A DNA stretch of 64,000 nt, from contig CAWJIM010000002.1 in assembly GCA_963842945.1 (NCBI GenBank), positions 64,001 through 128,000 on the forward strand. The letters are read 5' to 3'. The notes beneath the pieces were generated by a model. The model saw nothing but the letters and a program-made list of their open reading frames with translations. It ran no database searches and was not told the origin of the DNA. This DNA is from an uncultured Gemmatimonadales bacterium. Its GTDB lineage: Bacteria > Gemmatimonadota > Gemmatimonadetes > Gemmatimonadales > GWC2-71-9. Shown in pieces: positions 1-64,000 of this stretch (positions within the stretch are counted from its first letter, which is position 1; the number at the start of each line of letters is the position of its first letter). The position numbers were made by a program, and so were the translations under genes.

Positions 1-570
1 AGCCGCTTCCCTTCTTTCCTTGGAAGGCGGCGTTATCGGGTTTCCGGTGTCAAACACCTCCGTCCCGGTTCCGAATCGGAGCAGTCGGCGCGCTTCAGGG
101 AGGCCGAGATAGACGTGCCGGACTCGTCGGCTCAACCAGCGGCTGGCGAGCCCAGGATACGCGTTCTGCTCCTGGATGGCGGTCGGGATGCCGTGCCTCG
201 CTGCCCACCAGACCACTGGCCCCGACGCGTAACCACCAGTTCCTAGGACGGCAGCAGGCTGCTCTCGCTCGAAGACCCGGCCCACCTCGCGCAGCAGCCG
301 GCCGGCGACGAATGGCCATTTGAAGTTCTTCCACCAGGTCCGGCGGTAGATCGGCTCGGTGGGCAACAAGTAAAAGCGGAAGTCCCGGCCGGGGAGAATG
401 CGTGCCTCTACCCCGCGAGTCGCGCCTACCAGTACCGGCTCCACTTGTGGAGCGTACTCCCGGATGGCGTCGGCAATTGCGAGTGCCGGCATGAGATGTC
501 CGCCGGTTCCACCGCCGGCGATTAGAACGGTACGCCGGAGTGGTGGTGCGTCAGTTCCGGTGCCGCTCAT
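1..570 (-). CDS. murG: Undecaprenyl-PP-MurNAc-pentapeptide GlcNAc transferase MurG (3' end runs off the window)
   Basis: Not in the ORF track; manual translation from ATG at 570 gives MSGTGTDAPPLRRTVLIAGGGTGGHLMPALAIA...GTGGYASGP...IQEQNAYPGLASR, the MurG G-loop motifs; follows ftsW. Confidence 0.95.
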   Translation of the reverse strand, partial: MSGTGTDAPPLRRTVLIAGGGTGGHLMPALAIADAIREYAPQVEPVLVGATRGVEARILPGRDFRFYLLPTEPIYRRTWWKNFKWPFVAGRLLREVGRVFEREQPAAVLGTGGYASGPVVWWAARHGIPTAIQEQNAYPGLASRWLSRRVRHVYLGLPEARRLLRFGTGTEVFDTGNPITPPSKERREAA

Positions 571-1833
571 CGCCGAGTCGGCCGTCGACCTTCGGCCTTG
601 CCGTTTCCGGCCTCTTGTCGCCGGGCCCGCCGGGTAGCAGCTCGGACTGCGCTCCGCGATTTTGTCGTTCCGCCCGGCGCTGCGCTCTGGTCCCGCTGCC
701 GCGCGAGCGGCCTCGCAATCGCCCGATATTGATGAGGATCCCGGTGCCGAGCAGCGAGATCACCTGGCTGGAGCGTCCGTACGACATGAAGGGCAGCGTC
801 AGACCCGTCGTCGGAATCAGACCGAGTGATACCGCCATGTGCATGAACGCGGTAAGCCCGATGGCGGCGGTCAGCCCCACGGCGAGATACTGGCCGAACG
901 GATCGGTTGCCGTTCGCGCGATTCGGAAGCCGAGCCAACAGAAGAGGGCGAACAGGGCGACCACCACGCAGACACCCGCAAACCCCCATTCCTCACCGAT
1001 GGTGCTGAAGAGGAAGTCAGAGTAGGCGTAAGGGAGATATCCGAGCTTTTGCTGGCCTTCCCCAAAGCCGACCCCAAACAGCTGGCCCGATCCGATTCCG
1101 ACCAGCGACTGATGGATTTGAAAACCGGCTTCCGTGGTGGCGTCGCCGGGATTCAGGAAGGTCAGCATCCGGGCGAGACGATACTGCACGTCGCGAATCT
1201 GATGGAAAACCAGAATCATCCCGACCCCGGCGACCAGACCGAAGTGGCCGATCTTGGCGCCCGAGGTGAACAGCACCAGCCCGCCCAGCAACGCCACCAG
1301 CGTGGCCATCGATAGATTGGGCTCCAGCAAGATCAGAAGCGATACCAAGCCGAGAATCACGATGAACGGCAGGACCCCTTTTTGAACTCGCGGACCTGAG
1401 CTCCCTTTTTGGACGCCAGCATGGCGCACCAGATCACCACCACCAGCCGGGCAAGCTCTGAGGGCTGGAAGTTCAGCGGTCCGAGGTCGATCCAACGCCG
1501 TGCTCCGTTGACCGAAGGCGCCAGTCCTCTGGTAAACGGAAGCAGTGGAATTACGAGAAACAGGATGGTCACGAACAGCAGAGGCCAGGCGAGCTGCCGC
1601 CAACGATAGTAGTCGAGCCGTGAGGCCAAGAGGAGGAGCACGCCTCCAAAAACGGCTCCGGTCAGCTGGCGGAGGGCAAAGCCGAGTCCGGCGTTCTGGC
1701 CTTGCAGCGTCGCCAAACTGGCAGCGCCGTAGGTGGCCGCTACGCCGAACACCAGCAGTGCCGCCGTGACCATGCCGAGCAGGCGAGTCTCCCAGCGCAT
1801 CTCGCCGGGGTGCCGTACGGGTCGCGGCATCAT
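551..1833 (-). CDS. ftsW: Peptidoglycan glycosyltransferase FtsW (SEDS family); one frameshift near 1375
   Basis: ORF 1357..1860 has GARRWIDLGPLNFQPSELA; ORF 551..1927 has LLEPNL, YRLARM, PYAYSDFLFS, GLTLPFMSYGRSS. The join is at a homopolymer run (AAAAAGGGG). ATG at 1833 overlaps the murD stop. Confidence 0.93.
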
Positions 1834-3206
1834 AGCGCCTGGACCGAGGCGCGGAAGCAATCCCCGCGTTCCTCGTAGTTGCGAAACATGTCGTAACTGG
1901 AGCAGGCCGGAGACAGCAGGACTGCATCCCCGGGCCGGGCCAGCTTTCGAGCCGTCAGGATCACTTCCTCAAAGCTGGCCGCTCGCAGCACCTTGAGCTT
2001 GGCGCCGAGGTCCTGCACGATGATCGGGCCCGCTTCTCCATAGGCCACGATCGCGCGACAGCGATCCTGCAGCCGCTCGACCAACCGGGTGTAAGGCTCT
2101 CCCTTGTGCCGGCCGCCCAGGAGCAGAACGAACGGCCGGTCCAGAGCCGCGATAGCCACCTCAGTGGAGGTGATGTTGGTGGACTTGGAGTCGTTGATCC
2201 AGAGCACGCCCTCGATCTCCCGAACCGGCTCGACTCGATGGGGGATGGCCCGGAAGGACTGGAGTCCAGCGGCTATGCGATGCAACGGGGCGCCCAGCTC
2301 AGCGGCCACAAGCGCAGCAGCCAGAGCATTGGCCACATTGTGATCGCCGAGCAAAGGCAAAGCGGCCCGGGGCAAGACCTCACTCCTTCCCAGCATCAAC
2401 CGGGCACCTTCGCGGTCGTACCACCCGTCGGCCGAGTGGTTGGTGGAGAAGCGCAGCTGCCGCCCGGGGACGCCACGGATCATCTCCTGTACTGCGGGAT
2501 CGTCGTCATTGGTGATCCACAACGAGGTCGCGTCGGCATTGCGGAAGAGCTGAGCCTTATCGCCGTAATACTCCTCCAGCGAGCGGTAGCGATCGAGATG
2601 GTTGGGCGCCAGGTTCGTGAGCACCCCGGCCGCCGGTTTGAGGTGGGGCGCATCGTGCAGCTGAAACGACGAGAGCTCCAATGCCAGCCACGGCGGGGGG
2701 TCGGTCGAGAGGGCCACATCGCAGAGGGGACGCCCGATATTGCCCGCGGTCTCGGCCCGGAACCCGGCGCTCGAGAGCAGGTGGCCAATCAGCGCAGTCG
2801 TGGTGGTCTTGCCGTTGGTTCCAGTGATCGCCACGCAGCTGGTAGCGCGGAGGGCCAGAAAACCGATATCCACTTCGGCGTAGATCTCGAGGCTCGCCTG
2901 TCGCGCGGCTTCCAAGGGCGGAGCATCGGGCGGCACACCGGGTGCCACCACCACCCCTACCGCCCGGCCGATACGGCCCAGATCGTGACCGCCCAGATCA
3001 ACGGCTGCTCCGGTCTCCCGCAGCGTACGAGCCCAGGCCTCGAAGGTTGGCCCTGACCCCGTATCCGAGGCGTACACCCCAATACCCATCCGCCGAAGCA
3101 GCAGGGTGGCCGCCACTCCGCTCTTACCCAGGCCCACCACCGCCACCTCTCCTCCCGATCCTAGCCAGCGCTCGAACAGCGACACGCTCTCGGCGACACC
3201 AGTCAT
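1830..3206 (-). CDS. murD: UDP-N-acetylmuramoyl-L-alanine--D-glutamate ligase
   Basis: GLGKSG, AITGTNGKTTTT, ELSSFQL, NHLDRY, INDSKSTN, LLSPACSSYDMF; start MTGV overlaps the mraY stop. Confidence 0.96.
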   Translation of the reverse strand: MTGVAESVSLFERWLGSGGEVAVVGLGKSGVAATLLLRRMGIGVYASDTGSGPTFEAWARTLRETGAAVDLGGHDLGRIGRAVGVVVAPGVPPDAPPLEAARQASLEIYAEVDIGFLALRATSCVAITGTNGKTTTTALIGHLLSSAGFRAETAGNIGRPLCDVALSTDPPPWLALELSSFQLHDAPHLKPAAGVLTNLAPNHLDRYRSLEEYYGDKAQLFRNADATSLWITNDDDPAVQEMIRGVPGRQLRFSTNHSADGWYDREGARLMLGRSEVLPRAALPLLGDHNVANALAAALVAAELGAPLHRIAAGLQSFRAIPHRVEPVREIEGVLWINDSKSTNITSTEVAIAALDRPFVLLLGGRHKGEPYTRLVERLQDRCRAIVAYGEAGPIIVQDLGAKLKVLRAASFEEVILTARKLARPGDAVLLSPACSSYDMFRNYEERGDCFRASVQAL

Positions 3207-4330
3207 CGGACCTTCAGCGTGGAGAGTGCGACCAGGGCGCAGAGCAGCCCAAGAATGTAGAACCGGGTGACCACGGTCGTTTCGGCCCAGCCCAGCTTCT
3301 CGAAGTGATGGTGCAGTGGCGCCATTCGGAACACGCGGTGGGCGTCGGCGTACTCGCGGCCGCGGGTCCGCTTGAACCATTTATACGTGCCGGTCTGGAG
3401 CAGCACCGAGATGGCCTCCGCCGCAAACACCCCGCCGATGAGGAGGAGCAGGAACTCCGCCTTGAGCAGAATGGCAACCGTCCCCAGCGCGCCGCCGATC
3501 GCGAGGCTGCCGGTGTCGCCCATGAAGACCTCGGCGGGATGGGCATTGAACCAGAGGAATCCGATGGTCGCACCCATGAGCGCGGCGCAAAAGACCGCCA
3601 GTTCGCCCGCGCCGGGCAAGTAGAAGACGTTGAGGTACGTGGTGACGTCCACTCGGCCGAAGAGGTACGCGAACACGGCAAAAGCTGCAGCCGCGATTCC
3701 CGCCAGGCCGGTGGCGAGCCCGTCGAGCCCGTCAGTCAGGTTGACCGCGTTGCTGCTCCCGGTGATCACCACGGTCACGAATACAATGAAAAGCCAGGGA
3801 GCAAAATTCACCACCAGGTACTTGAAGAACGGAAGCGTCGTAGCGGTGGCGGGAAGCACATCGGCCGGCACCACCGGGTTGAAGGCTAGAAACAGCCCAA
3901 GCAGGAGGCCGAAGCTGCATTGCCCGGCCAGCTTCCAGCGGGCAACCAGGCCGCGGGATTTCCCCTGCACGATCTTGAGGTAGTCGTCGAGGAAGCCGAT
4001 GCAGCCCATCCACAAGGTGGACAGCATGGCGACCACCACGTAGCGATTGGTCAGCGGAGCCCAGAGCAGCGTCGGAACCACCGTAGCCAGGAGGATGATG
4101 AGGCCGCCCATCGTGGGGGTGCCCCGCTTACTCTGATGGCTCGCCGGTCCCTCTGCCCGGACCACCTGACCCACCTTACGCGCCCGGAGGCGGCGAATGA
4201 CCGGTGGTCCCACGACAAATGCGAGGAGAAGCGCAGTGACGGTCGCGCCCGCAGCCCGAAAGCTGATGTAGTTGAAAAGATTGAAGATGATATAGGTCTT
4301 GCCGAGCGGGGCGAGCCAGTGATAGAACAT
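3203..4330 (-). CDS. mraY: Phospho-N-acetylmuramoyl-pentapeptide transferase
   Basis: KRGTPTMGG, GFLDDYLK, NAVNLTDGLDGLA, FMGDTGS, MAPLHHHFE. Confidence 0.98.
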   Translation of the reverse strand: MFYHWLAPLGKTYIIFNLFNYISFRAAGATVTALLLAFVVGPPVIRRLRARKVGQVVRAEGPASHQSKRGTPTMGGLIILLATVVPTLLWAPLTNRYVVVAMLSTLWMGCIGFLDDYLKIVQGKSRGLVARWKLAGQCSFGLLLGLFLAFNPVVPADVLPATATTLPFFKYLVVNFAPWLFIVFVTVVITGSSNAVNLTDGLDGLATGLAGIAAAAFAVFAYLFGRVDVTTYLNVFYLPGAGELAVFCAALMGATIGFLWFNAHPAEVFMGDTGSLAIGGALGTVAILLKAEFLLLLIGGVFAAEAISVLLQTGTYKWFKRTRGREYADAHRVFRMAPLHHHFEKLGWAETTVVTRFYILGLLCALVALSTLKVR

Positions 4331-4336
4331 CGAACC

Positions 4337-5749
4337 TCAGCGGGGATGTAGCGGAGCACCGGGGGGGTCGACGTGCTTCGCGCGAGCCTTGAGCGCCGGA
4401 AGTATACGCTCCAAGGCCACGCCACGGGATGCCTTCAGCACCACGATCTCGTCTCCCCTGAGATGTTGGGCCAGTCGCGGCGCGAGCTCCAGCGGGTCGG
4501 CGGCCGTGATCAGACGATGCCGCAGCGCCCCGGCATAGGGCTCCAGGGCGGGCACGAACTCCCCCACCGCCGCGAGCAGCTCCGGGTGCAGCTCCACCAG
4601 CTCCTCCGCTATCTCTCGATGGAGCCGCGGGGATTCAGAGCCCAGCTCTCGCATGGTCCCCGCGACAAACACCAGGCGCCGGTTGCCCCGCATGGCCCTC
4701 GCGGTAGCGATCACGGCCCGGAATGATTGTGGGTTGGCGTTGTAGCAGTCGTTGAGGAAAGTGAGCTGTCCTTCCTGCACCAGCTCGCCGCGTCCGCCCG
4801 GCATCGCGAACTCTTCCAGGGCCTGGGCCGCCCGGCGCAGGTCGAGCCCCAGCTCCTCAGCCACCGCCCAGACACGAATAGCGTTGTCCGCCTGATGGAG
4901 ACCGCGGGTCCCCAGCACGAACCTCTGGCCCGCGATCGAGATCACCGGACGTGCGTCGCCGTTCAGGCTGACGCTGTCCGGCACAAGGTCGGCGCCCTTT
5001 AGCGCCGCGGTACGGACCCGCCCGGCCCGTTTGCGGGCGCCCTCAGCGAGGGCCGGCGGATCAGTCCCCACGACGGCGAGCGGTACCCCCTGCGTCAGCG
5101 AGAGTTTCTCCTCCATGACGCCGGCCAATGAACCGAACCCCTCCAGGTGTCCCGCCACCGCATTGGTGACGATGGTGATCGCGGGCTCGATGATCTCTCG
5201 ATACCGCGCGATTTCTCCGGGAAGGTTCGCTCCCGCTTCAACGATCAGCGCCTCGGTGTCAGAAGGCGCTTCCAGAATGGTGAGCGGAACGCCGACGAGA
5301 TTGTTGAGGTTTGCTCGGGTAGCGTAGGTTCGATATCGAGTGCTGAGCACGGCGGCAAGCATTTGCTTGGTGCTGGTCTTGCCATTGGTGCCGGTTACCG
5401 CGACGACTGGCCCGCTCAGAGCTCGTCGTCTGGCGCGGGCCAGCAGACCGAAGGCGCGGAGCGGGTCGTCCACCTCGAAGAAGTGCAGCGGCGGAACACC
5501 GGCGGTTCCGCGCCGTACTACAGCACCTTTGGCTCCTGCCTTGGCAACGACCGGCAAATAGTCGTGACCGTCGAAGCGTTCACCCTGGAGCGCGACGAAC
5601 AAAGCGCCGGGACTGATGGCGCGGCTGTCGGTGGAGATGCCGTTGTAGGTAACTTCCGCGTCGCCAACATCCGGTTTTATACCAAGGGCGGCTTTTATTG
5701 CTGCCGCGGACCAGGTACCGCCGGCGGTCGTCGCCTGGTCAGCGCTCAC
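4337..5749 (-). CDS. murF: UDP-MurNAc-tripeptide--D-Ala-D-Ala ligase
   Basis: STDSR, GERFDGHDY, VTGTNGKTSTK, NDCYNANP, LKASRG. Confidence 0.96.
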   Translation of the reverse strand: MSADQATTAGGTWSAAAIKAALGIKPDVGDAEVTYNGISTDSRAISPGALFVALQGERFDGHDYLPVVAKAGAKGAVVRRGTAGVPPLHFFEVDDPLRAFGLLARARRRALSGPVVAVTGTNGKTSTKQMLAAVLSTRYRTYATRANLNNLVGVPLTILEAPSDTEALIVEAGANLPGEIARYREIIEPAITIVTNAVAGHLEGFGSLAGVMEEKLSLTQGVPLAVVGTDPPALAEGARKRAGRVRTAALKGADLVPDSVSLNGDARPVISIAGQRFVLGTRGLHQADNAIRVWAVAEELGLDLRRAAQALEEFAMPGGRGELVQEGQLTFLNDCYNANPQSFRAVIATARAMRGNRRLVFVAGTMRELGSESPRLHREIAEELVELHPELLAAVGEFVPALEPYAGALRHRLITAADPLELAPRLAQHLRGDEIVVLKASRGVALERILPALKARAKHVDPPGAPLHPR

Positions 5750-7209
5750 CGTTCACCTCGGACCAGTCCCTGCACAATCTCCCGTTCGTCGAAGTCGATC
5801 CTTCTGGTGCCGATGACCTGGTAGGTCTCGTGCCCCTTGCCGGCGAGCAGAATGGTGTCGCCGGCCCGGCCCTGGTTCAATGCCGCCTCTATGGCTGAGA
5901 GCCGGTCGGGGATGCGCAGGTGGGGGGCGCCCCCCATTCCGCGCTCGATCTCGTCGATGATGGTTCCAGGATCCTCGGTGCGCGGGTTGTCCGAAGTGGC
6001 TATCGCCAGGTCGGACAGCTCGGCCGCGATGCGTCCCATCAGCGGCCGCTTCCCTTTATCCCGGTCGCCCCCACAGCCGAACACCAGGATGATTCGTCCC
6101 GGCGTGAGTGGCCGCAGGGTCCGGAGGGCCCGTTCCAGCGAGTCGGGAGTATGGGAATAGTCCCGCAGAACCGTGCAGGGAACGTTCGAGATGCGCTCCA
6201 TCCGACCAGGGATCTGGGGTGCCGTCGCCAGCCGCTCGATTACTTCCTGCAGAGAAAGCTCCAGCCCGAGCGCCGCGGCTGCGGCAGCAAGCGCGTTGCT
6301 GACGTTGAAGTCACCCAACAGGGGCAGGAGTACCTCGGACGAGCCGAACCGGCCCGTCAGCAGGAAACAGGAGCCGCCCGCGTTGAGACTGATCTGTGTG
6401 GCTCGGACGTCGGCTGCGGGATGGAGGCCAAACGTGACCCGGCGATTGCGGGACGGCAATGCCCTCCAAGCGTCGTCATCGAGATTGACCACCTCGACGC
6501 CTGAAGGTCGAAGCAGATCGGCCAGGCGAAGCTTGGACCCGAGATATGCCTCCATGGTCCCGTGATAATCCAGGTGATCGCGGGTGAGATTGGTAAAAAC
6601 TCCCGCAGCAAAGCTGAGCCCATCCAGGCGTCCCTGATCGAGACTGTGCGACGAAGTTTCCATCGCCACGTGGGTGACTCCCCTGCTCTGCAATGCCGCC
6701 AATGTCGCCTGCAAATCAATGGGTCCGGGCGTGGTCAGTGAGCCGGCAGTCGAGGGAACCGGTTGGTCAGCACCGTCGAAGGCGCCCAGAGTACCGATGC
6801 TGCCGGCGTTCTGATTTCGGTTCAGGAGATGGCGGATAAGTCCGGTGGTGGTGGTCTTGCCGTTGGTGCCGGTGACTCCAATTAAGGAGAGGCGCCGCGC
6901 CGGATGACCATACCACGCAGCGCCGAGTACCTGAGCGGCGCGTCGGCTGTCTCCAACCACAATCTCGGGAACACCCGACTTTTGCGGACTTTCCACAATA
7001 ACGGCTGAAACCCCTCTTCCTACGGCATCCGGCACAAAGCGATGGCCGTCGGCCTGCGATCCGCGAACAGCGATGTAGAAGCTGCCCCGATCGACGCTGC
7101 GGCTGTCCACGCCCAAGGCACGAGGGTCTGGCCCGGCGTCCGGTGCCTCGCTCAGGAGATCGGCACGACGGAGCTCATCAACAACCTGAGACCAGGTCAG
7201 TCCGCCCAT
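5746..7209 (-). CDS. murE: UDP-MurNAc-L-Ala-D-Glu--diaminopimelate ligase
   Basis: GVTGTNGKTTT, TTPG, FTNLTRDHLDYH, VFGCGGDRD, DNPR (DAP-specificity motif), AGKGHE. Confidence 0.96.
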   Translation of the reverse strand: MGGLTWSQVVDELRRADLLSEAPDAGPDPRALGVDSRSVDRGSFYIAVRGSQADGHRFVPDAVGRGVSAVIVESPQKSGVPEIVVGDSRRAAQVLGAAWYGHPARRLSLIGVTGTNGKTTTTGLIRHLLNRNQNAGSIGTLGAFDGADQPVPSTAGSLTTPGPIDLQATLAALQSRGVTHVAMETSSHSLDQGRLDGLSFAAGVFTNLTRDHLDYHGTMEAYLGSKLRLADLLRPSGVEVVNLDDDAWRALPSRNRRVTFGLHPAADVRATQISLNAGGSCFLLTGRFGSSEVLLPLLGDFNVSNALAAAAAALGLELSLQEVIERLATAPQIPGRMERISNVPCTVLRDYSHTPDSLERALRTLRPLTPGRIILVFGCGGDRDKGKRPLMGRIAAELSDLAIATSDNPRTEDPGTIIDEIERGMGGAPHLRIPDRLSAIEAALNQGRAGDTILLAGKGHETYQVIGTRRIDFDEREIVQGLVRGER

Positions 7210-9167
7210 ACCACCACCGTGGTGCCGGGCGTGGCCGTGGCGCCAGCAGCCGGTACGGTCTTGCTGACTCGGCCCAGACCGCGCAGGGTCACCCTGAAGC
7301 CCTGGCGATGGAGCAGCAAGGCCGCCTCCCGAACCGGACGACCCTCGACCTCCGGTACCAACCGCGCTTCGTCATCGACTTTCGGACTACTGTAGGGCCA
7401 GGGCACTACCAATCGAGCCATCGTCGCTGCATTGGACGAGGTCCGGGATTCCGGTGCGGCTGCCGTATCGAGGTCGGTAAAGCGACTGCGGTCGATCGCG
7501 ACCCGGCGGGAGGCCAACGCTTGCTGCAACATCGTTCGAGTCACGGGAGCTGCGGTGAGGCCGCCGTAGTATTTGCCCTGGGGATTGTCGATTTTGACGA
7601 TCACCGCAAGCTGCGGATTGTCAGCCGGGAAAAGAGCGGCAAACGATGCGGTGTATTCTCCGCGCACATAGCGGCCGTTCTCGAAACGCACGGAGGTTCC
7701 GGTCTTGCCCAGCAAGGTGTAGTTCACCAATTGAGCCTCTTCTCCGGTTCCCCCCTCCCCAGCCGCACCCTTGAGGTACTCTCGGAGCTTTGCCGCTATA
7801 GGTGGCGGCACCACCTGGCGCACCGGCTCGGGATGATGACGATACAGGAGATCTCCTTGCGGGCTTCGGATCTCCCGAACCAGGGTGGGGGTGAGCAGCA
7901 ATCCGTTGTTGGCAATGGCGCCATAGGCCACGGCCAGTTGAACCGGAGTTACCCCGAACTCGTAGCCCATCGCGAGACTGGCTCGGGTGTACATCGGCTG
8001 CCATTTGTCGGGCCGGGCCAGGCGGCCCCTCGACTCAGAGGGAAACTCCGCCCCGGTGGGCGTACCGAAGCCGAAGTCCCGCAGCATCTCGAATTGTTCT
8101 TCCGAAGACAGGCGGGACGAGAACTTTGCGATGCCGATATTGCTGGAAACCTGAATAGTCTGAGCCAGCGTCAGAGCACCGGGGGTCTTATGCGCATCGG
8201 TGATCACCCGGGTGACACCGCTGCTGGTGATCGGCATATGCCAGGTCCCGCCTTCGGCAAAGACCCGGTCGGAACTGTCCACCCGCTGATGTAGCAAGAG
8301 GGCCGCCGCGGTAAACAGCTTGGCCGTGCTTCCAGGCTCGAACGGATCGGTGAACGTGGAGGCGCGGTTTGAGGTATAGCCTGAACGGCCGGCGGGCTGG
8401 CGGGAAGCAAGGGCGAGCAGCTCCCCATTATTGGGGTCTAAAAAGACCACATCGCCGCCTTCTGCGTCCATCCTCGACAGCGCATCGTCCAGTCCCCGCT
8501 CCGCAATCTCCTGCAGCTCCGCGTCTATCGTGAGAATGACGTCGTTGCCGGCCGCGGGCTCGCGGATCACTCGAGCCGGGGAGTCGTAGCGGCGGCCCGC
8601 GCGATCCTTGAGGAGCACCGCCTCTCCCGGGGCGCCGGTGAGGATAGAGTCCAGCGAGAGCTCGAGTCCCGCGGCGCCACTCTCCCGCTCCGCCGAAAGT
8701 CCGCCAATGATGGGCCGGGCCAGGAGTCGAGAGGGGTAGAATCGCTGATAATCCTGACTCAGATGGACGCCACTGACCCGGCGTAAAGGCTGCACCTGGG
8801 TGGCGCTGAAGGGGCCGTGGTAATAAACCCAGCGCTTGCCGGAGCGAAGATCGCGGGAGAGCACAGGCCAGGGGATGCCGAGTTGACGGCTAACCAGGCG
8901 CGCGGAGGTGCGGACGTCAGTCAGCTCGTTGGGGGCAATGCCGACGTGATAGAACTCCTGGCTGATCGCAAGCGGCACGCCGTTTCGATCGAACAGCCCT
9001 CCGCGCCGGGCGGGAAGCACGGCACGTTCGGTCCGCTGGCGGCGGGCCTGCTCCCCCCACCGCTCTCCCTGGAACAGTTGGAGCTGCGCCGCACGGGCGA
9101 GAATGGCTGCGATAACCAGAGCAAACCCAAGCTGAACCGCCGCGATCCGCACCAGCGGTTTGGCCAT
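7197..9167 (-). CDS. ftsI: Class B penicillin-binding protein FtsI/PBP3 with C-terminal PASTA-like segment
   Basis: N-terminal TM, RRGGLFDRNG, FEPGSTAK (SxxK), SSN (SxN), KTG; position in the dcw cluster. Confidence 0.93.
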   Translation of the reverse strand: MAKPLVRIAAVQLGFALVIAAILARAAQLQLFQGERWGEQARRQRTERAVLPARRGGLFDRNGVPLAISQEFYHVGIAPNELTDVRTSARLVSRQLGIPWPVLSRDLRSGKRWVYYHGPFSATQVQPLRRVSGVHLSQDYQRFYPSRLLARPIIGGLSAERESGAAGLELSLDSILTGAPGEAVLLKDRAGRRYDSPARVIREPAAGNDVILTIDAELQEIAERGLDDALSRMDAEGGDVVFLDPNNGELLALASRQPAGRSGYTSNRASTFTDPFEPGSTAKLFTAAALLLHQRVDSSDRVFAEGGTWHMPITSSGVTRVITDAHKTPGALTLAQTIQVSSNIGIAKFSSRLSSEEQFEMLRDFGFGTPTGAEFPSESRGRLARPDKWQPMYTRASLAMGYEFGVTPVQLAVAYGAIANNGLLLTPTLVREIRSPQGDLLYRHHPEPVRQVVPPPIAAKLREYLKGAAGEGGTGEEAQLVNYTLLGKTGTSVRFENGRYVRGEYTASFAALFPADNPQLAVIVKIDNPQGKYYGGLTAAPVTRTMLQQALASRRVAIDRSRFTDLDTAAAPESRTSSNAATMARLVVPWPYSSPKVDDEARLVPEVEGRPVREAALLLHRQGFRVTLRGLGRVSKTVPAAGATATPGTTVVVWAD

Positions 9168-9469
9168 CAGCGACTCCCTCCGGCCGGAGGCGAAGGAACC
9201 GCAAAGAGCACAAACTCCGAGTCGGCCGGTTCGTGGAGCCCCAAGCCGCGGCGAGCTAGGGGCACCAGCACCTCCCGGCTGGAAGCCACCCGGATGCGGC
9301 GCTCCAGGTCCGTTCGCCGTGCCTCAAGGCTGCCGCGGACTTCGCGCAGCTCACGGAGCCTGCGAGCCGTCTTGAACGCGGCAGTCTGACGGCCGACCAC
9401 GATCAAGGCTCCGCCCAGAAAAACCAACAGCCACAGCAATACCCAGTGTCGCCCCCTAAGCCGAAGCAT
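9167..9469 (-). CDS. ftsL: FtsL-like cell division protein
   Basis: Short TM (HWVLLWLLVFLGGALIVVG) plus coiled coil plus ARRGLGL, located between rsmH and ftsI. Confidence 0.7.
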   Translation of the reverse strand: MLRLRGRHWVLLWLLVFLGGALIVVGRQTAAFKTARRLRELREVRGSLEARRTDLERRIRVASSREVLVPLARRGLGLHEPADSEFVLFAVPSPPAGGSR

Positions 9470-10376
9470 TGACGACGAAGGTTCGGAGTTTGGCGCTCCT
9501 CGCTCGCGGATTGGCCTCGAGCTCGTCGCTAGCGGGAAGGAGGGGCTTGCGTGGCTGAACCCGGCCCTGCGGCCTGGCGCCGCAGATACAGACTGGAAGG
9601 CCCGGAGGACAGACGCAGTCCGCACTCCAGCTGCGGAACGCGTGCTTCACCAGCCTATCTTCGCCTGAATGATAGGTAATGATCGACAGCCTTCCCTCCG
9701 GCTTGAGTGCATCGCGAAGGACCGGGAGAGCCCGCTCCAGGTCTTCCAGTTCTCGATTCACCGCAATCCGCACGGCCTGGAAGATCCGGGCGAAGTCACC
9801 CGGTCCACTCTGAGGGCCCAGAACCGCGCGGATGGCGTTGACCAGGTCGTCGCTCGTGCTGAAGCCTTGCCGTTGCCGGCGCCGCACGATCTCGGCCGCC
9901 AGACGCCGCGCTCGCCGTTCGTCTCCGTAGTCCCGGAAAATCTGTTCGAGGGTAGCAGCGTCGGCTTCGTTCAGCAGCTGGGCCGCCGTATCGTCACCGG
10001 AGCCCATCCGCATGTCGAGCGGCGCACCAGGACGGAAGGTAAAACCGCGGCCTTCCTCGTCCAGTTGGCGGGAAGACACCCCGAGATCGAGGAGGATGAA
10101 ATCCGGTCCAAAGCGGGTCACTGTCTCGAGCGCCTCCGGCGAGCCGTATGAGGCCTGGAGATAGTGGATGCCGGTCTCGCCCAGGCGGCGGCGGCTGATC
10201 GCAATAGCCTCCGGGTCCCGGTCGATTCCGAGGACCTGTGCGCCGCTGCTGAGTAGAGCCGCGGCGTGCCCGCCGTCCCCCAACGTCGCATCGACTACCC
10301 GGCGTGCTCCCCGGGCAGCTTCGAGCACCGGTGTCAGCAGCACCGGCACATGGTACTTCGCTTCGGGTTCGAACAT
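9456..10376 (-). CDS. rsmH: 16S rRNA m4C1402 methyltransferase RsmH
   Basis: HVPVLL, DATLGDGGH, DLGVSSRQLD, PLDMRM, TYHSGEDRLVK, NPRARSAKLR. Confidence 0.96.
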   Translation of the reverse strand: MFEPEAKYHVPVLLTPVLEAARGARRVVDATLGDGGHAAALLSSGAQVLGIDRDPEAIAISRRRLGETGIHYLQASYGSPEALETVTRFGPDFILLDLGVSSRQLDEEGRGFTFRPGAPLDMRMGSGDDTAAQLLNEADAATLEQIFRDYGDERRARRLAAEIVRRRQRQGFSTSDDLVNAIRAVLGPQSGPGDFARIFQAVRIAVNRELEDLERALPVLRDALKPEGRLSIITYHSGEDRLVKHAFRSWSADCVCPPGLPVCICGARPQGRVQPRKPLLPASDELEANPRARSAKLRTFVVNASA

Positions 10377-10394
10377 GCGAGCTCTGAAGGGCTG

Positions 10395-10426
10395 AAACAC
10401 AACACCCCGTCCGGAGGGACGGGGTG
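10395..10426 (-). terminator. Probable intrinsic terminator after tRNA-Asp
   Basis: Perfect 10-bp stem CACCCCGTCC (10403-10412) / GGACGGGGTG (10417-10426), followed on the minus strand by TTGTGTTT. Confidence 0.65.
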
Positions 10427-10446
10427 AGGTGGTTTCGAGAAGCGAG

Positions 10447-10521
10447 CGGGGCTGACGGGGCTCGAACCCGCGACCTCCGCAGTGACAGTGCGGCACTCTA
10501 ACCAAGCTGAGCTACAGCCCC
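10447..10521 (-). tRNA. tRNA-Asp(GTC), CCA not encoded
   Basis: GGGGCTGTAGCTCAGCTTGGTTAGAGTGCCGCACT-GTC-ACTGCGGAGGTCGCGGGTTCGAGCCCCGTCAGCCCCG folds as a cloverleaf. Confidence 0.97.
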
Positions 10522-10580
10522 CGTTAGGGAGCGGGAATATAGGCGGGAAGAGAGGGAGGGTCTAGGGTAGACCCTCACCA

Positions 10581-12485
10581 TTAAGCCTTCTTCTTCTCCC
10601 CCTTACAGTACGCCTTCAGCATGGAATTGATTCTCGGCGTGTACTTCTTGATGATGCCGAGATTCTTGTCCACCGCCTGAGGGTTCACCGAGCGACCAGC
10701 CGTCAGAGCAGAGTCAGCACCGGCCAGCAGCGCCTGCTCCTGCTTGGCGCCATCACACGACTTCTGCTTTTCGGTGACGGGATCGATCTGCGGCACCTGG
10801 AACAGGAGAGCCAAGCCAAGCAGGTAGTTCGCGGCCGGGTGCACCTTTCCAGCCGGATTGGCGGACTGAGCCGAAAGTCGAAGCAGCTGCTCCGCTCCCT
10901 GCAGATCCTGCGGCTGCTGCAGCAGCGGCGCGGCGCCGGTGTATAGCAGAGCGGCCGCCTGTTCCTTCCGCTGGGGATCCCCATGCTTGATGGCGAACTC
11001 GAGGAACGGTACCGCTTCCTTAGGCCGCGGGGTGAATCCGGATGGGTCGCCTCCCGCGGCGCCGCGAGAAACCGAGTCCTTCGCGGCCCCAGTCGGAGCA
11101 GAATCCGGCCGCACCGCCGCAGTGGACCCGGCGGCGGAATCCTTCGGCGCCGCCCGACCGGCGGAGTCCGGCCGTTGGGTACTGGCCTGGTCCGGCGGCA
11201 TGATCAGCGCCTGAGCCGCAGCGAGGGCGGCAATCACGCCGGTTTCCGTCGTGTCTTTGGCAATGATGCGATTGGTGACGGACACGACGCTGTCCGTCTG
11301 GCCGTTCATCATGTACCCCTTGTTCAGATATCCCAACAGCGTTGGGTTGTTGGGATACTTCCGAACGCCGATCTGGGACCACTTGAGCAACCGCACCTTG
11401 TCCGGGTTCTCACCCTCGGAAGCCGCCGCCGAGATCTTGGTAAAGAAGAGCGTATCCGCCTTGGTGGAGTCGGTGGCATACATCGTCTCCAGCGCGTCCA
11501 CCGCACACTTGAAGTCGCCGAGGAACAGGCAAGCGTTGCTCTTGAGGTCGTACAGATCGGCATTGTAGGGATCCAGCTTGAGGCCGGAATCGGCTATCGC
11601 CTTGGCTGTCTCCGGATGTCCGGACTGCAGGAAGTATTTGAACAGCTCCTCCCGCAGCTTCTGGTTCGTCGGCGCCACCCGCAGCATCTGTCCGAATGCC
11701 ACCAGAGTGTTGGCGGTATCATTGGCCTGCTGGTACTGACCGGCCAAAGCGGTCCACACGGGAAGGCTGAGCGGATCTCCCTTGGTGGCGGCTTGCAGGT
11801 GTTTGACGACCTCAGCGCGCGGGGCCTTCTTGTCCGCGGCAATCTGGGCGAGACAGAATTCCGCCAACCCATGATTGGGAAGCGTCTTGACCGCCTTTCC
11901 GGCCGCGTCCTGCGCCTTGTCGGCCTTGGTGGTTCGCTGGTCCACGCAGGCCTTGGCGTCGGGGAGCGCCTTCACCGCCGGCTCCAGAGCCTTGGCGACC
12001 TGTTTCCCAAAGTCTACCGGCGCCTGGCCCTGGCCCTGGGTCAGCGTGACGACGTACCCGGCGTCGTCGTTCACCCCAATCAGGCGGGCGGTCACAGTCG
12101 GCCGGCCATTGTTCGCTTTGGCCAGGGTGCCGGTCACGATAACCCGGGCCTGAATGTTTTTGGCCAGGGTAGTGGCCAGTGGCGGACTCAGAATGGCATC
12201 GATCGGATAGCCGTACTGCTTCAGCGCGTCGTTCATTTGAGTCTGTTCGATCACGGTGAAGTTCCGGCCTACGATGTCTTTGATCTCCTGACGCATCGCG
12301 GTTCCGATTTGCACCGCAGCCCCCGAGTCACCGGGAGCGTAAGCAAACGGGTTCGCGACCATCAGGCGCGGAGCATTCGTCACCGCTTGCGTGGTGCGAG
12401 CACCGCGAGGTATGCCTTGCGCAGCGAGAGGGGCGGACAGCGCAGCCGCAACCGCAGCAAATCCAACGAAACGCGACAGGTACAT
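10581..12485 (-). CDS. Secreted/periplasmic TPR-repeat protein
   Basis: Signal peptide (MYLSRFVGFAAVAAALSAPLAAQ), GGAG RBS, helical TPR-like repeats, low-complexity RPDSA/KDSA insert. Confidence 0.75.
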   Translation of the reverse strand: MYLSRFVGFAAVAAALSAPLAAQGIPRGARTTQAVTNAPRLMVANPFAYAPGDSGAAVQIGTAMRQEIKDIVGRNFTVIEQTQMNDALKQYGYPIDAILSPPLATTLAKNIQARVIVTGTLAKANNGRPTVTARLIGVNDDAGYVVTLTQGQGQAPVDFGKQVAKALEPAVKALPDAKACVDQRTTKADKAQDAAGKAVKTLPNHGLAEFCLAQIAADKKAPRAEVVKHLQAATKGDPLSLPVWTALAGQYQQANDTANTLVAFGQMLRVAPTNQKLREELFKYFLQSGHPETAKAIADSGLKLDPYNADLYDLKSNACLFLGDFKCAVDALETMYATDSTKADTLFFTKISAAASEGENPDKVRLLKWSQIGVRKYPNNPTLLGYLNKGYMMNGQTDSVVSVTNRIIAKDTTETGVIAALAAAQALIMPPDQASTQRPDSAGRAAPKDSAAGSTAAVRPDSAPTGAAKDSVSRGAAGGDPSGFTPRPKEAVPFLEFAIKHGDPQRKEQAAALLYTGAAPLLQQPQDLQGAEQLLRLSAQSANPAGKVHPAANYLLGLALLFQVPQIDPVTEKQKSCDGAKQEQALLAGADSALTAGRSVNPQAVDKNLGIIKKYTPRINSMLKAYCKGEKKKA

Positions 12486-12549
12486 TCTGGATCTCCCCAA
12501 CAAGACGGCCCTCTTGGACCAACACAGTCCCGCCTAATGCGGGGACGAG

Positions 12550-12624
12550 TGGGCGAAGAGGGATTCGAACCCCCGACATCCTGCGTGTAAGGCAGGCGCT
12601 CTGAACCAGCTGAGCTATTCGCCC
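12550..12624 (-). tRNA. tRNA-Val(TAC), CCA not encoded
   Basis: GGGCGAATAGCTCAGCTGGTTCAGAGCGCCTGCCT-TAC-ACGCAGGATGTCGGGGGTTCGAATCCCTCTTCGCCCA. Confidence 0.97.
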
Positions 12625-12695
12625 TGATCGAGCATCACGGCTGCTAAGTTTTTAGCGGTATCGCAGAGACCGTGCCGTGACGAGCAACACCCCGG

Positions 12696-12902
12696 CTACA
12701 AAGCGATGCCGATCGGAAACAGGACGCAATAACCGAAGACCAGGATCACCGCAGCTGCGCTAGGGTGACCGGCTCGAAGTGTCAGATACCCGATTACCAG
12801 CACGAGAACCGCCAGCGCCAGGATGATGAGGTTTCGTGGGGCCAGCACGAAATGCCTGGGCGGAGCCTGCCCCGGACGGGTGGAAGGGCGAGGATTCGAC
12901 AT
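12696..12902 (-). CDS. Small two-TM membrane protein (DUF3098-like)
   Basis: 68 aa: MSNPRP...RNLIILALAVLVLVIGYLTL...AAAVILVFGYCVLFPIGIAL. Confidence 0.6.
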   Translation of the reverse strand: MSNPRPSTRPGQAPPRHFVLAPRNLIILALAVLVLVIGYLTLRAGHPSAAAVILVFGYCVLFPIGIAL

Positions 12903-12918
12903 ATTGAGGATGAGGCTA

Positions 12919-13815
12919 CTACGGTTCCCGGGTTCGGTCAAGTTCAGACGTGGCTGCGTCTTCCGGTGGAATCTCCCATCCTTCATCGAGCGCGGCCCGG
13001 CGCGGCAGGTCGGCAGCGCGACGGCGGCGCAGCAGGATCCAGAGGACCAGCGTGAGGACCCCCCACCCTCCCCCGGCCAGGATCCAGTTGGCCAGGCTGT
13101 ACCGCTGGCGAAGGCTTCGGCGCCATTCGACATCGAATTGAGGGACGGTTAGCCCGGTCGTGCGCTGCACAGCAATCTCGAAGTCCTGGCCCGCTCTAAG
13201 GAGGTCCAGCAGTGGAGTGAGCGAACGGGTGGGATTTCGGCGCGCGAGCTCGGTGACGGCCGAGGCCGCCAGGGCGTACGCGGCATCCGCCGTTGAGGCA
13301 GAGCCTCGAAGCGCCCCATCCAGACCGGGAAGATCGGGCACCGCTCCCCGGACCACGGCCAGGTTCAACTCGAGGCTACCCAGCCGCTCCCATTCGCCCG
13401 CTGCCCAGGCCGCATACCCCTCATCAAACCAGAGCGGGACTCTGACCCGTACAGCCTCATGAAGGGCCAGATGGGCCAGCTCGTGCCGCAAGGTTCGGTA
13501 GACGTCTCCCAGATCGGCCCGAAGGAGCACGATGCGCTCCCCCGGCAACGCCACCGCTGCGCCCCAGCCCGGCGCCCGGCCGGCAGAAAGAGAGTCGAGG
13601 CGTCGTGCATCGGGTACCACAATCAGCCGAAGGGGTCCGGGACTGCGGCGCCCCAGGCCGGGCCACTCAGTTGGCTCGGCCGCCCGGCGAGCGAGATCGG
13701 TAGCCAGCCGCAACTGCTCGGGCCAGGCCACAGCAGTAACGGGTCCAACCCGGATAGCTGTCGGTGGGTTCTGCGCGGGCGTGCCCGCCAGGATACTGAG
13801 TAGGACTAGGAGAGC
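12919..13815 (-). CDS. Gluzincin (peptidase MA-like) metalloprotease with C-terminal TM; start uncertain
   Basis: LRHELAH plus PLWFDEGYA; hydrophobic signal-like stretch LLVLLSILAG in frame upstream of the called ORF start (13731). Confidence 0.75.
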   Translation of the reverse strand, partial: ALLVLLSILAGTPAQNPPTAIRVGPVTAVAWPEQLRLATDLARRAAEPTEWPGLGRRSPGPLRLIVVPDARRLDSLSAGRAPGWGAAVALPGERIVLLRADLGDVYRTLRHELAHLALHEAVRVRVPLWFDEGYAAWAAGEWERLGSLELNLAVVRGAVPDLPGLDGALRGSASTADAAYALAASAVTELARRNPTRSLTPLLDLLRAGQDFEIAVQRTTGLTVPQFDVEWRRSLRQRYSLANWILAGGGWGVLTLVLWILLRRRRAADLPRRAALDEGWEIPPEDAATSELDRTREP

Positions 13816-14672
13816 GGACTGCGCGGGACTTCACCTCCGGCCGATGCAACCTCCAACATTTCCTGACACCGCTTGGCCCAGGGATTGAACTTGTTGGCTT
13901 TGTATCCGTCGGTCCAGACTCGAACGGCGCCTTCCCGCTCTCCGCCCAGCCAGAGAGCGCGACCCAGCTCGAAATAGGCCTCGATGAGGTTGGGGCCGAG
14001 CTTCAGAGTCTTGCGGAGAAAGGTCTGGGCATCTTCGTACATCTCCCGCTCCAGGTACACCAGACCGAGATAATAGTGAGCGTACAAGGTGGCCTTGCGG
14101 TCATTGTCCAGTCGAATGGCTTTGGACAGATGCTCGATGGCCTCCCCGAAGATCCCTTTCTTGAGACAAATATATCCGACGTTGATCCGGGCGAGCGCGT
14201 TGGCCGGTTCCTTCATCAGAACTTTGGAGAAGTTTCCCAGTGCCTCATCGTAGTTCTCGTTCAGCATCTGTGCCCAGCCCAGGAGCGATGTCGCGTGGAC
14301 CGCGCCGGGCGAAAGCGCCAGGGCCTTTTCCAGAGCCTGAATGGCACCACCATAATCGCCCAATGAGATCAGGCTCCAGCCCTTCTCGATATAGGTCGAG
14401 GCCCCCAGGTGGTCGGCGTGAACTGCGGGCCGCTCGCCGGTAAACTGTGGAGCCGCCGTGGCGTCGGCTCCGTTTGCCGTTTGCTTGTAGCGCTCGACCA
14501 GCTCCCGAATGCCTTCCTTGATCTGCCCCAGGTCCGTCAGGGCGCCGTCCACCCGCTTGAACAGAGAGATGATGTCCTTCTTCAGAGTATCCCGTTCACC
14601 ACCCGGTGCGTCCAGGCGGGCGGCCATTTCCGTCAGCTCCGCCTTGAAGGCGGTGAGCCAGGCTTGGGCCAT
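13806..14672 (-). CDS. Coiled-coil + TPR protein
   Basis: N-terminal coiled coil followed by about 5 TPRs (e.g. ARINVGYICLKKGIFGEAIEHLSKAIRLD). Confidence 0.85.
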   Translation of the reverse strand: MAQAWLTAFKAELTEMAARLDAPGGERDTLKKDIISLFKRVDGALTDLGQIKEGIRELVERYKQTANGADATAAPQFTGERPAVHADHLGASTYIEKGWSLISLGDYGGAIQALEKALALSPGAVHATSLLGWAQMLNENYDEALGNFSKVLMKEPANALARINVGYICLKKGIFGEAIEHLSKAIRLDNDRKATLYAHYYLGLVYLEREMYEDAQTFLRKTLKLGPNLIEAYFELGRALWLGGEREGAVRVWTDGYKANKFNPWAKRCQEMLEVASAGGEVPRSPLS

Positions 14673-15137
14673 CTACGCCGCCCCGAGCTCGCTCAGCGCC
14701 AACCGCTCGCTGGAGGAGAGCAGCTTGCGGGCGTTGAGCAGGATGATGGTGCGCTCCGGCCGGGAGATAATTCCGGAGATGTACGCCGCTGCCAGGCCAC
14801 TCACCACCGGGCCGGGCGGCGCGATGGCAGTACTGTCCACCCGCAGCACCTCGCGCACCTCATCTACCAGCACGGCCACCCGCTGCTTCTCCAGCTCCAG
14901 CACCATGACCCGCGTTTCCTCCCGTATCGGTGCATCCAGCTCGAAGCGTTTGCGCAAGTCAATTACGGGTACGGCGGTGTCGCCGTACGGCATCACGCCT
15001 TCGAGGAACTGGGGTGCCTTGGGGAGCGGAGACGGGGGTGAGTAGCGGAGAATACGCTCCACCTGCAGGATGTCGAAGGCGAATTCCTGGCGTCCCACCC
15101 TGAAGGTTACTACCTGCACATCGTCGCCAGTGTTCAT
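14673..15137 (-). CDS. cheW: Chemotaxis coupling protein CheW
   Basis: QVVTFRVGRQEFAFDILQVERI, LPKAPQFLEGV, PVIDLRKRF, LVDEVREV. Confidence 0.93.
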   Translation of the reverse strand: MNTGDDVQVVTFRVGRQEFAFDILQVERILRYSPPSPLPKAPQFLEGVMPYGDTAVPVIDLRKRFELDAPIREETRVMVLELEKQRVAVLVDEVREVLRVDSTAIAPPGPVVSGLAAAYISGIISRPERTIILLNARKLLSSSERLALSELGAA

Positions 15138-15565
15138 GATGCAGAGGCCTCCGTCAAACGTGAGCTCAGCGCGGGCAAGTCGAGCAGCGGCACCAATGTT
15201 TCCGCATGGCGCGCCACTCCCACAGCCCAGGGCAGCGTCTCCCCAGGGGGAACCGGCAGCGCCCGCTCCCGAACCAGCACCTCTGCCTCGTCCACCTCGA
15301 GACAGACGCGGCGGCCGGCAATGTTCACCACTACCCCGACATTTCCAGAGCCGACCGGAGTCGGCCGGCCTTCCAGCAGTGACGCGAGGTGAACCAGCGG
15401 CAGCATGCGGCCATGAAGCGCGACCAGGCCGCGGACGGCGGCCTCCCTGACCGGTACAGGATGGACCTCACTCAATTGGATTACCTCCACCACCTGCTCG
15501 ACCAGGAGGCCTACGCGGCGTTGGCCGACGCGAACCAGAAGAAATCCGCTTGTACGTGCACTCAT
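15134..15565 (-). CDS. cheW: CheW-like protein
   Basis: [36 protein letters not shown]. Confidence 0.85.
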
Positions 15566-16638
15566 TGATGCTTCAACCGGTACAGCTCGGTGGCAATGCG
15601 GTCCGCCATCTGGGCCATGGGCACGACGTACTGAGCTCCTCCGGCGTGGAACGCCGCCCCCGGCATACCATAGATGGTGGCGCTCTCCCGATCCTGAGCC
15701 ATTCCAGTTCCCCCGGCGTCACGAATCTGCCTCAGGCCTTCTGCTCCATCCCGACCGATTCCGGTCAGCACCACGCCGATCGCTCGTGGTCCAAACACCC
15801 GGGCCACGCTTCCGAAGGTGGGATCGGCGGCTGGACGGACGCCCCAGACCGGTGGCTCCTGATCCAGGGCGAGACAGAGCCCGCCGGCTGCTGGACTCAC
15901 CCGCATGTGAAAACCGCCCGGCGCCACATAGGCGGTGTCGGCCAGCAGCGGCATACGGTCTTCTGCTTCGACCACCCTGCAGCGACTCTGTGCGGCCAAC
16001 CGCTCGGCCAGGCTTCTGGTGAACTTGGGCGGCATATGCTGCACGATCAGAATGGCCGCTCCCTGGCCAACCGGCAGGTGAGGCACCAGGAGAGACAAGG
16101 CGCGGGGCCCCCCGGTCGATGCCGCGATGGCCACACACAGTCTTGCCTCACCAGGGGCTTCGACCGCCTGGCCGGCAGGCCAAGTCGGCGGTGGCGCCGC
16201 TGCCTGAGTCAATCGCTTGATGTCGGCGGTCCGGGCGGCGCGCAGGACCGTGATGAGCCGGTCGGCGAAGCGGGCGTTGGCGGCCACACCGCGATCGTCC
16301 TCTTTGACCACCAGATCGATGGCACCCAACTCGAGCGCGCGGATCGCAGCCGAGGCGCCCGGCCCGACGTGAGCGCTGACCACGACGATGGGCCGCGGTG
16401 ACTCCGCCATGATGTACCCGATCGCGCCGAGCCCGTCGACTTCCGGCATTTCCAGATCCATCAGCACGAGGTCTGGAGCGTGCGCCCGAACCTTCCGTAG
16501 CGCATCCATGCCATCGCGCGCGGTGGCCACGACCCGGAACTCGCCGGACCCCTCTACCACGTCGGTGAGAAGTCGCCGGAAGAATGGACTATCGTCCACC
16601 ACGAGGACCCGGCCGGGATCAGAGGTGCCGGACGCCAT
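15562..16638 (-). CDS. cheB: Protein-glutamate methylesterase CheB (REC + CheB)
   Basis: [39 protein letters not shown]. Confidence 0.96.
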
Positions 16639-17107
16639 GCGCCACCGTGCTCACCTCGACCAGGCCATCGGCCACCCGCAGCCGCACCGTTCGGCCGAAA
16701 TCGCCTCCAACAGCTTCCCCAACCAACGGCAGGTTGTGCGACATGAGTGCCTGGCGCGTCGCGGCCAGATTGCGCTCGCCCATCTGAATGGTGCCGGGCG
16801 GAGCCAGTGCCGCGAACATGCTGGCGCCTCCGGCCAACCGGGCCGTGATGCGCCGGGGCTGAGCTCCCTTGGCCGACATCAGGTGCAGCAGCCGGGGTAC
16901 AGCTGATTGAGGGAACCGGGCCGGATTGCCGTCATCCCGGGCCAACGCCGGCGAGGGGAGAAGCACGTGCGCCAATCCGCCCACCCTGGCCTCGGCGTCG
17001 TGCAGAACGATGGCGACGCAGCTCCCCAGTCCGACCGTCAGGAGCGTGTCCTCCCCTTGCCCGACGCCCAGATCCGCTACCCGGACCACCACCTCACGGC
17101 CGCTCAC
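16619..17107 (-). CDS. cheD: Chemoreceptor glutamine deamidase CheD
   Basis: [41 protein letters not shown] start overlaps the cheR stop. Confidence 0.94.
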
Positions 17108-17925
17108 GCTGCCCGCCGGTAGATTCGCTCGCGCGCGTCCAACAGTGTCAGCAGGTCTCGGGCTCGTCCCGACAGCGATTCCACCTTGCCCAGAACCAGG
17201 AACCCTCCGGGCGCCAGCGCCTCGGCAAAGTCGAGAAAGACCCGCTCCTGCATGGCTCGGCCGAAGTAGATGACCACATTCCGGCAGAAAATCAGCTGAT
17301 AACTGCGTCGAGGAGCCGGATCGATGCAAAGATCGGAGGCCCGAACCACCACCCTGCGACGGACCCGCTCGATCACCCGGTACTCGGAACCCCGCTCTTC
17401 GAAGTACCGGCGGGCCAGCGACGCCGGCACGTCAGCGAGAGCCTCGCGGGGATATCGAGCTTCGTGCGCCCGGGCCAGACACTGGGCGTCGACGTCGGTC
17501 GCGTCCACCGTCACCCGATCGAGGTGCTCTCCTCTGCCCTGCTGATCCAGGAATTCGGCCATCAGCGTGGCGAGGGTGTACGCTTCTTCCCCGGAGGAGC
17601 ACCCTGCACTCCATGCCCGCACCGCGGACCAAGTTCCGCTGAACAGTTCGGGGAGGACTCGATTGCGCACCAGATTCCAGGTTTCGGCGTTGCGATAAAA
17701 GCTGGTGACGTTGATCGTGATCGTGGCCTTGAGCCGGGCAGCTTCCGCGGAATCCCGCTCGAGCAGCTCCTGGTATTCCCCGTAGCTCTGTACCCCGCAC
17801 GCGCGCATGCGAACCGCTATGCGCCGCCGGAGACACTTGTCCTTGTAGCCATCGAGCGAGAGCCCGGTGTGGCGGGAGATCCTGCCGATCAGGTCGAGAA
17901 ATGCTTCCTCATCCGGCGGCGTCAT
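17104..17925 (-). CDS. cheR: Chemotaxis methyltransferase CheR
   Basis: TINVTSFYRN, WSAGCSSGEEAYT, ATDVD, IFCRNVVIYF, LGKVE. Confidence 0.96.
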   Translation of the reverse strand: MTPPDEEAFLDLIGRISRHTGLSLDGYKDKCLRRRIAVRMRACGVQSYGEYQELLERDSAEAARLKATITINVTSFYRNAETWNLVRNRVLPELFSGTWSAVRAWSAGCSSGEEAYTLATLMAEFLDQQGRGEHLDRVTVDATDVDAQCLARAHEARYPREALADVPASLARRYFEERGSEYRVIERVRRRVVVRASDLCIDPAPRRSYQLIFCRNVVIYFGRAMQERVFLDFAEALAPGGFLVLGKVESLSGRARDLLTLLDARERIYRRAA

Positions 17926-19539
17926 CGGGAGAGGTCCAGCATTTCCAGGTTGGCCCGAGCCAGCTGATGCCCCGGATTGAGCGCGGTGGCCTGGGCCCAG
18001 CTTTCCCGGGCTCGCGCCAGATCGCGCCGTTTGTAGGCGATGTTCCCCAGCTTGAAATAGAGGTCGTCTCCGAGCCCGGGGTTCAGCTTGGCCGCCCGTT
18101 CGTAGGCCTCGCCCGCTTCGTCGTAGCGTCCGGTGCGGTAGAGAATGTCGCCCAGGTTCTTGGAGACCTGCGGCAGTGCGGCATCTTCCGCCAGGGCGGA
18201 GCGAAGCATCGCCTCAGCCGCCTGCGTATCACCGCTGGCCTCCAGGAGCACGGCCAGATTGTTCTGGAGAACCGGATTGTTCGGGTAGGCCTCGACCCCC
18301 TGCCGGGCGATCCGCAAAGCGTTTTCCGTATCGTCCTGTCCGACCGCCGCCAGAGGCGGCCGCCCAATACCACAGCGCCGGCACCGGCTTCCCCTGCATC
18401 AGCTCGCAGGCCTGGGCCAGGCGCGACTGGGCCACCTTGTTGTCTCCCCGCTTCAGTGCCACGATGCTCCAGCCCAGCATGATCCGGGCGTCGTCCTTGG
18501 CTCGCCCGGCGGCGTCTCCGTAGGCCGCCTCGGCCTCATCCAACCGGCCCAGCTGCTCCAGCGCAAAGCCGAGATTATGCAGAGCAGCCGGCCGGGGAAC
18601 TCCGGCTTCGGCCGCCTGACGTAGCGCCAGAGCGGCCTCGTCCCAGCACGCCTGGCGGATGGCGATCAAACCCAGGAACAACGGGGCTCGGCTGTCGGCC
18701 GGACGCAGCTCGACCACCCGCCTGAACTCCCGCAAGGCCTCCTCCAGCATGCCTGCCTTGTAGAACGCAATCCCCAGGTTCCGGTGCTCGTCGACTCGGT
18801 TATCGTTGACCTTTGGAGGCGCCGCCTTGGAGGTTCCCGTCCGATGAGCAAACCCGGCGGTGATCAGACCGAACAGCGCCTTCCCGACCTCGAATTCCAC
18901 CAGCCCGGATGCATCGATCAATTGCCGCACATCGCGGGTCCCGTCGACCAACGGGAGCAGACGCCGCTGCTCGGCGGACAGCGTGGGTCCTGACTCTGCG
19001 ATGTGGTGCTGGTCGACCGAAAAGATCAGATCGAAAGAGGGGATCTTCTTCTCGATCAGGCTCCATTCATCGACCCGACGGGCCCCTTCCAACAGCAGGG
19101 CCTCGGGACTGATTCGAACCAGAAAGTCTTCCCGCTCCGGTTTCACGCCGGCCTCGAAGTTGAAAGTCCCCGAGGTCCAGGTGAACAGGTAGTACACCGC
19201 CTCTTCGATCTGGAGGCGTATGTAGTCCTCCAGCTCGGCCCGGGTCAGCATGCCGAGCCCTACCAGTATTTCTCCCAGCTTGTGCTGCCGGTCTTCGTCC
19301 TGAGCATCGATCGCCTGCTGCAGCTGCGCGGCACTGATGCGCCCCTTGCGAAGCAGGATATCGCCCAGCCGGTCCCGCCGATTGACGATGGAGGCGTAGA
19401 CGATCTGCCCCTCGTCGAGGTAGATCGTGCCGAAATTGTGCTGATCGGCGAGGGCCAGACAGCCGGTCCGCCGGCCGAGGAAGAGCAGCTGGATGACATC
19501 CGGGAGACTGGCCTCCTTGAGGCTGCCTTTGATGGCCAT
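17922..19539 (-). CDS. DUF4388 + MshEN-like motif + TPR protein; one frameshift near 18350
   Basis: [19 protein letters not shown]...W.SGTFNF...LLLEGARRVDE (DUF4388 pattern); TPRs continue in ORF 17922..18317. Confidence 0.85.
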
Positions 19540-21536
19540 CAGCGCCACTCCTCGATGATGCGCTCACCGACATCAGGCCAGTCCCAAACTATTTTCTCCC
19601 GGCTCTTGAGTCCGCCGGCGACTGCCACCACTCCGCTTGACCGGGTGGAGGACTTCCGGGGTGGTTTGGGTTGCGCTCCCTCGAGCACTTCTCGAGCCAA
19701 AGTCACCGTTGGCGGGCCACCCTGCGCCTCAGCGGCGTTGAGGATTCGCTGAAGCAGGCCGTGCACCGCTCTGATGGACTCTACCGGACGCGAGCCGACA
19801 TAAGCCGCCAACTCGGGATCGACTGTGCCCACCTTGGCCTGCAGCGAACGCTCGACCACCTGCTGGCGAACTTCCCGTTCCGGAGGCGGCAAATCCACCA
19901 CCAGCCCGCCCTCGAGCCGGGTTCGGAGGCGGCCCTCCACGGCCTTCATTTCCGCCAGTGGCACCGCGGACGTGAAGACCATCTGCCGGCCGGATTCGAT
20001 CAGGAAGTTGAACAGGACGAACAGCTCATCCTGGGTTCGATCCTTCTCGGCGACGAGATGGACATCGTCCAACAGAAAGGCCGCGGCACCGCGGTACCGT
20101 GCCCGCCACGCCGGGACGGCGTCGCGATCGATGGCCTCGATCAGCTCTCCGGTGAGCTCATGGGCGCTGAGGCAGGCCACCGGGCCCTTTAACCGCGTTG
20201 CCAAAGCATTCCCCAGAGCGTGCAGCAGGTGCGTCTTGCCCACCCCACTCGCGCCAACAATGACAAGAGGGTTGTAACGACGGGCTGGTTCCCCGGCGAT
20301 GGCCCGAGCGGCCTGCAGCGCCATGCGATTGCCAGGGCTCTCGAAGAGGTCGTCGAGCCGCCAGATCGGAAGCGGAGCCGGCGGGGGATGCGCGCCCTCG
20401 CGGGCACGTTGGGTAACCGCCTCCGCGCCCGCGATGTCCTCCGGATCGCGAAAGGCGCTGGAGCCGGCCAGCGATGGAGCCAGCTCCGAGGCCTCGGCGT
20501 GAAGCGCCTGGAGCCGGCGCACGTCGGACTCGAACTGGCGCAGCACCTCCTCCGGATCCGTGGTCATCTCCCGCTGCAGCAACGTGTCGAGCCGCGCGGT
20601 ACTGAATCCTTCTCCTTCCCATCGGAGAATTGCCGCTGCCACCTTGGTTCGCCACGAATCCACCTGCTGGGCCACCGTGGCGGAGACCTCCGACAGAAAA
20701 TCGCTGAACTCGTCGATACCCTCCGCCTCTGCTTCCTCCTCTGGCTTCTCTGGCTTCTCTGTCTTCTCGACGTCTCCCGCCAGCTTCCCGGTCTTCCGCG
20801 GTTGCTCCTCAACCCGTTCTGCTCCCCCGGCGAGCGCCCGAGCCTGAGCCGGCTTGAGGGGAGTATCACTCACCGCCTGAAAGGCGACCAGCCGATTGAG
20901 CGCGCCGAGCAACTCACGCACGTTGTCGATCACCAGCGATCCTACCGCCTCGAGCACACCCTCACCAAACCTGGCACGCCGTTCCTCCGCTTTCCGCCGG
21001 AGAATGGCCACCCGGGTCTCATAGTCAGGAGCCGCGATATCGATCACCAGGCCGCCGGCAAAGCGGCGGATGAGCCGCTCGTCGAGCGCCTCAATCTCGG
21101 CCGGCGGACGGTCGCTAGTGAGCACGATTTGACGATTGGTGGTCTGCAAGGCGTCACTGAGCCTGAGCAGCTCAGCCTGCATCTCCCGGCGGTGGGTCAG
21201 GAACTGCACATCGTCGACCAGGAGCAGATCGACGTCACTGAACCGGCGGCGGTAGGCCTCACCCTGCCCTGCCGCCACGGCCGCATGGAAGGACTCAACG
21301 AACTCGTCCAGTGTGAGGTATTCGACCGTCAGCCTGGGGTTGATCGCGCGGGCAGCATGCCCGAGGCCCATCAAGAGATGGGTCTTGCCCAGCCCGGGAC
21401 GGGCATAAATAAAGAGCGGGTTGTACACCGTGCCCGGAGATTCCGCGACTGCCTTGGCGGCGGTGAATGCCAAGCGATTGGCCGCACCCACGACCAGCGT
21501 GTCGAAGCGGTAGAGCGGGTTGAGCGTAGCGGTCAC
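19539..21536 (-). CDS. DnaA/Hda-family protein with two tandem DnaA-type AAA+ modules and no domain I or IV
   Basis: Module 1: [59 protein letters not shown]. Module 2: [41 protein letters not shown]. Confidence 0.9.
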
Positions 21537-22135
21537 GCGACGGCGCTCCCCGCGGCCAGACGCTTCAGGACCTGTTCCGATATCCCTTTCAGAGTTTCGA
21601 ACACGCCGGTCCCATGCAAGGCGTCGGCGCTGAAGCTCTGAACCGCGCGGAAGTTCAGGGCGTCATCCATCTCCTCCTGGGTCAGTATCAGGTCGCGCGG
21701 GAGATCCTGCTTGTTGTACTGGAACACCACCGGGAGGTGCCGGATGTCCACGCCCTGCGCCAGCAGATTATCCTGCAGGTTCTGCAGACTCTCCAGATTG
21801 TCGTCGAAGCGGCGAGCCTGGCTGTCGGCTACGAACACCACTCCGTCCGCCCCCTGCAGCACCAGCTTCCGGGTTGCGTTGTAGTAGCTCTGTCCCGGCA
21901 CCGTGTAGAGCTGGAACTTCGTGGTGAAGCCGGATATCGATCCCAGCTCCAGCGGGAGAAAGTCGAAGAACAGGGTGCGGTCGGTCTGGGTAGCCAGCGA
22001 CACCATGCGGCCCCGGCGGGACTCGGGAACGCGGCCATAGACGTACTGCAGATTCGTCGTCTTGCCCGAACGGCCCGGGCCGTAGTAGACGATCTTGCAG
22101 GTGATTTCGCGGGCGGTAAAGTTGACCAGAGACAT
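21533..22135 (-). CDS. mglA: MglA-family small Ras-like GTPase
   Basis: [55 protein letters not shown]. Confidence 0.95.
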
Positions 22136-22138
22136 TCG

Positions 22139-22600
22139 CTACCGTCCAAAGAGTTCTTTGAGGCTCGTGTCCAGCTCACGCTCGAAGTTTTCCGGCAACG
22201 GCTGGTTCTCCGCCGGCTCCCGCGGGGCTGCTTGAACCAGTTCCTCTACCATCTGGTCGAAAAAGAGCTGCACCAGTCCCACCGACGTCTCCGATCCGAA
22301 CACCACCAGACCAATCCACCGTCCCCGCGGCGTGCCGAAGGCGGAGAGCATGCAGCTCTGGCGGTTTCCCCCATGCACCAAAGCAGCAAACCGGGACGCT
22401 CCCATCAATCGAGCAAGCTCTTCGGTCGAAGCCACGATGGCGGCTCCCAGCGCTGCCGCGGTCATCACCTCCACCGACCGGGAGAACCCGTGCTGGGCCA
22501 CCACCTGCCCCGAGGTGGTCATCAGCAGGATCAGCCGGGCGGAGGATTCGGTGATGAAGGTCTGCAGGGGCGCCGCCACCCAGGGCTCGAGCGCGCGCAT
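22139..22600 (-). CDS. Roadblock/LC7 protein, MglB-like
   Basis: Roadblock fold pattern ending in VVFGSETSVGLVQL and an amphipathic C-terminal helix (FERELDTSLKELFGR); immediately upstream of mglA. Confidence 0.85.
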   Translation of the reverse strand: MRALEPWVAAPLQTFITESSARLILLMTTSGQVVAQHGFSRSVEVMTAAALGAAIVASTEELARLMGASRFAALVHGGNRQSCMLSAFGTPRGRWIGLVVFGSETSVGLVQLFFDQMVEELVQAAPREPAENQPLPENFERELDTSLKELFGR

Positions 22601-22947
22601 CAGGCCAGGCGACCCACCGCATCCAGCATCTGAACCCGGGCGAGTCCCAGGTTTGCATCGGTCGCCGCAACCGCCACCAGCACCAAATCGTTCCGGCCCG
22701 GTGCCGCCAGAACCGAGCCGTTGTTGCCCCGCAAGTGCACGAAGGTCGGCGCCGGCATGCCGGCCTGCTGCGTGGCGCGATCCAGCCGCTGGACCAGACT
22801 GGCTGCCAGAGCGGCAATCGCCCGGCCGTCGATGCCGTCCATCAGCCTCTCGGCCACCACGAGCCCGTCGGTGCCCGAGATGAGCAGCGAGCCCTTTACT
22901 CCGGGCACCTGAGTGACCCGCTCCAGGGTGACTTGGGCATCACTCAT
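22600..22947 (-). CDS. Roadblock/LC7 domain protein
   Basis: VPGVKGSLLISGTDGLVV...AIAALAASL...ANLGLAR. Confidence 0.88.
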   Translation of the reverse strand: MSDAQVTLERVTQVPGVKGSLLISGTDGLVVAERLMDGIDGRAIAALAASLVQRLDRATQQAGMPAPTFVHLRGNNGSVLAAPGRNDLVLVAVAATDANLGLARVQMLDAVGRLA

Positions 22948-23792
22948 GTGTGACTCTCCAGCCAGGCTCGGGCCTCGCGGCCGGCGCGCTCAGCGATCAG
23001 CCCGAGCCGCGCCATCGGTAGAGAGGGATCTCGCACCGCGAGCAGCATCGTGTCCGGCGTGGGTGCCACCAGAAACAGGTTTCCTTCGGGCGACTCCACC
23101 GCGATGGCCTGCCATCCGCCTAGACCGAGCAAGCGGCTCGTCCGATTGGCCTCCTTGGACACTCCGGCCAGCTCAGCAGCCACTCGATCGCCTACATCTT
23201 CGTTGCTCGGACTGAACAGAGTTCCATTCAACCGCAGGCCCTTGCTATCCACCAACATGATGCCGTGATCGCCCCGCCCATTGGCTTCGCTGGTGCCATT
23301 CACGGCGTGAGACACGGGGGTGGGCGGAGCCTCGACCGAGGCGGCCTTGGGTCCGGCCGCTTTTGACGAAGCAGGCCCACTGGCCGGAGCCGCACCGGTT
23401 CCCTTGACCCGCTCAATTGCCTGACCGATAGTGACATCGTCGGGGTCGATCTCGGCGGCGCGGCGGAGATGCTCTAGAGCCGCGGGAATGTCGCCAGCGC
23501 GGAAGTACAGGAAGGCGATGCCCTTCAGGGCGCCGATTCGCATTGGGTCAAACCGCAGCGCTTCGGCCCAGGCATCGAAAGCGCCCGCAAGATCGCCCTG
23601 ATCCCCCAGAATCCTGCCGAGCAGATCGTGAGCGTCAGCCAGGGCGGGATATCGGCTGAGGCCGCCCCGCGTCACCTTGTAGGCGGCGTCGAGCTGCCCT
23701 CGGCGGCGCAGCGCTTCACCCAAATCCAGAAAAGCCAGGCTCGCCGGCTCGTCCGCCAGTCGGGCGGTCAGGGTCTTGATGTCGTCACTCAC
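22944..23792 (-). CDS. TPR + C-terminal Roadblock/LC7 fusion protein
   Basis: N-terminal TPRs, Ala/Pro linker, then IMLVDSKGL...VAAELAGVSKEA...IAVESPEGNL. Confidence 0.8.
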   Translation of the reverse strand: MSDDIKTLTARLADEPASLAFLDLGEALRRRGQLDAAYKVTRGGLSRYPALADAHDLLGRILGDQGDLAGAFDAWAEALRFDPMRIGALKGIAFLYFRAGDIPAALEHLRRAAEIDPDDVTIGQAIERVKGTGAAPASGPASSKAAGPKAASVEAPPTPVSHAVNGTSEANGRGDHGIMLVDSKGLRLNGTLFSPSNEDVGDRVAAELAGVSKEANRTSRLLGLGGWQAIAVESPEGNLFLVAPTPDTMLLAVRDPSLPMARLGLIAERAGREARAWLESHT

Positions 23793-24822
23793 GATAGCTC
23801 TCCAGCTCTTCTGCCAGGATTTCCGCTGCTTGTCTCAAGCGCTCAACCTCGGGCGCGAGCGCCTCTTCCGCAGGCGTCCGCGTGCCCAGGCGGGACCAGC
23901 TCTTCCAGGTCTCCGCTGCGCCACGAAAACGTCCGAGGGCCGCCTGACACAGACCCATCAGGCGTCGCGCCTCCGGCATCAGCGGATCCGCCCGAAGAAC
24001 CTCCTGGACCGCCTGGGCAGCCTTTTCGAATTGTCCCTTGGCCAATGCTTCACGCACGGGGAGAAGCGGCGTGTTGTGGTCCTTGCCGTTTTGCCCCGCT
24101 GATCCGGCATCCAGTACTACCACTCCTGCTTCAGCCAGGGTGTAGATGGTGCGGGCCACATCGAACTCGGACTTGCCCAAGAGGTCGGCCAGCGTTTGGA
24201 GGTCCCGCAAGCCGTCGACCGCCGCCAGCACTTCCCATTGGAACGGAAGCAGATCCAGCTTGCCCTTTGCCGCTGAATCCGGTGGTGGCAGCTTGGGCAC
24301 GACCCGCAGGTGAGGCAGCTTGTCTTCCATCCGGGACCACTCGTCCGAGCGCCGGGCGGATTCCATCAGCAGCCCTTCGGTCGGGATCCGGAGTGGGGCC
24401 TCGACCAACGCCTCCGATTCGGCCGATTCCTCGAAGCGGAAGTGTCCCTCGGTCCAGCCCAGCAGGTCGAGGATCGTTTCCTCGATCTGAGCCTTCAATT
24501 GTCGGTCGAGCTCCCGGCGGTTGATCGCGCCATTCGCCACCAGGATGTCCCCCAGACGGCGGGTATCTCCCTTCTCCTGCTGGACGAGTGCCCGATCCAG
24601 ATCCTTTGCCGAGATCTTGCCGAGGCGCACCAGCCGAGTCCCGAAGCGCTGCGGGTTCTTTCCCATGCTGGCTGCGACAACGCCGCCCCGGTCGAACGTG
24701 ACCGATGCCGCGGTCTGGCGCAGCTCGGAGGTGACGCGCAAGACCCCGTTCTTCCGGCCCAAATCGAGCAGCTGAAAGACGTCCTGGATATGGAATTCCT
24801 TCAGCGGACCTTCGAGCGCCAT
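23785..24822 (-). CDS. DUF4388 + MshEN-like motif + TPR protein
   Basis: MALEGPLKEFHIQDVFQLL, WTEGHFRF, LLMESARRSDEW; paralog of 17922..19539. Confidence 0.85.
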   Translation of the reverse strand: MALEGPLKEFHIQDVFQLLDLGRKNGVLRVTSELRQTAASVTFDRGGVVAASMGKNPQRFGTRLVRLGKISAKDLDRALVQQEKGDTRRLGDILVANGAINRRELDRQLKAQIEETILDLLGWTEGHFRFEESAESEALVEAPLRIPTEGLLMESARRSDEWSRMEDKLPHLRVVPKLPPPDSAAKGKLDLLPFQWEVLAAVDGLRDLQTLADLLGKSEFDVARTIYTLAEAGVVVLDAGSAGQNGKDHNTPLLPVREALAKGQFEKAAQAVQEVLRADPLMPEARRLMGLCQAALGRFRGAAETWKSWSRLGTRTPAEEALAPEVERLRQAAEILAEELESYRE

Positions 24823-24825
24823 GTC

Positions 24826-27594
24826 TCAGCTTGCCCCGGCAAAGATGTGCTGGAGGTCGCGGGCAGATCGGGCCCGGCTCCGGGCCTCGGTGGCGAAAGG
24901 TCCATCCGGGTCCAGCTCGATTACCCGCTCCCATACTTGAACCGCCTGGTCGAACTGACGTTGGCGGGCAAAGCCGGTACCCTGGTGGTACAGCGCTGCC
25001 GGGTGGTCAGGATCGAAACGGAGCACCCGCGCGAAGGCCTCGAGGGCCTGGACCGTTCGCCCATCCTCTAGCAAGGCGTGGCCCAGCGCCGTCAGCGCCT
25101 CCAGCTCATAAGGATCGGCTTCCAGGACCTGGACCAACACTGGAATGGCGGCCTGGGCCGATTCCGTCCGGCGAATGAGGTCGGCCAGCGGGAGTGCGGC
25201 CGGGGCGTAGGTGGGCAGCAGGTCGAGCGCCCGCTCGTAGGCGGCCCGGGCGGAGGTCCAGTTATGCTGTTCCTCCTCCAGCCCGCCCAGCTCGCACCAG
25301 ACTCGAACCAGAGAAGGATCCAGTTGAAGCGCCGATTGGAAGGCGGTGAGCGCACCGGTCCTATCACCCAGTCGGGCCGAGGCTTGGGCCTGGAGATGAA
25401 AGAGGTCGGCTTGACCGGGCGCGATCGACTGCGCCTTCCGAACTGTCTCGAGCGCACCGGCGGCATCGCCGACGGCAAGTCTCACCCGGGCCCTGGTTCC
25501 CAGAACAGCCGGATCGGCCGGGGCTCGTGACGCGAGCTCATCAGCCAGGGGAGCGGCCTCGGCGCCGCGACCCAGCGACAGTAGCGCCCTGATTTCTCCG
25601 AGCAGCGCCCCGGTGTGCGCTTTAGCAAGAATCCGCGCCTCGCGGTAGCGCTCCAGCGCCTCGCCATAAAGGCCACGGCGAGCGAAGATGTCGCCCAGAA
25701 GCACCGTGGTAGGCGCGGTAGGGGCACCCCGGGCCATGGCACGATTGAGCTCGCCCGAGGCCTGGTCGAGCAAACCCCTGGCGATGAGATCACGGGCTAC
25801 GTTCAGCGATTCTTCGGCGGGCCCGGCCCGGGGAGTTGGGGTGGTGGCCGGGGCGAGCTCCTCGAACAACCGGTCCAGCACCGGGGACTCGAAGCTGAAT
25901 TCCCCGGCCAGCTCTTCGCCACTCACATCGGCCACCAGCTCGGGTGCGATGGCTATAGTCGGATCTTCGTACTGGAGATCGATGGTCAGCGCAAACTTCT
26001 GCGGGACATAGAGCGGCTCGAGCTCGAGCGCACGCTTGGTCTCCCGCAACGCACCATCGAAGTCGCCCAGCTGACTCAGCACAAAGCTCAGGTTGTAGTG
26101 CGCTGGGGCGAAGTCGCTGTCCAGATCCACCGCCCGCCCAAAGGCGTTGCGGGCGTCCTCGAACCGTTTCATCTCCACCAGCACCAGTCCCACACCGTTC
26201 CAACCGATGGCACTGGCCGGCTGCTCCGCCAGCGCACGCTGGTACTCCTCCAGCGCGGACTTGTACTGCCGCTGCTGAAAGAGCAGCAGAGCCAGGTTGA
26301 GCCGCGCGGTGAGCAGCGGGTGGTCACCAGTGAGTGCTTTGCGGAACGCGCTGACGGCTTTGTCGTTCCCAGTCTCACTGGACCGAATGACGCCTAGATT
26401 GTTCCAGGCCAGCTGATAAGCGGCATCGATGGCGACGGCCTTTTCATAGGAGGCGATGGCCTCCTTCCGTCGGCCCGACTGGTGCAGGCAGACGCCGCGC
26501 TCGTTCCAGAGCTTGGGCGAATCGGCGTGTTCCTTCACGAGGTCGTCGTAGAGCTTCAGCGCCGCGGTGAGGTCGCGCCGCAGAATGTGAACCTCGGCCA
26601 TGGCCTGGAGGTTGAGCCGGCGGTCTTCCCCGGCGTCGAGCGCGAGCTGGTACTCTCGCAATGAATCGTCGTGGTAGCCCTGCTGTCGAAGGGCCAGACC
26701 CAGGTTGTAGTGCGCCAGGAGAGAGCCGGGAACGGAAAGCGGGCCAGCCGGGCGGCCGGGCAGCGGGGCAGATTGCGCCGGGGTCGATTGCGCAGTTTCG
26801 CCCGAACCAGGGTGTGCACGCTGGCTGCGTCTCGAGCCCGACTCTTCCTCACTGCCCCGCCGCCCCACCGCCCCGCTGCCGAGCGCCAGATTCGCCTGCG
26901 CCCGCCCGAGCATGGGGTTCAGCTCGAGAGCCCGCTTGGTTGCCGCGCGAGCGGCCTCGGGCTGACCCAGCTCGCCGTACACGAAGGCGAGCAGATAGTG
27001 CGCTTCGGCGTAGTCCGGATTGCGAGCTACCGCCTCTTTCAGTGAGACCAGCGCCAGTTCGGTCAGGCCCCGATTGTAGAGCACCTCGCCCCGATGAAAC
27101 CGGGCCACCGGATTCTCCGGCTCCTGGTCACAGGCTCGGGCCAGCCAGTCACTCGCTGCGTCGAGCCGGCCTCGCGCCTTTTCCGCCAGTCCGAGCTGGA
27201 GCATGGCGGGGACGTCGTCGGGGTGATTCGCCAGAAGTTGCTGGAACTCGATGATGGCGTCTTCATGGCGGCCCAGCATGGCATAGGCTCGGCCCAATTC
27301 CCAGCGCGATTCGCGAGCCGTGGGGGCGCGTTGGACCCGCTGTTTCAGCTCTCCGATCTTGCGATCGTAGTGCCCGCTCTCCCGATAGGCGATCTCCAGG
27401 TTGGTCTGCGCCACCTGCATTTTGGGATCGAGCTCCAGGGCGCGCGCGAACTCTGCGATCGCTTCCTCGATCAGGCCTTTCTGGTAATACAGGACACCGA
27501 GGTTGTTGTGGGCGCCGGCATCGGAGGGATCGATCCGGGAGGCGAAGGATCGAAGCACGGTGAGATCGCGCTCCGAGAGCGCGGGAGCCGGCAT
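24826..27594 (-). CDS. Large multi-TPR protein (922 aa)
   Basis: Many canonical TPRs (AHNNLGVLYYQKGLIEEAIAEFARALELDP and similar) with an acidic central spacer. Confidence 0.9.
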   Translation of the reverse strand: MPAPALSERDLTVLRSFASRIDPSDAGAHNNLGVLYYQKGLIEEAIAEFARALELDPKMQVAQTNLEIAYRESGHYDRKIGELKQRVQRAPTARESRWELGRAYAMLGRHEDAIIEFQQLLANHPDDVPAMLQLGLAEKARGRLDAASDWLARACDQEPENPVARFHRGEVLYNRGLTELALVSLKEAVARNPDYAEAHYLLAFVYGELGQPEAARAATKRALELNPMLGRAQANLALGSGAVGRRGSEEESGSRRSQRAHPGSGETAQSTPAQSAPLPGRPAGPLSVPGSLLAHYNLGLALRQQGYHDDSLREYQLALDAGEDRRLNLQAMAEVHILRRDLTAALKLYDDLVKEHADSPKLWNERGVCLHQSGRRKEAIASYEKAVAIDAAYQLAWNNLGVIRSSETGNDKAVSAFRKALTGDHPLLTARLNLALLLFQQRQYKSALEEYQRALAEQPASAIGWNGVGLVLVEMKRFEDARNAFGRAVDLDSDFAPAHYNLSFVLSQLGDFDGALRETKRALELEPLYVPQKFALTIDLQYEDPTIAIAPELVADVSGEELAGEFSFESPVLDRLFEELAPATTPTPRAGPAEESLNVARDLIARGLLDQASGELNRAMARGAPTAPTTVLLGDIFARRGLYGEALERYREARILAKAHTGALLGEIRALLSLGRGAEAAPLADELASRAPADPAVLGTRARVRLAVGDAAGALETVRKAQSIAPGQADLFHLQAQASARLGDRTGALTAFQSALQLDPSLVRVWCELGGLEEEQHNWTSARAAYERALDLLPTYAPAALPLADLIRRTESAQAAIPVLVQVLEADPYELEALTALGHALLEDGRTVQALEAFARVLRFDPDHPAALYHQGTGFARQRQFDQAVQVWERVIELDPDGPFATEARSRARSARDLQHIFAGAS

Positions 27595-27598
27595 GGCG

Positions 27599-28216
27599 CT
27601 ATGGCAGGCGAATGGCGTCGAAAATGGCCCGCAGCGACGACATATCGGGCAGCAGCAGGAAATGGCCCCCCAGCGTGTCCGCGGCTCCCTCCACTTTGAA
27701 GGTGGTCTCTACGCAAAAGGCGTAGTCCCGCTCATGCCCGAAATTGAGCTGCGCCGTGGTGAGAACCGCTCCACTTAGATCGATGACGAGGCTGGGTACT
27801 GACGGGATCAGCATCATGCCCATGAAATCGCTCAGCGCATTCAGATAGGCGCTGGCGAGGATGTTTCCCGTTTCCTTGAGTCCGGATTGCTCCATCTCGC
27901 CCAGCTCCTTGGTGGTGCCCACGGGCCGACGAAACAGGAAGTCACACACGGTGTAGGCGGACTTCTCGGGAAAGAGCACCAACGCCCGGCCGGTCAGGTC
28001 GCCCATCATATGCATGAGCACCGCGGCAACCACCGCGTCGGCCGCGCCGACCAGGTCACACGCTTCTTCCAGCGGGCGCACAAACACGCGTGGCACGGTG
28101 ATCATGATGGTGCGGTTGGTCATGCCGGAGAGCGCGGTGGCAGCGTGGCCGGCGCCGATATTGGCCACCTCGCGAATGGCGTCGAGCTGTGACTCCTTCA
28201 GGTCACGGACTTCCAT
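27599..28216 (-). CDS. cheC: CheY-P phosphatase CheC
   Basis: Two active-site motifs, DAIREVANIGAGHAATALS and SGLKETGNILASAY, plus PSVP. Confidence 0.94.
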   Translation of the reverse strand: MEVRDLKESQLDAIREVANIGAGHAATALSGMTNRTIMITVPRVFVRPLEEACDLVGAADAVVAAVLMHMMGDLTGRALVLFPEKSAYTVCDFLFRRPVGTTKELGEMEQSGLKETGNILASAYLNALSDFMGMMLIPSVPSLVIDLSGAVLTTAQLNFGHERDYAFCVETTFKVEGAADTLGGHFLLLPDMSSLRAIFDAIRLP

Positions 28217-28225
28217 GCGGGCCTC

Positions 28226-30088
28226 CTAGAGGAGCGCCGCTGCGTCGAGGATCAACGCAGGCGCCCCATCGGCGAGAATAGTCGCGCCGCCCACGAACGA
28301 CGGGAGCCCCCGGGGGGCGTCGAACGGCTCGACCACGATGTCTTGTTGCCCTACCAGAGCATCGACTACGAGCGCGGCGCGGCGCTCGCCCACTTCCAGG
28401 ATCACCGTAGGCCGGCGGTTCGACCTAGACCCCGCCCGGGCCGCGATCAGGTCACGCAAGTGAACCGTCGGTATCACCCGGTCCCGTACCACCAATGCCT
28501 CGCGATCGCGCAGCGCCGTCACCATCGCACGGTCGAAGTCCACCGTCTCGGCGACATAGGCCAGCGGCACGGCGTACCGTTCGCCACCGGCCTCGGTCAG
28601 CAATGCGCGGACAATGGCAAGGGTGAGCGGAACGCGGATCAGAAACGTGGTCCCCCGCCCCAGCTCGCTGCGCACCTCGAGGGTTCCGCCGAGCGCACGG
28701 ACCCGGCTCATCGCCACGTCCACACCCACGCCACGACCGGAAACACCACTCACCTGCTGAGCGGTGCTGAATCCCGGTCGCGCCAGCACCCGAACCAGGA
28801 GATCGTCGGGCAGCGTATCCGTCTCGGGCGCCAGCCCCTCGCGTCGAGCCTTGGCCAGGACCTTGTCCCGGTCGATGCCGCGGCCGTCATCCGTGACCCT
28901 GATCGCCACCGTGTTCCGCTCCCGTGAGGCCGAGACCAGAATGCGACCTTCGGCCAGCTTACCGGAGGCCAGCCGCTCGGCGGGAGACTCGAGCCCGTGA
29001 TCCGCCGCGTTCCGGATCAGGTGCACCAGAGGCTCACCGATCTCGTCCAGGATCGACCGGTCCAGCTCGATTTCGTCGCCTTCCGTATCGAAGCGGATCT
29101 GCTTGCCCAGATCCCGCGAAAGGTCACGCACCAGGCGAGGAAACCGCTCGAATACCTCACCTACCGGGGTCATGCGGGAGGCGAGCACCTCGCCCTGCAT
29201 ACTGGAAACGAGGCGGTTGACCCTCTCGCTCACTTCCATGAGGACGGGATCGCGGGACTCCGTGGCTAGTGCACCGAGGCGGTTCTTCGCCACGACCAGC
29301 TCGCCGACCTGCTTCATCAGCAGATCGAGCCGGCGCAGATCCACCCGAATTTGCCGGTTTGCTCCCGGCTGCGAATCCACAGTGGCCGCAACCGCCTCGA
29401 CGATCTCCATGGTCTCCACGTCGCCGACAGCACGCAGCGCGGCGATGATCTCGGGATCGGACGACCGGGTCTGCAGCCGGAAGGAGAAGCGGCCGTCGAA
29501 ATCATCCCGCTCGAATTCGACTAGTGGGGGACGGATCGTGCTCACCGCGCCCAAGGTCTCGGCCCGCCGGAGCACCAGGGCTGCTCGAGCCCCCCGCATG
29601 ACCGCACCAGGACGAATGGTCACCTGAATCGGTCGAGAGCGAGGAGCATCGGTAATGCGCCGGGCCGGAGGTGAAGTCTCCCCTGCCACTGCCGGAGGGT
29701 TGGCGGGGCGATCTGCTTCGGCTGCACGATCCAGCTCAACCAGTAGCGCCGCATCCGGGGCTTCTTCTGCCCCTGCGGCGGCGGCTTCCACGGACTTCCC
29801 CAGCGTGTCAATCGCGCGGAAGAGCAATTGGAAGACTGCCGAGCTGCCCTGCAGGCGGCCCCCCCGAAGCCCATCGAGCAGATTCTCGATCCCATGAGCC
29901 AGCTGGGCCACGGCCGAGTAGCCCATAGTCGCAGCCATGCCCTTGATCGTGTGGATCGCCCGGAAGAGCCGATCCACCGGCTCGAGTGCGGACGGCGCCT
30001 TTTCCCACTCGAGCAAAGAGCTGTTGCAGGCTTTGAGATGCTCGCGGCTTTCCGCAACAAACAGGCTGGCGTACTTGGAGAGGTCCAT
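28226..30088 (-). CDS. cheA: Chemotaxis histidine kinase CheA
   Basis: Hpt LFRAIHTIKG, IRVDLRRLD, HLIRNAADHG, DDGRG, GFST, SGRGVG, P5 domain. Confidence 0.97.
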   Translation of the reverse strand: MDLSKYASLFVAESREHLKACNSSLLEWEKAPSALEPVDRLFRAIHTIKGMAATMGYSAVAQLAHGIENLLDGLRGGRLQGSSAVFQLLFRAIDTLGKSVEAAAAGAEEAPDAALLVELDRAAEADRPANPPAVAGETSPPARRITDAPRSRPIQVTIRPGAVMRGARAALVLRRAETLGAVSTIRPPLVEFERDDFDGRFSFRLQTRSSDPEIIAALRAVGDVETMEIVEAVAATVDSQPGANRQIRVDLRRLDLLMKQVGELVVAKNRLGALATESRDPVLMEVSERVNRLVSSMQGEVLASRMTPVGEVFERFPRLVRDLSRDLGKQIRFDTEGDEIELDRSILDEIGEPLVHLIRNAADHGLESPAERLASGKLAEGRILVSASRERNTVAIRVTDDGRGIDRDKVLAKARREGLAPETDTLPDDLLVRVLARPGFSTAQQVSGVSGRGVGVDVAMSRVRALGGTLEVRSELGRGTTFLIRVPLTLAIVRALLTEAGGERYAVPLAYVAETVDFDRAMVTALRDREALVVRDRVIPTVHLRDLIAARAGSRSNRRPTVILEVGERRAALVVDALVGQQDIVVEPFDAPRGLPSFVGGATILADGAPALILDAAALL

Positions 30089-30091
30089 GGA

Positions 30092-30454
30092 TTACGCCAG
30101 GACGCGCTGTACCGCCTCGAGGACACGGGAGGGCTGGAAGGGCTTCACCACGAAATCCTTGGCACCGGCCTGGATCGCTTCGACGACGAGGGCCTGCTGC
30201 CCCATGGCGCTGCACATCAGGATCTTGGCCTCGGGGTCTGACTTGCAGATCTCCCGCACCGCCTCGATGCCGCCCATGTCGGGCATCACGATGTCCATGG
30301 TGACGAGATCGGGCTTGAGCTCGCGATACTTCGCGACCGCCTGTAACCCGGACTCGGCCTCGCCCACTACCTCGAAGCCCGCCTGGCTCAGGATGTCGCT
30401 GATCATCGTGCGCATGAAGATGGCGTCGTCGCAGACGAGCACGGTGTGGTTCAC
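30092..30454 (-). CDS. cheY: CheY response regulator (Bacillus/Thermotoga/archaeal type)
   Basis: DDAIFMR, PDLVTMDIVMP, CSAMGQQ, AKDFVVKPF. Confidence 0.95.
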   Translation of the reverse strand: MNHTVLVCDDAIFMRTMISDILSQAGFEVVGEAESGLQAVAKYRELKPDLVTMDIVMPDMGGIEAVREICKSDPEAKILMCSAMGQQALVVEAIQAGAKDFVVKPFQPSRVLEAVQRVLA

Positions 30455-30466
30455 GGAACTCCTCCT

Positions 30467-30904
30467 TTAGCTTCCGATGATCGGCGCGAATACGGCATCA
30501 ACATCGAGCAGAATGAAGTGCCGGTTCGACTCCAGTCCTACCGCCTTGACCAACCGGGGATCGACCCCAGGGAGCTCCTGCCGCTCCACCACGGAGGCAG
30601 CGGGCACTTCGAGGAAATCCAGCACCTGGCCGACCCCAAGCCCGTAAGCCTTCCCTCTGACTTCGAGCACGACAATGGCGCCCTCGTCGGACAGTCGCCG
30701 CTCCTGTTGCAGGAGCATGTGCCCGTCGAGAACTGTCAGCAGGCTTCCTCGAACGTTGACCAGCCCTTCGACTGCGTCCGCCACCCCAGGAATGCGGGTG
30801 GCTGGGAGCCGGGGGAGGATCTCACGCACGATCCCTGCCGGGGCCGCGCAGACAATCTCACCGATTCGAAAAATGACGGCGTGAAGCGCGGAAGAGTTAG
30901 CCAT
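30467..30904 (-). CDS. cheW: CheW
   Basis: VREILP..TRIPG..VEGLVNVRGSLLTVLD; ATG overlaps the rluD stop. Confidence 0.9.
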   Translation of the reverse strand: MANSSALHAVIFRIGEIVCAAPAGIVREILPRLPATRIPGVADAVEGLVNVRGSLLTVLDGHMLLQQERRLSDEGAIVVLEVRGKAYGLGVGQVLDFLEVPAASVVERQELPGVDPRLVKAVGLESNRHFILLDVDAVFAPIIGS

Positions 30905-31904
30905 CTCTATTGAAGAAACGAAGATAGCGGAGCGGGTCTGACCGATCAACCAGTTCTTTGCCACCAGCCAGAGCGAGTGCTGGACGTAAGTCGTCAGGCC
31001 ATTCGGCCGCGAACTCAAGTGGTGCTCCGCTCACAGGATGGCGGAATGCCAGAGCGGCCGCGTGCAGCGCTTGCCGCGGAGTGGTGCGGCCAAGCAGGTC
31101 GGCATTGCGCCGTTGCGCGCCGGAGATCCGCCGGCTCCCGCCTCCGCTGTAGATCGGATCGCCGACCACGGGGTGTCCCACATGCTCCAGATGCACTCTG
31201 ATCTGATGGGTTCGGCCGGTGTGCAGCTCCAGCCGAAGCAGATCGACCACATCGAATCGGGCGACCACGAAGGCGTCGGTGCGGGCGGCGCGGCCGTTGG
31301 CTACGATCGCCATGCGCTTCCGATCCTGGGGGTGCCGCGCCACGGGAGCCTCAATGACCAGAGGGCTGGAGTCGAGGTGTCCCCAGGCCAGGGCGGCATA
31401 GGTCCGGCGAACCCGTCGGGCGGCGATCGCAGCCCCCAGGCGCCGGTGCGCCAGATCAGTCTTCGCCACCAGCATCAAACCCGAGGTGTCACGATCCAGC
31501 CGGTGAACGATGCCGGGCCGGCCCTCGGCGCCTCCGGCCAGGGTTGTTCCCCGCGCGACCAGCGCGTTGACCAGAGTGTCGTCCCAGTGGCCTGGGGCCG
31601 GATGCACCACCAGCCCGGCCGGCTTGTCGATCACTGCCAGGTGCTCGTCTTCGAAGATGATGCTGAGCGGGATTGCGCGAGGCAGGAGCGTCCGCGGGGG
31701 TTCGGACTCAGGAAGGCGCACGGTCACGGTCTCACCCCGGGAGAGCAGCCGGGACGCCCGCGCGATTTTCCCTTCGACGCTGACCCGTTTTCCGGCGATC
31801 AGCCGGGCTGCCTGGGTTCTGGAGAATCCGAGCTGATCGCCGAGGAAGCGATCCAAACGCTCGGTTTGAGAGCTGAGAACAGTGAACGAGATTTCGTCAC
31901 TCAC
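30897..31904 (-). CDS. rluD: RluA-family 23S rRNA pseudouridine synthase (RluD-like, S4 domain)
   Basis: RLDRFL, DKPAGLVVHP, HRLDRDTSG, TGRTHQIRVH, GDPIY, QALHA. Confidence 0.93.
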   Translation of the reverse strand: MSDEISFTVLSSQTERLDRFLGDQLGFSRTQAARLIAGKRVSVEGKIARASRLLSRGETVTVRLPESEPPRTLLPRAIPLSIIFEDEHLAVIDKPAGLVVHPAPGHWDDTLVNALVARGTTLAGGAEGRPGIVHRLDRDTSGLMLVAKTDLAHRRLGAAIAARRVRRTYAALAWGHLDSSPLVIEAPVARHPQDRKRMAIVANGRAARTDAFVVARFDVVDLLRLELHTGRTHQIRVHLEHVGHPVVGDPIYSGGGSRRISGAQRRNADLLGRTTPRQALHAAALAFRHPVSGAPLEFAAEWPDDLRPALALAGGKELVDRSDPLRYLRFFNRDG

Positions 31905-32431
31905 ACCACCGAAGCCGATTCCGGCTCCGGGCGGTGGGCATCTTCCCGCCACAGCGAGATCGCCAGGGCGATGGCTCCGCAACTGACCGCGATGTCGGCC
32001 ACGTTGAAGGTGGGCCACCGCAGCGCGCCCACGCCGACATCGAGAAAGTCGACCACGCCCCGCGAGCTACGCACCCGGTCGATGAGATTTCCCACTGCAC
32101 CTCCCGCCACCAGGCCGAGGGCCAGCTGCCGGAAGCGGTCGCCCACGGGACTGGTGCGCGACATCCGCGCCAGCACGAAGACGGCAACCAGCGCCACCGT
32201 GAAGAAAATCCAGCGGGAGTACGGTCCGACGTGGAGGCCGAAGGCCGCGCCCTGGTTATACACCAGCCGCAGCTGGAACCAGTCCCCAAAGACCGAAATG
32301 CCCGGCGTGCGGAGCAGCGTGGCCTCGGCGATCAGCTTGGTGATCAGGTCGAGGACCACCGTTCCGACCGCGGCCCCAATGAAGACCCGCCGTTCCGGAC
32401 CGGCGATCAGAGGATCAGCGGCGCTTGCCAT
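31901..32431 (-). CDS. lspA: Lipoprotein signal peptidase II
   Basis: DLITK, NQGAAFG, GGAVGNLIDR, VVDF, FNVAD. Confidence 0.96.
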   Translation of the reverse strand: MASAADPLIAGPERRVFIGAAVGTVVLDLITKLIAEATLLRTPGISVFGDWFQLRLVYNQGAAFGLHVGPYSRWIFFTVALVAVFVLARMSRTSPVGDRFRQLALGLVAGGAVGNLIDRVRSSRGVVDFLDVGVGALRWPTFNVADIAVSCGAIALAISLWREDAHRPEPESASVV

Positions 32432-32798
32432 CTTCCTCTTTCTCCTTGCAGGTGATGCAGAGCCGGGCATGGGGCAAGGCGTCCAGCCGCTCGAAGTTGA
32501 TCTCCTGGCCGCACTGCTGGCAGTGACCGAACTTCTCGGGAGTGCCGTACAGCCGCCGCAGCGCCTCGTTCACATGCCAGAGATACCGGCCCTCCTGTGA
32601 GGCGAAGAGGAACTGCTTCTCCCGCTCCATCGCGTCGGTTCCCTGATCCGCCATATGAAAGGAATAGGAAGAGAGATCGCCGTCGGAGGACTGCAGCGTG
32701 GCGTTGAAGGACTCGTCATAGTACCCCAGCTCCTTCATGACGCGGGCGCGCTCCTCCATGAGGCGCTTCTCGAGATGGCTCAGCTGTTTCTTATTCAT
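32415..32798 (-). CDS. dksA: TraR/DksA C4 zinc-finger protein
   Basis: HMADQGTDAMERE coiled-coil tip; CQQC...ERLDALPHARLCITC. Confidence 0.88.
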   Translation of the reverse strand: MNKKQLSHLEKRLMEERARVMKELGYYDESFNATLQSSDGDLSSYSFHMADQGTDAMEREKQFLFASQEGRYLWHVNEALRRLYGTPEKFGHCQQCGQEINFERLDALPHARLCITCKEKEEDGKRR

Positions 32799-35700
32799 CA
32801 CTCGTCCATGGTTGAGGGCCGGCTGAAGTCCGACCGTCCTGATATCGTTGTACTCCCACCACCGCCCCGTTTCCATCCATCTCCACCCGCTGCTCCAGGT
32901 CCGGCGCGGGCGCCCGCGCAGCCACTTCCAGATTCCGGGCCAGGGTCTCCCCCCGGATGAAGCTCGCATGCGCGCGGACGGCCTCCAGCACCGGTGCATC
33001 ACCGTCGATCCAGAGCGCTATGCGGTCGGTATAACTGTAGCCCGCCTCCTTCCGAATTCGTTGGACCCGGTTCACCACCTCGCGGGCCAGACCCTCCAGC
33101 CGGAGTGCCTCGTCCAGCCGCGGATCGAGGGCTGCAACGAACGCGCCATTGCTTTGCACCAGCCAGTCGCTGGCAACCTCCCGCTCGACGGCTACATCCT
33201 CGGGGAGATAAGTGACCGGCTCGCCCTCCAGCTCCAGCGTGGCCGGACTGCCGGCTTCCAGGCCCCGGAGCTGCACCGGGGTGAGCGTCGCCGCCGCTGC
33301 CGCCACCGCCGGGGTGCGCTTGCCGTAGCGCTTTCCCAGGGTCCGAAAGTTTGGCTTCGGTCTGAGCCGCACCAGATCGGTGTCCGAGGCAACTACCTCG
33401 ATCTTCTTCACATTCACCTCGAGCCGCAGCAGCTCGAGCAGCTGCTGCAGCGTCGGGCCCCGGACCGCTCCCGGCACCGCCACCTGCATCCGGCCCAGCG
33501 GCTGTCGCACTCGAATGTTGCGCTCTTCGCGGGCCGACCGGGCCAGAGAGGCGAGCCGACGCACCGCATCCATGGCTGCCTCGAGATCGGGCGCTGCCCT
33601 CCCCTGCGGTAGCGGAAACCCGGCGAGGTGGACGGATGTTCCCGCCAGTGCGCGGTGCAGCCAATCGCTTACGAAGGGCGCCGCCGGAGCCAGGAGCTTG
33701 GAGACGGTGGTCAGAGCCTCGTGCAGGGTCGCGAGCGCGGCCGGGTCGGCGGTGGAATCGGGGGCCCAGAAGCGCGCCCGATTGACTCGGACGTACCACT
33801 GAGAGACATCGTCGACCACGAAGTCCATGATCGCCCGCACACCGGCGGTCACGTCGTAACGGCCCCAGGCCGCAGCGACCGTTTCGACCGTTGCATCCAG
33901 CCGGCTGAGGAGCCAGCGATCCACCAGCGGCCGCTCCGCTTCCGTGGGCGCCTGCGACGGGGTCCAGTCCCCGGCATAGCCGGCAAAGAAAGTGTAGCTG
34001 TTCTTCAGAGCGTTGAAGAACTTTCCCGCCACTTCGGGGATGGTCCGAGGGTCGAAGCGCTTGGGCAGCCAGACCTGACTCGAGGCGAGCAGATAGAGCC
34101 GGATGGTGTCGGCGCCGTACTGTTCGATCATGGCCCAGGGATCGACCACGTTGCCCTTGCTCTTCGACATCTTCTGGCCCTCGGCGTCGAGCACCAGTTC
34201 GTTCACGATCACGTGGCGGTAGGCCAGGCTGTCGAAGGCGGTCGTGGCAATGGCCAGCAAGGAGTAGAACCAGCCGCGGGTCTGGTCCACACCCTCGCAG
34301 ATGAAGTCGGCTGGAAAGTGGCGCTCGAACTCGTCCTGATGCTCGAACGGATAGTGCCACTGCGCATAGGGCATCGATCCGGAGTCGAACCAGGTGTCGA
34401 TCACTTCAGGGGTGCGCGCCATAAGCCCGCCACAGCGGCAGGCCCAGCTGTATCCGTCGATGAACGGCTTGTGCGGGTCGAAGTCGTCCGGCAGCGCCCG
34501 TCCCCAGCGCTTCGCCAGCTCGGCGTAGCTCCCGATCACCTCGACATGGGATGAATCGTCGATCGCAGACCCACACCGGCAGCGGCGTCCCCCAGTAGCG
34601 GTCGCGCGACAGAGCCCAGTCCACGTTGTTTTCCAGCCACTCGCCGAAGCGGCCGGCGCCGACTTCGGGCGGATGCCAGTCCACCTGCCGGTTGAGCTCC
34701 AGCATCCGCTCCTTTACCGCCGAGGTGCGCACGAACCACGAGTCCCGGGCGTAGTAGATCAGCGGACTGGAGCAGCGCCAGCAGTGGGGATAGGTGTGGG
34801 TATGCGGCTGAGTCAGATGCCAGCGGCCCTCCTGCTTGAGCCGCTGGATGATGAGGTCGTTGGTCTCTCGCGCGGTGACCAGCCGGCCTTCGATCTCAGG
34901 CCAGGTGGTGCCCACAAAGGTTCCGTCGGGAGCCACCGGCCGCACCAGTGCCAGACCGTGCTCGACACCGGCCTGGTAATCGTCGGCGCCGAATGCCGGA
35001 GCGAGGTGCACCAGTCCCGAGCCGTCATCCGCAGTGACGAAGTCGGCGCCGATGACCACCCGCGACGCGCGATCCTCCGGAAGCGGCACGACTTCGAGCG
35101 GGCGACGGTATCGAAGCCCGATCAGCTCACGCCCTGAGAAAGTGCGCAGAGCGCCCAGCTCGCTGAAGCTGGGCGCACCCCGCTGGCTGCTGCTCGGAAG
35201 CGATGGCCCTGGCGGTGGCCAGGATGATCCGCCGGTCGCCCACGGCGTACTCCCCGTACTCCAGATCGGGGTTGACCGCGACCGCCACGTTGGACAGCAG
35301 CGTCCACGGCGTGGTGGTCCAAACCAGCAGCTCGCGCTGCGGGTCGTCCCGAAGCGGAAACGTCACGTACACCGAGTTGGTGGTGACGGTCTCGTAGCCG
35401 AGCGCCAGCTCGTGACTGGAGAGCACGGTGCCGCAGCGGGGACAGTAGGGCAGGACCCGGTGGCCGCGGTACAGCAGGCTTCGCTGGTGCAGCCGCTGCA
35501 GCAGCCACCAGACGCTCTCGATGTAGTCGTTGCTGCAGGTGACGTAGGGGTGCTCGTAATCCAGCCAGTAGCCGATCCGGTCGGAGAGACTCTCCCACTC
35601 GGTCTGATACTTGAAGACGCTCTTGCGGGCGCGGGCGTTGAACTCCTCCACGCCAAAGCGCTCGATGTCTTTCTTTCCGGTGAGCTTGAGCTCCTTCTCC

Positions 35701-35988
35701 ACCTCGATCTCGACCGGCAGCCCGTGGGTGTCCCAGCCGGCAATACGGGTGACCGACTCTCCCCGCATGGAGTGGAACCGGCAGACCAGATCCTTGATCG
35801 TCCGGGAGAACACATGATGGATGCCGGGACGGCCATTGGCGGTGGGCGGCCCCTCATAGAACACGAAGGGACTGCCGTCCCGCCGCGGCCTCCATGGTCT
35901 GCTGGAAGAGTCCCTCGGACTTCCAGAGCGCGAGTTGCCGTTGCTCCAGCTCATTGGGAGTGAGATCGGGCCAGGCAGGAAACGCCAT
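32791..35988 (-). CDS. ileS: Isoleucyl-tRNA synthetase (type 2); frameshifts near 35880, 35170 and 34555
   Basis: FYEGPPTANGRPGIHH, GWDTHGLPVE, WTTTPWTL, GSGLVHLAPAFG, DWALSRDRYWGTPLP, DQTRGWFY, KMSKS spread over 4 ORF pieces. Confidence 0.95.
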
Positions 35989-36828
35989 CAGGGCAAGCGC
36001 TCCACCAGCCGCGCGATGAGTCGGGTCAGCGACGGCTCCGCCCGCTTGGCGGTGTCGATGATGCGATCGATGTCGGCCGGCTCCAGCGCGTCGGGCAGGC
36101 ACTGGTCGGTGATGATCGAGATCCCGACTGTGCGCATTCCCGCGTGCGACGCTACGATCACCTCGGGCACGGTAGACATCCCGACCACGTCGGCTCCCAT
36201 TCGCCCGCAGCATCCGGTACTCGGCGCGGGTCTCCAGGTTCGGTCCGGGCACTGCCACGTAGACTCCTTCGCGCAGCCTGATCCCCAGCTCTGCCGCCAG
36301 CGTCGGGCCAACGCCCGGAGCTCGGCGTCGTAGGGGGCGGACATGTCCGGGAAACCGGGGACCCAGCCGGTCGTCATTGGCGCCGATCAGCGGATTGTCG
36401 CCCAGCAGGTTGATGTGATCGCTGAGCAGAACCAGATCACCCGGATCCCAGAGCGGGTTCATCCCGCCGCAGGCGTTGGAGACAACCAGGGTCGTTGCCC
36501 CGAGCGCGCGCATCACCCGGACGGGAAAGGTCACCTCAGCGAGGCCGTAGCCCTCGTACCGGTGAAAGCGGCCCTGCATGGCCACCACCGGGCGCTTCCC
36601 CAGGCGGCCGAGCAGCAGCCGGCCCGCATGTGATCTCGACGGTGGAAAGCGGGAATCCCGGAAGGGATTCCTGGTAGGGAATCGAGGCATCCACCTCGAT
36701 CTCATCGGCCAGACCGCCTAGCCCGGTGCCGAGGATGATTCCGACGTCCGGCTCCAGCCGGGAGCGCGCCCCGCACGACCGCGGTGGCCTCCTGATCCGG
36801 TCGAACAACAGCCGGCTGCAGCGGTCAA
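35988..36828 (-). CDS. Purine-nucleoside phosphorylase (trimeric type); several frameshifts
   Basis: [52 protein letters not shown]. Confidence 0.9.
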
Positions 36829-36829
36829 C

Positions 36830-37348
36830 GCTGTTTCCCGGGAATTGTTTCAGCCTGTGGAGTCGGATATTTCGGGACCGGTCCGGCGCTGAAGCCCGTC
36901 CACCTCTCCCAGGTGGCGCTCCAGCAAGGGTACGGAAGCTGGCGACATAGGCAGTGAATTGGCGGGCCGCCCCGTCGGCGCGCTCCCGGACCAGCGCCTC
37001 CTCCTGGTGGGCTCGCTCCAGAATCCGCTCCGCTTCGGCCCTGGCCTCCCGCAGCACCAGCTCGGCTTCGCGCTCGGCCTGTTCCCGGCTGTCTACCCGG
37101 AGCTGCTGCGCCGCCACCAGCGCTTCGTTCATGGCCCGTTCCCGGTCCCGGAAGGCCCGCAGCTGTTCCTGCACTCCGCGCAGACGCTCCTCGTGCTGGG
37201 CCCGATCGCGCAACAGCCGCTCCAGCTCCTCCGAGATGGCCAGCTTGAACTCGTCGACCTGCGCCCGGTCGTAGCCTCGAAGGGTGCGGGCAAATTCCTG
37301 AGACCGGACATCGAGAGGCGTCAGGTGGAACGCGTGATCGTCGCTCAT
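36830..37348 (-). CDS. divIVA: DivIVA domain protein; C-terminus frameshifted, end approximate
   Basis: [26 protein letters not shown] followed by a long coiled coil. Confidence 0.88.
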
Positions 37349-38034
37349 GTCATCCGCTCCCCAAACAGAACGGTTCCCAGCCGGATCATGGTTGCACCCT
37401 CCTCCACCGCGACCTGATAGTCGTCCGGACATGCCCATCGAGAGCTCCGGCAAGCGCGTGCCCGGAGCGCTCCGCCGCATCCCGCAATTCCCGCAGCTGG
37501 CGAAAGGCTCGGCGCTGCTCGCCCATCGTCGGCGCTCAGCGCACTCATGGTCATGAGACCCCGTACCTCGATCCGTTCCAGCGCCCGCAGCTCATCCAGT
37601 AACAAGGGCAGAGACTCCGGCGCCACTCCGCCCTTCTGCGGCTCTCCGGAACAGTTCACCTGGACCAGCACTCGCTGCCTCTGTCCCGGAGCAACGCGGC
37701 GTTCGAGCTCGGCCCCGAGATCGGCGCGGTCGACCGAATGGATCAGAGCAAACCGGCCGGCGGCATGTCGGGCCTTGTTGCGCTGCAGCGTCCCGATCAG
37801 GTGCCAGTCGACCGGCACCTCCGAGGCCTGGTCCTGCTTCTGCAGTGCCTCCTGCACCCGGTTCTCCCCCACGTCCGTGAGGCCGGCATCCACCGCGGCC
37901 AGCACTGCCTCCGCTCCGTGGGTCTTGGTGACCGCCACGATGCGCACCGGGTGCTGCCAGCCTCCTCGCGCCTGGCTCTGTGCCACTGTTTCGCGCACGT
38001 GCGCCAGCCGGGCCGGAAGGCCTGGGAAATCCAT
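37345..38034 (-). CDS. yggS: PLP homeostasis protein YggS; compensating frameshifts in the 3' part
   Basis: [41 protein letters not shown] (in a shifted frame), IRLGTVLFG. Confidence 0.93.
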
Positions 38035-38068
38035 AGCCACCTAATTTATTGGGGGATGGGGTGTTATT

Positions 38069-38114
38069 GAAGGTCGGGAAGGTTGGGAAGGACGGGAAAG
38101 GCGGGAAGGTACGG
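38069..38114 (+). repeat. Array of five ~9-bp units (GAAGGNCGG-like); left arm of an inverted pair
   Basis: GAAGGTCGG GAAGGTTGG GAAGGACGG GAAAGGCGG GAAGGTACGG. Confidence 0.9.
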
Positions 38115-38125
38115 GGGATGGGAGG

Positions 38126-38512
38126 TCAGGAGGTTAGGGGTGACTCAGGCACCGACTTTTTGGGAAGCAAGGACTTGTAGAGCAGCCACGTCATACCGCC
38201 CGCGCGTTCATGCAAATTATTCAAGCTAGCCCAATCAGAATCCGACAGAATTCGAAGTTCCTTCGCCAGGAGAAGAGTGTACGAAAGCTCTGAAAGCGAC
38301 CCCAAACTGATGTTTAGGTAGCGCCTGAACTCTGCCTTCCCTTTTCTAGCACATCCCTCGGCAATGTTAGCTGCCGCTGAGTGAGCTGCACGCCTGGCCT
38401 GGGAGCTCAATCCAAAACGCTCTTCGGATGGCCAGGACTTTGTTGAATGGTACACGGCCAGACACAAATCATGGCATCTCTGCCAGGCCTTGACCCGCTG
38501 GTATATAGCCAT
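38126..38512 (-). CDS. Four-helix-bundle protein (23S rRNA IVP / TIGR02436-like, Avd-like fold)
   Basis: VKAWQ, WPSEERFGLSSQARRAAHSAAANIAEG, FRRYLNISLGSLSE; about 50% GC by hand count over 180 bp, visibly lower than the surrounding genes. Confidence 0.92.
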   Translation of the reverse strand: MAIYQRVKAWQRCHDLCLAVYHSTKSWPSEERFGLSSQARRAAHSAAANIAEGCARKGKAEFRRYLNISLGSLSELSYTLLLAKELRILSDSDWASLNNLHERAGGMTWLLYKSLLPKKSVPESPLTS

Positions 38513-38563
38513 CTCCTAAATTAGTCAGAACCGGTGTGTGGTCCCCGACCAATTTCAATCTCA

Positions 38564-38638
38564 CCGTACCTTCCCGCCTCTCTTTCCTTGCTGCATACGG
38601 TCCCGTCCTTCACGTCTTTCCCGCCCTTCCCGTCATTC
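38564..38638 (-). repeat. Right arm: inverted copies of the 9-bp unit
   Basis: CCGTACCTTCCCGCCT (38564-38579) is the exact reverse complement of 38099-38114; then CCGTCCTTC ACGTCTTTC CCGCCCTTC CCGTCATTC (38603-38638). Confidence 0.9.
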
Positions 38639-41010
38639 TTCAACCGTATCCCTCCCCCTCACCCTCAACTCCGCCAACGCCGTCCGGAGTGACTGGTTTG
38701 GGGTCAGCTGCATCGCCCGATCCAGGGCTCGCAGCATCTTCTCCTGTTGGCCCCGGGCGCTATAGGCGTAGGTGAGCTGGGTGAACGGAAGCGATAAGGT
38801 GGACGCGATGCTGGCACTGGTGGTCTCCAGTTTGGTCACATCCCCATCGAGCAGATCACCGTAGCGGTAGGTATCCCAGACCAGGCGTTCTGTCGTGGGA
38901 ATGTCCAAAGGGGCCCCGGCAAGGCGCCGAGTATCCAGTGCCGGCGAGGTGGTATCCGGATGACTGGATCGCAGGCTGTAGCCCAGACCCTGCTGCACCA
39001 CGTACTCGCTCAACCCACCGAATTCGCGGCCGGCCGTGATGGCCCAAACGATCGGGCGTCGCCCCACGTTCTGCTGCACGATGCTGAGGGTGAGAATGTC
39101 ATTCGGCAGCAGGAAGGTGTCGGCCTTGAGATTCCGGCTCACAGGACCCAGCGTGCACTCGCTGATCTTGCGGCACCACGTAGCCGCTCATCGCCGATGG
39201 CGATCATCGAGTCGGTCATGGTATGCAGCGGTTGGGTGGGAGGCGGTCTCAGGGCGCCGCGCCAAAGAGCCGGGAGCGCTGCCCGGTCTACCGGGCGAAC
39301 CGGATTGTCCCGCAGCTGGCGCATGTACCAATCGGTGTTCGCCAGCGCCAGGCAGACCACCGTCACATCCTGGCGGACGTTGGCTACTTCCTGAGCCCAC
39401 CAGAGCGGGAACGTGTCGTTGTCGCCGTAGGTGAACAGCACCCCATACGGCGGTACCGTGTTCAGCAGGTCGTAGGCAAAGTCGGCGGCGAGCCGGGCAT
39501 CGGGGCCATGGCGCCGCGAGGCGGCCGTCCAGTTCAGGGCGATCGGAACCAGCGGCGAAGGCCAACGCAGCGGGCGCCCATCGTCGCGCAGTGCCGGCGC
39601 GCGCCCAGATGGACCGCGCGATCACGGCGAGCCCCATCCCGGCCCAGATCCCCCACACGATGAAGCTCACCACGAAGAAGTAGTCCCGCTCCCGCACCTC
39701 GTGAGCGGAGGCGGTCGGGATAACTGTCGAACCAGCGGCCGAAGCCCGGCCTGAAGTTCATGTAGATGACCAGGCCCGATGCCGGTGACCATGAACAGTC
39801 CCAGCAGCAGCCACCACGCCGGCCGGTCGGCCCGCCGCTGGGCCAGCAAGCCGCGAAGGCCGAGCGATGACGAAGACCAGGGTGATCGAGACCTGCAGCC
39901 AGTCTGCCAGCGCCTTGGCCCACTGCCAGGTGAAGTACACGATGTAGTCGCGCGAACTGGATCGCCAGCAGGCCAGGGTGCGGCCCGGGTTGTCCGGGCC
40001 GTGCGGAACCGTGGGATCGTCCAGCGGGGTGCGCGGCGGATACTGCGCCCGGCGTGATCACCGCGCAGCAGCGCGTCGAAGGTGGCGCGGCGCGGCCTCG
40101 TTGATCGGCGGGTTCTGGGCCGACCGGATGATAGAGGTAGAGATAGGGCGTTACGCCGATCGCAGGCGATGAACAGAGTGAGCAGCGCGAAAGTCGCCGC
40201 CCTCCGAGCGCCGGCATAAGCCGGCCGCGGCAAGAAAGCAGAGTCCGCCCAGAAGGATCAACCCGGTGCTGCCCAGCCCGGTGCCGATGAGCAGCGCCCA
40301 GACGCCGGCGACCACGGCGACCTGCGCCCATTCGGCCCGGCGCTGTGCCGGGATCGCGTGCCGGCGCGCTTCGCAGAGTGGCCACCACGAACATCACCAC
40401 CGCCGGACCCGCCAGCAGCGCGAGCAGGTGATTGCCGATCGAGATGCCGGCCAGATACACGATCAGCAGAAGCAGCCGCGGCGCCCGCGTGGTTCCCCGG
40501 TCCCGCCGCCAGATGTGAGCAGCCAGCTCATGGCGGCGATGGTGAACGTGGCGACCGCGTAGACCTCGGTCTCGTTCGAGTTCTGCCAATTGGTGAAGGT
40601 GAAGGCGCCAAGCATGGCCGCCGCAGCGCCACCGCCGAGACGCAGGAGCCGCGCGGTCTCGTCGTCTCAGGCCGGCGGTAATCAGCGCGCGCATCGACTC
40701 GTGGGCGACCAGAAAGAAGCAGCCCGCTGCCGCGAGCGCTCAGCACGGCGCTCAGCAGATTGGTCCGGAACGCGTATTCGCCAATGGGAAGCAGCATCGC
40801 CCAGACATGGGCGATCATGACGAACAGGGGCGTTCCGGGCGGATGCGGGATGCCGAGGGTCTTGGCGGCCGCGATGAACTCGCCGGCATCCCAGAACGTG
40901 ACGGTCGGGGCGAGCGTGAGGAGGTAACACCAGCAACACCAGCCGACACCAGGCGACGCCGTAGGGCGGCCGCGTACGGACTCCGAGCGAGTGCGTTCAG
41001 GACCAGCACT
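38633..41010 (-). CDS. DUF2723 / TMEM260-like GT-C membrane glycosyltransferase; many frameshifts
   Basis: [58 protein letters not shown]. Confidence 0.85.
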
Positions 41011-42188
41011 CCCAGCGCTTGGGCGAGCGCCAGAGCGCTTCGCGCGCTCCGGCAACGTCGTGCACCCGGAACAGCCGGGCTCCCCGCTCGTAGGCCAGGG
41101 CGCAGGCGGTCGCGGTGGCCCGGTCGCGCTCCTCCACCGGCACCCCGGTGACGGCGCCCAGAAACCGCTTGCGGGAAGGACCAACCAGAATCGGCCGTCC
41201 CAGCGCCTGGAGCGCCGGCAAGCTGATCGAACAGCACCAGATTCTGCTCGGCGGTCTTGGAGAAGCCGAACCCCGGGTCGACCACGGTGGCGTCCGGCCC
41301 GATGCCCGCCGCGGCGGCGCAGCTCGAGCGCCCCTCGCAGCTCCCGACAGCACCCCGCCACCACGTCCCCCCGTAATCGGCATGACGTGTAGGAGGCGAT
41401 CTCGAGAATGGAGCCGCGCGAATGCATCAGGATGACGCCCGCACCGGCGCCGGCCACCACTCCCGGCATGCCATCTCAGGATCGAGCCGCAAGGCCGAGA
41501 CATCGTTCACCACGCGGCGCCCGCGTCCAGCGCGGCCTCGCGCCACAGCGGCCTTCACCGTGTCGATAGAGACGAATCAGGGACGGGATGCTCCCGCGAC
41601 GAGCGCCTCGATCACCGGGATGACCCGGCGCAGCTCCTCCTCTGCGGGACCGCCTCGGTGCGGCCCGGGCGGGTGGACTCGCCGCCCACATCGAGAATGG
41701 CGGCACCCGTCCGCGAGCAACTTCTCGCCGTGAGCCAGAGCGCGCATCGATCCTGGCGAATCGGCCGCCGTCGCTGAAGCTGTCGGGCGTGACGTTGAGG
41801 ATCCCCACCAGAACCGGCCGGTCGAGAGACACCGACGCCCCGAGCGGTCTGCCAGCCGGGTGACCGGTCCGGCCGGCAACGCCAGTGCCGATCCCTGCGG
41901 CCGATCTGCGTCAACGGCTCGGGAACGGTCCAGGGCCGGGCCAGCGCACTCAGTCGGGACCGGCTGCCGGCCAGGATCGCCCAGGAATCGCCGGTGAGCA
42001 CCTCGAGCCCGAGCCCACCTGCAAACGGGACCAGGGCCTCGAGTGGCTCCCTGGTCCAGTCCGGTCAGATGAAAAGCGGAGGTGTGGATTCCTTCGGCGG
42101 CGGTACTCCGCCAGCGCCTCCTCCCAGCCGTGGGAGCGGAGCGCTTCACGCACCGCCCGGGGTGAGTGAAGCGCCAGCGGCGTAACAT

Positions 42189-42192
<4 letters not shown>
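40997..42192 (-). CDS. folP: Dihydropteroate synthase with N-terminal extension; many frameshifts
   Basis: GILNVTPDSFSDGG, DVGGESTRPG, DPGFGFSK, GPSRKRF, FRVHDV; GTG start overlaps the ftsH stop. Confidence 0.9.
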
Positions 42193-44180
<1,988 letters not shown>

Positions 44181-44737
44181 TTATTCCAAGTCCGCAATGA
44201 ACGGGAGATGACGGAAATTCTCGGCGTGGTCGAGTCCGTAGCCCACCAGAAAGGCCGGTGGCGCCCGGAACCCCACGAAGCGGAGCTCCGGACGCGGCTC
44301 GGACGCCAGCTGCTTGTCCAGCAGCGCGCAGATCGCGAGGCTCCGCGGCTGCCGCGCGCCCAGCAGCGCCATCAGGCGCTGCAGGGTCTTGCCTGTATCA
44401 ATAATATCCTCAACCAGGAGGATATGTTTGCCCTCGAGCCGGGTTTCGGGGTCGTAGAGCAGCCGAACCGTGCCGCTCGACACTTTTCCGTCGCCATACG
44501 AGCTCGCCACCAGGAAGTCGACCTGCATCGGCCGCTCGATCTTGCGGACCAGATCGCTCAGAAAGATGAAGCTGCCCTTGAGCAGCCCGAGCACCAGCAG
44601 CTCGCCGTCGGGATAGGCCCGGGTGATCTCGTCAGCCAGCGCCTGGACCCGTCGCGGCAATGGTCTGCTCGTCGAAGACGATCGACTTGACCGGCTCGAC
44701 CTCCGGTCCGGCGCAGCACCTCAGGCGTACTCAGCAT
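44181..44737 (-). CDS. hpt: Hypoxanthine phosphoribosyltransferase; frameshift(s) near the 5' end
   Basis: GLLKGSFIFLSDL, ILLVEDIIDTGKTL, FLVGYGLD; tilS-hpt-ftsH synteny. Confidence 0.94.
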
Positions 44738-46054
44738 CGACGCGCAGCGCCTCCGTTCCACGGGCCGGGGACCCGGGCATCGGAACGGCAGACACCCGGG
44801 AATCCAGATGATCTCCTGATCCTGCGCGAGCACCGGCCAGGACTCGCCGCCGGCTTCGCGGCACCCGCACCTCCTGAAAGCAGCGCACGACCAGCCGCCG
44901 TCCGGTGCCTCCGAGGGGCCTGCAGCTTCGTCACCCGGAGACCAGCCCCGAACCGTCAGCGGATCCAGGGTGAACCAGGCGCTCAGCCCCGTCCGCTCCT
45001 GCTGCTCCGGGGCGGCCGCCCGGTGCCAGCGGAACCGCCAGCGCCCCCAGGCCCCCGTCCCTTCATGGCCGTCAAGCGCCCAGGGGGGCGGAGCAGGTTC
45101 CTCGATGGCGCGCCCGATACGCAGGCGGCCGAAGCCCAGCTCCGCGGTCCAGGCCCCGCCCAGGGGCACTCGATCACCGCTCGCGCCGCGTGCGAATAAG
45201 GCTGAGAACCCGGCCGAGCGCGAGGGGCCCCAGCGGGCAGCCGGCCCGCCGAGCCAGCGCGAGAATGGCCGCCTGGGTCAGGGCTGAATCATAGCCCCCG
45301 AGGGAGTTGGGCAGCAACGGAAATCCCGCCGCTTCGGCCCGAAGATCGAGGCCGGGCAGGGCATCCAGAACCGCATCCCAGGCCGCGCGGTCGCGCCGCG
45401 GCCTGGCGTCGCGATTCGCTGGAGATTCGAGTCCACTTCGGCCAGTCGGCCGCGGAGCATCGGGAGCAGCTCGGTCCGAAGCCAGGAACGCAGATGGCGA
45501 GGGTCCGCATTGGCGGGATCGAGCCAGGGCTCGAGCCCAGCTGACCTCAGGTGCTCCTCCAGCTCGGCGCGGGTAAAAGGAAGCAGCGGCCGAACCACCC
45601 GTCCCTGGCGCGAGGCCATTCCGGCCAGACCGGCCGGACCGGAGCCGGCCAGAACCCGCATCAGCACCGTTTCGACCTGATCGTCGGCGTGGTGAGCCGT
45701 GAGAATGAAATCGGCACCGACTCGCGCCGCGCGTGGCCTCCAGCCAGGCGTAGCGTTGTGCCCGCGCCTCGGTCTCGGTGGCGGCGGGACCAAGCGCGAG
45801 ACGCCCCACTTCGACAGGCAGGCCATATCCGGCTGCAATGCCGTCCGAACCCGCTCGGCAACCAAGCCGCTCTCTGGCTGGATTCCATGGTCCAGGTGGG
45901 CTACGAGAAGCTCGAGCGCATGATGGGCCCGGGTTTCTACCAGGAGATCCAACAAGACAAGTGAATCGGGGCCACCCGACACAGCGACCAGCACTCGCCC
46001 GGCGCCGAGCTCGAGTGTGGACAGATGCGCTGTGAAACGTTCGGTCAACCCCAT
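44731..46054 (-). CDS. tilS: tRNA(Ile)-lysidine synthetase; several frameshifts
   Basis: VAVSGGPDS, AHLDHG, TAHHADDQVET, VRPLL, DPANAD; C-terminal domain pieces. Confidence 0.92.
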
Positions 46055-46277
46055 GTCCCAAACTTAACAAGTCCGGTAGAGGTTCAGCTCGGCGTAACCG
46101 GTCTAGTGCGCATTCCACCAGGCGATGTATACTGGTGGACCCCCAATCGTCAGTGTTGCCGCTCTTCAACAGTTGTAGCAGGTCCCCGTCCACCGAGACC
46201 CCGGTCGAGGCTCGTTAGGTCCACAACTGCGCCCTCTCGTGCGCCGAGTGGTCTGGCGTGAATCATGAGCGGGACCG

Positions 46278-49200
46278 ATGCAACAAGCGATGGAGTTCCC
46301 CCGCTCCGCCGCGAGGCGCCCTTGGAGGGCCCCGATGTCGCCAGTGTCGCAACGCCGTTCCCGCCTGCGTACCATCGTCCTCTGGGCCGCTCCGCTCACC
46401 TGGCTGGGCTGCGGCGGGGGCGGCGGCACCGACATAGTGCTTCCCTCGCTCAGCGTCACCACCGCCACCGACGGAGTCGAGCTCGACCCCGACGGGTACA
46501 CCCTGATAATCGACGGCTCCGACACCGAGACCATCGGCGTATCCGCCTCGGTGGTGGTGGAGCGGCTCACCGACGGTCCACACCAGGTCCAGCTTGCCGG
46601 CCTCGCGCCCAACTGCTCGGCACAGGGAGAGAATCCCCAGTCGGTCACGGTTCACTCCGGCAGCACTACCACCGCCTCCTTCTCCGTCCGGTGCAGCGCC
46701 ACCAGCGGAAGCATCGAAGTGGCCACCTCGACCAGCGGCTCGCCGGCCGACCCCGACGGATTCACCCTGCTGGTCGATGCCAATCCATGGGGCCCCATCC
46801 CGCCGGGCGGAACGGCCAATGTTGCGGGCGTGACCCCCGGCTCACACAGTGTCGGTCTCGACCGGCCTGGCCGCCAACTGCCAGGTGGACGGGGATAACC
46901 CCCGCACCGTCACGGTGGCGGGGGGTGAGACGGTTCAGGTTCCCTTTAGCGTGACCTGCGCCGACCCAGGACCCGCTCCGGGAACGCTAACCGTCACGGC
47001 CACGACCAGCGGCTCGGATCCGGACCCCGACGGCTACAGCGTGTCGCTCGACGGCGGAGCCAGTCAGCCGCTCGGCGTTAACGCCTCTATCAGCTTGCCC
47101 AACATTCCAAGCTCGTCGCACCAGGTGGAGCTCATCGGCGTCGCGCTGAACTGCACGGTGAGCGGGGCCAATCCCAGGAACGTGACGGTTGCGGCCGGGA
47201 AGACCGCCAGTGTGGCTTTCAACGTGACGTGCTCGGCGCCCACGCCGGATGCAGGCAGCCTCGAAGTCACCACGAGCCACTACCGGTACCGACCCGGACG
47301 ACGGCTACACGGTCACCGTCGATGGCGGCACGGCTCAGTCCATCGGTGCCAATGCCACGATCTCCCTGGCGAACGTGCCAGCAGCGGAGCACCAGGTGCG
47401 ACTGCAGGGAATCGCGGACAACTGTACGGTGCAAGGCGCCAACCCGGTCCCGGTAACGGTCACCAGCGGAGCCGTGGGCCGAGCCGCTTTTCAGCTGACC
47501 TGCACCGCTCGGCCGCCTCAGCCCGGCACTCTCCGGGTGAACGTCACGACCACGGGGGCATCCCAGGACGGCAGCTACACGGTAAGCGTGGACGGGGCAA
47601 CGGCGCTGACGCTCAGCGGCGGGCGCACCATTCAGAATCTGACCCCAGGCTCGCATTCGGTGTTGCTGGGCGACGTCGCGGCCAACTGTACCGTCTCTGG
47701 ATCGAACCCCGCGGACCGTCACGGTGACCGCGGGGCAGACCACGACGCTCACCTTCCGGTCACCTGCGTCACAACCGGGCAATCGGTGAACCTCCGCATT
47801 CAGCGGGTGTGGCTCACCCAGAGCACGCAGAACGCGGAGGGCAGCGTCCCATTGGTCCAGTCCCGCGACGGGTTCCTCCGGGTGTTCGTCACCGCGACCG
47901 GTGGCACCCTGGTTGCGCCCGCCGTCCGGGTCCGCTTCTACCAAAGCGGAGCGTTGCTTCAGACCTTGACCATCCCGGCGCCGGGCAGCTCGACCCCATC
48001 GGCCATCCAGGAGGGCACTCTCAACAGCTCCTGGAATGTCCAGGTCCCCGGCTCGCTGATTCAGCCCAACACCTCGATGCTGGCAGACGTTGATCCGGAC
48101 AACAGCATCGCGGAGACCAACGAGGGCGACAACAACTCCACTCCCTCGGGCATGGCCCAGCCGCTCAGCGTGCAGGCGGTGCCGTCCGCCATCGTTCGCC
48201 TGGTCCCGATCCGGCAGACGGCCAACGGCCTGGTGGGAACCGTCGGCTCTGCCGATCAAGCGCTGGATCTGACCCGCCGGATGTACCCGCTCGGCAACGT
48301 CAGCACCGAAGTGCGTCAGGTGTTCACGGTCGCAGGGTCCGCTCCAGGCGTTCAACGAGAACAACGAGTGGAACCAGGTCCTGGGCGACCTGGAAGCGCT
48401 CCGGATCGCCGACGACGCGACCGACCGCACGTACTACGGCGTGGTGCACCTGGATTACACGTCAGGGATCGTGGGGAACGGATACGTGGGTGGTGGTACG
48501 CCATCGGCGCTCGGCTGGGACAATCCGTCGGACATGAGGCGGGTGATCGCGCACGAGCTGGGTCACACCTGGGGACAGTAGCACACGCCATGCGGCACAC
48601 CGCCGCGGCGTCGACCCGGCCTATCCCTACCACCTCGGGCAACATCGGGGTGTATGGCTACGACCTGGGCAACGGGACACTCAAGACTCCCAGCCAGCCG
48701 GACATCATGGGCTACTGCAACAATCCCTGGGTCAGTGACTACATCTATCAGCGAGTAATGAGCTACCGCCGAGCCCATCCACTGAACGCGCAGGCGGCCG
48801 AGGCGGCGCAGCCCTGCATCCTGGTTTGGGGCCGGATTGTGAATGGTCGCGCCATTCTCGAGCCGACCTTCCAGATCGTGACCCGGCCGCGAATGCCGCA
48901 GAGCCGCGGACCCTACACCCTCGAAGCTCAGGCAGCGGACGGCTCCTCGCTCTTCAACCTGTCCTTCGACGCTACGCCGAGGGCGGACGCGGGTCAGAAC
49001 AGCAGACACTTCGCCTTCGCCATCCCGATCGATCAGGCCACGGCGGCGCGCCTGGGAACGATGCGGCTGACCGGCCCGGGCATTCAGCTCGCCGCGGTCA
49101 GGCAGTCGGCGACGCTGCTCCAGCGCGGCCCGGTACAGGACAACATCACCGCACGGCGGGAGACCGGTGCCATTGCGCTCCAGTGGAATGCCGCTGCGCA

Positions 49201-49354
49201 CCCGATGCTGATGGTGCGGGACCCGGACACCGGCGAGGTGCTCTCCTTCGCCCGCGGCGGGAACGCCCGGGTGTGGACCGGCAAGAGCGCGGTGGATCTA
49301 GAGGTGTCGAACGGCGTGCAGAGTCACCGGGTGCGTCTGGCCATCAGCCGCTGA
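46278..49354 (+). CDS. Putative lipoprotein: five Ig-like repeats + CARDB-like domain + M66/StcE-like zinc metallopeptidase; frameshifts and an in-frame TAG
   Basis: Lipobox-like LTWLG-C; repeats with DPDGY and [36 protein letters not shown] (frame-shifted segment 48340-48620); DIMGYC..PWVSDY Met-turn. Confidence 0.8.
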
Positions 49355-50137
49355 TAGGCGGATGTGGGAGCCGCCTGGGTGCTCGACCCCCTGGCGGCTG
49401 CCGCAGGACGCTTTTCCTCCCCCGGCTCGACGTTCTCGGTGCGGTTGGAGTGCCAGACCCGGCTCTTTCCGCCCGCGATCTCCTCCATGGTTCGCCGGGT
49501 GGCCACCGAGGTCTGATGTTCGGCGGTGACGTCCGATCCTTCGGCCGGCATACTCGTCGCGGTGCTTGATGAGGAGCCACTGGGCCTTGCCCTTCTCGTC
49601 GCGGCGGGTGCGCACCAGCACCCAGGAGCCGCGCAGCCGTTTGCCCCTGCAGCACGAACTTGAAGTCGCCCTTCTGATACCCTCGCCGTAGCCCTTCGAT
49701 CGGATCGGGATCGCTGCCGCCGTAGCTGTACGTACCCCGGTCCCACAGCATCACCGTGCCGCCGCCGTACTCGCCTTTGGGGATGGTGCCCTCGAAGCTG
49801 TTGTACTCGATGGGATGGTCTTCCACCTGCATGGCGAGGCGCTTCACCGTCGGGTCCAGGCTGGGCCCTTTGGGAACGGCCCAACTCTTCATCACCCCGT
49901 CCAGCTCGAGCCGAAGGTCGTAGTGCAGGTGACTGGCGGCGTGCTTCTGGATGACGAAGGCCAGCTTCTGCTTGCCCGCGCACGCTACCGCCTCGTGGCT
50001 CCGCCGTCCGGGTGAAGTCCCGCTTGCGCCGATACTCGGCCAGCTGCGATTCGGCGCTTGCTGCGGACTTGGCGGCGAGTGGACGCCTTCTTCGAGCTGC
50101 TCCGTTTCGCTCGTTGCGGCTGACTTTCTTCGGGCAT
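49344..50137 (-). CDS. Stand-alone LigD 3'-phosphoesterase domain protein; frameshifted
   Basis: [73 protein letters not shown]. Confidence 0.88.
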
Positions 50138-50140
50138 CGA

Positions 50141-50542
50141 TCAGGATTTCCTTTTGTGCGCCACCCGCTTGGCATGCCGGGAGAGCGCGCTGTGCGAGAC
50201 CGCGGACTTGGGCTCCCGCTTGAGCCGCTGGGTCATCGCCTTGCTGCGCTTGCGCGACGGCCGGCTCGGCTTCCGCTTCCCCTGGCCCACGGCGTAGTCG
50301 CGTTCGGCCGAGCGGCGGGTGCTCTTCTTGGTCTGACCTTTCTTGGGCGGCTTGAGCGGCACCCCCGCGCGCCGGGCCTTGGACAACCCGATCGCAATGG
50401 CCTGTTCCGGCGACCGGGCGCCGTGCTTCCCCCGCGGATATGTTCGATTTCTTCCCGCACAAATTCGCCCGCAGCGGTCGACGGGCTTTTCCCGGCCCGC
50501 AGATCTGCTCGCGCTTTCTTCAGCGTTGTCTTTGTCGGGCAT
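50141..50542 (-). CDS. Small basic putative DNA-binding protein (DUF6496-like); compensating frameshifts
   Basis: [26 protein letters not shown] with a Lys/Arg-rich tail. Confidence 0.7.
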
Positions 50543-50598
50543 GCGTCGCCTCCTGCACTAACGCTGTAGGACCGGGCTCAGCGCCGCCGTGCTCGCAA

Positions 50599-51564
50599 TC
50601 ACCTGTCAGAGCAGCCGATCCAGAGTTGTAGCGGCCTCGCGTGCCGCCAGGAGCGGCTTCCAGAGGTCTCCGAGCTTCCGCACCCGGTCCGGGAACGTTG
50701 TCCATCCGGAAGTCCGCGATGTCGAAGCCCTGCTCCACCTCCTCCCAGGTCACCGGCGTCGAAACGGTGGCCTGCTCGGTGGGCCGGACCGAATAGATCG
50801 ACGCCAGGGTGCGCCCCCAGGCGTTCTGGTTGTAGTCCACCAGGACCCGCCCGTGCGGCCGCTTGGCCACTCGGTACTCCGCCGTGATGAGCTGCGGATA
50901 CAGCTGCTCCATCTGCTTGGCGAACGCCTTGGCGAACTCGCCAGACGTCCTTCTGCAGCGGGCCGCGCACGATCGGGCACATAGACGTGAATGCCCTTCG
51001 AGCCGCTGGTCTTCGCCAGCGGTTTCATCCCCAGGTGAACCAGCGCATCGCGCACCACGATCGCGGTCTCCAGCACCTGCTCGAAGTCCGGCACCCTCGC
51101 CCGGATCGAGATCGAAATGCAGGTAGTCGGGCCGGTCGGTGTCGTCGCAGCGGGCGTACCACTGGTTGAGATCGATGCAGCCGAGGTTGACCACCCAGAG
51201 CAGCGAGGCGAGGTCCTGCACCATGGGGAAAGGCGATCACATTGCCCGAGTCGTGCGTGATCTCGCAGGTCTCCAGCCACTCCGGCCGGGGCGACGGGGT
51301 GCGCTTCATGAAGAACCACTTGCCCCGAATCCCGTTGGGGTAGCGCTTCATCACCATCGCGCGGTCCTTCAGGTGCGGCAGCAGCACCGGGGAGACGTCG
51401 GCGTAGTACTGGAGCAGATCGCGCTTGGTGAGACCCAGCTCGGGCCAGAAGACCTTTCGAGATTGGTCAGCTGTACCGTCCGGTCCCCGATCCGTACGAC
51501 CTCGTTCTCGGAGCCGGTGGGCAGCTGCACTGGCCGCGGAGCGAATGGCCGGCTTCGGTGTCAC
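50599..51564 (-). CDS. Stand-alone LigD polymerase (AEP primase-polymerase) domain; frameshifted
   Basis: KVFWPELGLTKRDLLQYY, MKRYPNG, FFMKR, PDYLHFDLDP, KTSGSKGIHVY, VLVDYNQN, YSVRP, VSTPVTWEE. Confidence 0.9.
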
Positions 51565-52171
51565 CGCCGGCGGGCCAATTTAGGCGGGCGCGGGCCTCGC
51601 CGGATCGCCCCGGCCACCGGCTGGTAGGTCAGCTCCTGGCCTCGCTTCGCGCCGCCCGAAGCAGAAGCCCGCCCCGGCTCATGTCGCCCCGGCCCACGAA
51701 CTCCACGGGAAAGAGGAGCCGCTCGCCCAGCATCTCCAGCAGCACGTCCACGTACTTCCCGGTCGCCACACTGCCGAGCAGGACGACCTCGAGGTCGTCG
51801 AGCTGCTCGAGCCGGGCCGAGGTCGCGCCTCAACGGGGTGCGGTACTCGGGACGATCCGCGCGGATGTCGACCGTGCCGAACTCGCGCAGGTCCGCGAGG
51901 CCGATCGGGGTGTCGGGCGGGAGCAGTCCCCGGTCGGTGGTGATGACTTGAACTCCGGCCTGCCCTCGGGCGGACGGGCGAAGTGGGCGGCGTAGGTCAG
52001 CTTTCCCCGGAAATAGAGTCCGCTGAGGAAGCTGAACGCCTCACCCAGGGAGATGCCCGGCGAGCGAAGCCGCTGGGCCAGGGGAAAGGCCGCCCGTTCG
52101 TTGAGCAGAATGGCGGCGCGCTTGCCGCCACAGTGCGCGGGAGAGAGAAGAAAGATTCGCCGTGCGGGCAT
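51561..52171 (-). CDS. Conserved-looking hypothetical protein; frameshifted
   Basis: RIFLLSPAHCGGKRA, FSFLSGLYFRGKLTYA and, in shifted frames, VVLLGSVATGKY and FVGRGDMSRG. Confidence 0.6.
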
Positions 52172-52219
52172 CAATCCTAGCTGGATTGCCTCGCCCGGTC
52201 CCGGTAGCGCACCCGGTCG

Positions 52220-52650
52220 TTAGCCCGGCGTCCCCGCGGAGCCGGCGGGCCCAGGATGGGTGCCAGGAACTTGTGCAGGGTCTCGGTGGTGAAGGGCTTC
52301 TCCAGGAAGGGCAGCTCGGGATAGGCCGGCGACCAGCTCGGCGATCTCGCCCACCGGGTAGGCCGACATCAGAATGATCGGCAGCCGGGGATGCAGGTCC
52401 CGGGCCCGCTCGGCCAGCTCGCCTCCATCCATGTATGGCATGACCACATCGGTGAGTACGAGACGGATCTCGCCCGGGTGCTGCTGGATGTAGCGGAGCG
52501 CCTCGCGGCCATCGCGCGCGGTTCGGGCCTGGTAGCCCAGGGCGCGAACCATGCGGCAGGTTGTACTGAGCGGGGCGTCTCTTCATCATCGACGATCAGC
52601 ACCGTGGGTTCGGCGGAGAAACGGGACCGGCGGTCTCCTCGGCTGGGCAT
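52220..52650 (-). CDS. Single-domain response regulator receiver; frameshifted
   Basis: VLIVDDEE, LVLTDVVMPYMDG, ILMSAY, LEKPF (in a shifted frame). Confidence 0.8.
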
Positions 52651-52906
52651 GCGGGCTCCGGGCAGCGCAGGCTGCCTTTGCCCTCCCCACGAAGAGGGAC
52701 TCTATGAATGTCGTCCGCACGCCAAGGTCGCGCGGCTATAACCCACATCAAGTAAGACCGCTAACTCTCCAGTATGCAAGGGGTATAGGCCGAGGAGGGG
52801 CCGGATTGCACGGGCGATTATACGAGCGCTGCAGGACTCGGGGAAATCGGCCAGACTCCTGGGGGGCTGCCCGCGGTCAGTGACACCGCGAGCAGTTCCC
52901 CATCGA

Positions 52907-53256
52907 TCAGGCGGGCGGCTGAGTGGTGCACATGTGCTTGGTGTTCGAGTACTGCGACTGCAGGAAGTAGTGACGAGCCTTCAGCAGGAGATTGCTGCCG
53001 AAGGTGGAGCACATGTCCGAGATCTCGAAGCCGAACAGCGCATTGGCCCAGGCGTCGAAGTCGGGATCGGTAATGGTTTCCAAAACCTCATGCGCCAGGG
53101 TGGAGCCGGTGGCGTGGTACACAGACTTCACCCGGCGGGTCTTGCGATCGATCCTGCCCCGGGCCTCCGTGCGGCCTTATCGCCCGGCCGGCGCAGTCTG
53201 ATATCGATTTTGGCGGGAGGACCGGGATGATGATGAAGGTGGCGGCGATAAGACAT
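52907..53256 (-). pseudogene. C-terminal fragment resembling bacterial Phi-1/EXORDIUM-like proteins
   Basis: LAHEVLETITDPDFDAW...EISDMC...FLQSQYSNTKHMC; N-terminal part absent or disrupted. Confidence 0.4.
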
Positions 53257-53277
53257 GCTGTTGTTGGAACGGTTCGT

Positions 53278-53833
53278 TCAGCGAACCGAGACCATCAATA
53301 TGTGCACCGGCTCCTGGGTGGGGTTCTGCCACCTTCGCGCAACGCCCGGTCTGATCGTCACTGCGTCACCGGGATGTAACTCGTGTTCCTGCGCCTTTGC
53401 TCCCCTGGCCTCGTTCGGCTGCTCCAGTGAAAGAACCGCGGAGCCTTTGAGTAGATAGGCGAACTCCTCCCGAGTCGATGAGTAGGGCCGCGTACCGCTG
53501 GTTCCCCCCGGCCCCAGAATCAGCAGCACGGGCTCCAGCCGGGCATCCCTCCGAGTACTCCCAGTGCCTCCAGCCGGGCCTTGGACCAGTCACTGGTAAG
53601 GGCAACCCGAGCTTCGACCCGGGTGACGTATGACGACGCCGACTTGGGGCGGTCCGCACCTTCGAAAATCTGGCCCATGCTGACGCCGAGTGCCAGCGCG
53701 ATGCGCTCCATCGACGCGATGGAGGGAGAGGCCTGGCCGTTTTCGACTTGGGAAAGGAAGCTGGCCGAGAACCCCGCCCGCTCCGCCAGAGACTCGTCAT
53801 CTGACTCAGGACGTGCTGGCGGAGTGGATCCAT
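53278..53833 (-). CDS. XRE-family HTH + cupin transcriptional regulator; frameshifted
   Basis: LAERAGFSASFLSQVENGQASPSIASMERIALALGV; cupin EEFAYLLKG...LHPGDAVTI...WQNP. Confidence 0.8.
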
Positions 53834-54034
53834 GAGCTGGAGGATCTAACCGAACGCTCCTACTCGCAGTGGCCGTCCCGCGAGAGCGATGGGTACGAGC
53901 AGGAGAGCAGGCGCTGGCAGACGTGGCTTCCAGAGGGTTTGCTGCTGGCGGAACCCGAGCGCAGACGCCAGACAGCATGAGGCATCGAGATCTCGAGTAG
54001 AACGATCCCGACATCCGGGGCCCGGCCCGGGCAA

Positions 54035-54062
54035 ATGGAAAAGCCCGGCAGCATCCGGGCTT
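54035..54062 (-). terminator. Intrinsic terminator after tRNA-Met
   Basis: Stem AAGCCCGG (54041-54048) / CCGGGCTT (54055-54062), followed by a T-run on the minus strand. Confidence 0.65.
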
Positions 54063-54075
54063 CCGATCCTCCAAG

Positions 54076-54149
54076 TAGCAGGGGCGGGACTCGAACCCGC
54101 GACCCCGGCATTATGAGTGCCGTGCTCTAACCAGCTGAGCTACCCTGCC
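54076..54149 (-). tRNA. tRNA-Met(CAT), probably elongator; CCA not encoded
   Basis: GGCAGGGTAGCTCAGCTGGTTAGAGCACGGCACT-CAT-AATGCCGGGGTCGCGGGTTCGAGTCCCGCCCCTGCTA; lacks the initiator C1:A72 mismatch and the GGG/CCC anticodon stem. Confidence 0.93.
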
Positions 54150-54162
54150 GTCTTCTTCCAAC

Positions 54163-54324
54163 AGCGTAAGCGGGAACAGCAACAGGTAAGCGGTAAGCGG
54201 GAACTGCCCGGCTCACCCGCTACTCTCAAAAATAACCCCGCCCACTCTTTTTGCTTTTCCCGCTCACCGCTCACGCTTTTGCAGTTACCGCTCACGCTTT
54301 TGCTTCCCGCTCACGCTTTTGCGG

Positions 54325-54339
<15 letters not shown>
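54163..54339. repeat. Inverted short-repeat element (GTAAGCG/GTGAGCG versus CGCTCAC arrays)
   Basis: CCGCTCACGCTTTTGC at 54267, 54288, 54307 and (truncated) 54328; opposing GTAAGCGG units at 54166-54203. Confidence 0.9.
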
Positions 54340-55966
<1,627 letters not shown>

Positions 55967-56001
55967 ACGGCGCCCGAACCTAGCCGGGTCAACCACGATC
56001 C

Positions 56002-56987
56002 TCAACCGAAGTGGTCGAACCCTCGCAGCTCGACGGCCCGACCCTCGAGGAAGAATCGAACGCCTTTCCCTGCCTTTATGGTGCCGATTCGGGTCACGGG
56101 AATGCCCCGAAACTCGAGCGAATTCAGCCGCGGCATCGAAGTCCGGCGGCAGCGCCACCAGCAGCTCGAAGTCTTCGCCCCCCTCGGCGGCAAAGCGCAT
56201 GGGCGATTGCCCCAGCCGGTTTGCTTCCTGACTTACCCCGTCCGCCAGCGGCAGCAGAGCGAGATCGATATCCACCGCGACGCCCGAAGCCGCGGCGAGG
56301 TGCGCCGCGTCGCCGCCGAGCCCGTCGCTGAGATCGAGCATGGCCCGAGCGCCGTGCTGCGCCAGCCACCGCCCTGCGGTGATCCTGGGCTCCGGATGGG
56401 CATAGCGCCGCCGGGCTTCGGCCTGAGGCTCCCCACCTCGGCGCCAAGCCTCCAGCGCGGCGCGGGACCCGCCCAGCGCACCGGTCACCCAGAGCGCGTC
56501 ACCGGGTCTTGCACCGGCGCGGGTCACCGGCCGGCTGGTCTCTCCAATTACTGTGACCGCGATACTCCAGGCAGGGCCGGACGAGAGATCCCCTCCTGAT
56601 ACGGTGGCCCCGACCGAGGCGGCGGCGGCGCCCACACCCTGCATCACCTTCAGCAGATCGGCGGACTGGTCCGCGCCCTCGCGGTATTGTCACCGCAGAG
56701 AGCAACCCCAGTGGCTCGGCGCCTTCCGCGGCCAAATCGGAGAGCGCGGCCGCCGCGGCGCGCCACCCTGCCTCCTCCAGCGAGATCCAGTCACGCCGGA
56801 AGTGGACGCCCTCGACGCTCACGTCGGTGCTGAGCGCGAAGAACCCGTCACCCGAAGGAAAGAGAGCGCAGTCGTCGCCCAGACCAGCGGCGCGCGAGCC
56901 CAGCACCTGGATGATCCCCCGAATCCGGTCGAACTCCGCGCCTGGACCCAGTGCGATACTCCGCCCCGGGCCCGCTTCGGGCTTCAC
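56002..56987 (-). CDS. thiL: Thiamine-monophosphate kinase; frameshifted
   Basis: EFDRI, GLGDDCA, EGVHF, LSDLAA, GGDL, RAGARPGD, DLSDGL, GGEDFELL, GFDHF. Confidence 0.93.
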
Positions 56988-58550
56988 GGGCGGATGACGT
57001 TGAGCCGGAAGCGCACCAGGCCGCCGTCGGTCGCGACCCAGAGATATTCCTCGTCCACCGCGAGATCGTTGGCGGCACCGGGGAGGTCGCCTTCCCGGAG
57101 CGGACGGAGCGGCGGGGTCGTGAGCCGGGCAAAGCCGACGCCTCGATCACCGGCGACCCAGAATCCCTCCCGGTCGGCCACGAAGCGCCTGAGCCTTCCC
57201 AGCAGGCCCGAGAGGTTGGGACCCAGGGTCCACTGGCGGCTGCGGGGATTGCGCCAGAGGAGCTGATCCCGAGTGAGCGCCACGAGCGTATCGGCGAGCG
57301 GAGCCAGGTCGACCACATCGGCCTGCAGGCTGGGAGAAGACAGCTCGGCCGGGCGCACCAGATTTTGCTCGTCCGGCAGGGCGAGGAGCAGCCCTGCTGG
57401 AGTACCGGCCCAGACCGAGTCGCCCGAAGGAAACACGGCGTACACCGCATCACTGTACTGCGGCGCAATGCGCTCGACCCGGAGCGAGTCGCTCAGCCGG
57501 GCGGCTCCATGCGCCGTGCCCACGACGATCCGGCCGGCGCGCGAGACGATCGAGTACACCCGGCTGTCGGGAAGACCCTGCCGCTGATCCACCAGCCGGA
57601 CGCTGCTGTCCGACGGCTCCACCCGGGCCACCCCGAAATCGGTGGCCGCCCAGACCGCCTTTCCCTGTCCCGCCAGCTCTTTCACCTGACTGAAGGGCGT
57701 TCCGATCGCGGAGGTCCCGGGCAAGGAAAGGAAGCGCGCCAGATCGGTGGATACGAAGGTGAGCGCGGCGTCGTTGAAGGAGGTCCGGTCGGTGGCGGCC
57801 CAGACCCCGCCCGGCCAGCTGAAGACGGCGCTCACGCGGTTACCCGGGAGCCCAAAGCTCAGTCGCTCCGGCAGCGGTGACCCATCAGCCAGGTAGAGAA
57901 CCCCGAGTCCGGAGGTTCCCAGATACCAGCCGCGATTGTCGAACGAGCGGGCGGCAGCGGTGTAGCGGACGGTGCGGAGGCGATTATCGGTGAGAATATT
58001 TGCGGCGTTGGCCTGGAGCGCCGGGTTGGCTCGGATCGCCTCGGCTACGGTCTGCGGCGCGGTGGGGTTAGCCGGCGGCGGTGAGGGTTGAGGAAACGTT
58101 GCCCCGCGGGGGACCAGTTGCCATCCTGAGCGAGTCCGCAGGAACAGGCCGACGCCGGGATTGTCCTGATCGAACGCGATGGCCTGTATCCCCTCGGGAA
58201 CCAGCCCCTGGTCCCAGAGCTGAATGTCCGGCTGGTAGTGGATCCAGCGATCCGTTCGTGCCAGCCAGAGCGAGTTGTCCAGCGGATCGGTGAGACCGGC
58301 AAACACCTGGGTCAGCAGGTTGCGGTCCGGAGGATCGAAGGAGCCCTCCCAGCGCTGGAACTGCGGGATTCCAGATCAGGACGCCGCTGGTCGACACCAT
58401 GTACACCCGCTCGGCGGAGGCGGCGATGGCATTGATCCGGCTGAAGTCGCCGATGACGGTGCGATCTTCGGGTCGCCAGTCCCGGCTGAACGACTGAGCG
58501 TGGCCGCGCGGGGGGCAGATCAGGAGGACAACGACAAGCAAGCGACGCAT
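56984..58550 (-). CDS. Secreted beta-propeller protein (two-component regulator-propeller-like repeats); frameshift near 58365
   Basis: Signal peptide MRRLLVVVLLICPPRGHAQ; repeated GLPGNRV / GLPDSRV / VWAATDFGV / LWVATDGGL blades. Confidence 0.7.
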
Positions 58551-58582
58551 GGCAAGAATCTATACCGCCCCGGGACGCGACC

Positions 58583-60133
58583 TCAGGTCGTCTGGGGGCG
58601 GGGGAGCTCGAATAGGATCGGTGCTCGTGGCGCCGGCCGCTCGGCTCGAAGCAGCTCCCATTCCCGCCAGAGATCGGGCAACGCGCTTACCACGTCCATC
58701 GGGCGAAGCGCCCGAGCCGTGTGACGTCGCGCAGCGAGGTCTGCGGCGCGTCCCAGCGCCTGCGCAGCCAGAGCGGCGGCGGCGGCCGGGTCCAGTCCCT
58801 GAGCCAGTCCGGTGCTCACCAGTCCGGTGAGTACGTCGCCGCTGCCGCCGGTGGCCAGCCCCGGATTGCCGGCGGCCACGGTCAGAAGCGAAGCACCAGG
58901 TGCTGCCACCACGCTGGGAACTCCCTTCAACAGCACGGTGGCGCCTACGGCCTGCGCGGCGCTCGCCGCCGCGGACCAGGGATCGAGCTCACGGACCGAA
59001 GCCAGATCGGGAAACAGGGTGCGGAACTCACCCGGATGCGGGGTCAGCACCAACGGCCGCCCTCGAGCAAGCTGCGCCAGCTCGGTCACCCGTCCGCCGA
59101 AAGCCACCAGTGCGTCGGCGTCGAGCACCGCTGTCTTGGCCACCTCAACCAGCGAGGCAACCAGCTCCCGCCTCCCCTGCTCCCGGCCGAGGCCGGGCCC
59201 AATCGCAAGCACATCGGCTTTCTGGACCAGGTCGAGCAGGGCCGCGCTGGCCGGCTGATCGAACGGGTGGGCCAGAGTCTGGAGATCAGGCTCGGCCTGC
59301 ACCAGTGCCGCCACCGTCTCCGGCGGGGCCACCGCGTGGACCAGACCGGCCCCTGCGGCAAATGCTGCCCGAGCCGCCATCCGGATTGCGCCGGTCATAC
59401 CGGCCGCTCCGCCCACTATGACCACTCGGCCGCGGGTGCCCTTGTGATCCCGCGCCTGGAGCCGGTGCAGCCATTCGACGGCCTGAGCGTCGGTAACCAG
59501 GGTGGGCCAGGCCGGATCGGGCGTCGGGAGGCCGATATCGACCACAACCACGTTGCCCACTTCATCACGGGCGAGCACATGTCCCCGGCGCAATCCGCCG
59601 AAGGTCACCGTGAGATCGGCGCGAATGGGGCCGTGCACGACGCCGGTCGAGAGATCCACCCCGGTCGGCCCGTCTATTGCCAGCACCGGGATCTCGAGAT
59701 CGTGGATCCGTTCGACCAGCGAAGCCATGGCGGGACGTGGAGCGCCGGAAGCGCCGGTGCCGAGCAGCGCATCCACCGCGAGCGCCACGGTGGGCCAGGG
59801 ACCATCGGGACTCACCTCCCGCACGCCTTCGGCCCGCGCCAGCCGCGCCATCCTCTCGCACAGCTCGGATGCAGGTGGGCTGGATGTGACCCAGACCGGC
59901 ACCTCCAGACGGTGCAGCGCCCGGGCGAGGACCCATCCATCGCCCCCGTTGTTGCCCGGTCCCGCCGCCACCAGCACGCCGGCCCGAAGCAGGTGCGCGT
60001 AGCGGTCCGAGAGCACGACGGCCACCGCGCGCCCTGCACTCTCCATCAGGGTGGCCAGCTCGACGCCTGCGGCAACCGCCCGCTGGTCCCAGCTTTTCGA
60101 TTGTTCGGGGGTGAGGATGGGGATGGTGGGCAT
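58583..60133 (-). CDS. nnr: Bifunctional NAD(P)H-hydrate epimerase/dehydratase
   Basis: LMESAG, GPGNNGGDG, DALLGTG, HKGTRG, IGPGLG, LDADAL, LTPHPGEF, LATGGSGDVL. Confidence 0.95.
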   Translation of the reverse strand: MPTIPILTPEQSKSWDQRAVAAGVELATLMESAGRAVAVVLSDRYAHLLRAGVLVAAGPGNNGGDGWVLARALHRLEVPVWVTSSPPASELCERMARLARAEGVREVSPDGPWPTVALAVDALLGTGASGAPRPAMASLVERIHDLEIPVLAIDGPTGVDLSTGVVHGPIRADLTVTFGGLRRGHVLARDEVGNVVVVDIGLPTPDPAWPTLVTDAQAVEWLHRLQARDHKGTRGRVVIVGGAAGMTGAIRMAARAAFAAGAGLVHAVAPPETVAALVQAEPDLQTLAHPFDQPASAALLDLVQKADVLAIGPGLGREQGRRELVASLVEVAKTAVLDADALVAFGGRVTELAQLARGRPLVLTPHPGEFRTLFPDLASVRELDPWSAAASAAQAVGATVLLKGVPSVVAAPGASLLTVAAGNPGLATGGSGDVLTGLVSTGLAQGLDPAAAAALAAQALGRAADLAARRHTARALRPMDVVSALPDLWREWELLRAERPAPRAPILFELPRPQTT

Positions 60134-60156
60134 GTACAGAGGTGAAGTGCTAAGAA

Positions 60157-60274
60157 CGTGAGCGGGAGTCAAGAGCGTGAGCGGTGAGCGGAGGTCTCCG
60201 GTCGCTGTGGATCAGCTCCGGGATGAGATCCCGTACGCATTCCTCCCGCTCACCGCTCACCCGCTTACCCGCTC
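60157..60274. repeat. Inverted heptamer element (GTGAGCG / CGCTCAC)
   Basis: GTGAGCGGTGAGCGG (60177-60191) is the exact reverse complement of CCGCTCACCGCTCAC (60246-60260), with extra units on both arms. Confidence 0.9.
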
Positions 60275-60468
60275 TACTTATAGCTCTGCCCAATCGCGCG
60301 GCCGAAACTGATTTCGCCGTTATCGATTCGCAGATTGAAGCCGCAGTCGGGATTGGTGCAGACCCACGCTTTGTAGGTGATGGGCGCGCCCTCGCGGCCA
60401 TAATCGGAAAGTGGAATGAGGGTTCCCTGCGAGCACTTCTGACAGGCCGGCCACTCCTTCGTCTCCAT
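60274..60468 (-). CDS. Small zinc-ribbon protein (64 aa)
   Basis: GGAGG RBS; METKEWPACQKC...WVCTNPDCGFNLRIDNG. Confidence 0.75.
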   Translation of the reverse strand: METKEWPACQKCSQGTLIPLSDYGREGAPITYKAWVCTNPDCGFNLRIDNGEISFGRAIGQSYK

Positions 60469-60484
60469 GTTCCCTCCCGTCGCG

Positions 60485-60871
60485 CTAGGCGCCGCGCAGC
60501 CCCTGCCATTCATAGGTATCGCCGAACACATCGGCGAACTGGTACACTCCTTCGAAATCGGATTCAGTATCTCCCGGCTGGGTGACCAGGAGTCCAACCT
60601 CCACCAGGGTGAAGACGATTCGGCCGATGTCCTCGGTGCGGGTGATGCCCCAGTGGGTCAGCACTCCCTGAGCCAGGAGCCCGAACTGCTGCTGGGCGAA
60701 GTCCCGGCAGGCCCAGGCCAGCTCGGGCCCGCTCACGTGGCGGCGAATCTCGAGGCGGGTCTGAAGAAATTCGATGGTTGCCAGTACGAAGAGATACGCG
60801 CGCTCGTGATACTGGCCTCCCCGGGCGCGAATGCGTGCCATCACGTCGTCTGCCAGCTGCAGCTCGTTCAC
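60485..60871 (-). CDS. Minf_1886-family protein
   Basis: AYLFVL..RRHVSGPEL..FAQQQFGLLA..VLTHWGI..TEDIGRIVFTLVE..DF. Confidence 0.8.
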   Translation of the reverse strand: MNELQLADDVMARIRARGGQYHERAYLFVLATIEFLQTRLEIRRHVSGPELAWACRDFAQQQFGLLAQGVLTHWGITRTEDIGRIVFTLVEVGLLVTQPGDTESDFEGVYQFADVFGDTYEWQGLRGA

Positions 60872-60881
60872 TGATGTGCCC

Positions 60882-62189
<1,308 letters not shown>

Positions 62190-62193
<4 letters not shown>

Positions 62194-62634
62194 CCATTCT
62201 CCTGATCGATCTTCTCCACCCTGCGTACGTGGCGGCCGCCGGCGAACTGCGTCTCCAGCCAGGTCTTCAGAATTTCGACTCCCTCATCCTCGCTCACGAA
62301 ACGAGCGGGCAGGATGAGGATGTTCGCATCGTTGTGCTCCCGCGCCAGCTTCGCGATCTCAGGATTCCAGGCCACCGCCGCCCGAACGCCCCGATGCCGG
62401 TTGGCCGCGTACGACATGCCGAGCCCACTTCCGCAGAGCAGGACGCCGCGGCTGGCGTGGTGCTGCTCCACTTCCGACGCGACCTTGTGGGCGAAGTCCG
62501 GATAGTCGGTCGATTCCGGACTGTGAGTGCCCAGGTCCAGAGGCTCGTATCCCAGCTCCCGCAGCTGCTCCGACCATCCGTTCCTTCAGCTGATAGCCGG
62601 CGTGATCCGATCCGATTGGTATGACTTCGGCCAT
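62190..62634 (-). CDS. rpiB: Ribose-5-phosphate isomerase B; frameshifted
   Basis: [39 protein letters not shown]. Confidence 0.93.
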
Positions 62635-63908
62635 TGGTCGTAAGGTAAGGATGGACGGGAAAGACGGGAAGGTTGCTGAAGGGAGTCGTGATGTACCCCC
62701 ACACCCTGCTGTCCGCCAACGCCACGCCCCCGCTGTCCCCCCATCCACATCCGATCCAGTCCGGCCACCGCGGCGATCCGCTGCTCGGCCAGCCGGTCTG
62801 CCGCCCGGTAGGTGGGGATCTTCTCCTGCCTGGCGATGTCGAAGATCCGGAGCAGGGTCTCGTAGATCTCGCCCGCCTTCTTCTTGGCCCGCTCCACCGG
62901 CCACCGGTGCAGCTCACCGTACACGTTGATCACGCCGCCGCCGTTGATGACGTAATCCGGGGCGTAGAGAATCCCGCGCTGCTCCAGCAGATCGCCGTGG
63001 CGATCCTCGGCCAGCTGGTTGTTGGCGCCCCCGGCAATGACCTCGACCTTGAGCCGGGGCAGCGTGTCGTCATTGACCGTGGCGCCAAGCGCGCAAGGAG
63101 CGTAGACGTCGGCCTTCTGGTCGTAGATCTCCTCCGGGCTGACCGACTTGGCGCCGGTCTCCTCAACCACCTTCTTCACCTTCTCCGCATCGATATCGGT
63201 GACGATCAGCTTGGCGCCCTCGGCATGGAGATACTGGGCCAGATGCGTCGCCACCTTCCCGCAGCCCTGGACCGCCACCGTCTTGCCGGTCAGGTCGTCC
63301 TTGCCCCAGCGAACCCGGGCGGCTGCTTTCATCCCCACGTAAACGCCGTACGCCGTGACCGGCGACGGGTCGCCCGAGAGGCCGAGGAGACCGGCGACGT
63401 GGTCGGTCTCCAGCTTGATGTACTCCATGTCGGCCGGGCTGGTGCCGATGTCCTCGGCGGTGATGTAGCGGCCGCCCAGGGTCTCGATGAACCGGCCGTG
63501 GGCCCGGAAGAGGGCTTCGCGGTCGGCCCGCCGGTTGTCCCCGATGATGACCGACTTGCCGCCACCGAGATTGATGCCGGCCACCGCCGACTTGTAGGTC
63601 ATGCCCCGGGAGAGCCGCAGCGCATCGGTGATCGCTTCATCGGTGCTGCCGTACTGCCAGAACCGGGTCCCGCCGAGCGCCGGGCCCAGCGTCGTATCAT
63701 GAATCGCGACGATGCCGAAGTAGCCACAGGAAGGGTCGTGGGACAGCAGGATCTGCTCGTGACCCATGGTCTGCATCTGGGCGAAGACATCGGAGGGAGC
63801 GGCGGACCCGTGCCGGGGTGAGCGCGGAGCCAGGTCGCTCTCCAGCGCCGACACTACGGCTCCGCCGAAGCCCGAGCGGTTACCGCCCAGGTTTTTGCTC
63901 GTAGTCAT
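62586..63908 (-). CDS. Leu/Phe/Val dehydrogenase
   Basis: [63 protein letters not shown]; the C-terminus runs about 50 bp into rpiB. Confidence 0.93.
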
Positions 63909-64000
63909 AAAATCCTTTCCCGGTTTTCCGGCCCAGATGGCCAGCCGCAACCATTTTCCGCAGCAGAGGACAGGGACGATACTTGTCATCGCCCAGGCCC

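Follow-up and report, generated by a model that had tools for sequence, protein, structure and literature searches.

Even in Myxococcus, the passage of chemosensory output to a polarity switch built on a small GTPase is only partly understood, the genes concerned being scattered there. The polarity module of M. xanthus (MglA, MglB, MglC and RomR/X/Y) is driven by the Frz system. SgmX has been described as an MglA effector for pili (PMC12288465). Other close relatives of the locus presented here are the Dif system of M. xanthus and the dif-like clusters of Geobacter, which regulate or may regulate the matrix; the Geobacter clusters also contain CheD and CheR (PMC2577667, PMC4671073). In cyanobacteria, PatA-type (PATAN-receiver) proteins are regulators of Tax/Pil systems, and a PATAN domain of Synechocystis was reported to bind PilB1 and PilC (10.1101/2021.06.11.447907). 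Regarding the architecture described below, only its PATAN-MglA-PATAN centre is in print, as the GAU_1409 row 'PATAN>MglA>-PATAN>' of a supplementary table (PMC4316618).

The window analysed is a stretch of 64,000 nucleotides from an uncultured Gemmatimonadales bacterium. On its minus strand, from 30904 down to 13806, we found 18 genes in the order, and with the families, that the preliminary description had proposed; the families of the 18 products were assigned with Pfam/NCBIfam. The genes are indeed mostly overlapping, since ten of the 17 junctions are overlaps, one is abutting and six have gaps of 3-12 bases. The first cheW start also overlaps the stop of rluD by 8 bases. The conservation expected in related genomes was borne out by a synteny comparison: the order was kept in 20/20 loci from three families, over the covered span of each locus and with some loci lacking single genes, which argues that the string is not a product of chance. 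The surrounding region is an extended series of housekeeping genes that overlap one another (ileS-lspA-rluD), and the block sits just upstream of rsmH-ftsL-ftsI. Between positions 12400 and 32300, four promoter-like sites were detected, with 1.8 expected, and five terminator-like sites, with 9.8 expected, counts that carry little information. Two RNA libraries belonging to a single study yielded contigs that were scattered in pieces over the block and that prove neither transcription nor a single transcript.

That the locus has already been characterised, or is an artefact of annotation or assembly, is hardly credible and largely refuted. Its centre does correspond to the published GAU_1409 row, but the table of PMC4316618 names no Che or DnaA gene, and the synteny recurs in dozens of independent assemblies. 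Moreover, no paper on the architecture was found in the literature searched, which was that outside subscription journals, and the claim that it is undescribed holds to that extent. One gene of the string, the second with a DUF4388 domain, carries a frameshift near 18350, which splits it into 18229-19548 and 17922-18317. This is likely an assembly indel, because the gene is a single ORF in 89 of the 92 related loci holding both halves and because ileS, in the same window, is likewise broken into pieces. Among the public runs searched, the best share of words was 0.15 and none spanned the frameshift.

The string begins with the first of three CheW proteins (30467..30904; PF01584, E 1.7e-21), followed by CheY (30092..30454), CheA (28226..30088) and CheC (27599..28216; PF04509 found twice). 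Beyond the inserted block come CheR (17104..17925; PF01739, PF03705), CheD (16619..17107; PF03975), CheB with a receiver (15562..16638; PRK00742, 350 bits over a cut-off of 293), a second, fast-evolving CheW (15134..15565; PF01584), which was detected in 20/43 loci, and a third CheW (14673..15137; PF01584, E 1.4e-34). The CheY is of the F1 (Thermotoga/Bacillus) type; its best PDB match is 1TMY (E 1.3e-50), to which it is about 70% identical, and the DD, D54, S and K motifs are kept in 32/32 rows. CheA presents the P1-P2-P3-P4-P5 organization (Hpt-P2-dimer-HATPase-CheW) with no fused receiver, and scored 413 bits on CheA_Halo versus 320 on PRK10547; a P2 domain and a missing receiver are among the features of the F1 class, and this protein is the sole CheA-dimer match in the genome. 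Both E-x2-N sites of CheC are retained, as are the Ser/His/Asp residues of CheB, and the catalytic Cys of CheD is found in 23/23 rows; judged from the sequence, the catalytic motifs of the string are intact.

The string has no receptor gene. Three MCPs are encoded on other contigs, and all three have 154-156 residues (22 heptads) from the tip to the C-terminus, which makes them 44H receptors; they bear QQ/QE sites. Receptors of the 44H class are a feature of F1 systems. Taken with the CheY, and with the presence of both CheC and CheD, they support the F1 class suggested previously. The presence of these receptors follows that of the che genes: in the family, all seven receptor-less genomes fall among the eight without CheA. 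As for the output, neither FliG, flagellin nor FliM/N was detected in this genome (87% complete), and FliG was found in 0/11 genomes of the genus, in agreement with a non-flagellar output. A FliG match was also absent in 51 of the 66 CheA-bearing genomes of the family.

Because the Che part is of F1 type, three 44H receptors lie elsewhere and there is no flagellum, Dif is a nearer precedent than Frz, in which CheA is fused to a receiver and encoded apart, whereas here a plain F1 CheA belongs to the same string. Separate CheW, CheY, CheA and CheC proteins and a non-flagellar setting with type IV pili are shared with Dif and the dif-like clusters. The order cheW-cheY-cheA-cheC seen here is also the dif order. 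A Dif-type receptor is encoded within its cluster and combines two membrane helices with a tiny periplasmic loop. Receptors of the 44H class are also described in dif-like clusters (PMC2577667). Unlike those systems, the string lacks a receptor gene, possesses three CheW and a CheB, and is interrupted by a block of MglA, Roadblock, PATAN and DnaA-derived genes. It is nevertheless conceivable, though quite unlikely, that the locus works as Dif does and controls exopolysaccharide or matrix and adhesion, with pili sensing upstream, CheY/CheC serving as a phosphate sink and the hub protein described below providing the c-di-GMP input. Apart from the shared components (PMC2577667, PMC4671073), this possibility is favoured by one of the three receptors, encoded on another contig, in which about 19 residues form the loop between two membrane helices, and by the c-di-GMP motifs, which would suit a sessile switch. 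However, the downstream regulator EpsW is absent over the cut-off (best score 75.8 bits against 200), many homologues of the small-loop receptor have long N-termini, and the MglA, MglB and Roadblock genes are left unexplained.

The inserted block contains a true MglA (21533..22135), as anticipated: a Group 1 protein whose PDB match is MglA 5ymx (E 1.4e-72) and whose motifs G1 GxxxxGKT, R53, TVPGQ (with Q82) and NKxD are kept in 30-33 of 33 rows, both TVPGQ and R53 in 33/33. The adjacent MglB-like protein (22139..22600) is diverged (PDB MglB 6izw_B, E 7e-10; NF052242 score below cut-off); it has a Roadblock fold and a putative GAP role, and its gene is gone from loci L155, L174, L175 and L183. 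Next to it are a single-domain Roadblock protein (22600..22947; PF03259, E 1.4e-12) and a TPR-Roadblock fusion (22944..23792; PF03259 plus TPR). As in the M. xanthus polarity module, a Group 1 MglA that has all its G motifs is found together with an MglB-like protein, additional Roadblock proteins, a TPR protein of great length and a chemosensory system. In contrast to M. xanthus, this MglA is the second copy of the genome, and no GltG-type gliding gene was found in the genome over the cut-off, the model having matched only through its N-terminal part and far below that mark; a gliding output, which had been considered, is therefore not sustained. Nor is the system self-contained, as had been thought, given that the receptors are elsewhere, a second mglBA pair lies at dnaX-recR and the first gene overlaps rluD.

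The long TPR protein (922 aa; 24826..27594; TPR families) is, by analogy only, a candidate SgmX-like effector of MglA. In L154 and L176 its gene has decayed along with MglA, and its scores correlate with those of MglA at 0.93, versus 0.53 for MglA and LspA (37 loci), a difference that is confounded by kinship and at best suggestive. The gene at the other end of the string (13806..14672) encodes a TPR protein of 288 aa, the N-terminus of which is helical and the nearest Atlas clusters of which are from Gemmatimonadota; it was present in 39/43 loci and stays in che-less as well as in Mgl-less variants. As a correction to the earlier description, this last gene, being retained in loci without che genes, belongs with the non-Che block; it travels with the protein described next.

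The one constant member of the block is a PATAN-MshEN-TPR gene (17922..19548, frameshifted as mentioned), the product of which has about 540 aa and consists of a PATAN (DUF4388) domain, an MshEN insert, a winged-helix-like segment and a TPR array. This protein, hereafter the hub, was found in 43/43 full-span loci, compared with 37 for CheA, 40 for MglA and 38 for the DnaA-derived ATPase, and in 103/107 sampled genomes of the order. A related protein, PATAN protein A (23785..24822; PF14332), carries an MshEN-type insert and a short TPR. The MshEN model NF053729 was over its cut-off in both PATAN proteins (protein A, 43.3 bits vs 38), tandem RLGxxLxxxGxI motifs were seen in the alignment, and the MshEN part matched 5HTL (E 3e-7). 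The genome contains 13 GGDEF matches. The gene string appears to be arranged around this protein, a scaffold predicted to bind a second messenger. With the cyanobacterial PatA-type regulators it shares a PATAN domain beside a chemosensory system and the pilus motor as a plausible target; the differences are that MshEN-type motifs and TPRs, and not a receiver, are joined to PATAN here, that CheY is separate, and that MglA and a DnaA-derived protein have been added. The genes pilB-pilT-pilC and pilM are present in the genome, which also encodes two PilB-like ATPases bearing receivers, but pilM co-occurrence fails to single out pili, because this gene is nearly universal (143/151) and persists in genomes that have lost the block.

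The DnaA-derived protein (19539..21536) shows two Bac_DnaA stretches. A first AAA+ domain (aa 5-228) is followed by a motif, M1, with a helical domain of about 110 residues (274-382), a second AAA+ domain (390-620) and a conserved C-terminal tail motif (646-665; EKxVWxWP..R..EE). The fold reached a TM-score of 0.94 to 8bv3_A, and the matches in fold searches were confined to AAA+ proteins of the DnaA/p97 type and to generic TPR proteins. When the helical domain served as query in a word-based search of proteins, close relatives alone were among the matches listed, and repeat-plus-DnaA proteins showed a likeness to PATAN at their N-terminus at hhalign E 0.094, below significance. The fold, the nucleotide motifs and the initiator-specific helices are shared with domain III of B. 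subtilis DnaA (8BV3/8BTG) and with Hda; in contrast to DnaA, domain II is lacking, domains I and IV were found neither by Pfam nor in the structure model, a DNA-binding domain is thus missing, and the protein has zero to two AAA+ copies.

A reading in which this ATPase co-assembles with DnaA or binds ssDNA, and in this way links both polarity and c-di-GMP with the initiation of replication or with division by budding, seems improbable. AAA+ 1 shares 42-44% identity with DnaA domain III, and its Walker A/B, sensor I, arginine finger and sensor II are kept in 30-32/32 rows; the nucleotide motifs of AAA+ 2 are partly kept, with the sensor I Asp in 13 rows. The base-capture residues reported for DnaA are N187, I190, I193, R202 and E228 (PMC10721633), and in AAA+ 2 the equivalents of I190, R202 and E228 occur in 28-30 of the 30 rows that have this domain, N187 being changed. 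Such a tie also agrees with the position beside rsmH-ftsL-ftsI, and most cultured members are described as budding (PMC8779627). Against it, besides the missing domains I and IV, AAA+ 1 has E instead of N187 in 26/32 rows and H instead of I190 in 20/32, AAA+ 2 is missing in L148, L150 and L171, and both AAA+ domains are missing in six loci. Furthermore, the whole block has been cleanly lost from G074, G112 and G118, which speaks against an essential role in division. A canonical dnaA is also present in the genome studied here.

The variation among loci, where the protein has two, one or no ATPase domains, offers another view of its function. All six loci without the ATPase have a mini-ORF of 60-100 residues keeping only M1 and the tail, and these mini-ORFs may have one or two origins. 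As read from the alignments, M1 and the tail motif are shown to outlive the ATPase domains. When the hub and the DnaA-derived protein were modelled with self-built alignments, using orthologues from another family (G079), the complex scored 0.87 versus 0.00 for the best of three controls, above a mark that was reached by 116/157 solved complexes and 2/215 mismatched pairs. The runs had a contact agreement of at least 76% and a partner pLDDT of at least 73, and tail residues 358-385 faced TPR residues 265-497, so that the tail motif is predicted to lie in the TPR groove of the hub. The pass may rest on a likeness to known peptide-in-TPR folds, since such complexes (e.g. OGT) are abundant among solved structures. 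We considered that the groove might decay where the ATPase gene is lost, and rejected this, as N327, N431 and N465 were kept in 6/6, 6/6 and 5/6 of such loci. Consequently, the double-DnaA ATPase noticed at first is real, but as mini-ORFs keep M1 and the tail, and the tail is predicted in the hub groove, the protein is better read as a putative peptide adaptor whose ATPase domains are optional.

The block is ancestral to Gemmatimonadales; it is also found in three more families of the class and is not phylum-wide. Cores lacking the che genes were observed in L143-L145, and che strings lacking the Mgl genes in L139-L140; in G143 the hub-adaptor pair alone is left at the same locus. Since the Che and Mgl halves were lost separately, and each survives without the other, the coupling is not obligate, contrary to the Che-to-GTPase switch first envisaged, and the whole block is dispensable. 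These losses raise the alternative that the shared transcript is a historical legacy and unites two modules of separate function: an F1 chemotaxis operon, which served the flagellum ancestrally and now has another target, and an MglA/PATAN block inserted into it. In its favour, at least nine flagellated genomes have their sole CheA-dimer match inside the block, CheY is a very conservative F1 protein, and the overlapping housekeeping run could hold neighbours together. We regard it as unlikely, however, given that the interleaved order is retained in six families, the che-only strings still have the hub and the adaptor motifs, and in many of the flagellated relatives another CheA is encoded close to the flagellar genes.

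The explanation that we prefer, with evenly balanced confidence, is that type IV pili would be controlled by the hub, on which inputs from Che, from MglA and from c-di-GMP would meet. The block would be a class-specific signal-integration module with the hub and the DnaA-derived adaptor as its core. The hub would bind c-di-GMP through its MshEN motifs and contact the pilus motor PilB/PilC through its PATAN domain, as cyanobacterial PATAN domains do. The MglB/Roadblock proteins would switch MglA, and MglA-GTP would place the complex at a pole, with the 922-aa TPR protein and PATAN protein A as intermediaries, while CheY-P or CheA would adjust the hub. The optional AAA+ domains may contribute ATP-dependent oligomerisation or remodelling. 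The outcome would be a decision on where and when pili are active in twitching or attachment, taken from three separable inputs and not from one linear chain. The constancy of the hub, the tail complex, the mini-ORFs with their retained groove residues, the MshEN motifs with GGDEF proteins, the pil genes, the missing flagellar markers, the shared absence of receptors and CheA, and the published PATAN and SgmX findings argue for this proposal; the near-universal pilM, the separate Che and Mgl losses and the flagellated genomes with their sole CheA in the block argue against it. It is further weakened because the complex was predicted for orthologues of another family, conservation of the whole predicted interface is only slightly higher than that of the remaining TPR region (0.65 vs 0.60), and L150 keeps only 2/15 top contact residues. 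More tentatively, and with rather low confidence, the block could be an undescribed polarity switch, in which an F1 pathway deprived of its flagellar target, the second MglA and c-di-GMP would meet on one PATAN-TPR scaffold. This scaffold would be held by the tail of the DnaA-derived protein, whose AAA+ core would have become an ATP-dependent clamp or filament and, by possibly touching DnaA, could couple pole identity to the cell cycle of budding cells.

In this locus the candidate parts stand in one string, and natural deletions point to a single hub; the predicted tail-hub interaction is concrete enough for a peptide-binding assay. If true, the proposal would mean that a DnaA AAA+ core has been reused outside replication and that sensing is connected to surface motility through an unstudied wiring. 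It would also provide the first mechanistic handle on the control of motility or attachment in a soil lineage that is abundant and has cultured members but has been little studied.

Gene calls in the window bore out the order of 18 genes on the minus strand that the preliminary description had given to this block, and profile matches agreed with the gene families assigned there. The genes, also said to be mostly overlapping, do overlap at 10 of the 17 junctions; one further junction abuts and six have gaps of 3-12 bases. Upstream of the block are ileS, lspA and rluD, with the rluD stop overlapping cheW by 8 bases. Downstream (window 7197-13731) there are a peptidase-MA gene, tRNA-Val, a 640-aa TPR gene, tRNA-Asp and rsmH-ftsL-ftsI, and this flank is conserved across the Gemmatimonadales. 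The second gene for a DUF4388 (PATAN)-MshEN-TPR protein, here called the hub (17922..19548, minus strand), is frameshifted near 18350 in the window; in 89 of the 92 related loci with both halves it is one ORF of ~540 aa. At window positions 32791-36705, ileS and a purine nucleoside phosphorylase gene each fall into pieces in several reading frames, which points to indel errors in the assembly. Because the hub is a single ORF in those 89 loci and ileS is also in pieces, its frameshift is probably an assembly indel.

The block is real and conserved: gene order was kept, over the span covered, in all of the 20 relatives compared (out of 40, picked for long contigs and family spread). In a 150-genome sample of the phylum, the hub gene was present in 73/74, 28/31 and 2/2 genomes of the three families of the order, in 4/4 genomes of three further families, and in 1/16, 0/7 and 0/1 genomes of three other families of the class, with none among the 15 genomes outside the class. 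From these family-by-family counts it follows that the block is ancestral to Gemmatimonadales and older, but this sample does not bear out a phylum-wide distribution. By record title, the loci found with the DnaA-like protein of the block (n = 78) belong to Gemmatimonadales/Gemmatimonadota with one exception. In three genomes (G074, G112 and G118) the block is gone at its own locus, and stubs are left in two of them.

For a survey of natural deletions, 38 more stretches were fetched, selected to include deviant genomes, and 8 of these were dropped (unrelated che loci, fragments or blank). The locus matrix (n = 50) was reduced to 43 after excluding 7 loci for contig ends or many indels. The hub was found in all 43, MglA in 40, the 922-aa and 288-aa TPR proteins (TPR922 and TPR288) in 39 each, the DnaA-like ATPase and CheY in 38 each, CheA in 37, MglB in 34 and CheR in 31. 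The loci are kin, and their selection went through other genes of the block and not through the hub, so they are not independent trials. Every gene, the fast-evolving second CheW aside, was present in 18 of them. Loci L143-L145 carry the full non-Che string and zero che genes, and L139-L140 retain che genes, hub and TPR288 with zero Mgl genes; L146 retains MglA, hub, CheR and TPR288, and in L151 rluD and the peptidase gene flank only the DnaA-like gene and the hub. The Che and Mgl halves are separable, with the hub as the constant member, and an obligate form of the Che-to-GTPase switch proposed earlier is not supported by L143-L145 and L139-L140. Next to this separability, and to the constancy of the hub, has to be placed the reading of unrelated modules sharing one transcript, which we consider rather unlikely. 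L154 and L176 (genus g20) have no cheR/D/B and only heavily decayed versions of MglA, TPR922 and the first PATAN gene, together with intact MglB, DnaA-like and hub genes.

The DnaA-like gene (19539..21536, minus strand) had been described as a double DnaA ATPase, and the predicted model (mean pLDDT 84) indeed has two AAA+ modules, one on either side of a helical domain; the linkers are flexible, and a short helix forms one terminus. The top hit by fold is domain III of B. subtilis DnaA, and a canonical dnaA is present at another site of the source genome (G000). AAA+ 1 retains Walker A, Walker B, sensor I, arginine finger and sensor II in 30-32 of 32 alignment rows, with E at N187 and mostly H at I190, positions reported as required for base capture by DnaA (PMC10721633). 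Control of replication or budding, a reading to be weighed against these substitutions, seems to us quite improbable. AAA+ 2 is looser, and absent from L148, L150 and L171; of the best 150 cluster representatives, two AAA+ modules plus the tail motif were seen in 33 and one module plus the tail in 19. The tail is present in all full-length members. As a separate observation, the helical domain matches tandem repeats in 24 large proteins (single repeats 16-45 bits) and in five more that have a DnaA domain III at the end, zinc ribbons being present in some. Proteins with such repeats include P0121-P0137, P0147 and P0216; the AAA+ of these repeat-plus-DnaA proteins clusters with canonical DnaA and not with the family of the block. 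Named relatives come from Thermoplasmata and further archaea, some of them carrying a DUF835 or KaiC/RAD55 label.

A one-AAA+ orthologue of this putative adaptor was folded with the full-length hub, both from genome G079. The predicted complex scored 0.87, a value that structural likeness may help, since solved structures include many peptide-binding TPR arrays, against 0.00 for the best control; 116 of 157 solved complexes reached the score mark, as did 2 of 215 mismatches. At least 76% of contacts agreed between runs, with partner pLDDT of at least 73. In the predicted interface the adaptor tail lies in the TPR groove of the hub, with motif M1 outside, and the model supports binding of the tail at that groove. 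All six loci without the ATPase have at its site a short ORF, abutting the hub start, with only M1 and the tail. M1 scored 15.6-23.7 bits there (10.7 in the best unrelated ORF). For the tail the scores were 21-29 bits in five loci and 10.4 in the sixth (best unrelated score, 8.7 among 40,392 ORFs of the same genome). The groove asparagines of the hub are retained in these six loci, while the MshEN insert and the terminal TPRs are gone from five of them. Judged from sequence, the mini-ORF loci lend independent support to the tail-hub contact; a quick tree requires two origins of the mini-ORFs, and there may have been one or two.

Regarding the Che part, which we take to be F1, the motifs for catalysis in CheY, CheA, CheC, CheB, CheD and CheR are intact and conserved in alignments (for CheA, 34 rows, 2 from unrelated loci), and the best solved-structure match of CheY is 1TMY (~70% identity). 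G000 has one CheA-dimer match. Its three receptors lie on contigs other than that of the block; each spans 22 heptads between tip and C-terminus (44H) and has methylation sites containing Q. Since the 7 genomes without any receptor, among 74 of the family, all fall within the 8 without CheA, the scattered receptors are part of the Che system of the block. Just upstream of one receptor (G000:C19:317175-320326) is a gene resembling those for periplasmic binding proteins, and the end of this gene overlaps the open frame of the receptor. No FliG, flagellin or FliM/N was found in G000 (87% complete). FliG was likewise found in none of 11 genomes of the genus, and in the family a FliG match is lacking from 51 of the 66 genomes with CheA. 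In at least 9 flagellated genomes the sole CheA-dimer match is inside the block, which speaks against a purely non-flagellar role; many other flagellated genomes have a second CheA near flagellar genes. The Myxococcus dif genes are ordered cheW-cheY-cheA-cheC, and Dif-like control of matrix is an unlikely explanation of the block.

The MglA of the block matches M. xanthus MglA (E 1e-72), with catalytic motifs intact and conserved in the alignment, and a 153-aa gene matches MglB (E 7e-10). On the same contig, dnaX and recR are followed by another mglB-mglA pair (G000:C2:302424-306669), with a longer MglA (228 aa), and most genomes of the order have a second MglA match. L155, L174, L175 and L183 have kept MglA but none of the block's MglB and Roadblock genes; this MglA may use the recR-linked MglB. 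Possible further polarity genes of G000 are a TPR protein like the N-terminus of the TPR-Roadblock fusion (C24:53309-54892), located ahead of efp-accB-accC, and an isolated Roadblock gene at another site (C1:176715-177119). No GltG over the cut-off was found in G000. This genome has pilB-pilT-pilC, pilM and two more PilB-like ATPases. The latter (C19:583951-586005 and C21:225785-227833) combine an MshEN-family domain with a receiver domain at the C-terminus, and an FHA-type gene lies ~6 kb from each. They may be pilus or secretion motors under phospho-regulation and are candidate substrates of CheA. Both PATAN proteins of the block have tandem MshEN-type motifs above the NCBIfam cut-off, and G000 has 13 GGDEF matches. 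A third PATAN paralogue occurs outside the block (G120:C212, G075:C293, G026:C7 and G117:C12), 51-61% to the N-terminal part of the hub.

The block was proposed as an undescribed system, and we found no description of its architecture in the literature, subscription journals being outside coverage. PATAN genes near Group 1 mglA have been observed (PMC4316618); a table row in supplement file 3 of that work gives GAU_1409 of Gemmatimonas aurantiaca as 'PATAN>MglA>-PATAN>', and this row has no Che or DnaA entry. The passages covered from 10.64898/2026.05.11.724246 make no mention of Gemmatimonads, and the tables of the F1 preprint may list CheA proteins of the block. That the block is already known is very improbable, and as a system it is apparently undescribed.

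The block is made up of known families and one odd DnaA-derived adaptor, and its gene content, motifs, conservation and deletion pattern were observed directly; all links to CheY, MglA, c-di-GMP and pili are inferred. We give about even chances to a module in which hub and adaptor would form the core, c-di-GMP, MglA and CheY-P would act as separable inputs to it, and the output would be the type IV pilus motor, with cyanobacterial PATAN domains (10.1101/2021.06.11.447907) and MglA-SgmX (PMC12288465) as the analogous cases.

Follow-up and report, generated by a model that had tools for sequence, protein, structure and literature searches.

What is a protein built from two DnaA cores doing in an operon of polarity and chemosensory genes? 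The known work of initiator-clade DnaA cores, as in DnaA and Hda, is the control of replication. The gene that raises the question lies in a 64,000-nucleotide stretch of DNA from an uncultured Gemmatimonadales bacterium, hereafter the window, and the features of its locus are collected in the table. The gene begins with a GTG codon and encodes a product of 665 aa, hereafter the tandem protein, with a first core (M1) and a second core (M2). As the first-pass annotation had noted, its start overlaps the stop of mglA (4 nt, GTGA, 21533-21536) and its stop overlaps the start of a DUF4388 gene, in fact by 1 nt and with a true ATG (TGATG, 19539). The product of the latter combines PATAN (DUF4388) and TPR domains and is hereafter called the PATAN-TPR protein. 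The Glu-Glu codons of the tandem protein's Trp tail (GAGGAG, 19548-19553) are also the Shine-Dalgarno sequence of this next gene.

Table. Features of the locus, in positions of the window.
Feature	Position	Strand	Description
Downstream block: cheR, cheD, cheB, two cheW, TPR, peptidase MA-like	12919..17925	-	
PATAN(DUF4388) / MshEN-like c-di-GMP motif / TPR gene	17922..19539	-	invariant downstream neighbour; +1 frameshift near 18355 in assembly
Tandem DnaA-core protein, 665 aa	19539..21536	-	layout M1, disordered linker, helical repeat unit, M2, tail
Trp tail, conserved, aa 645-665	19542..19604	-	second half of mini-ORF element
Module M2, aa 386-612	19701..20381	-	arginine-finger donor module (by sequence); R478, R482, R536, R540 kept
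Middle unit, all-helical, aa 273-384	20385..20720	-	one copy of a ~100-aa repeat that forms tandem arrays in archaeal proteins
Amphipathic helix, conserved, aa 269-301	20634..20732	-	mini-ORF HMM match, 20.7 bits; first half of mini-ORF element
Linker, aa 239-275	20712..20822	-	pLDDT<50; variable in alignment (unconserved, predicted disordered)
Module M1, aa 3-226	20859..21530	-	ATP-pocket module (by sequence); 44% identity to own DnaA core; pocket-face residues kept
mglA, cluster-type paralogue	21533..22135	-	stop overlaps tandem-protein start
mglB-like and second roadblock gene	22139..22947	-	Pfam/NCBIfam
Upstream block: TPR-roadblock, second DUF4388-TPR, large TPR, cheC, cheA, receiver-domain ORF (cheY-like by eye)	22944..30454	-	

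The tandem protein is assembled from DnaA-type cores. A Pfam scan matched Bac_DnaA in two stretches (E 4e-90), and neither Bac_DnaA_C nor DnaA_N was among the 14 families at E<=0.01, in agreement with the earlier description of two modules without domain I or IV. The Walker A, Walker B, box VII and sensor II motifs quoted there are present; in M1 the catalytic residues are Walker A K51, Walker B D108/D109, sensor I D142, finger R158 and sensor II R207. Calling both modules complete was right for M1 and too generous for M2, which is 31% identical to the genome's own DnaA core and in the window protein has lost sensor I (A524 instead of the Asp) and the pocket-face residues. The acidic linker, once taken as the joining feature, dissolves into unconserved and predicted disordered sequence. 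The AlphaFold model of the monomer (mean pLDDT 87, pTM 0.50) shows two folds of DnaA type and a helical middle unit, with two further stretches disordered; this pTM leaves the orientation of M1 relative to M2 unfixed.

Foldseek places DnaA structures on top, and DnaA domain III (PF00308, TIGR00362; B. subtilis 8bv3/8btg, T. maritima 2z4r, A. aeolicus 1l8q/2hcb/3r8f), whose fold and catalytic motifs the protein shares, provides its best matches by sequence and by structure. The NCBIfam DnaA model TIGR00362 scores 440.6 against a cut-off of 343.9, passed only by summing the two stretches, which accounts for database labels such as 'chromosomal replication initiator'; the Hda model TIGR03420 stays below threshold (150.2, cut-off 194.8).

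Nevertheless, it is close to certain that the tandem protein itself is not an initiator. Unlike DnaA, it lacks domains I, II and IV (PF08299) and has two cores with complementary faces, the first starting at residue 5, directly against the mglA stop, with N-terminal domain I/II absent. M1 mostly lacks equivalents of I190 and K222, given in the available text of PMC6669920 as ssDNA-binding residues of DnaA, and the gene is not beside dnaN. The canonical dnaA-dnaN pair that the first-pass annotation had proposed to confirm elsewhere in the genome is on contig C19: one dnaA with domain IV, the genome's sole Bac_DnaA_C match, followed by dnaN. A search of the genome for further DnaA-type cores returned only DnaA and the tandem protein, with no third core and no separate Hda-like one, and there is no DnaA box in the window. 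By their defining features, the tandem protein is outside both DnaA and Hda; M2 is Hda-like in form. We found no description of it in the literature searched, which covered few subscription journals.

Relatives belong to Gemmatimonadales/Gemmatimonadota. A profile HMM built from the middle unit (aa 273-384) found a match in 274 of the 401 phylum genomes sampled, a tally of related genomes rather than independent events that includes four unpublished ones (G057, G097, G157, G182), on which alone no claim rests. By family, matches were found in 161/166 genomes of f1, 74/93 of f2, 5/5 of f3, 5/7 of f4, 2/2 of f5, 22/70 of f7 and 4/4 of f8, and in 0/53 across f6 and f9-f12. Among 60 loci, fetched for diversity and not at random, 52 have an intact tandem ORF, six a single-module form (M1, middle unit, tail) and two are split by frameshifts. 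A single intact tandem ORF in 52 of 60 orthologous loci rules out misassembly: the fusion is real.

Which neighbour does the gene travel with? The PATAN-TPR gene is directly downstream in 60/60 loci, with a 1-nt or near overlap, whereas mglA is directly upstream in 45/60. The coupling to mglA that had first drawn attention is thus common, and in 39 of the first 40 loci the start overlaps or abuts the mglA stop, but the constant neighbour is the PATAN-TPR gene. In f7 the gene mostly follows directly after ileS/rluA-like genes (identified by eye); the che-mgl block between rluA and the tandem gene is gone, and the PATAN-TPR gene stays. In each of 18 f7 carriers examined, and in G380, a single MglA was found genome-wide. 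In an MglA tree, eight lone copies (six f7 carriers, G380, G072) fall with full support in an unlinked second-paralogue clade; cluster-type mglA was not found in 19 full-length carriers, the second paralogue being present, and every carrier tested has some MglA.

Presence of the two genes also coincides across genomes. Among 64 chosen genomes, 37 have the PATAN-TPR gene type (28 with a middle-unit match, nine without), and all 37 carry a full, single-module, degenerate or mini form of the tandem gene. The 27 others gave no match to the middle-unit HMM (0/27) or, where tested, to the mini HMM (0/17). The tandem protein is absent or reduced in many relatives. Given its constant adjacency to the PATAN-TPR gene, it looks like a replication ATPase put to new use, as an optional switch in polarity or pilus signalling.

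The nine PATAN-TPR genomes without a middle unit each keep a remnant directly before that gene (9/9): eight mini-ORFs of ~60-73 aa, their start codons uncertain, and one degenerate core with tail (G204). Two further mini-ORFs emerged from 25 more searches, bringing the mini form to 10 genomes, all of which have lost both ATPase modules and hold the mini-ORF in the same slot. The mini-ORF joins the helix (aa 269-301 of the window protein) to the tail (aa 645-665). It ends a reduction series that runs from tandem through single module (six loci) and degenerate core plus tail (G204) to helix plus tail (10 genomes). Six mini forms follow mglA (G036, G047, G114, G168, G218, G228) and four have no mglA in the cluster (G052, G072, G074, G184).

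Judged by its substitutions, the mini-ORF is under purifying selection. The pair G072/G074 differs at seven sites, 7/7 synonymous; differences between G072 and G184 fall 16/14/43 by codon position, and those of a third pair 19/12/27. Read from these sequences, the ATPase modules are dispensable, and the helix and tail are not. The overlapping Shine-Dalgarno sequence explains part of the tail's conservation, but not the helix or the Trp-x-Pro motif. The MshEN-like c-di-GMP motif is deleted in 7/8 of the mini-form PATAN-TPR partners examined, a pattern that suggests joint loss of the ATPases and the nucleotide-messenger input. The mini protein has no NCBIfam match; its Atlas matches are unnamed clusters at 0.89-0.90.

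If helix and tail are the retained parts, what do the two cores contribute? We compared interface residues listed in the available text of PMC6669920, using B. subtilis DnaA numbering taken from an ungapped alignment and assigning residues to the two faces by the order of a figure legend in that source and general DnaA knowledge. At the compared sites canonical DnaA is conserved in 93-99 of 99 sequences. M1 keeps F218 (45/54, vs 6/53 in M2), E183 (50/54 vs 6/53), G317 (49/54 vs 23/53), R321 (49/54), sensor I (50/54 vs 26/53) and sensor II (51/54 vs 27/53). Conversely, M2 more often keeps R206 (37/53, vs 6/54 in M1) and H231 (34/53 vs 2/54), both described in PMC6669920 as essential filament residues in B. 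subtilis DnaA, as well as R202 (50/53 vs 40/54), the finger R264 (50/53 vs 48/54) and F230 (46/53); the window M2 has Val at the H231 position.

The split is sharpest in f7. There M2 retains the Walker A Lys in 0/12, Walker B in 1/12 and no sensor II, and keeps R260, R264, F230, H231 and L269 in 12/12; f7 M1 keeps K, DD, sensor I and sensor II in 13/13. Outside f7, Walker A/B are kept in 40/41 M2 modules. F128 is lost from both modules, and Gly occupies the W267 position in 46/54 M1, 40/53 M2 and 30/32 archaeal cores, against Trp in 94/99 canonical DnaA. At the ssDNA-binding positions M1 has mostly His at I190 and Arg/Gln at K222, and M2 has Ile/Val at I190 (45/53) and Lys at K222 (23/53). On these residue counts, the ATP-pocket face survives in M1 and the arginine-finger face in M2: complementary faces are split between the modules. 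The simplest reading of the alignment is that M2 donates an arginine finger to the ATP of M1.

The middle unit connects the family to archaea. Searched against 1.84 billion representatives, its HMM ranks long repeat proteins highest, with named members from Thermoplasmata/Thermoplasmatota, Bathyarchaeia and Thermoproteota; archaeal repeat copies score ~16-43 bits each, and controls (8 reversed, 40 shuffled) at most 5.8 bits. In 32 archaeal-type proteins the repeats are followed by one DnaA core, domain IV annotation being absent, and both faces are fully kept in that single core. By profile comparison, then, the middle unit is a repeat unit common to archaeal proteins that also bear a DnaA core. 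Thermoplasmatota repeat-plus-core proteins (P0137, P0125, P0309, P0340) have 1-8 copies of the same helical unit and then one core without domain IV; they differ from the tandem protein in that this one core has both faces intact, often with C-terminal zinc ribbons, and trees do not establish a common origin of the cores. The module phylogeny proposed in the first-pass annotation yields well-supported groups for M1, M2 and DnaA each; for their deeper grouping, in trees with subsampled rows and long branches for Hda and L033, AU tests reject neither a grouping with archaeal and MshEN-fused cores (p 0.75) nor one with Gemmatimonadota DnaA (p 0.89).

DnaA cores without a DNA-binding domain elsewhere are fused to MshEN/PilB-N or to a FlaI-like ATPase. 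The same middle-unit search found a Thermoplasmata DnaA core fused to a FlaI/T2SSE-like ATPase, and unnamed proteins string together MshEN, a DnaA core, a different type of helical repeat and then another core. Metagenome scans for archaeal repeat-plus-core loci gave no match in the first and, in the second, 80 loci with the repeat in none and canonical dnaA with domain IV in 78/80. The middle unit has no PDB sequence match below E 0.15 and no usable Atlas match, and its best VIA-align Z of 5.6 is ordinary for helical bundles. Comparison by hhalign did not support a PATAN-like N-terminus of the archaeal proteins, which had been suggested by eye (probability 0.3, with a profile of just three sequences). 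P0307 looks like a fusion to part of DUF4388 but was set aside as a single metagenomic record with the PATAN start missing.

We propose, with about even confidence, that the tandem protein acts as an adaptor for the PATAN-TPR protein and is gated by nucleotide at a single composite ATP site. The helix (aa 269-301) and the Trp tail would form a bipartite element that probably binds the PATAN-TPR protein of the coupled gene. The arginine-finger face of M2 plausibly docks on the ATP pocket of M1, as adjacent protomers do in a DnaA filament, giving a two-protomer unit with one composite ATP site, no filament extension and no origin binding. ATP binding or hydrolysis might then open or close M1:M2 and, because M2 sits between helix and tail, alter how these two meet, so that PATAN-TPR engagement is timed or gated.

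The literature and gene content point to polar control of type IV pilus motors, through a Che/MglAB/c-di-GMP module, as the output, which is probably pilus polarity. In Synechocystis, PATAN domains bind PilB1/PilC according to the available text of 10.1101/2021.06.11.447907. The tandem protein's own genome (87% complete) encodes three chemoreceptors as well as at least three strong T2SSE/PilB-type ATPases, and FliG has no match there. Its neighbourhood is shared with Group 1 MglA/MglB polarity modules, for which the available text of PMC4316618 describes MglA and PATAN genes as known neighbours. A supplementary table there gives G. aurantiaca GAU_1409 as 'PATAN>MglA>-PATAN>', in which we infer that the dash is the tandem gene. 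The main text and three supplementary files searched contain 'DnaA' 0 times and describe no ATPase component.

Several observations count for the adaptor: adjacency to PATAN-TPR in 60/60, some form of the gene in 37/37 genomes with that gene type, the reduction series, selection on the mini-ORF, its persistence without cluster mglA, the face asymmetry, the f7 M2 finger without Walker A, PATAN binding to PilB1/PilC, PilB-type ATPases without FliG in the own genome, and other DnaA cores without DNA-binding domains fused to MshEN/PilB-N or FlaI-like ATPases. Others count against it. M1 keeps its own finger Arg in 48/54 and non-f7 M2 the Walker A Lys in 40/41, both needless in a strictly capped single-site unit; single-module forms lack M2 in 6/60 loci; the window M2 has Val at H231; M2 has Ile/Val at I190 in 45/53; and all tested carriers have some MglA.

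Could the protein instead act on replication? As an Hda-like or filament-capping regulator of canonical DnaA, it would offer the M2 finger to DnaA-bound ATP or use M1 to cap the DnaA filament, with PATAN-TPR localising or licensing it and coupling polarity or c-di-GMP to initiation. We consider this unlikely, and less likely than the PATAN-TPR adaptor. Like Hda (E. coli Hda-beta clamp), the protein has a DnaA-clade core without a DNA-binding domain; M2 resembles a trans-acting arginine-finger donor, and its residues suggest a kept box VI/VII donor face, with equivalents of the Hda donor residues F118/N122/S152/R153 (PMC5397184, available text). The lack of a separate Hda-like core beside DnaA and the tandem protein, and Ile/Val at I190 in 45/53 M2, also favour such a role. 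The clamp side of the comparison fails: a pattern scan of 39 orthologues, which recovered the E. coli Hda motif as reference, found only an internal Q-E-E-L-F-type helix and three scattered matches, and Gly replaces the Hda W156 Trp, which matters for RIDA (PMC5397184), in 46/54 M1 and 40/53 M2. Hda also differs in having no pocket module of its own fused to it and no signalling-operon context; the tandem protein carries the matching pocket face itself, in cis, on M1. Ten genomes have the ATPase-less mini form only, and the window has no DnaA box. The first-pass suggestion of an Hda-like regulator survives in the M2 donor face and not in clamp binding.

Slightly more doubtful is an ATP-dependent head-to-tail polymer or ring, an alternating M1/M2 filament that clusters PATAN-TPR at the pole. 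It would make sense of the M1 finger (R264 in 48/54), of Walker A/B in 40/41 non-f7 M2 and of the two full faces in archaeal repeat-plus-core proteins, but M1 lacks R206 and H231, essential in the B. subtilis filament (PMC6669920), M2 lacks F218, E183 and often sensor II and lid, and f7 M2, judged by motif, is unable to bind nucleotide. Least probable is a direct effector or regulator of MglA, the first-pass annotation's main idea, weakened by the contrast between mglA in 45/60 loci and PATAN-TPR in 60/60. The mglA overlap or abutment in 39 of the first 40 loci, the six mini forms that also follow mglA and the presence of some MglA in all carriers tested speak for it. However, full-length forms are still present in 18 f7 genomes and in G380, where one MglA was found, in those tested a member of the other paralogue clade; f7 lost the che-mgl block and retained the PATAN-TPR gene; and mini forms occur in four genomes without cluster mglA. 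The broader first-pass view, an initiator-clade ATPase repurposed outside origin binding, is supported.

If the adaptor model is true, the DnaA motor has a new job in a polarity/chemosensory operon, in a phylum-wide family (274/401 genomes by middle unit), and the covalent two-protomer unit would give a defined model for a single DnaA-DnaA interface. More speculatively, and with doubt outweighing belief, the DnaA core may have a second widespread role in bacteria and archaea as a switch in the signalling of pilus-type surface machines, travelling with a dedicated helical repeat unit. In Gemmatimonadota, pocket and finger would have become a covalent pair, opening and closing the split helix-tail ligand of a c-di-GMP-sensing PATAN-TPR protein, with natural always-on, ATPase-less mini versions. 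The natural series of tandem, single, dead-M2 and mini forms maps the working parts of the protein, which annotation pipelines name as a second dnaA.

The middle unit, the all-helical repeat of about 100 aa that joins the two modules of the tandem DnaA-core protein, recurs in other architectures. Proteins P0124, P0131, P0122, P0205 and P0253 are repeat-only, built of this unit, and some also carry DUF835 or membrane segments. All named members of this repeat-only set are archaeal. Four further proteins (P0215, P0236, P0261 and P0270) join a single copy to an N-terminal region weakly resembling the Fe-hydrogenase large subunit (E ~3e-5 in two of the four), and P0236 ends in a Trp tail similar to that of the tandem DnaA-core protein.

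DnaA cores also occur in other fusions. Proteins P0293-P0300 (1870-2000 aa) pass from an MshEN/PilB-N domain through a DnaA core and long helical repeats to a second DnaA core, apparently a separately arisen tandem design. The Thermoplasmata protein P0311 combines a DnaA core and a FlaI/T2SSE-like ATPase. A second MglA paralogue carries an insertion, and in family f7, a Gemmatimonadota family whose tandem gene mostly lies without the che-mgl block, the only MglA found is of this paralogue's clade.

Coordinates of the MglA paralogue and of genes with irregular reading frames
Feature	Location	Strand	Remark
Second MglA paralogue, with insertion	G000:C2:302643-303095 (L261, L275)		
PATAN-TPR gene	window 17922-19539	-	one surplus base near 18355
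Isoleucyl-tRNA-synthetase-like gene	window 32791-35954	-	identified by eye
Metagenomic dnaA	L216:259-2223		

Two genes in the window have broken reading frames. The surplus base splits the PATAN-TPR gene, directly downstream of the tandem DnaA-core gene, into ORFs of 439 and 131 aa; in relatives the gene is a single ORF of 532-587 aa (59/60), and one near-identical contig lacks the extra base, which is probably an assembly error. The isoleucyl-tRNA-synthetase-like gene lies in several ORF fragments in differing frames, consistent with more indel errors in the assembly.

Contigs L096 and L098 are both 4070 bases long and match at identical coordinates and with equal identity; they are assigned to one Solirubrobacterales and one Gemmatimonadales genome, likely through misbinning. 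In contig L216, possibly chimeric, most of domain IV of a dnaA is replaced, the frame continuing into what by eye is KsgA-like methyltransferase sequence.
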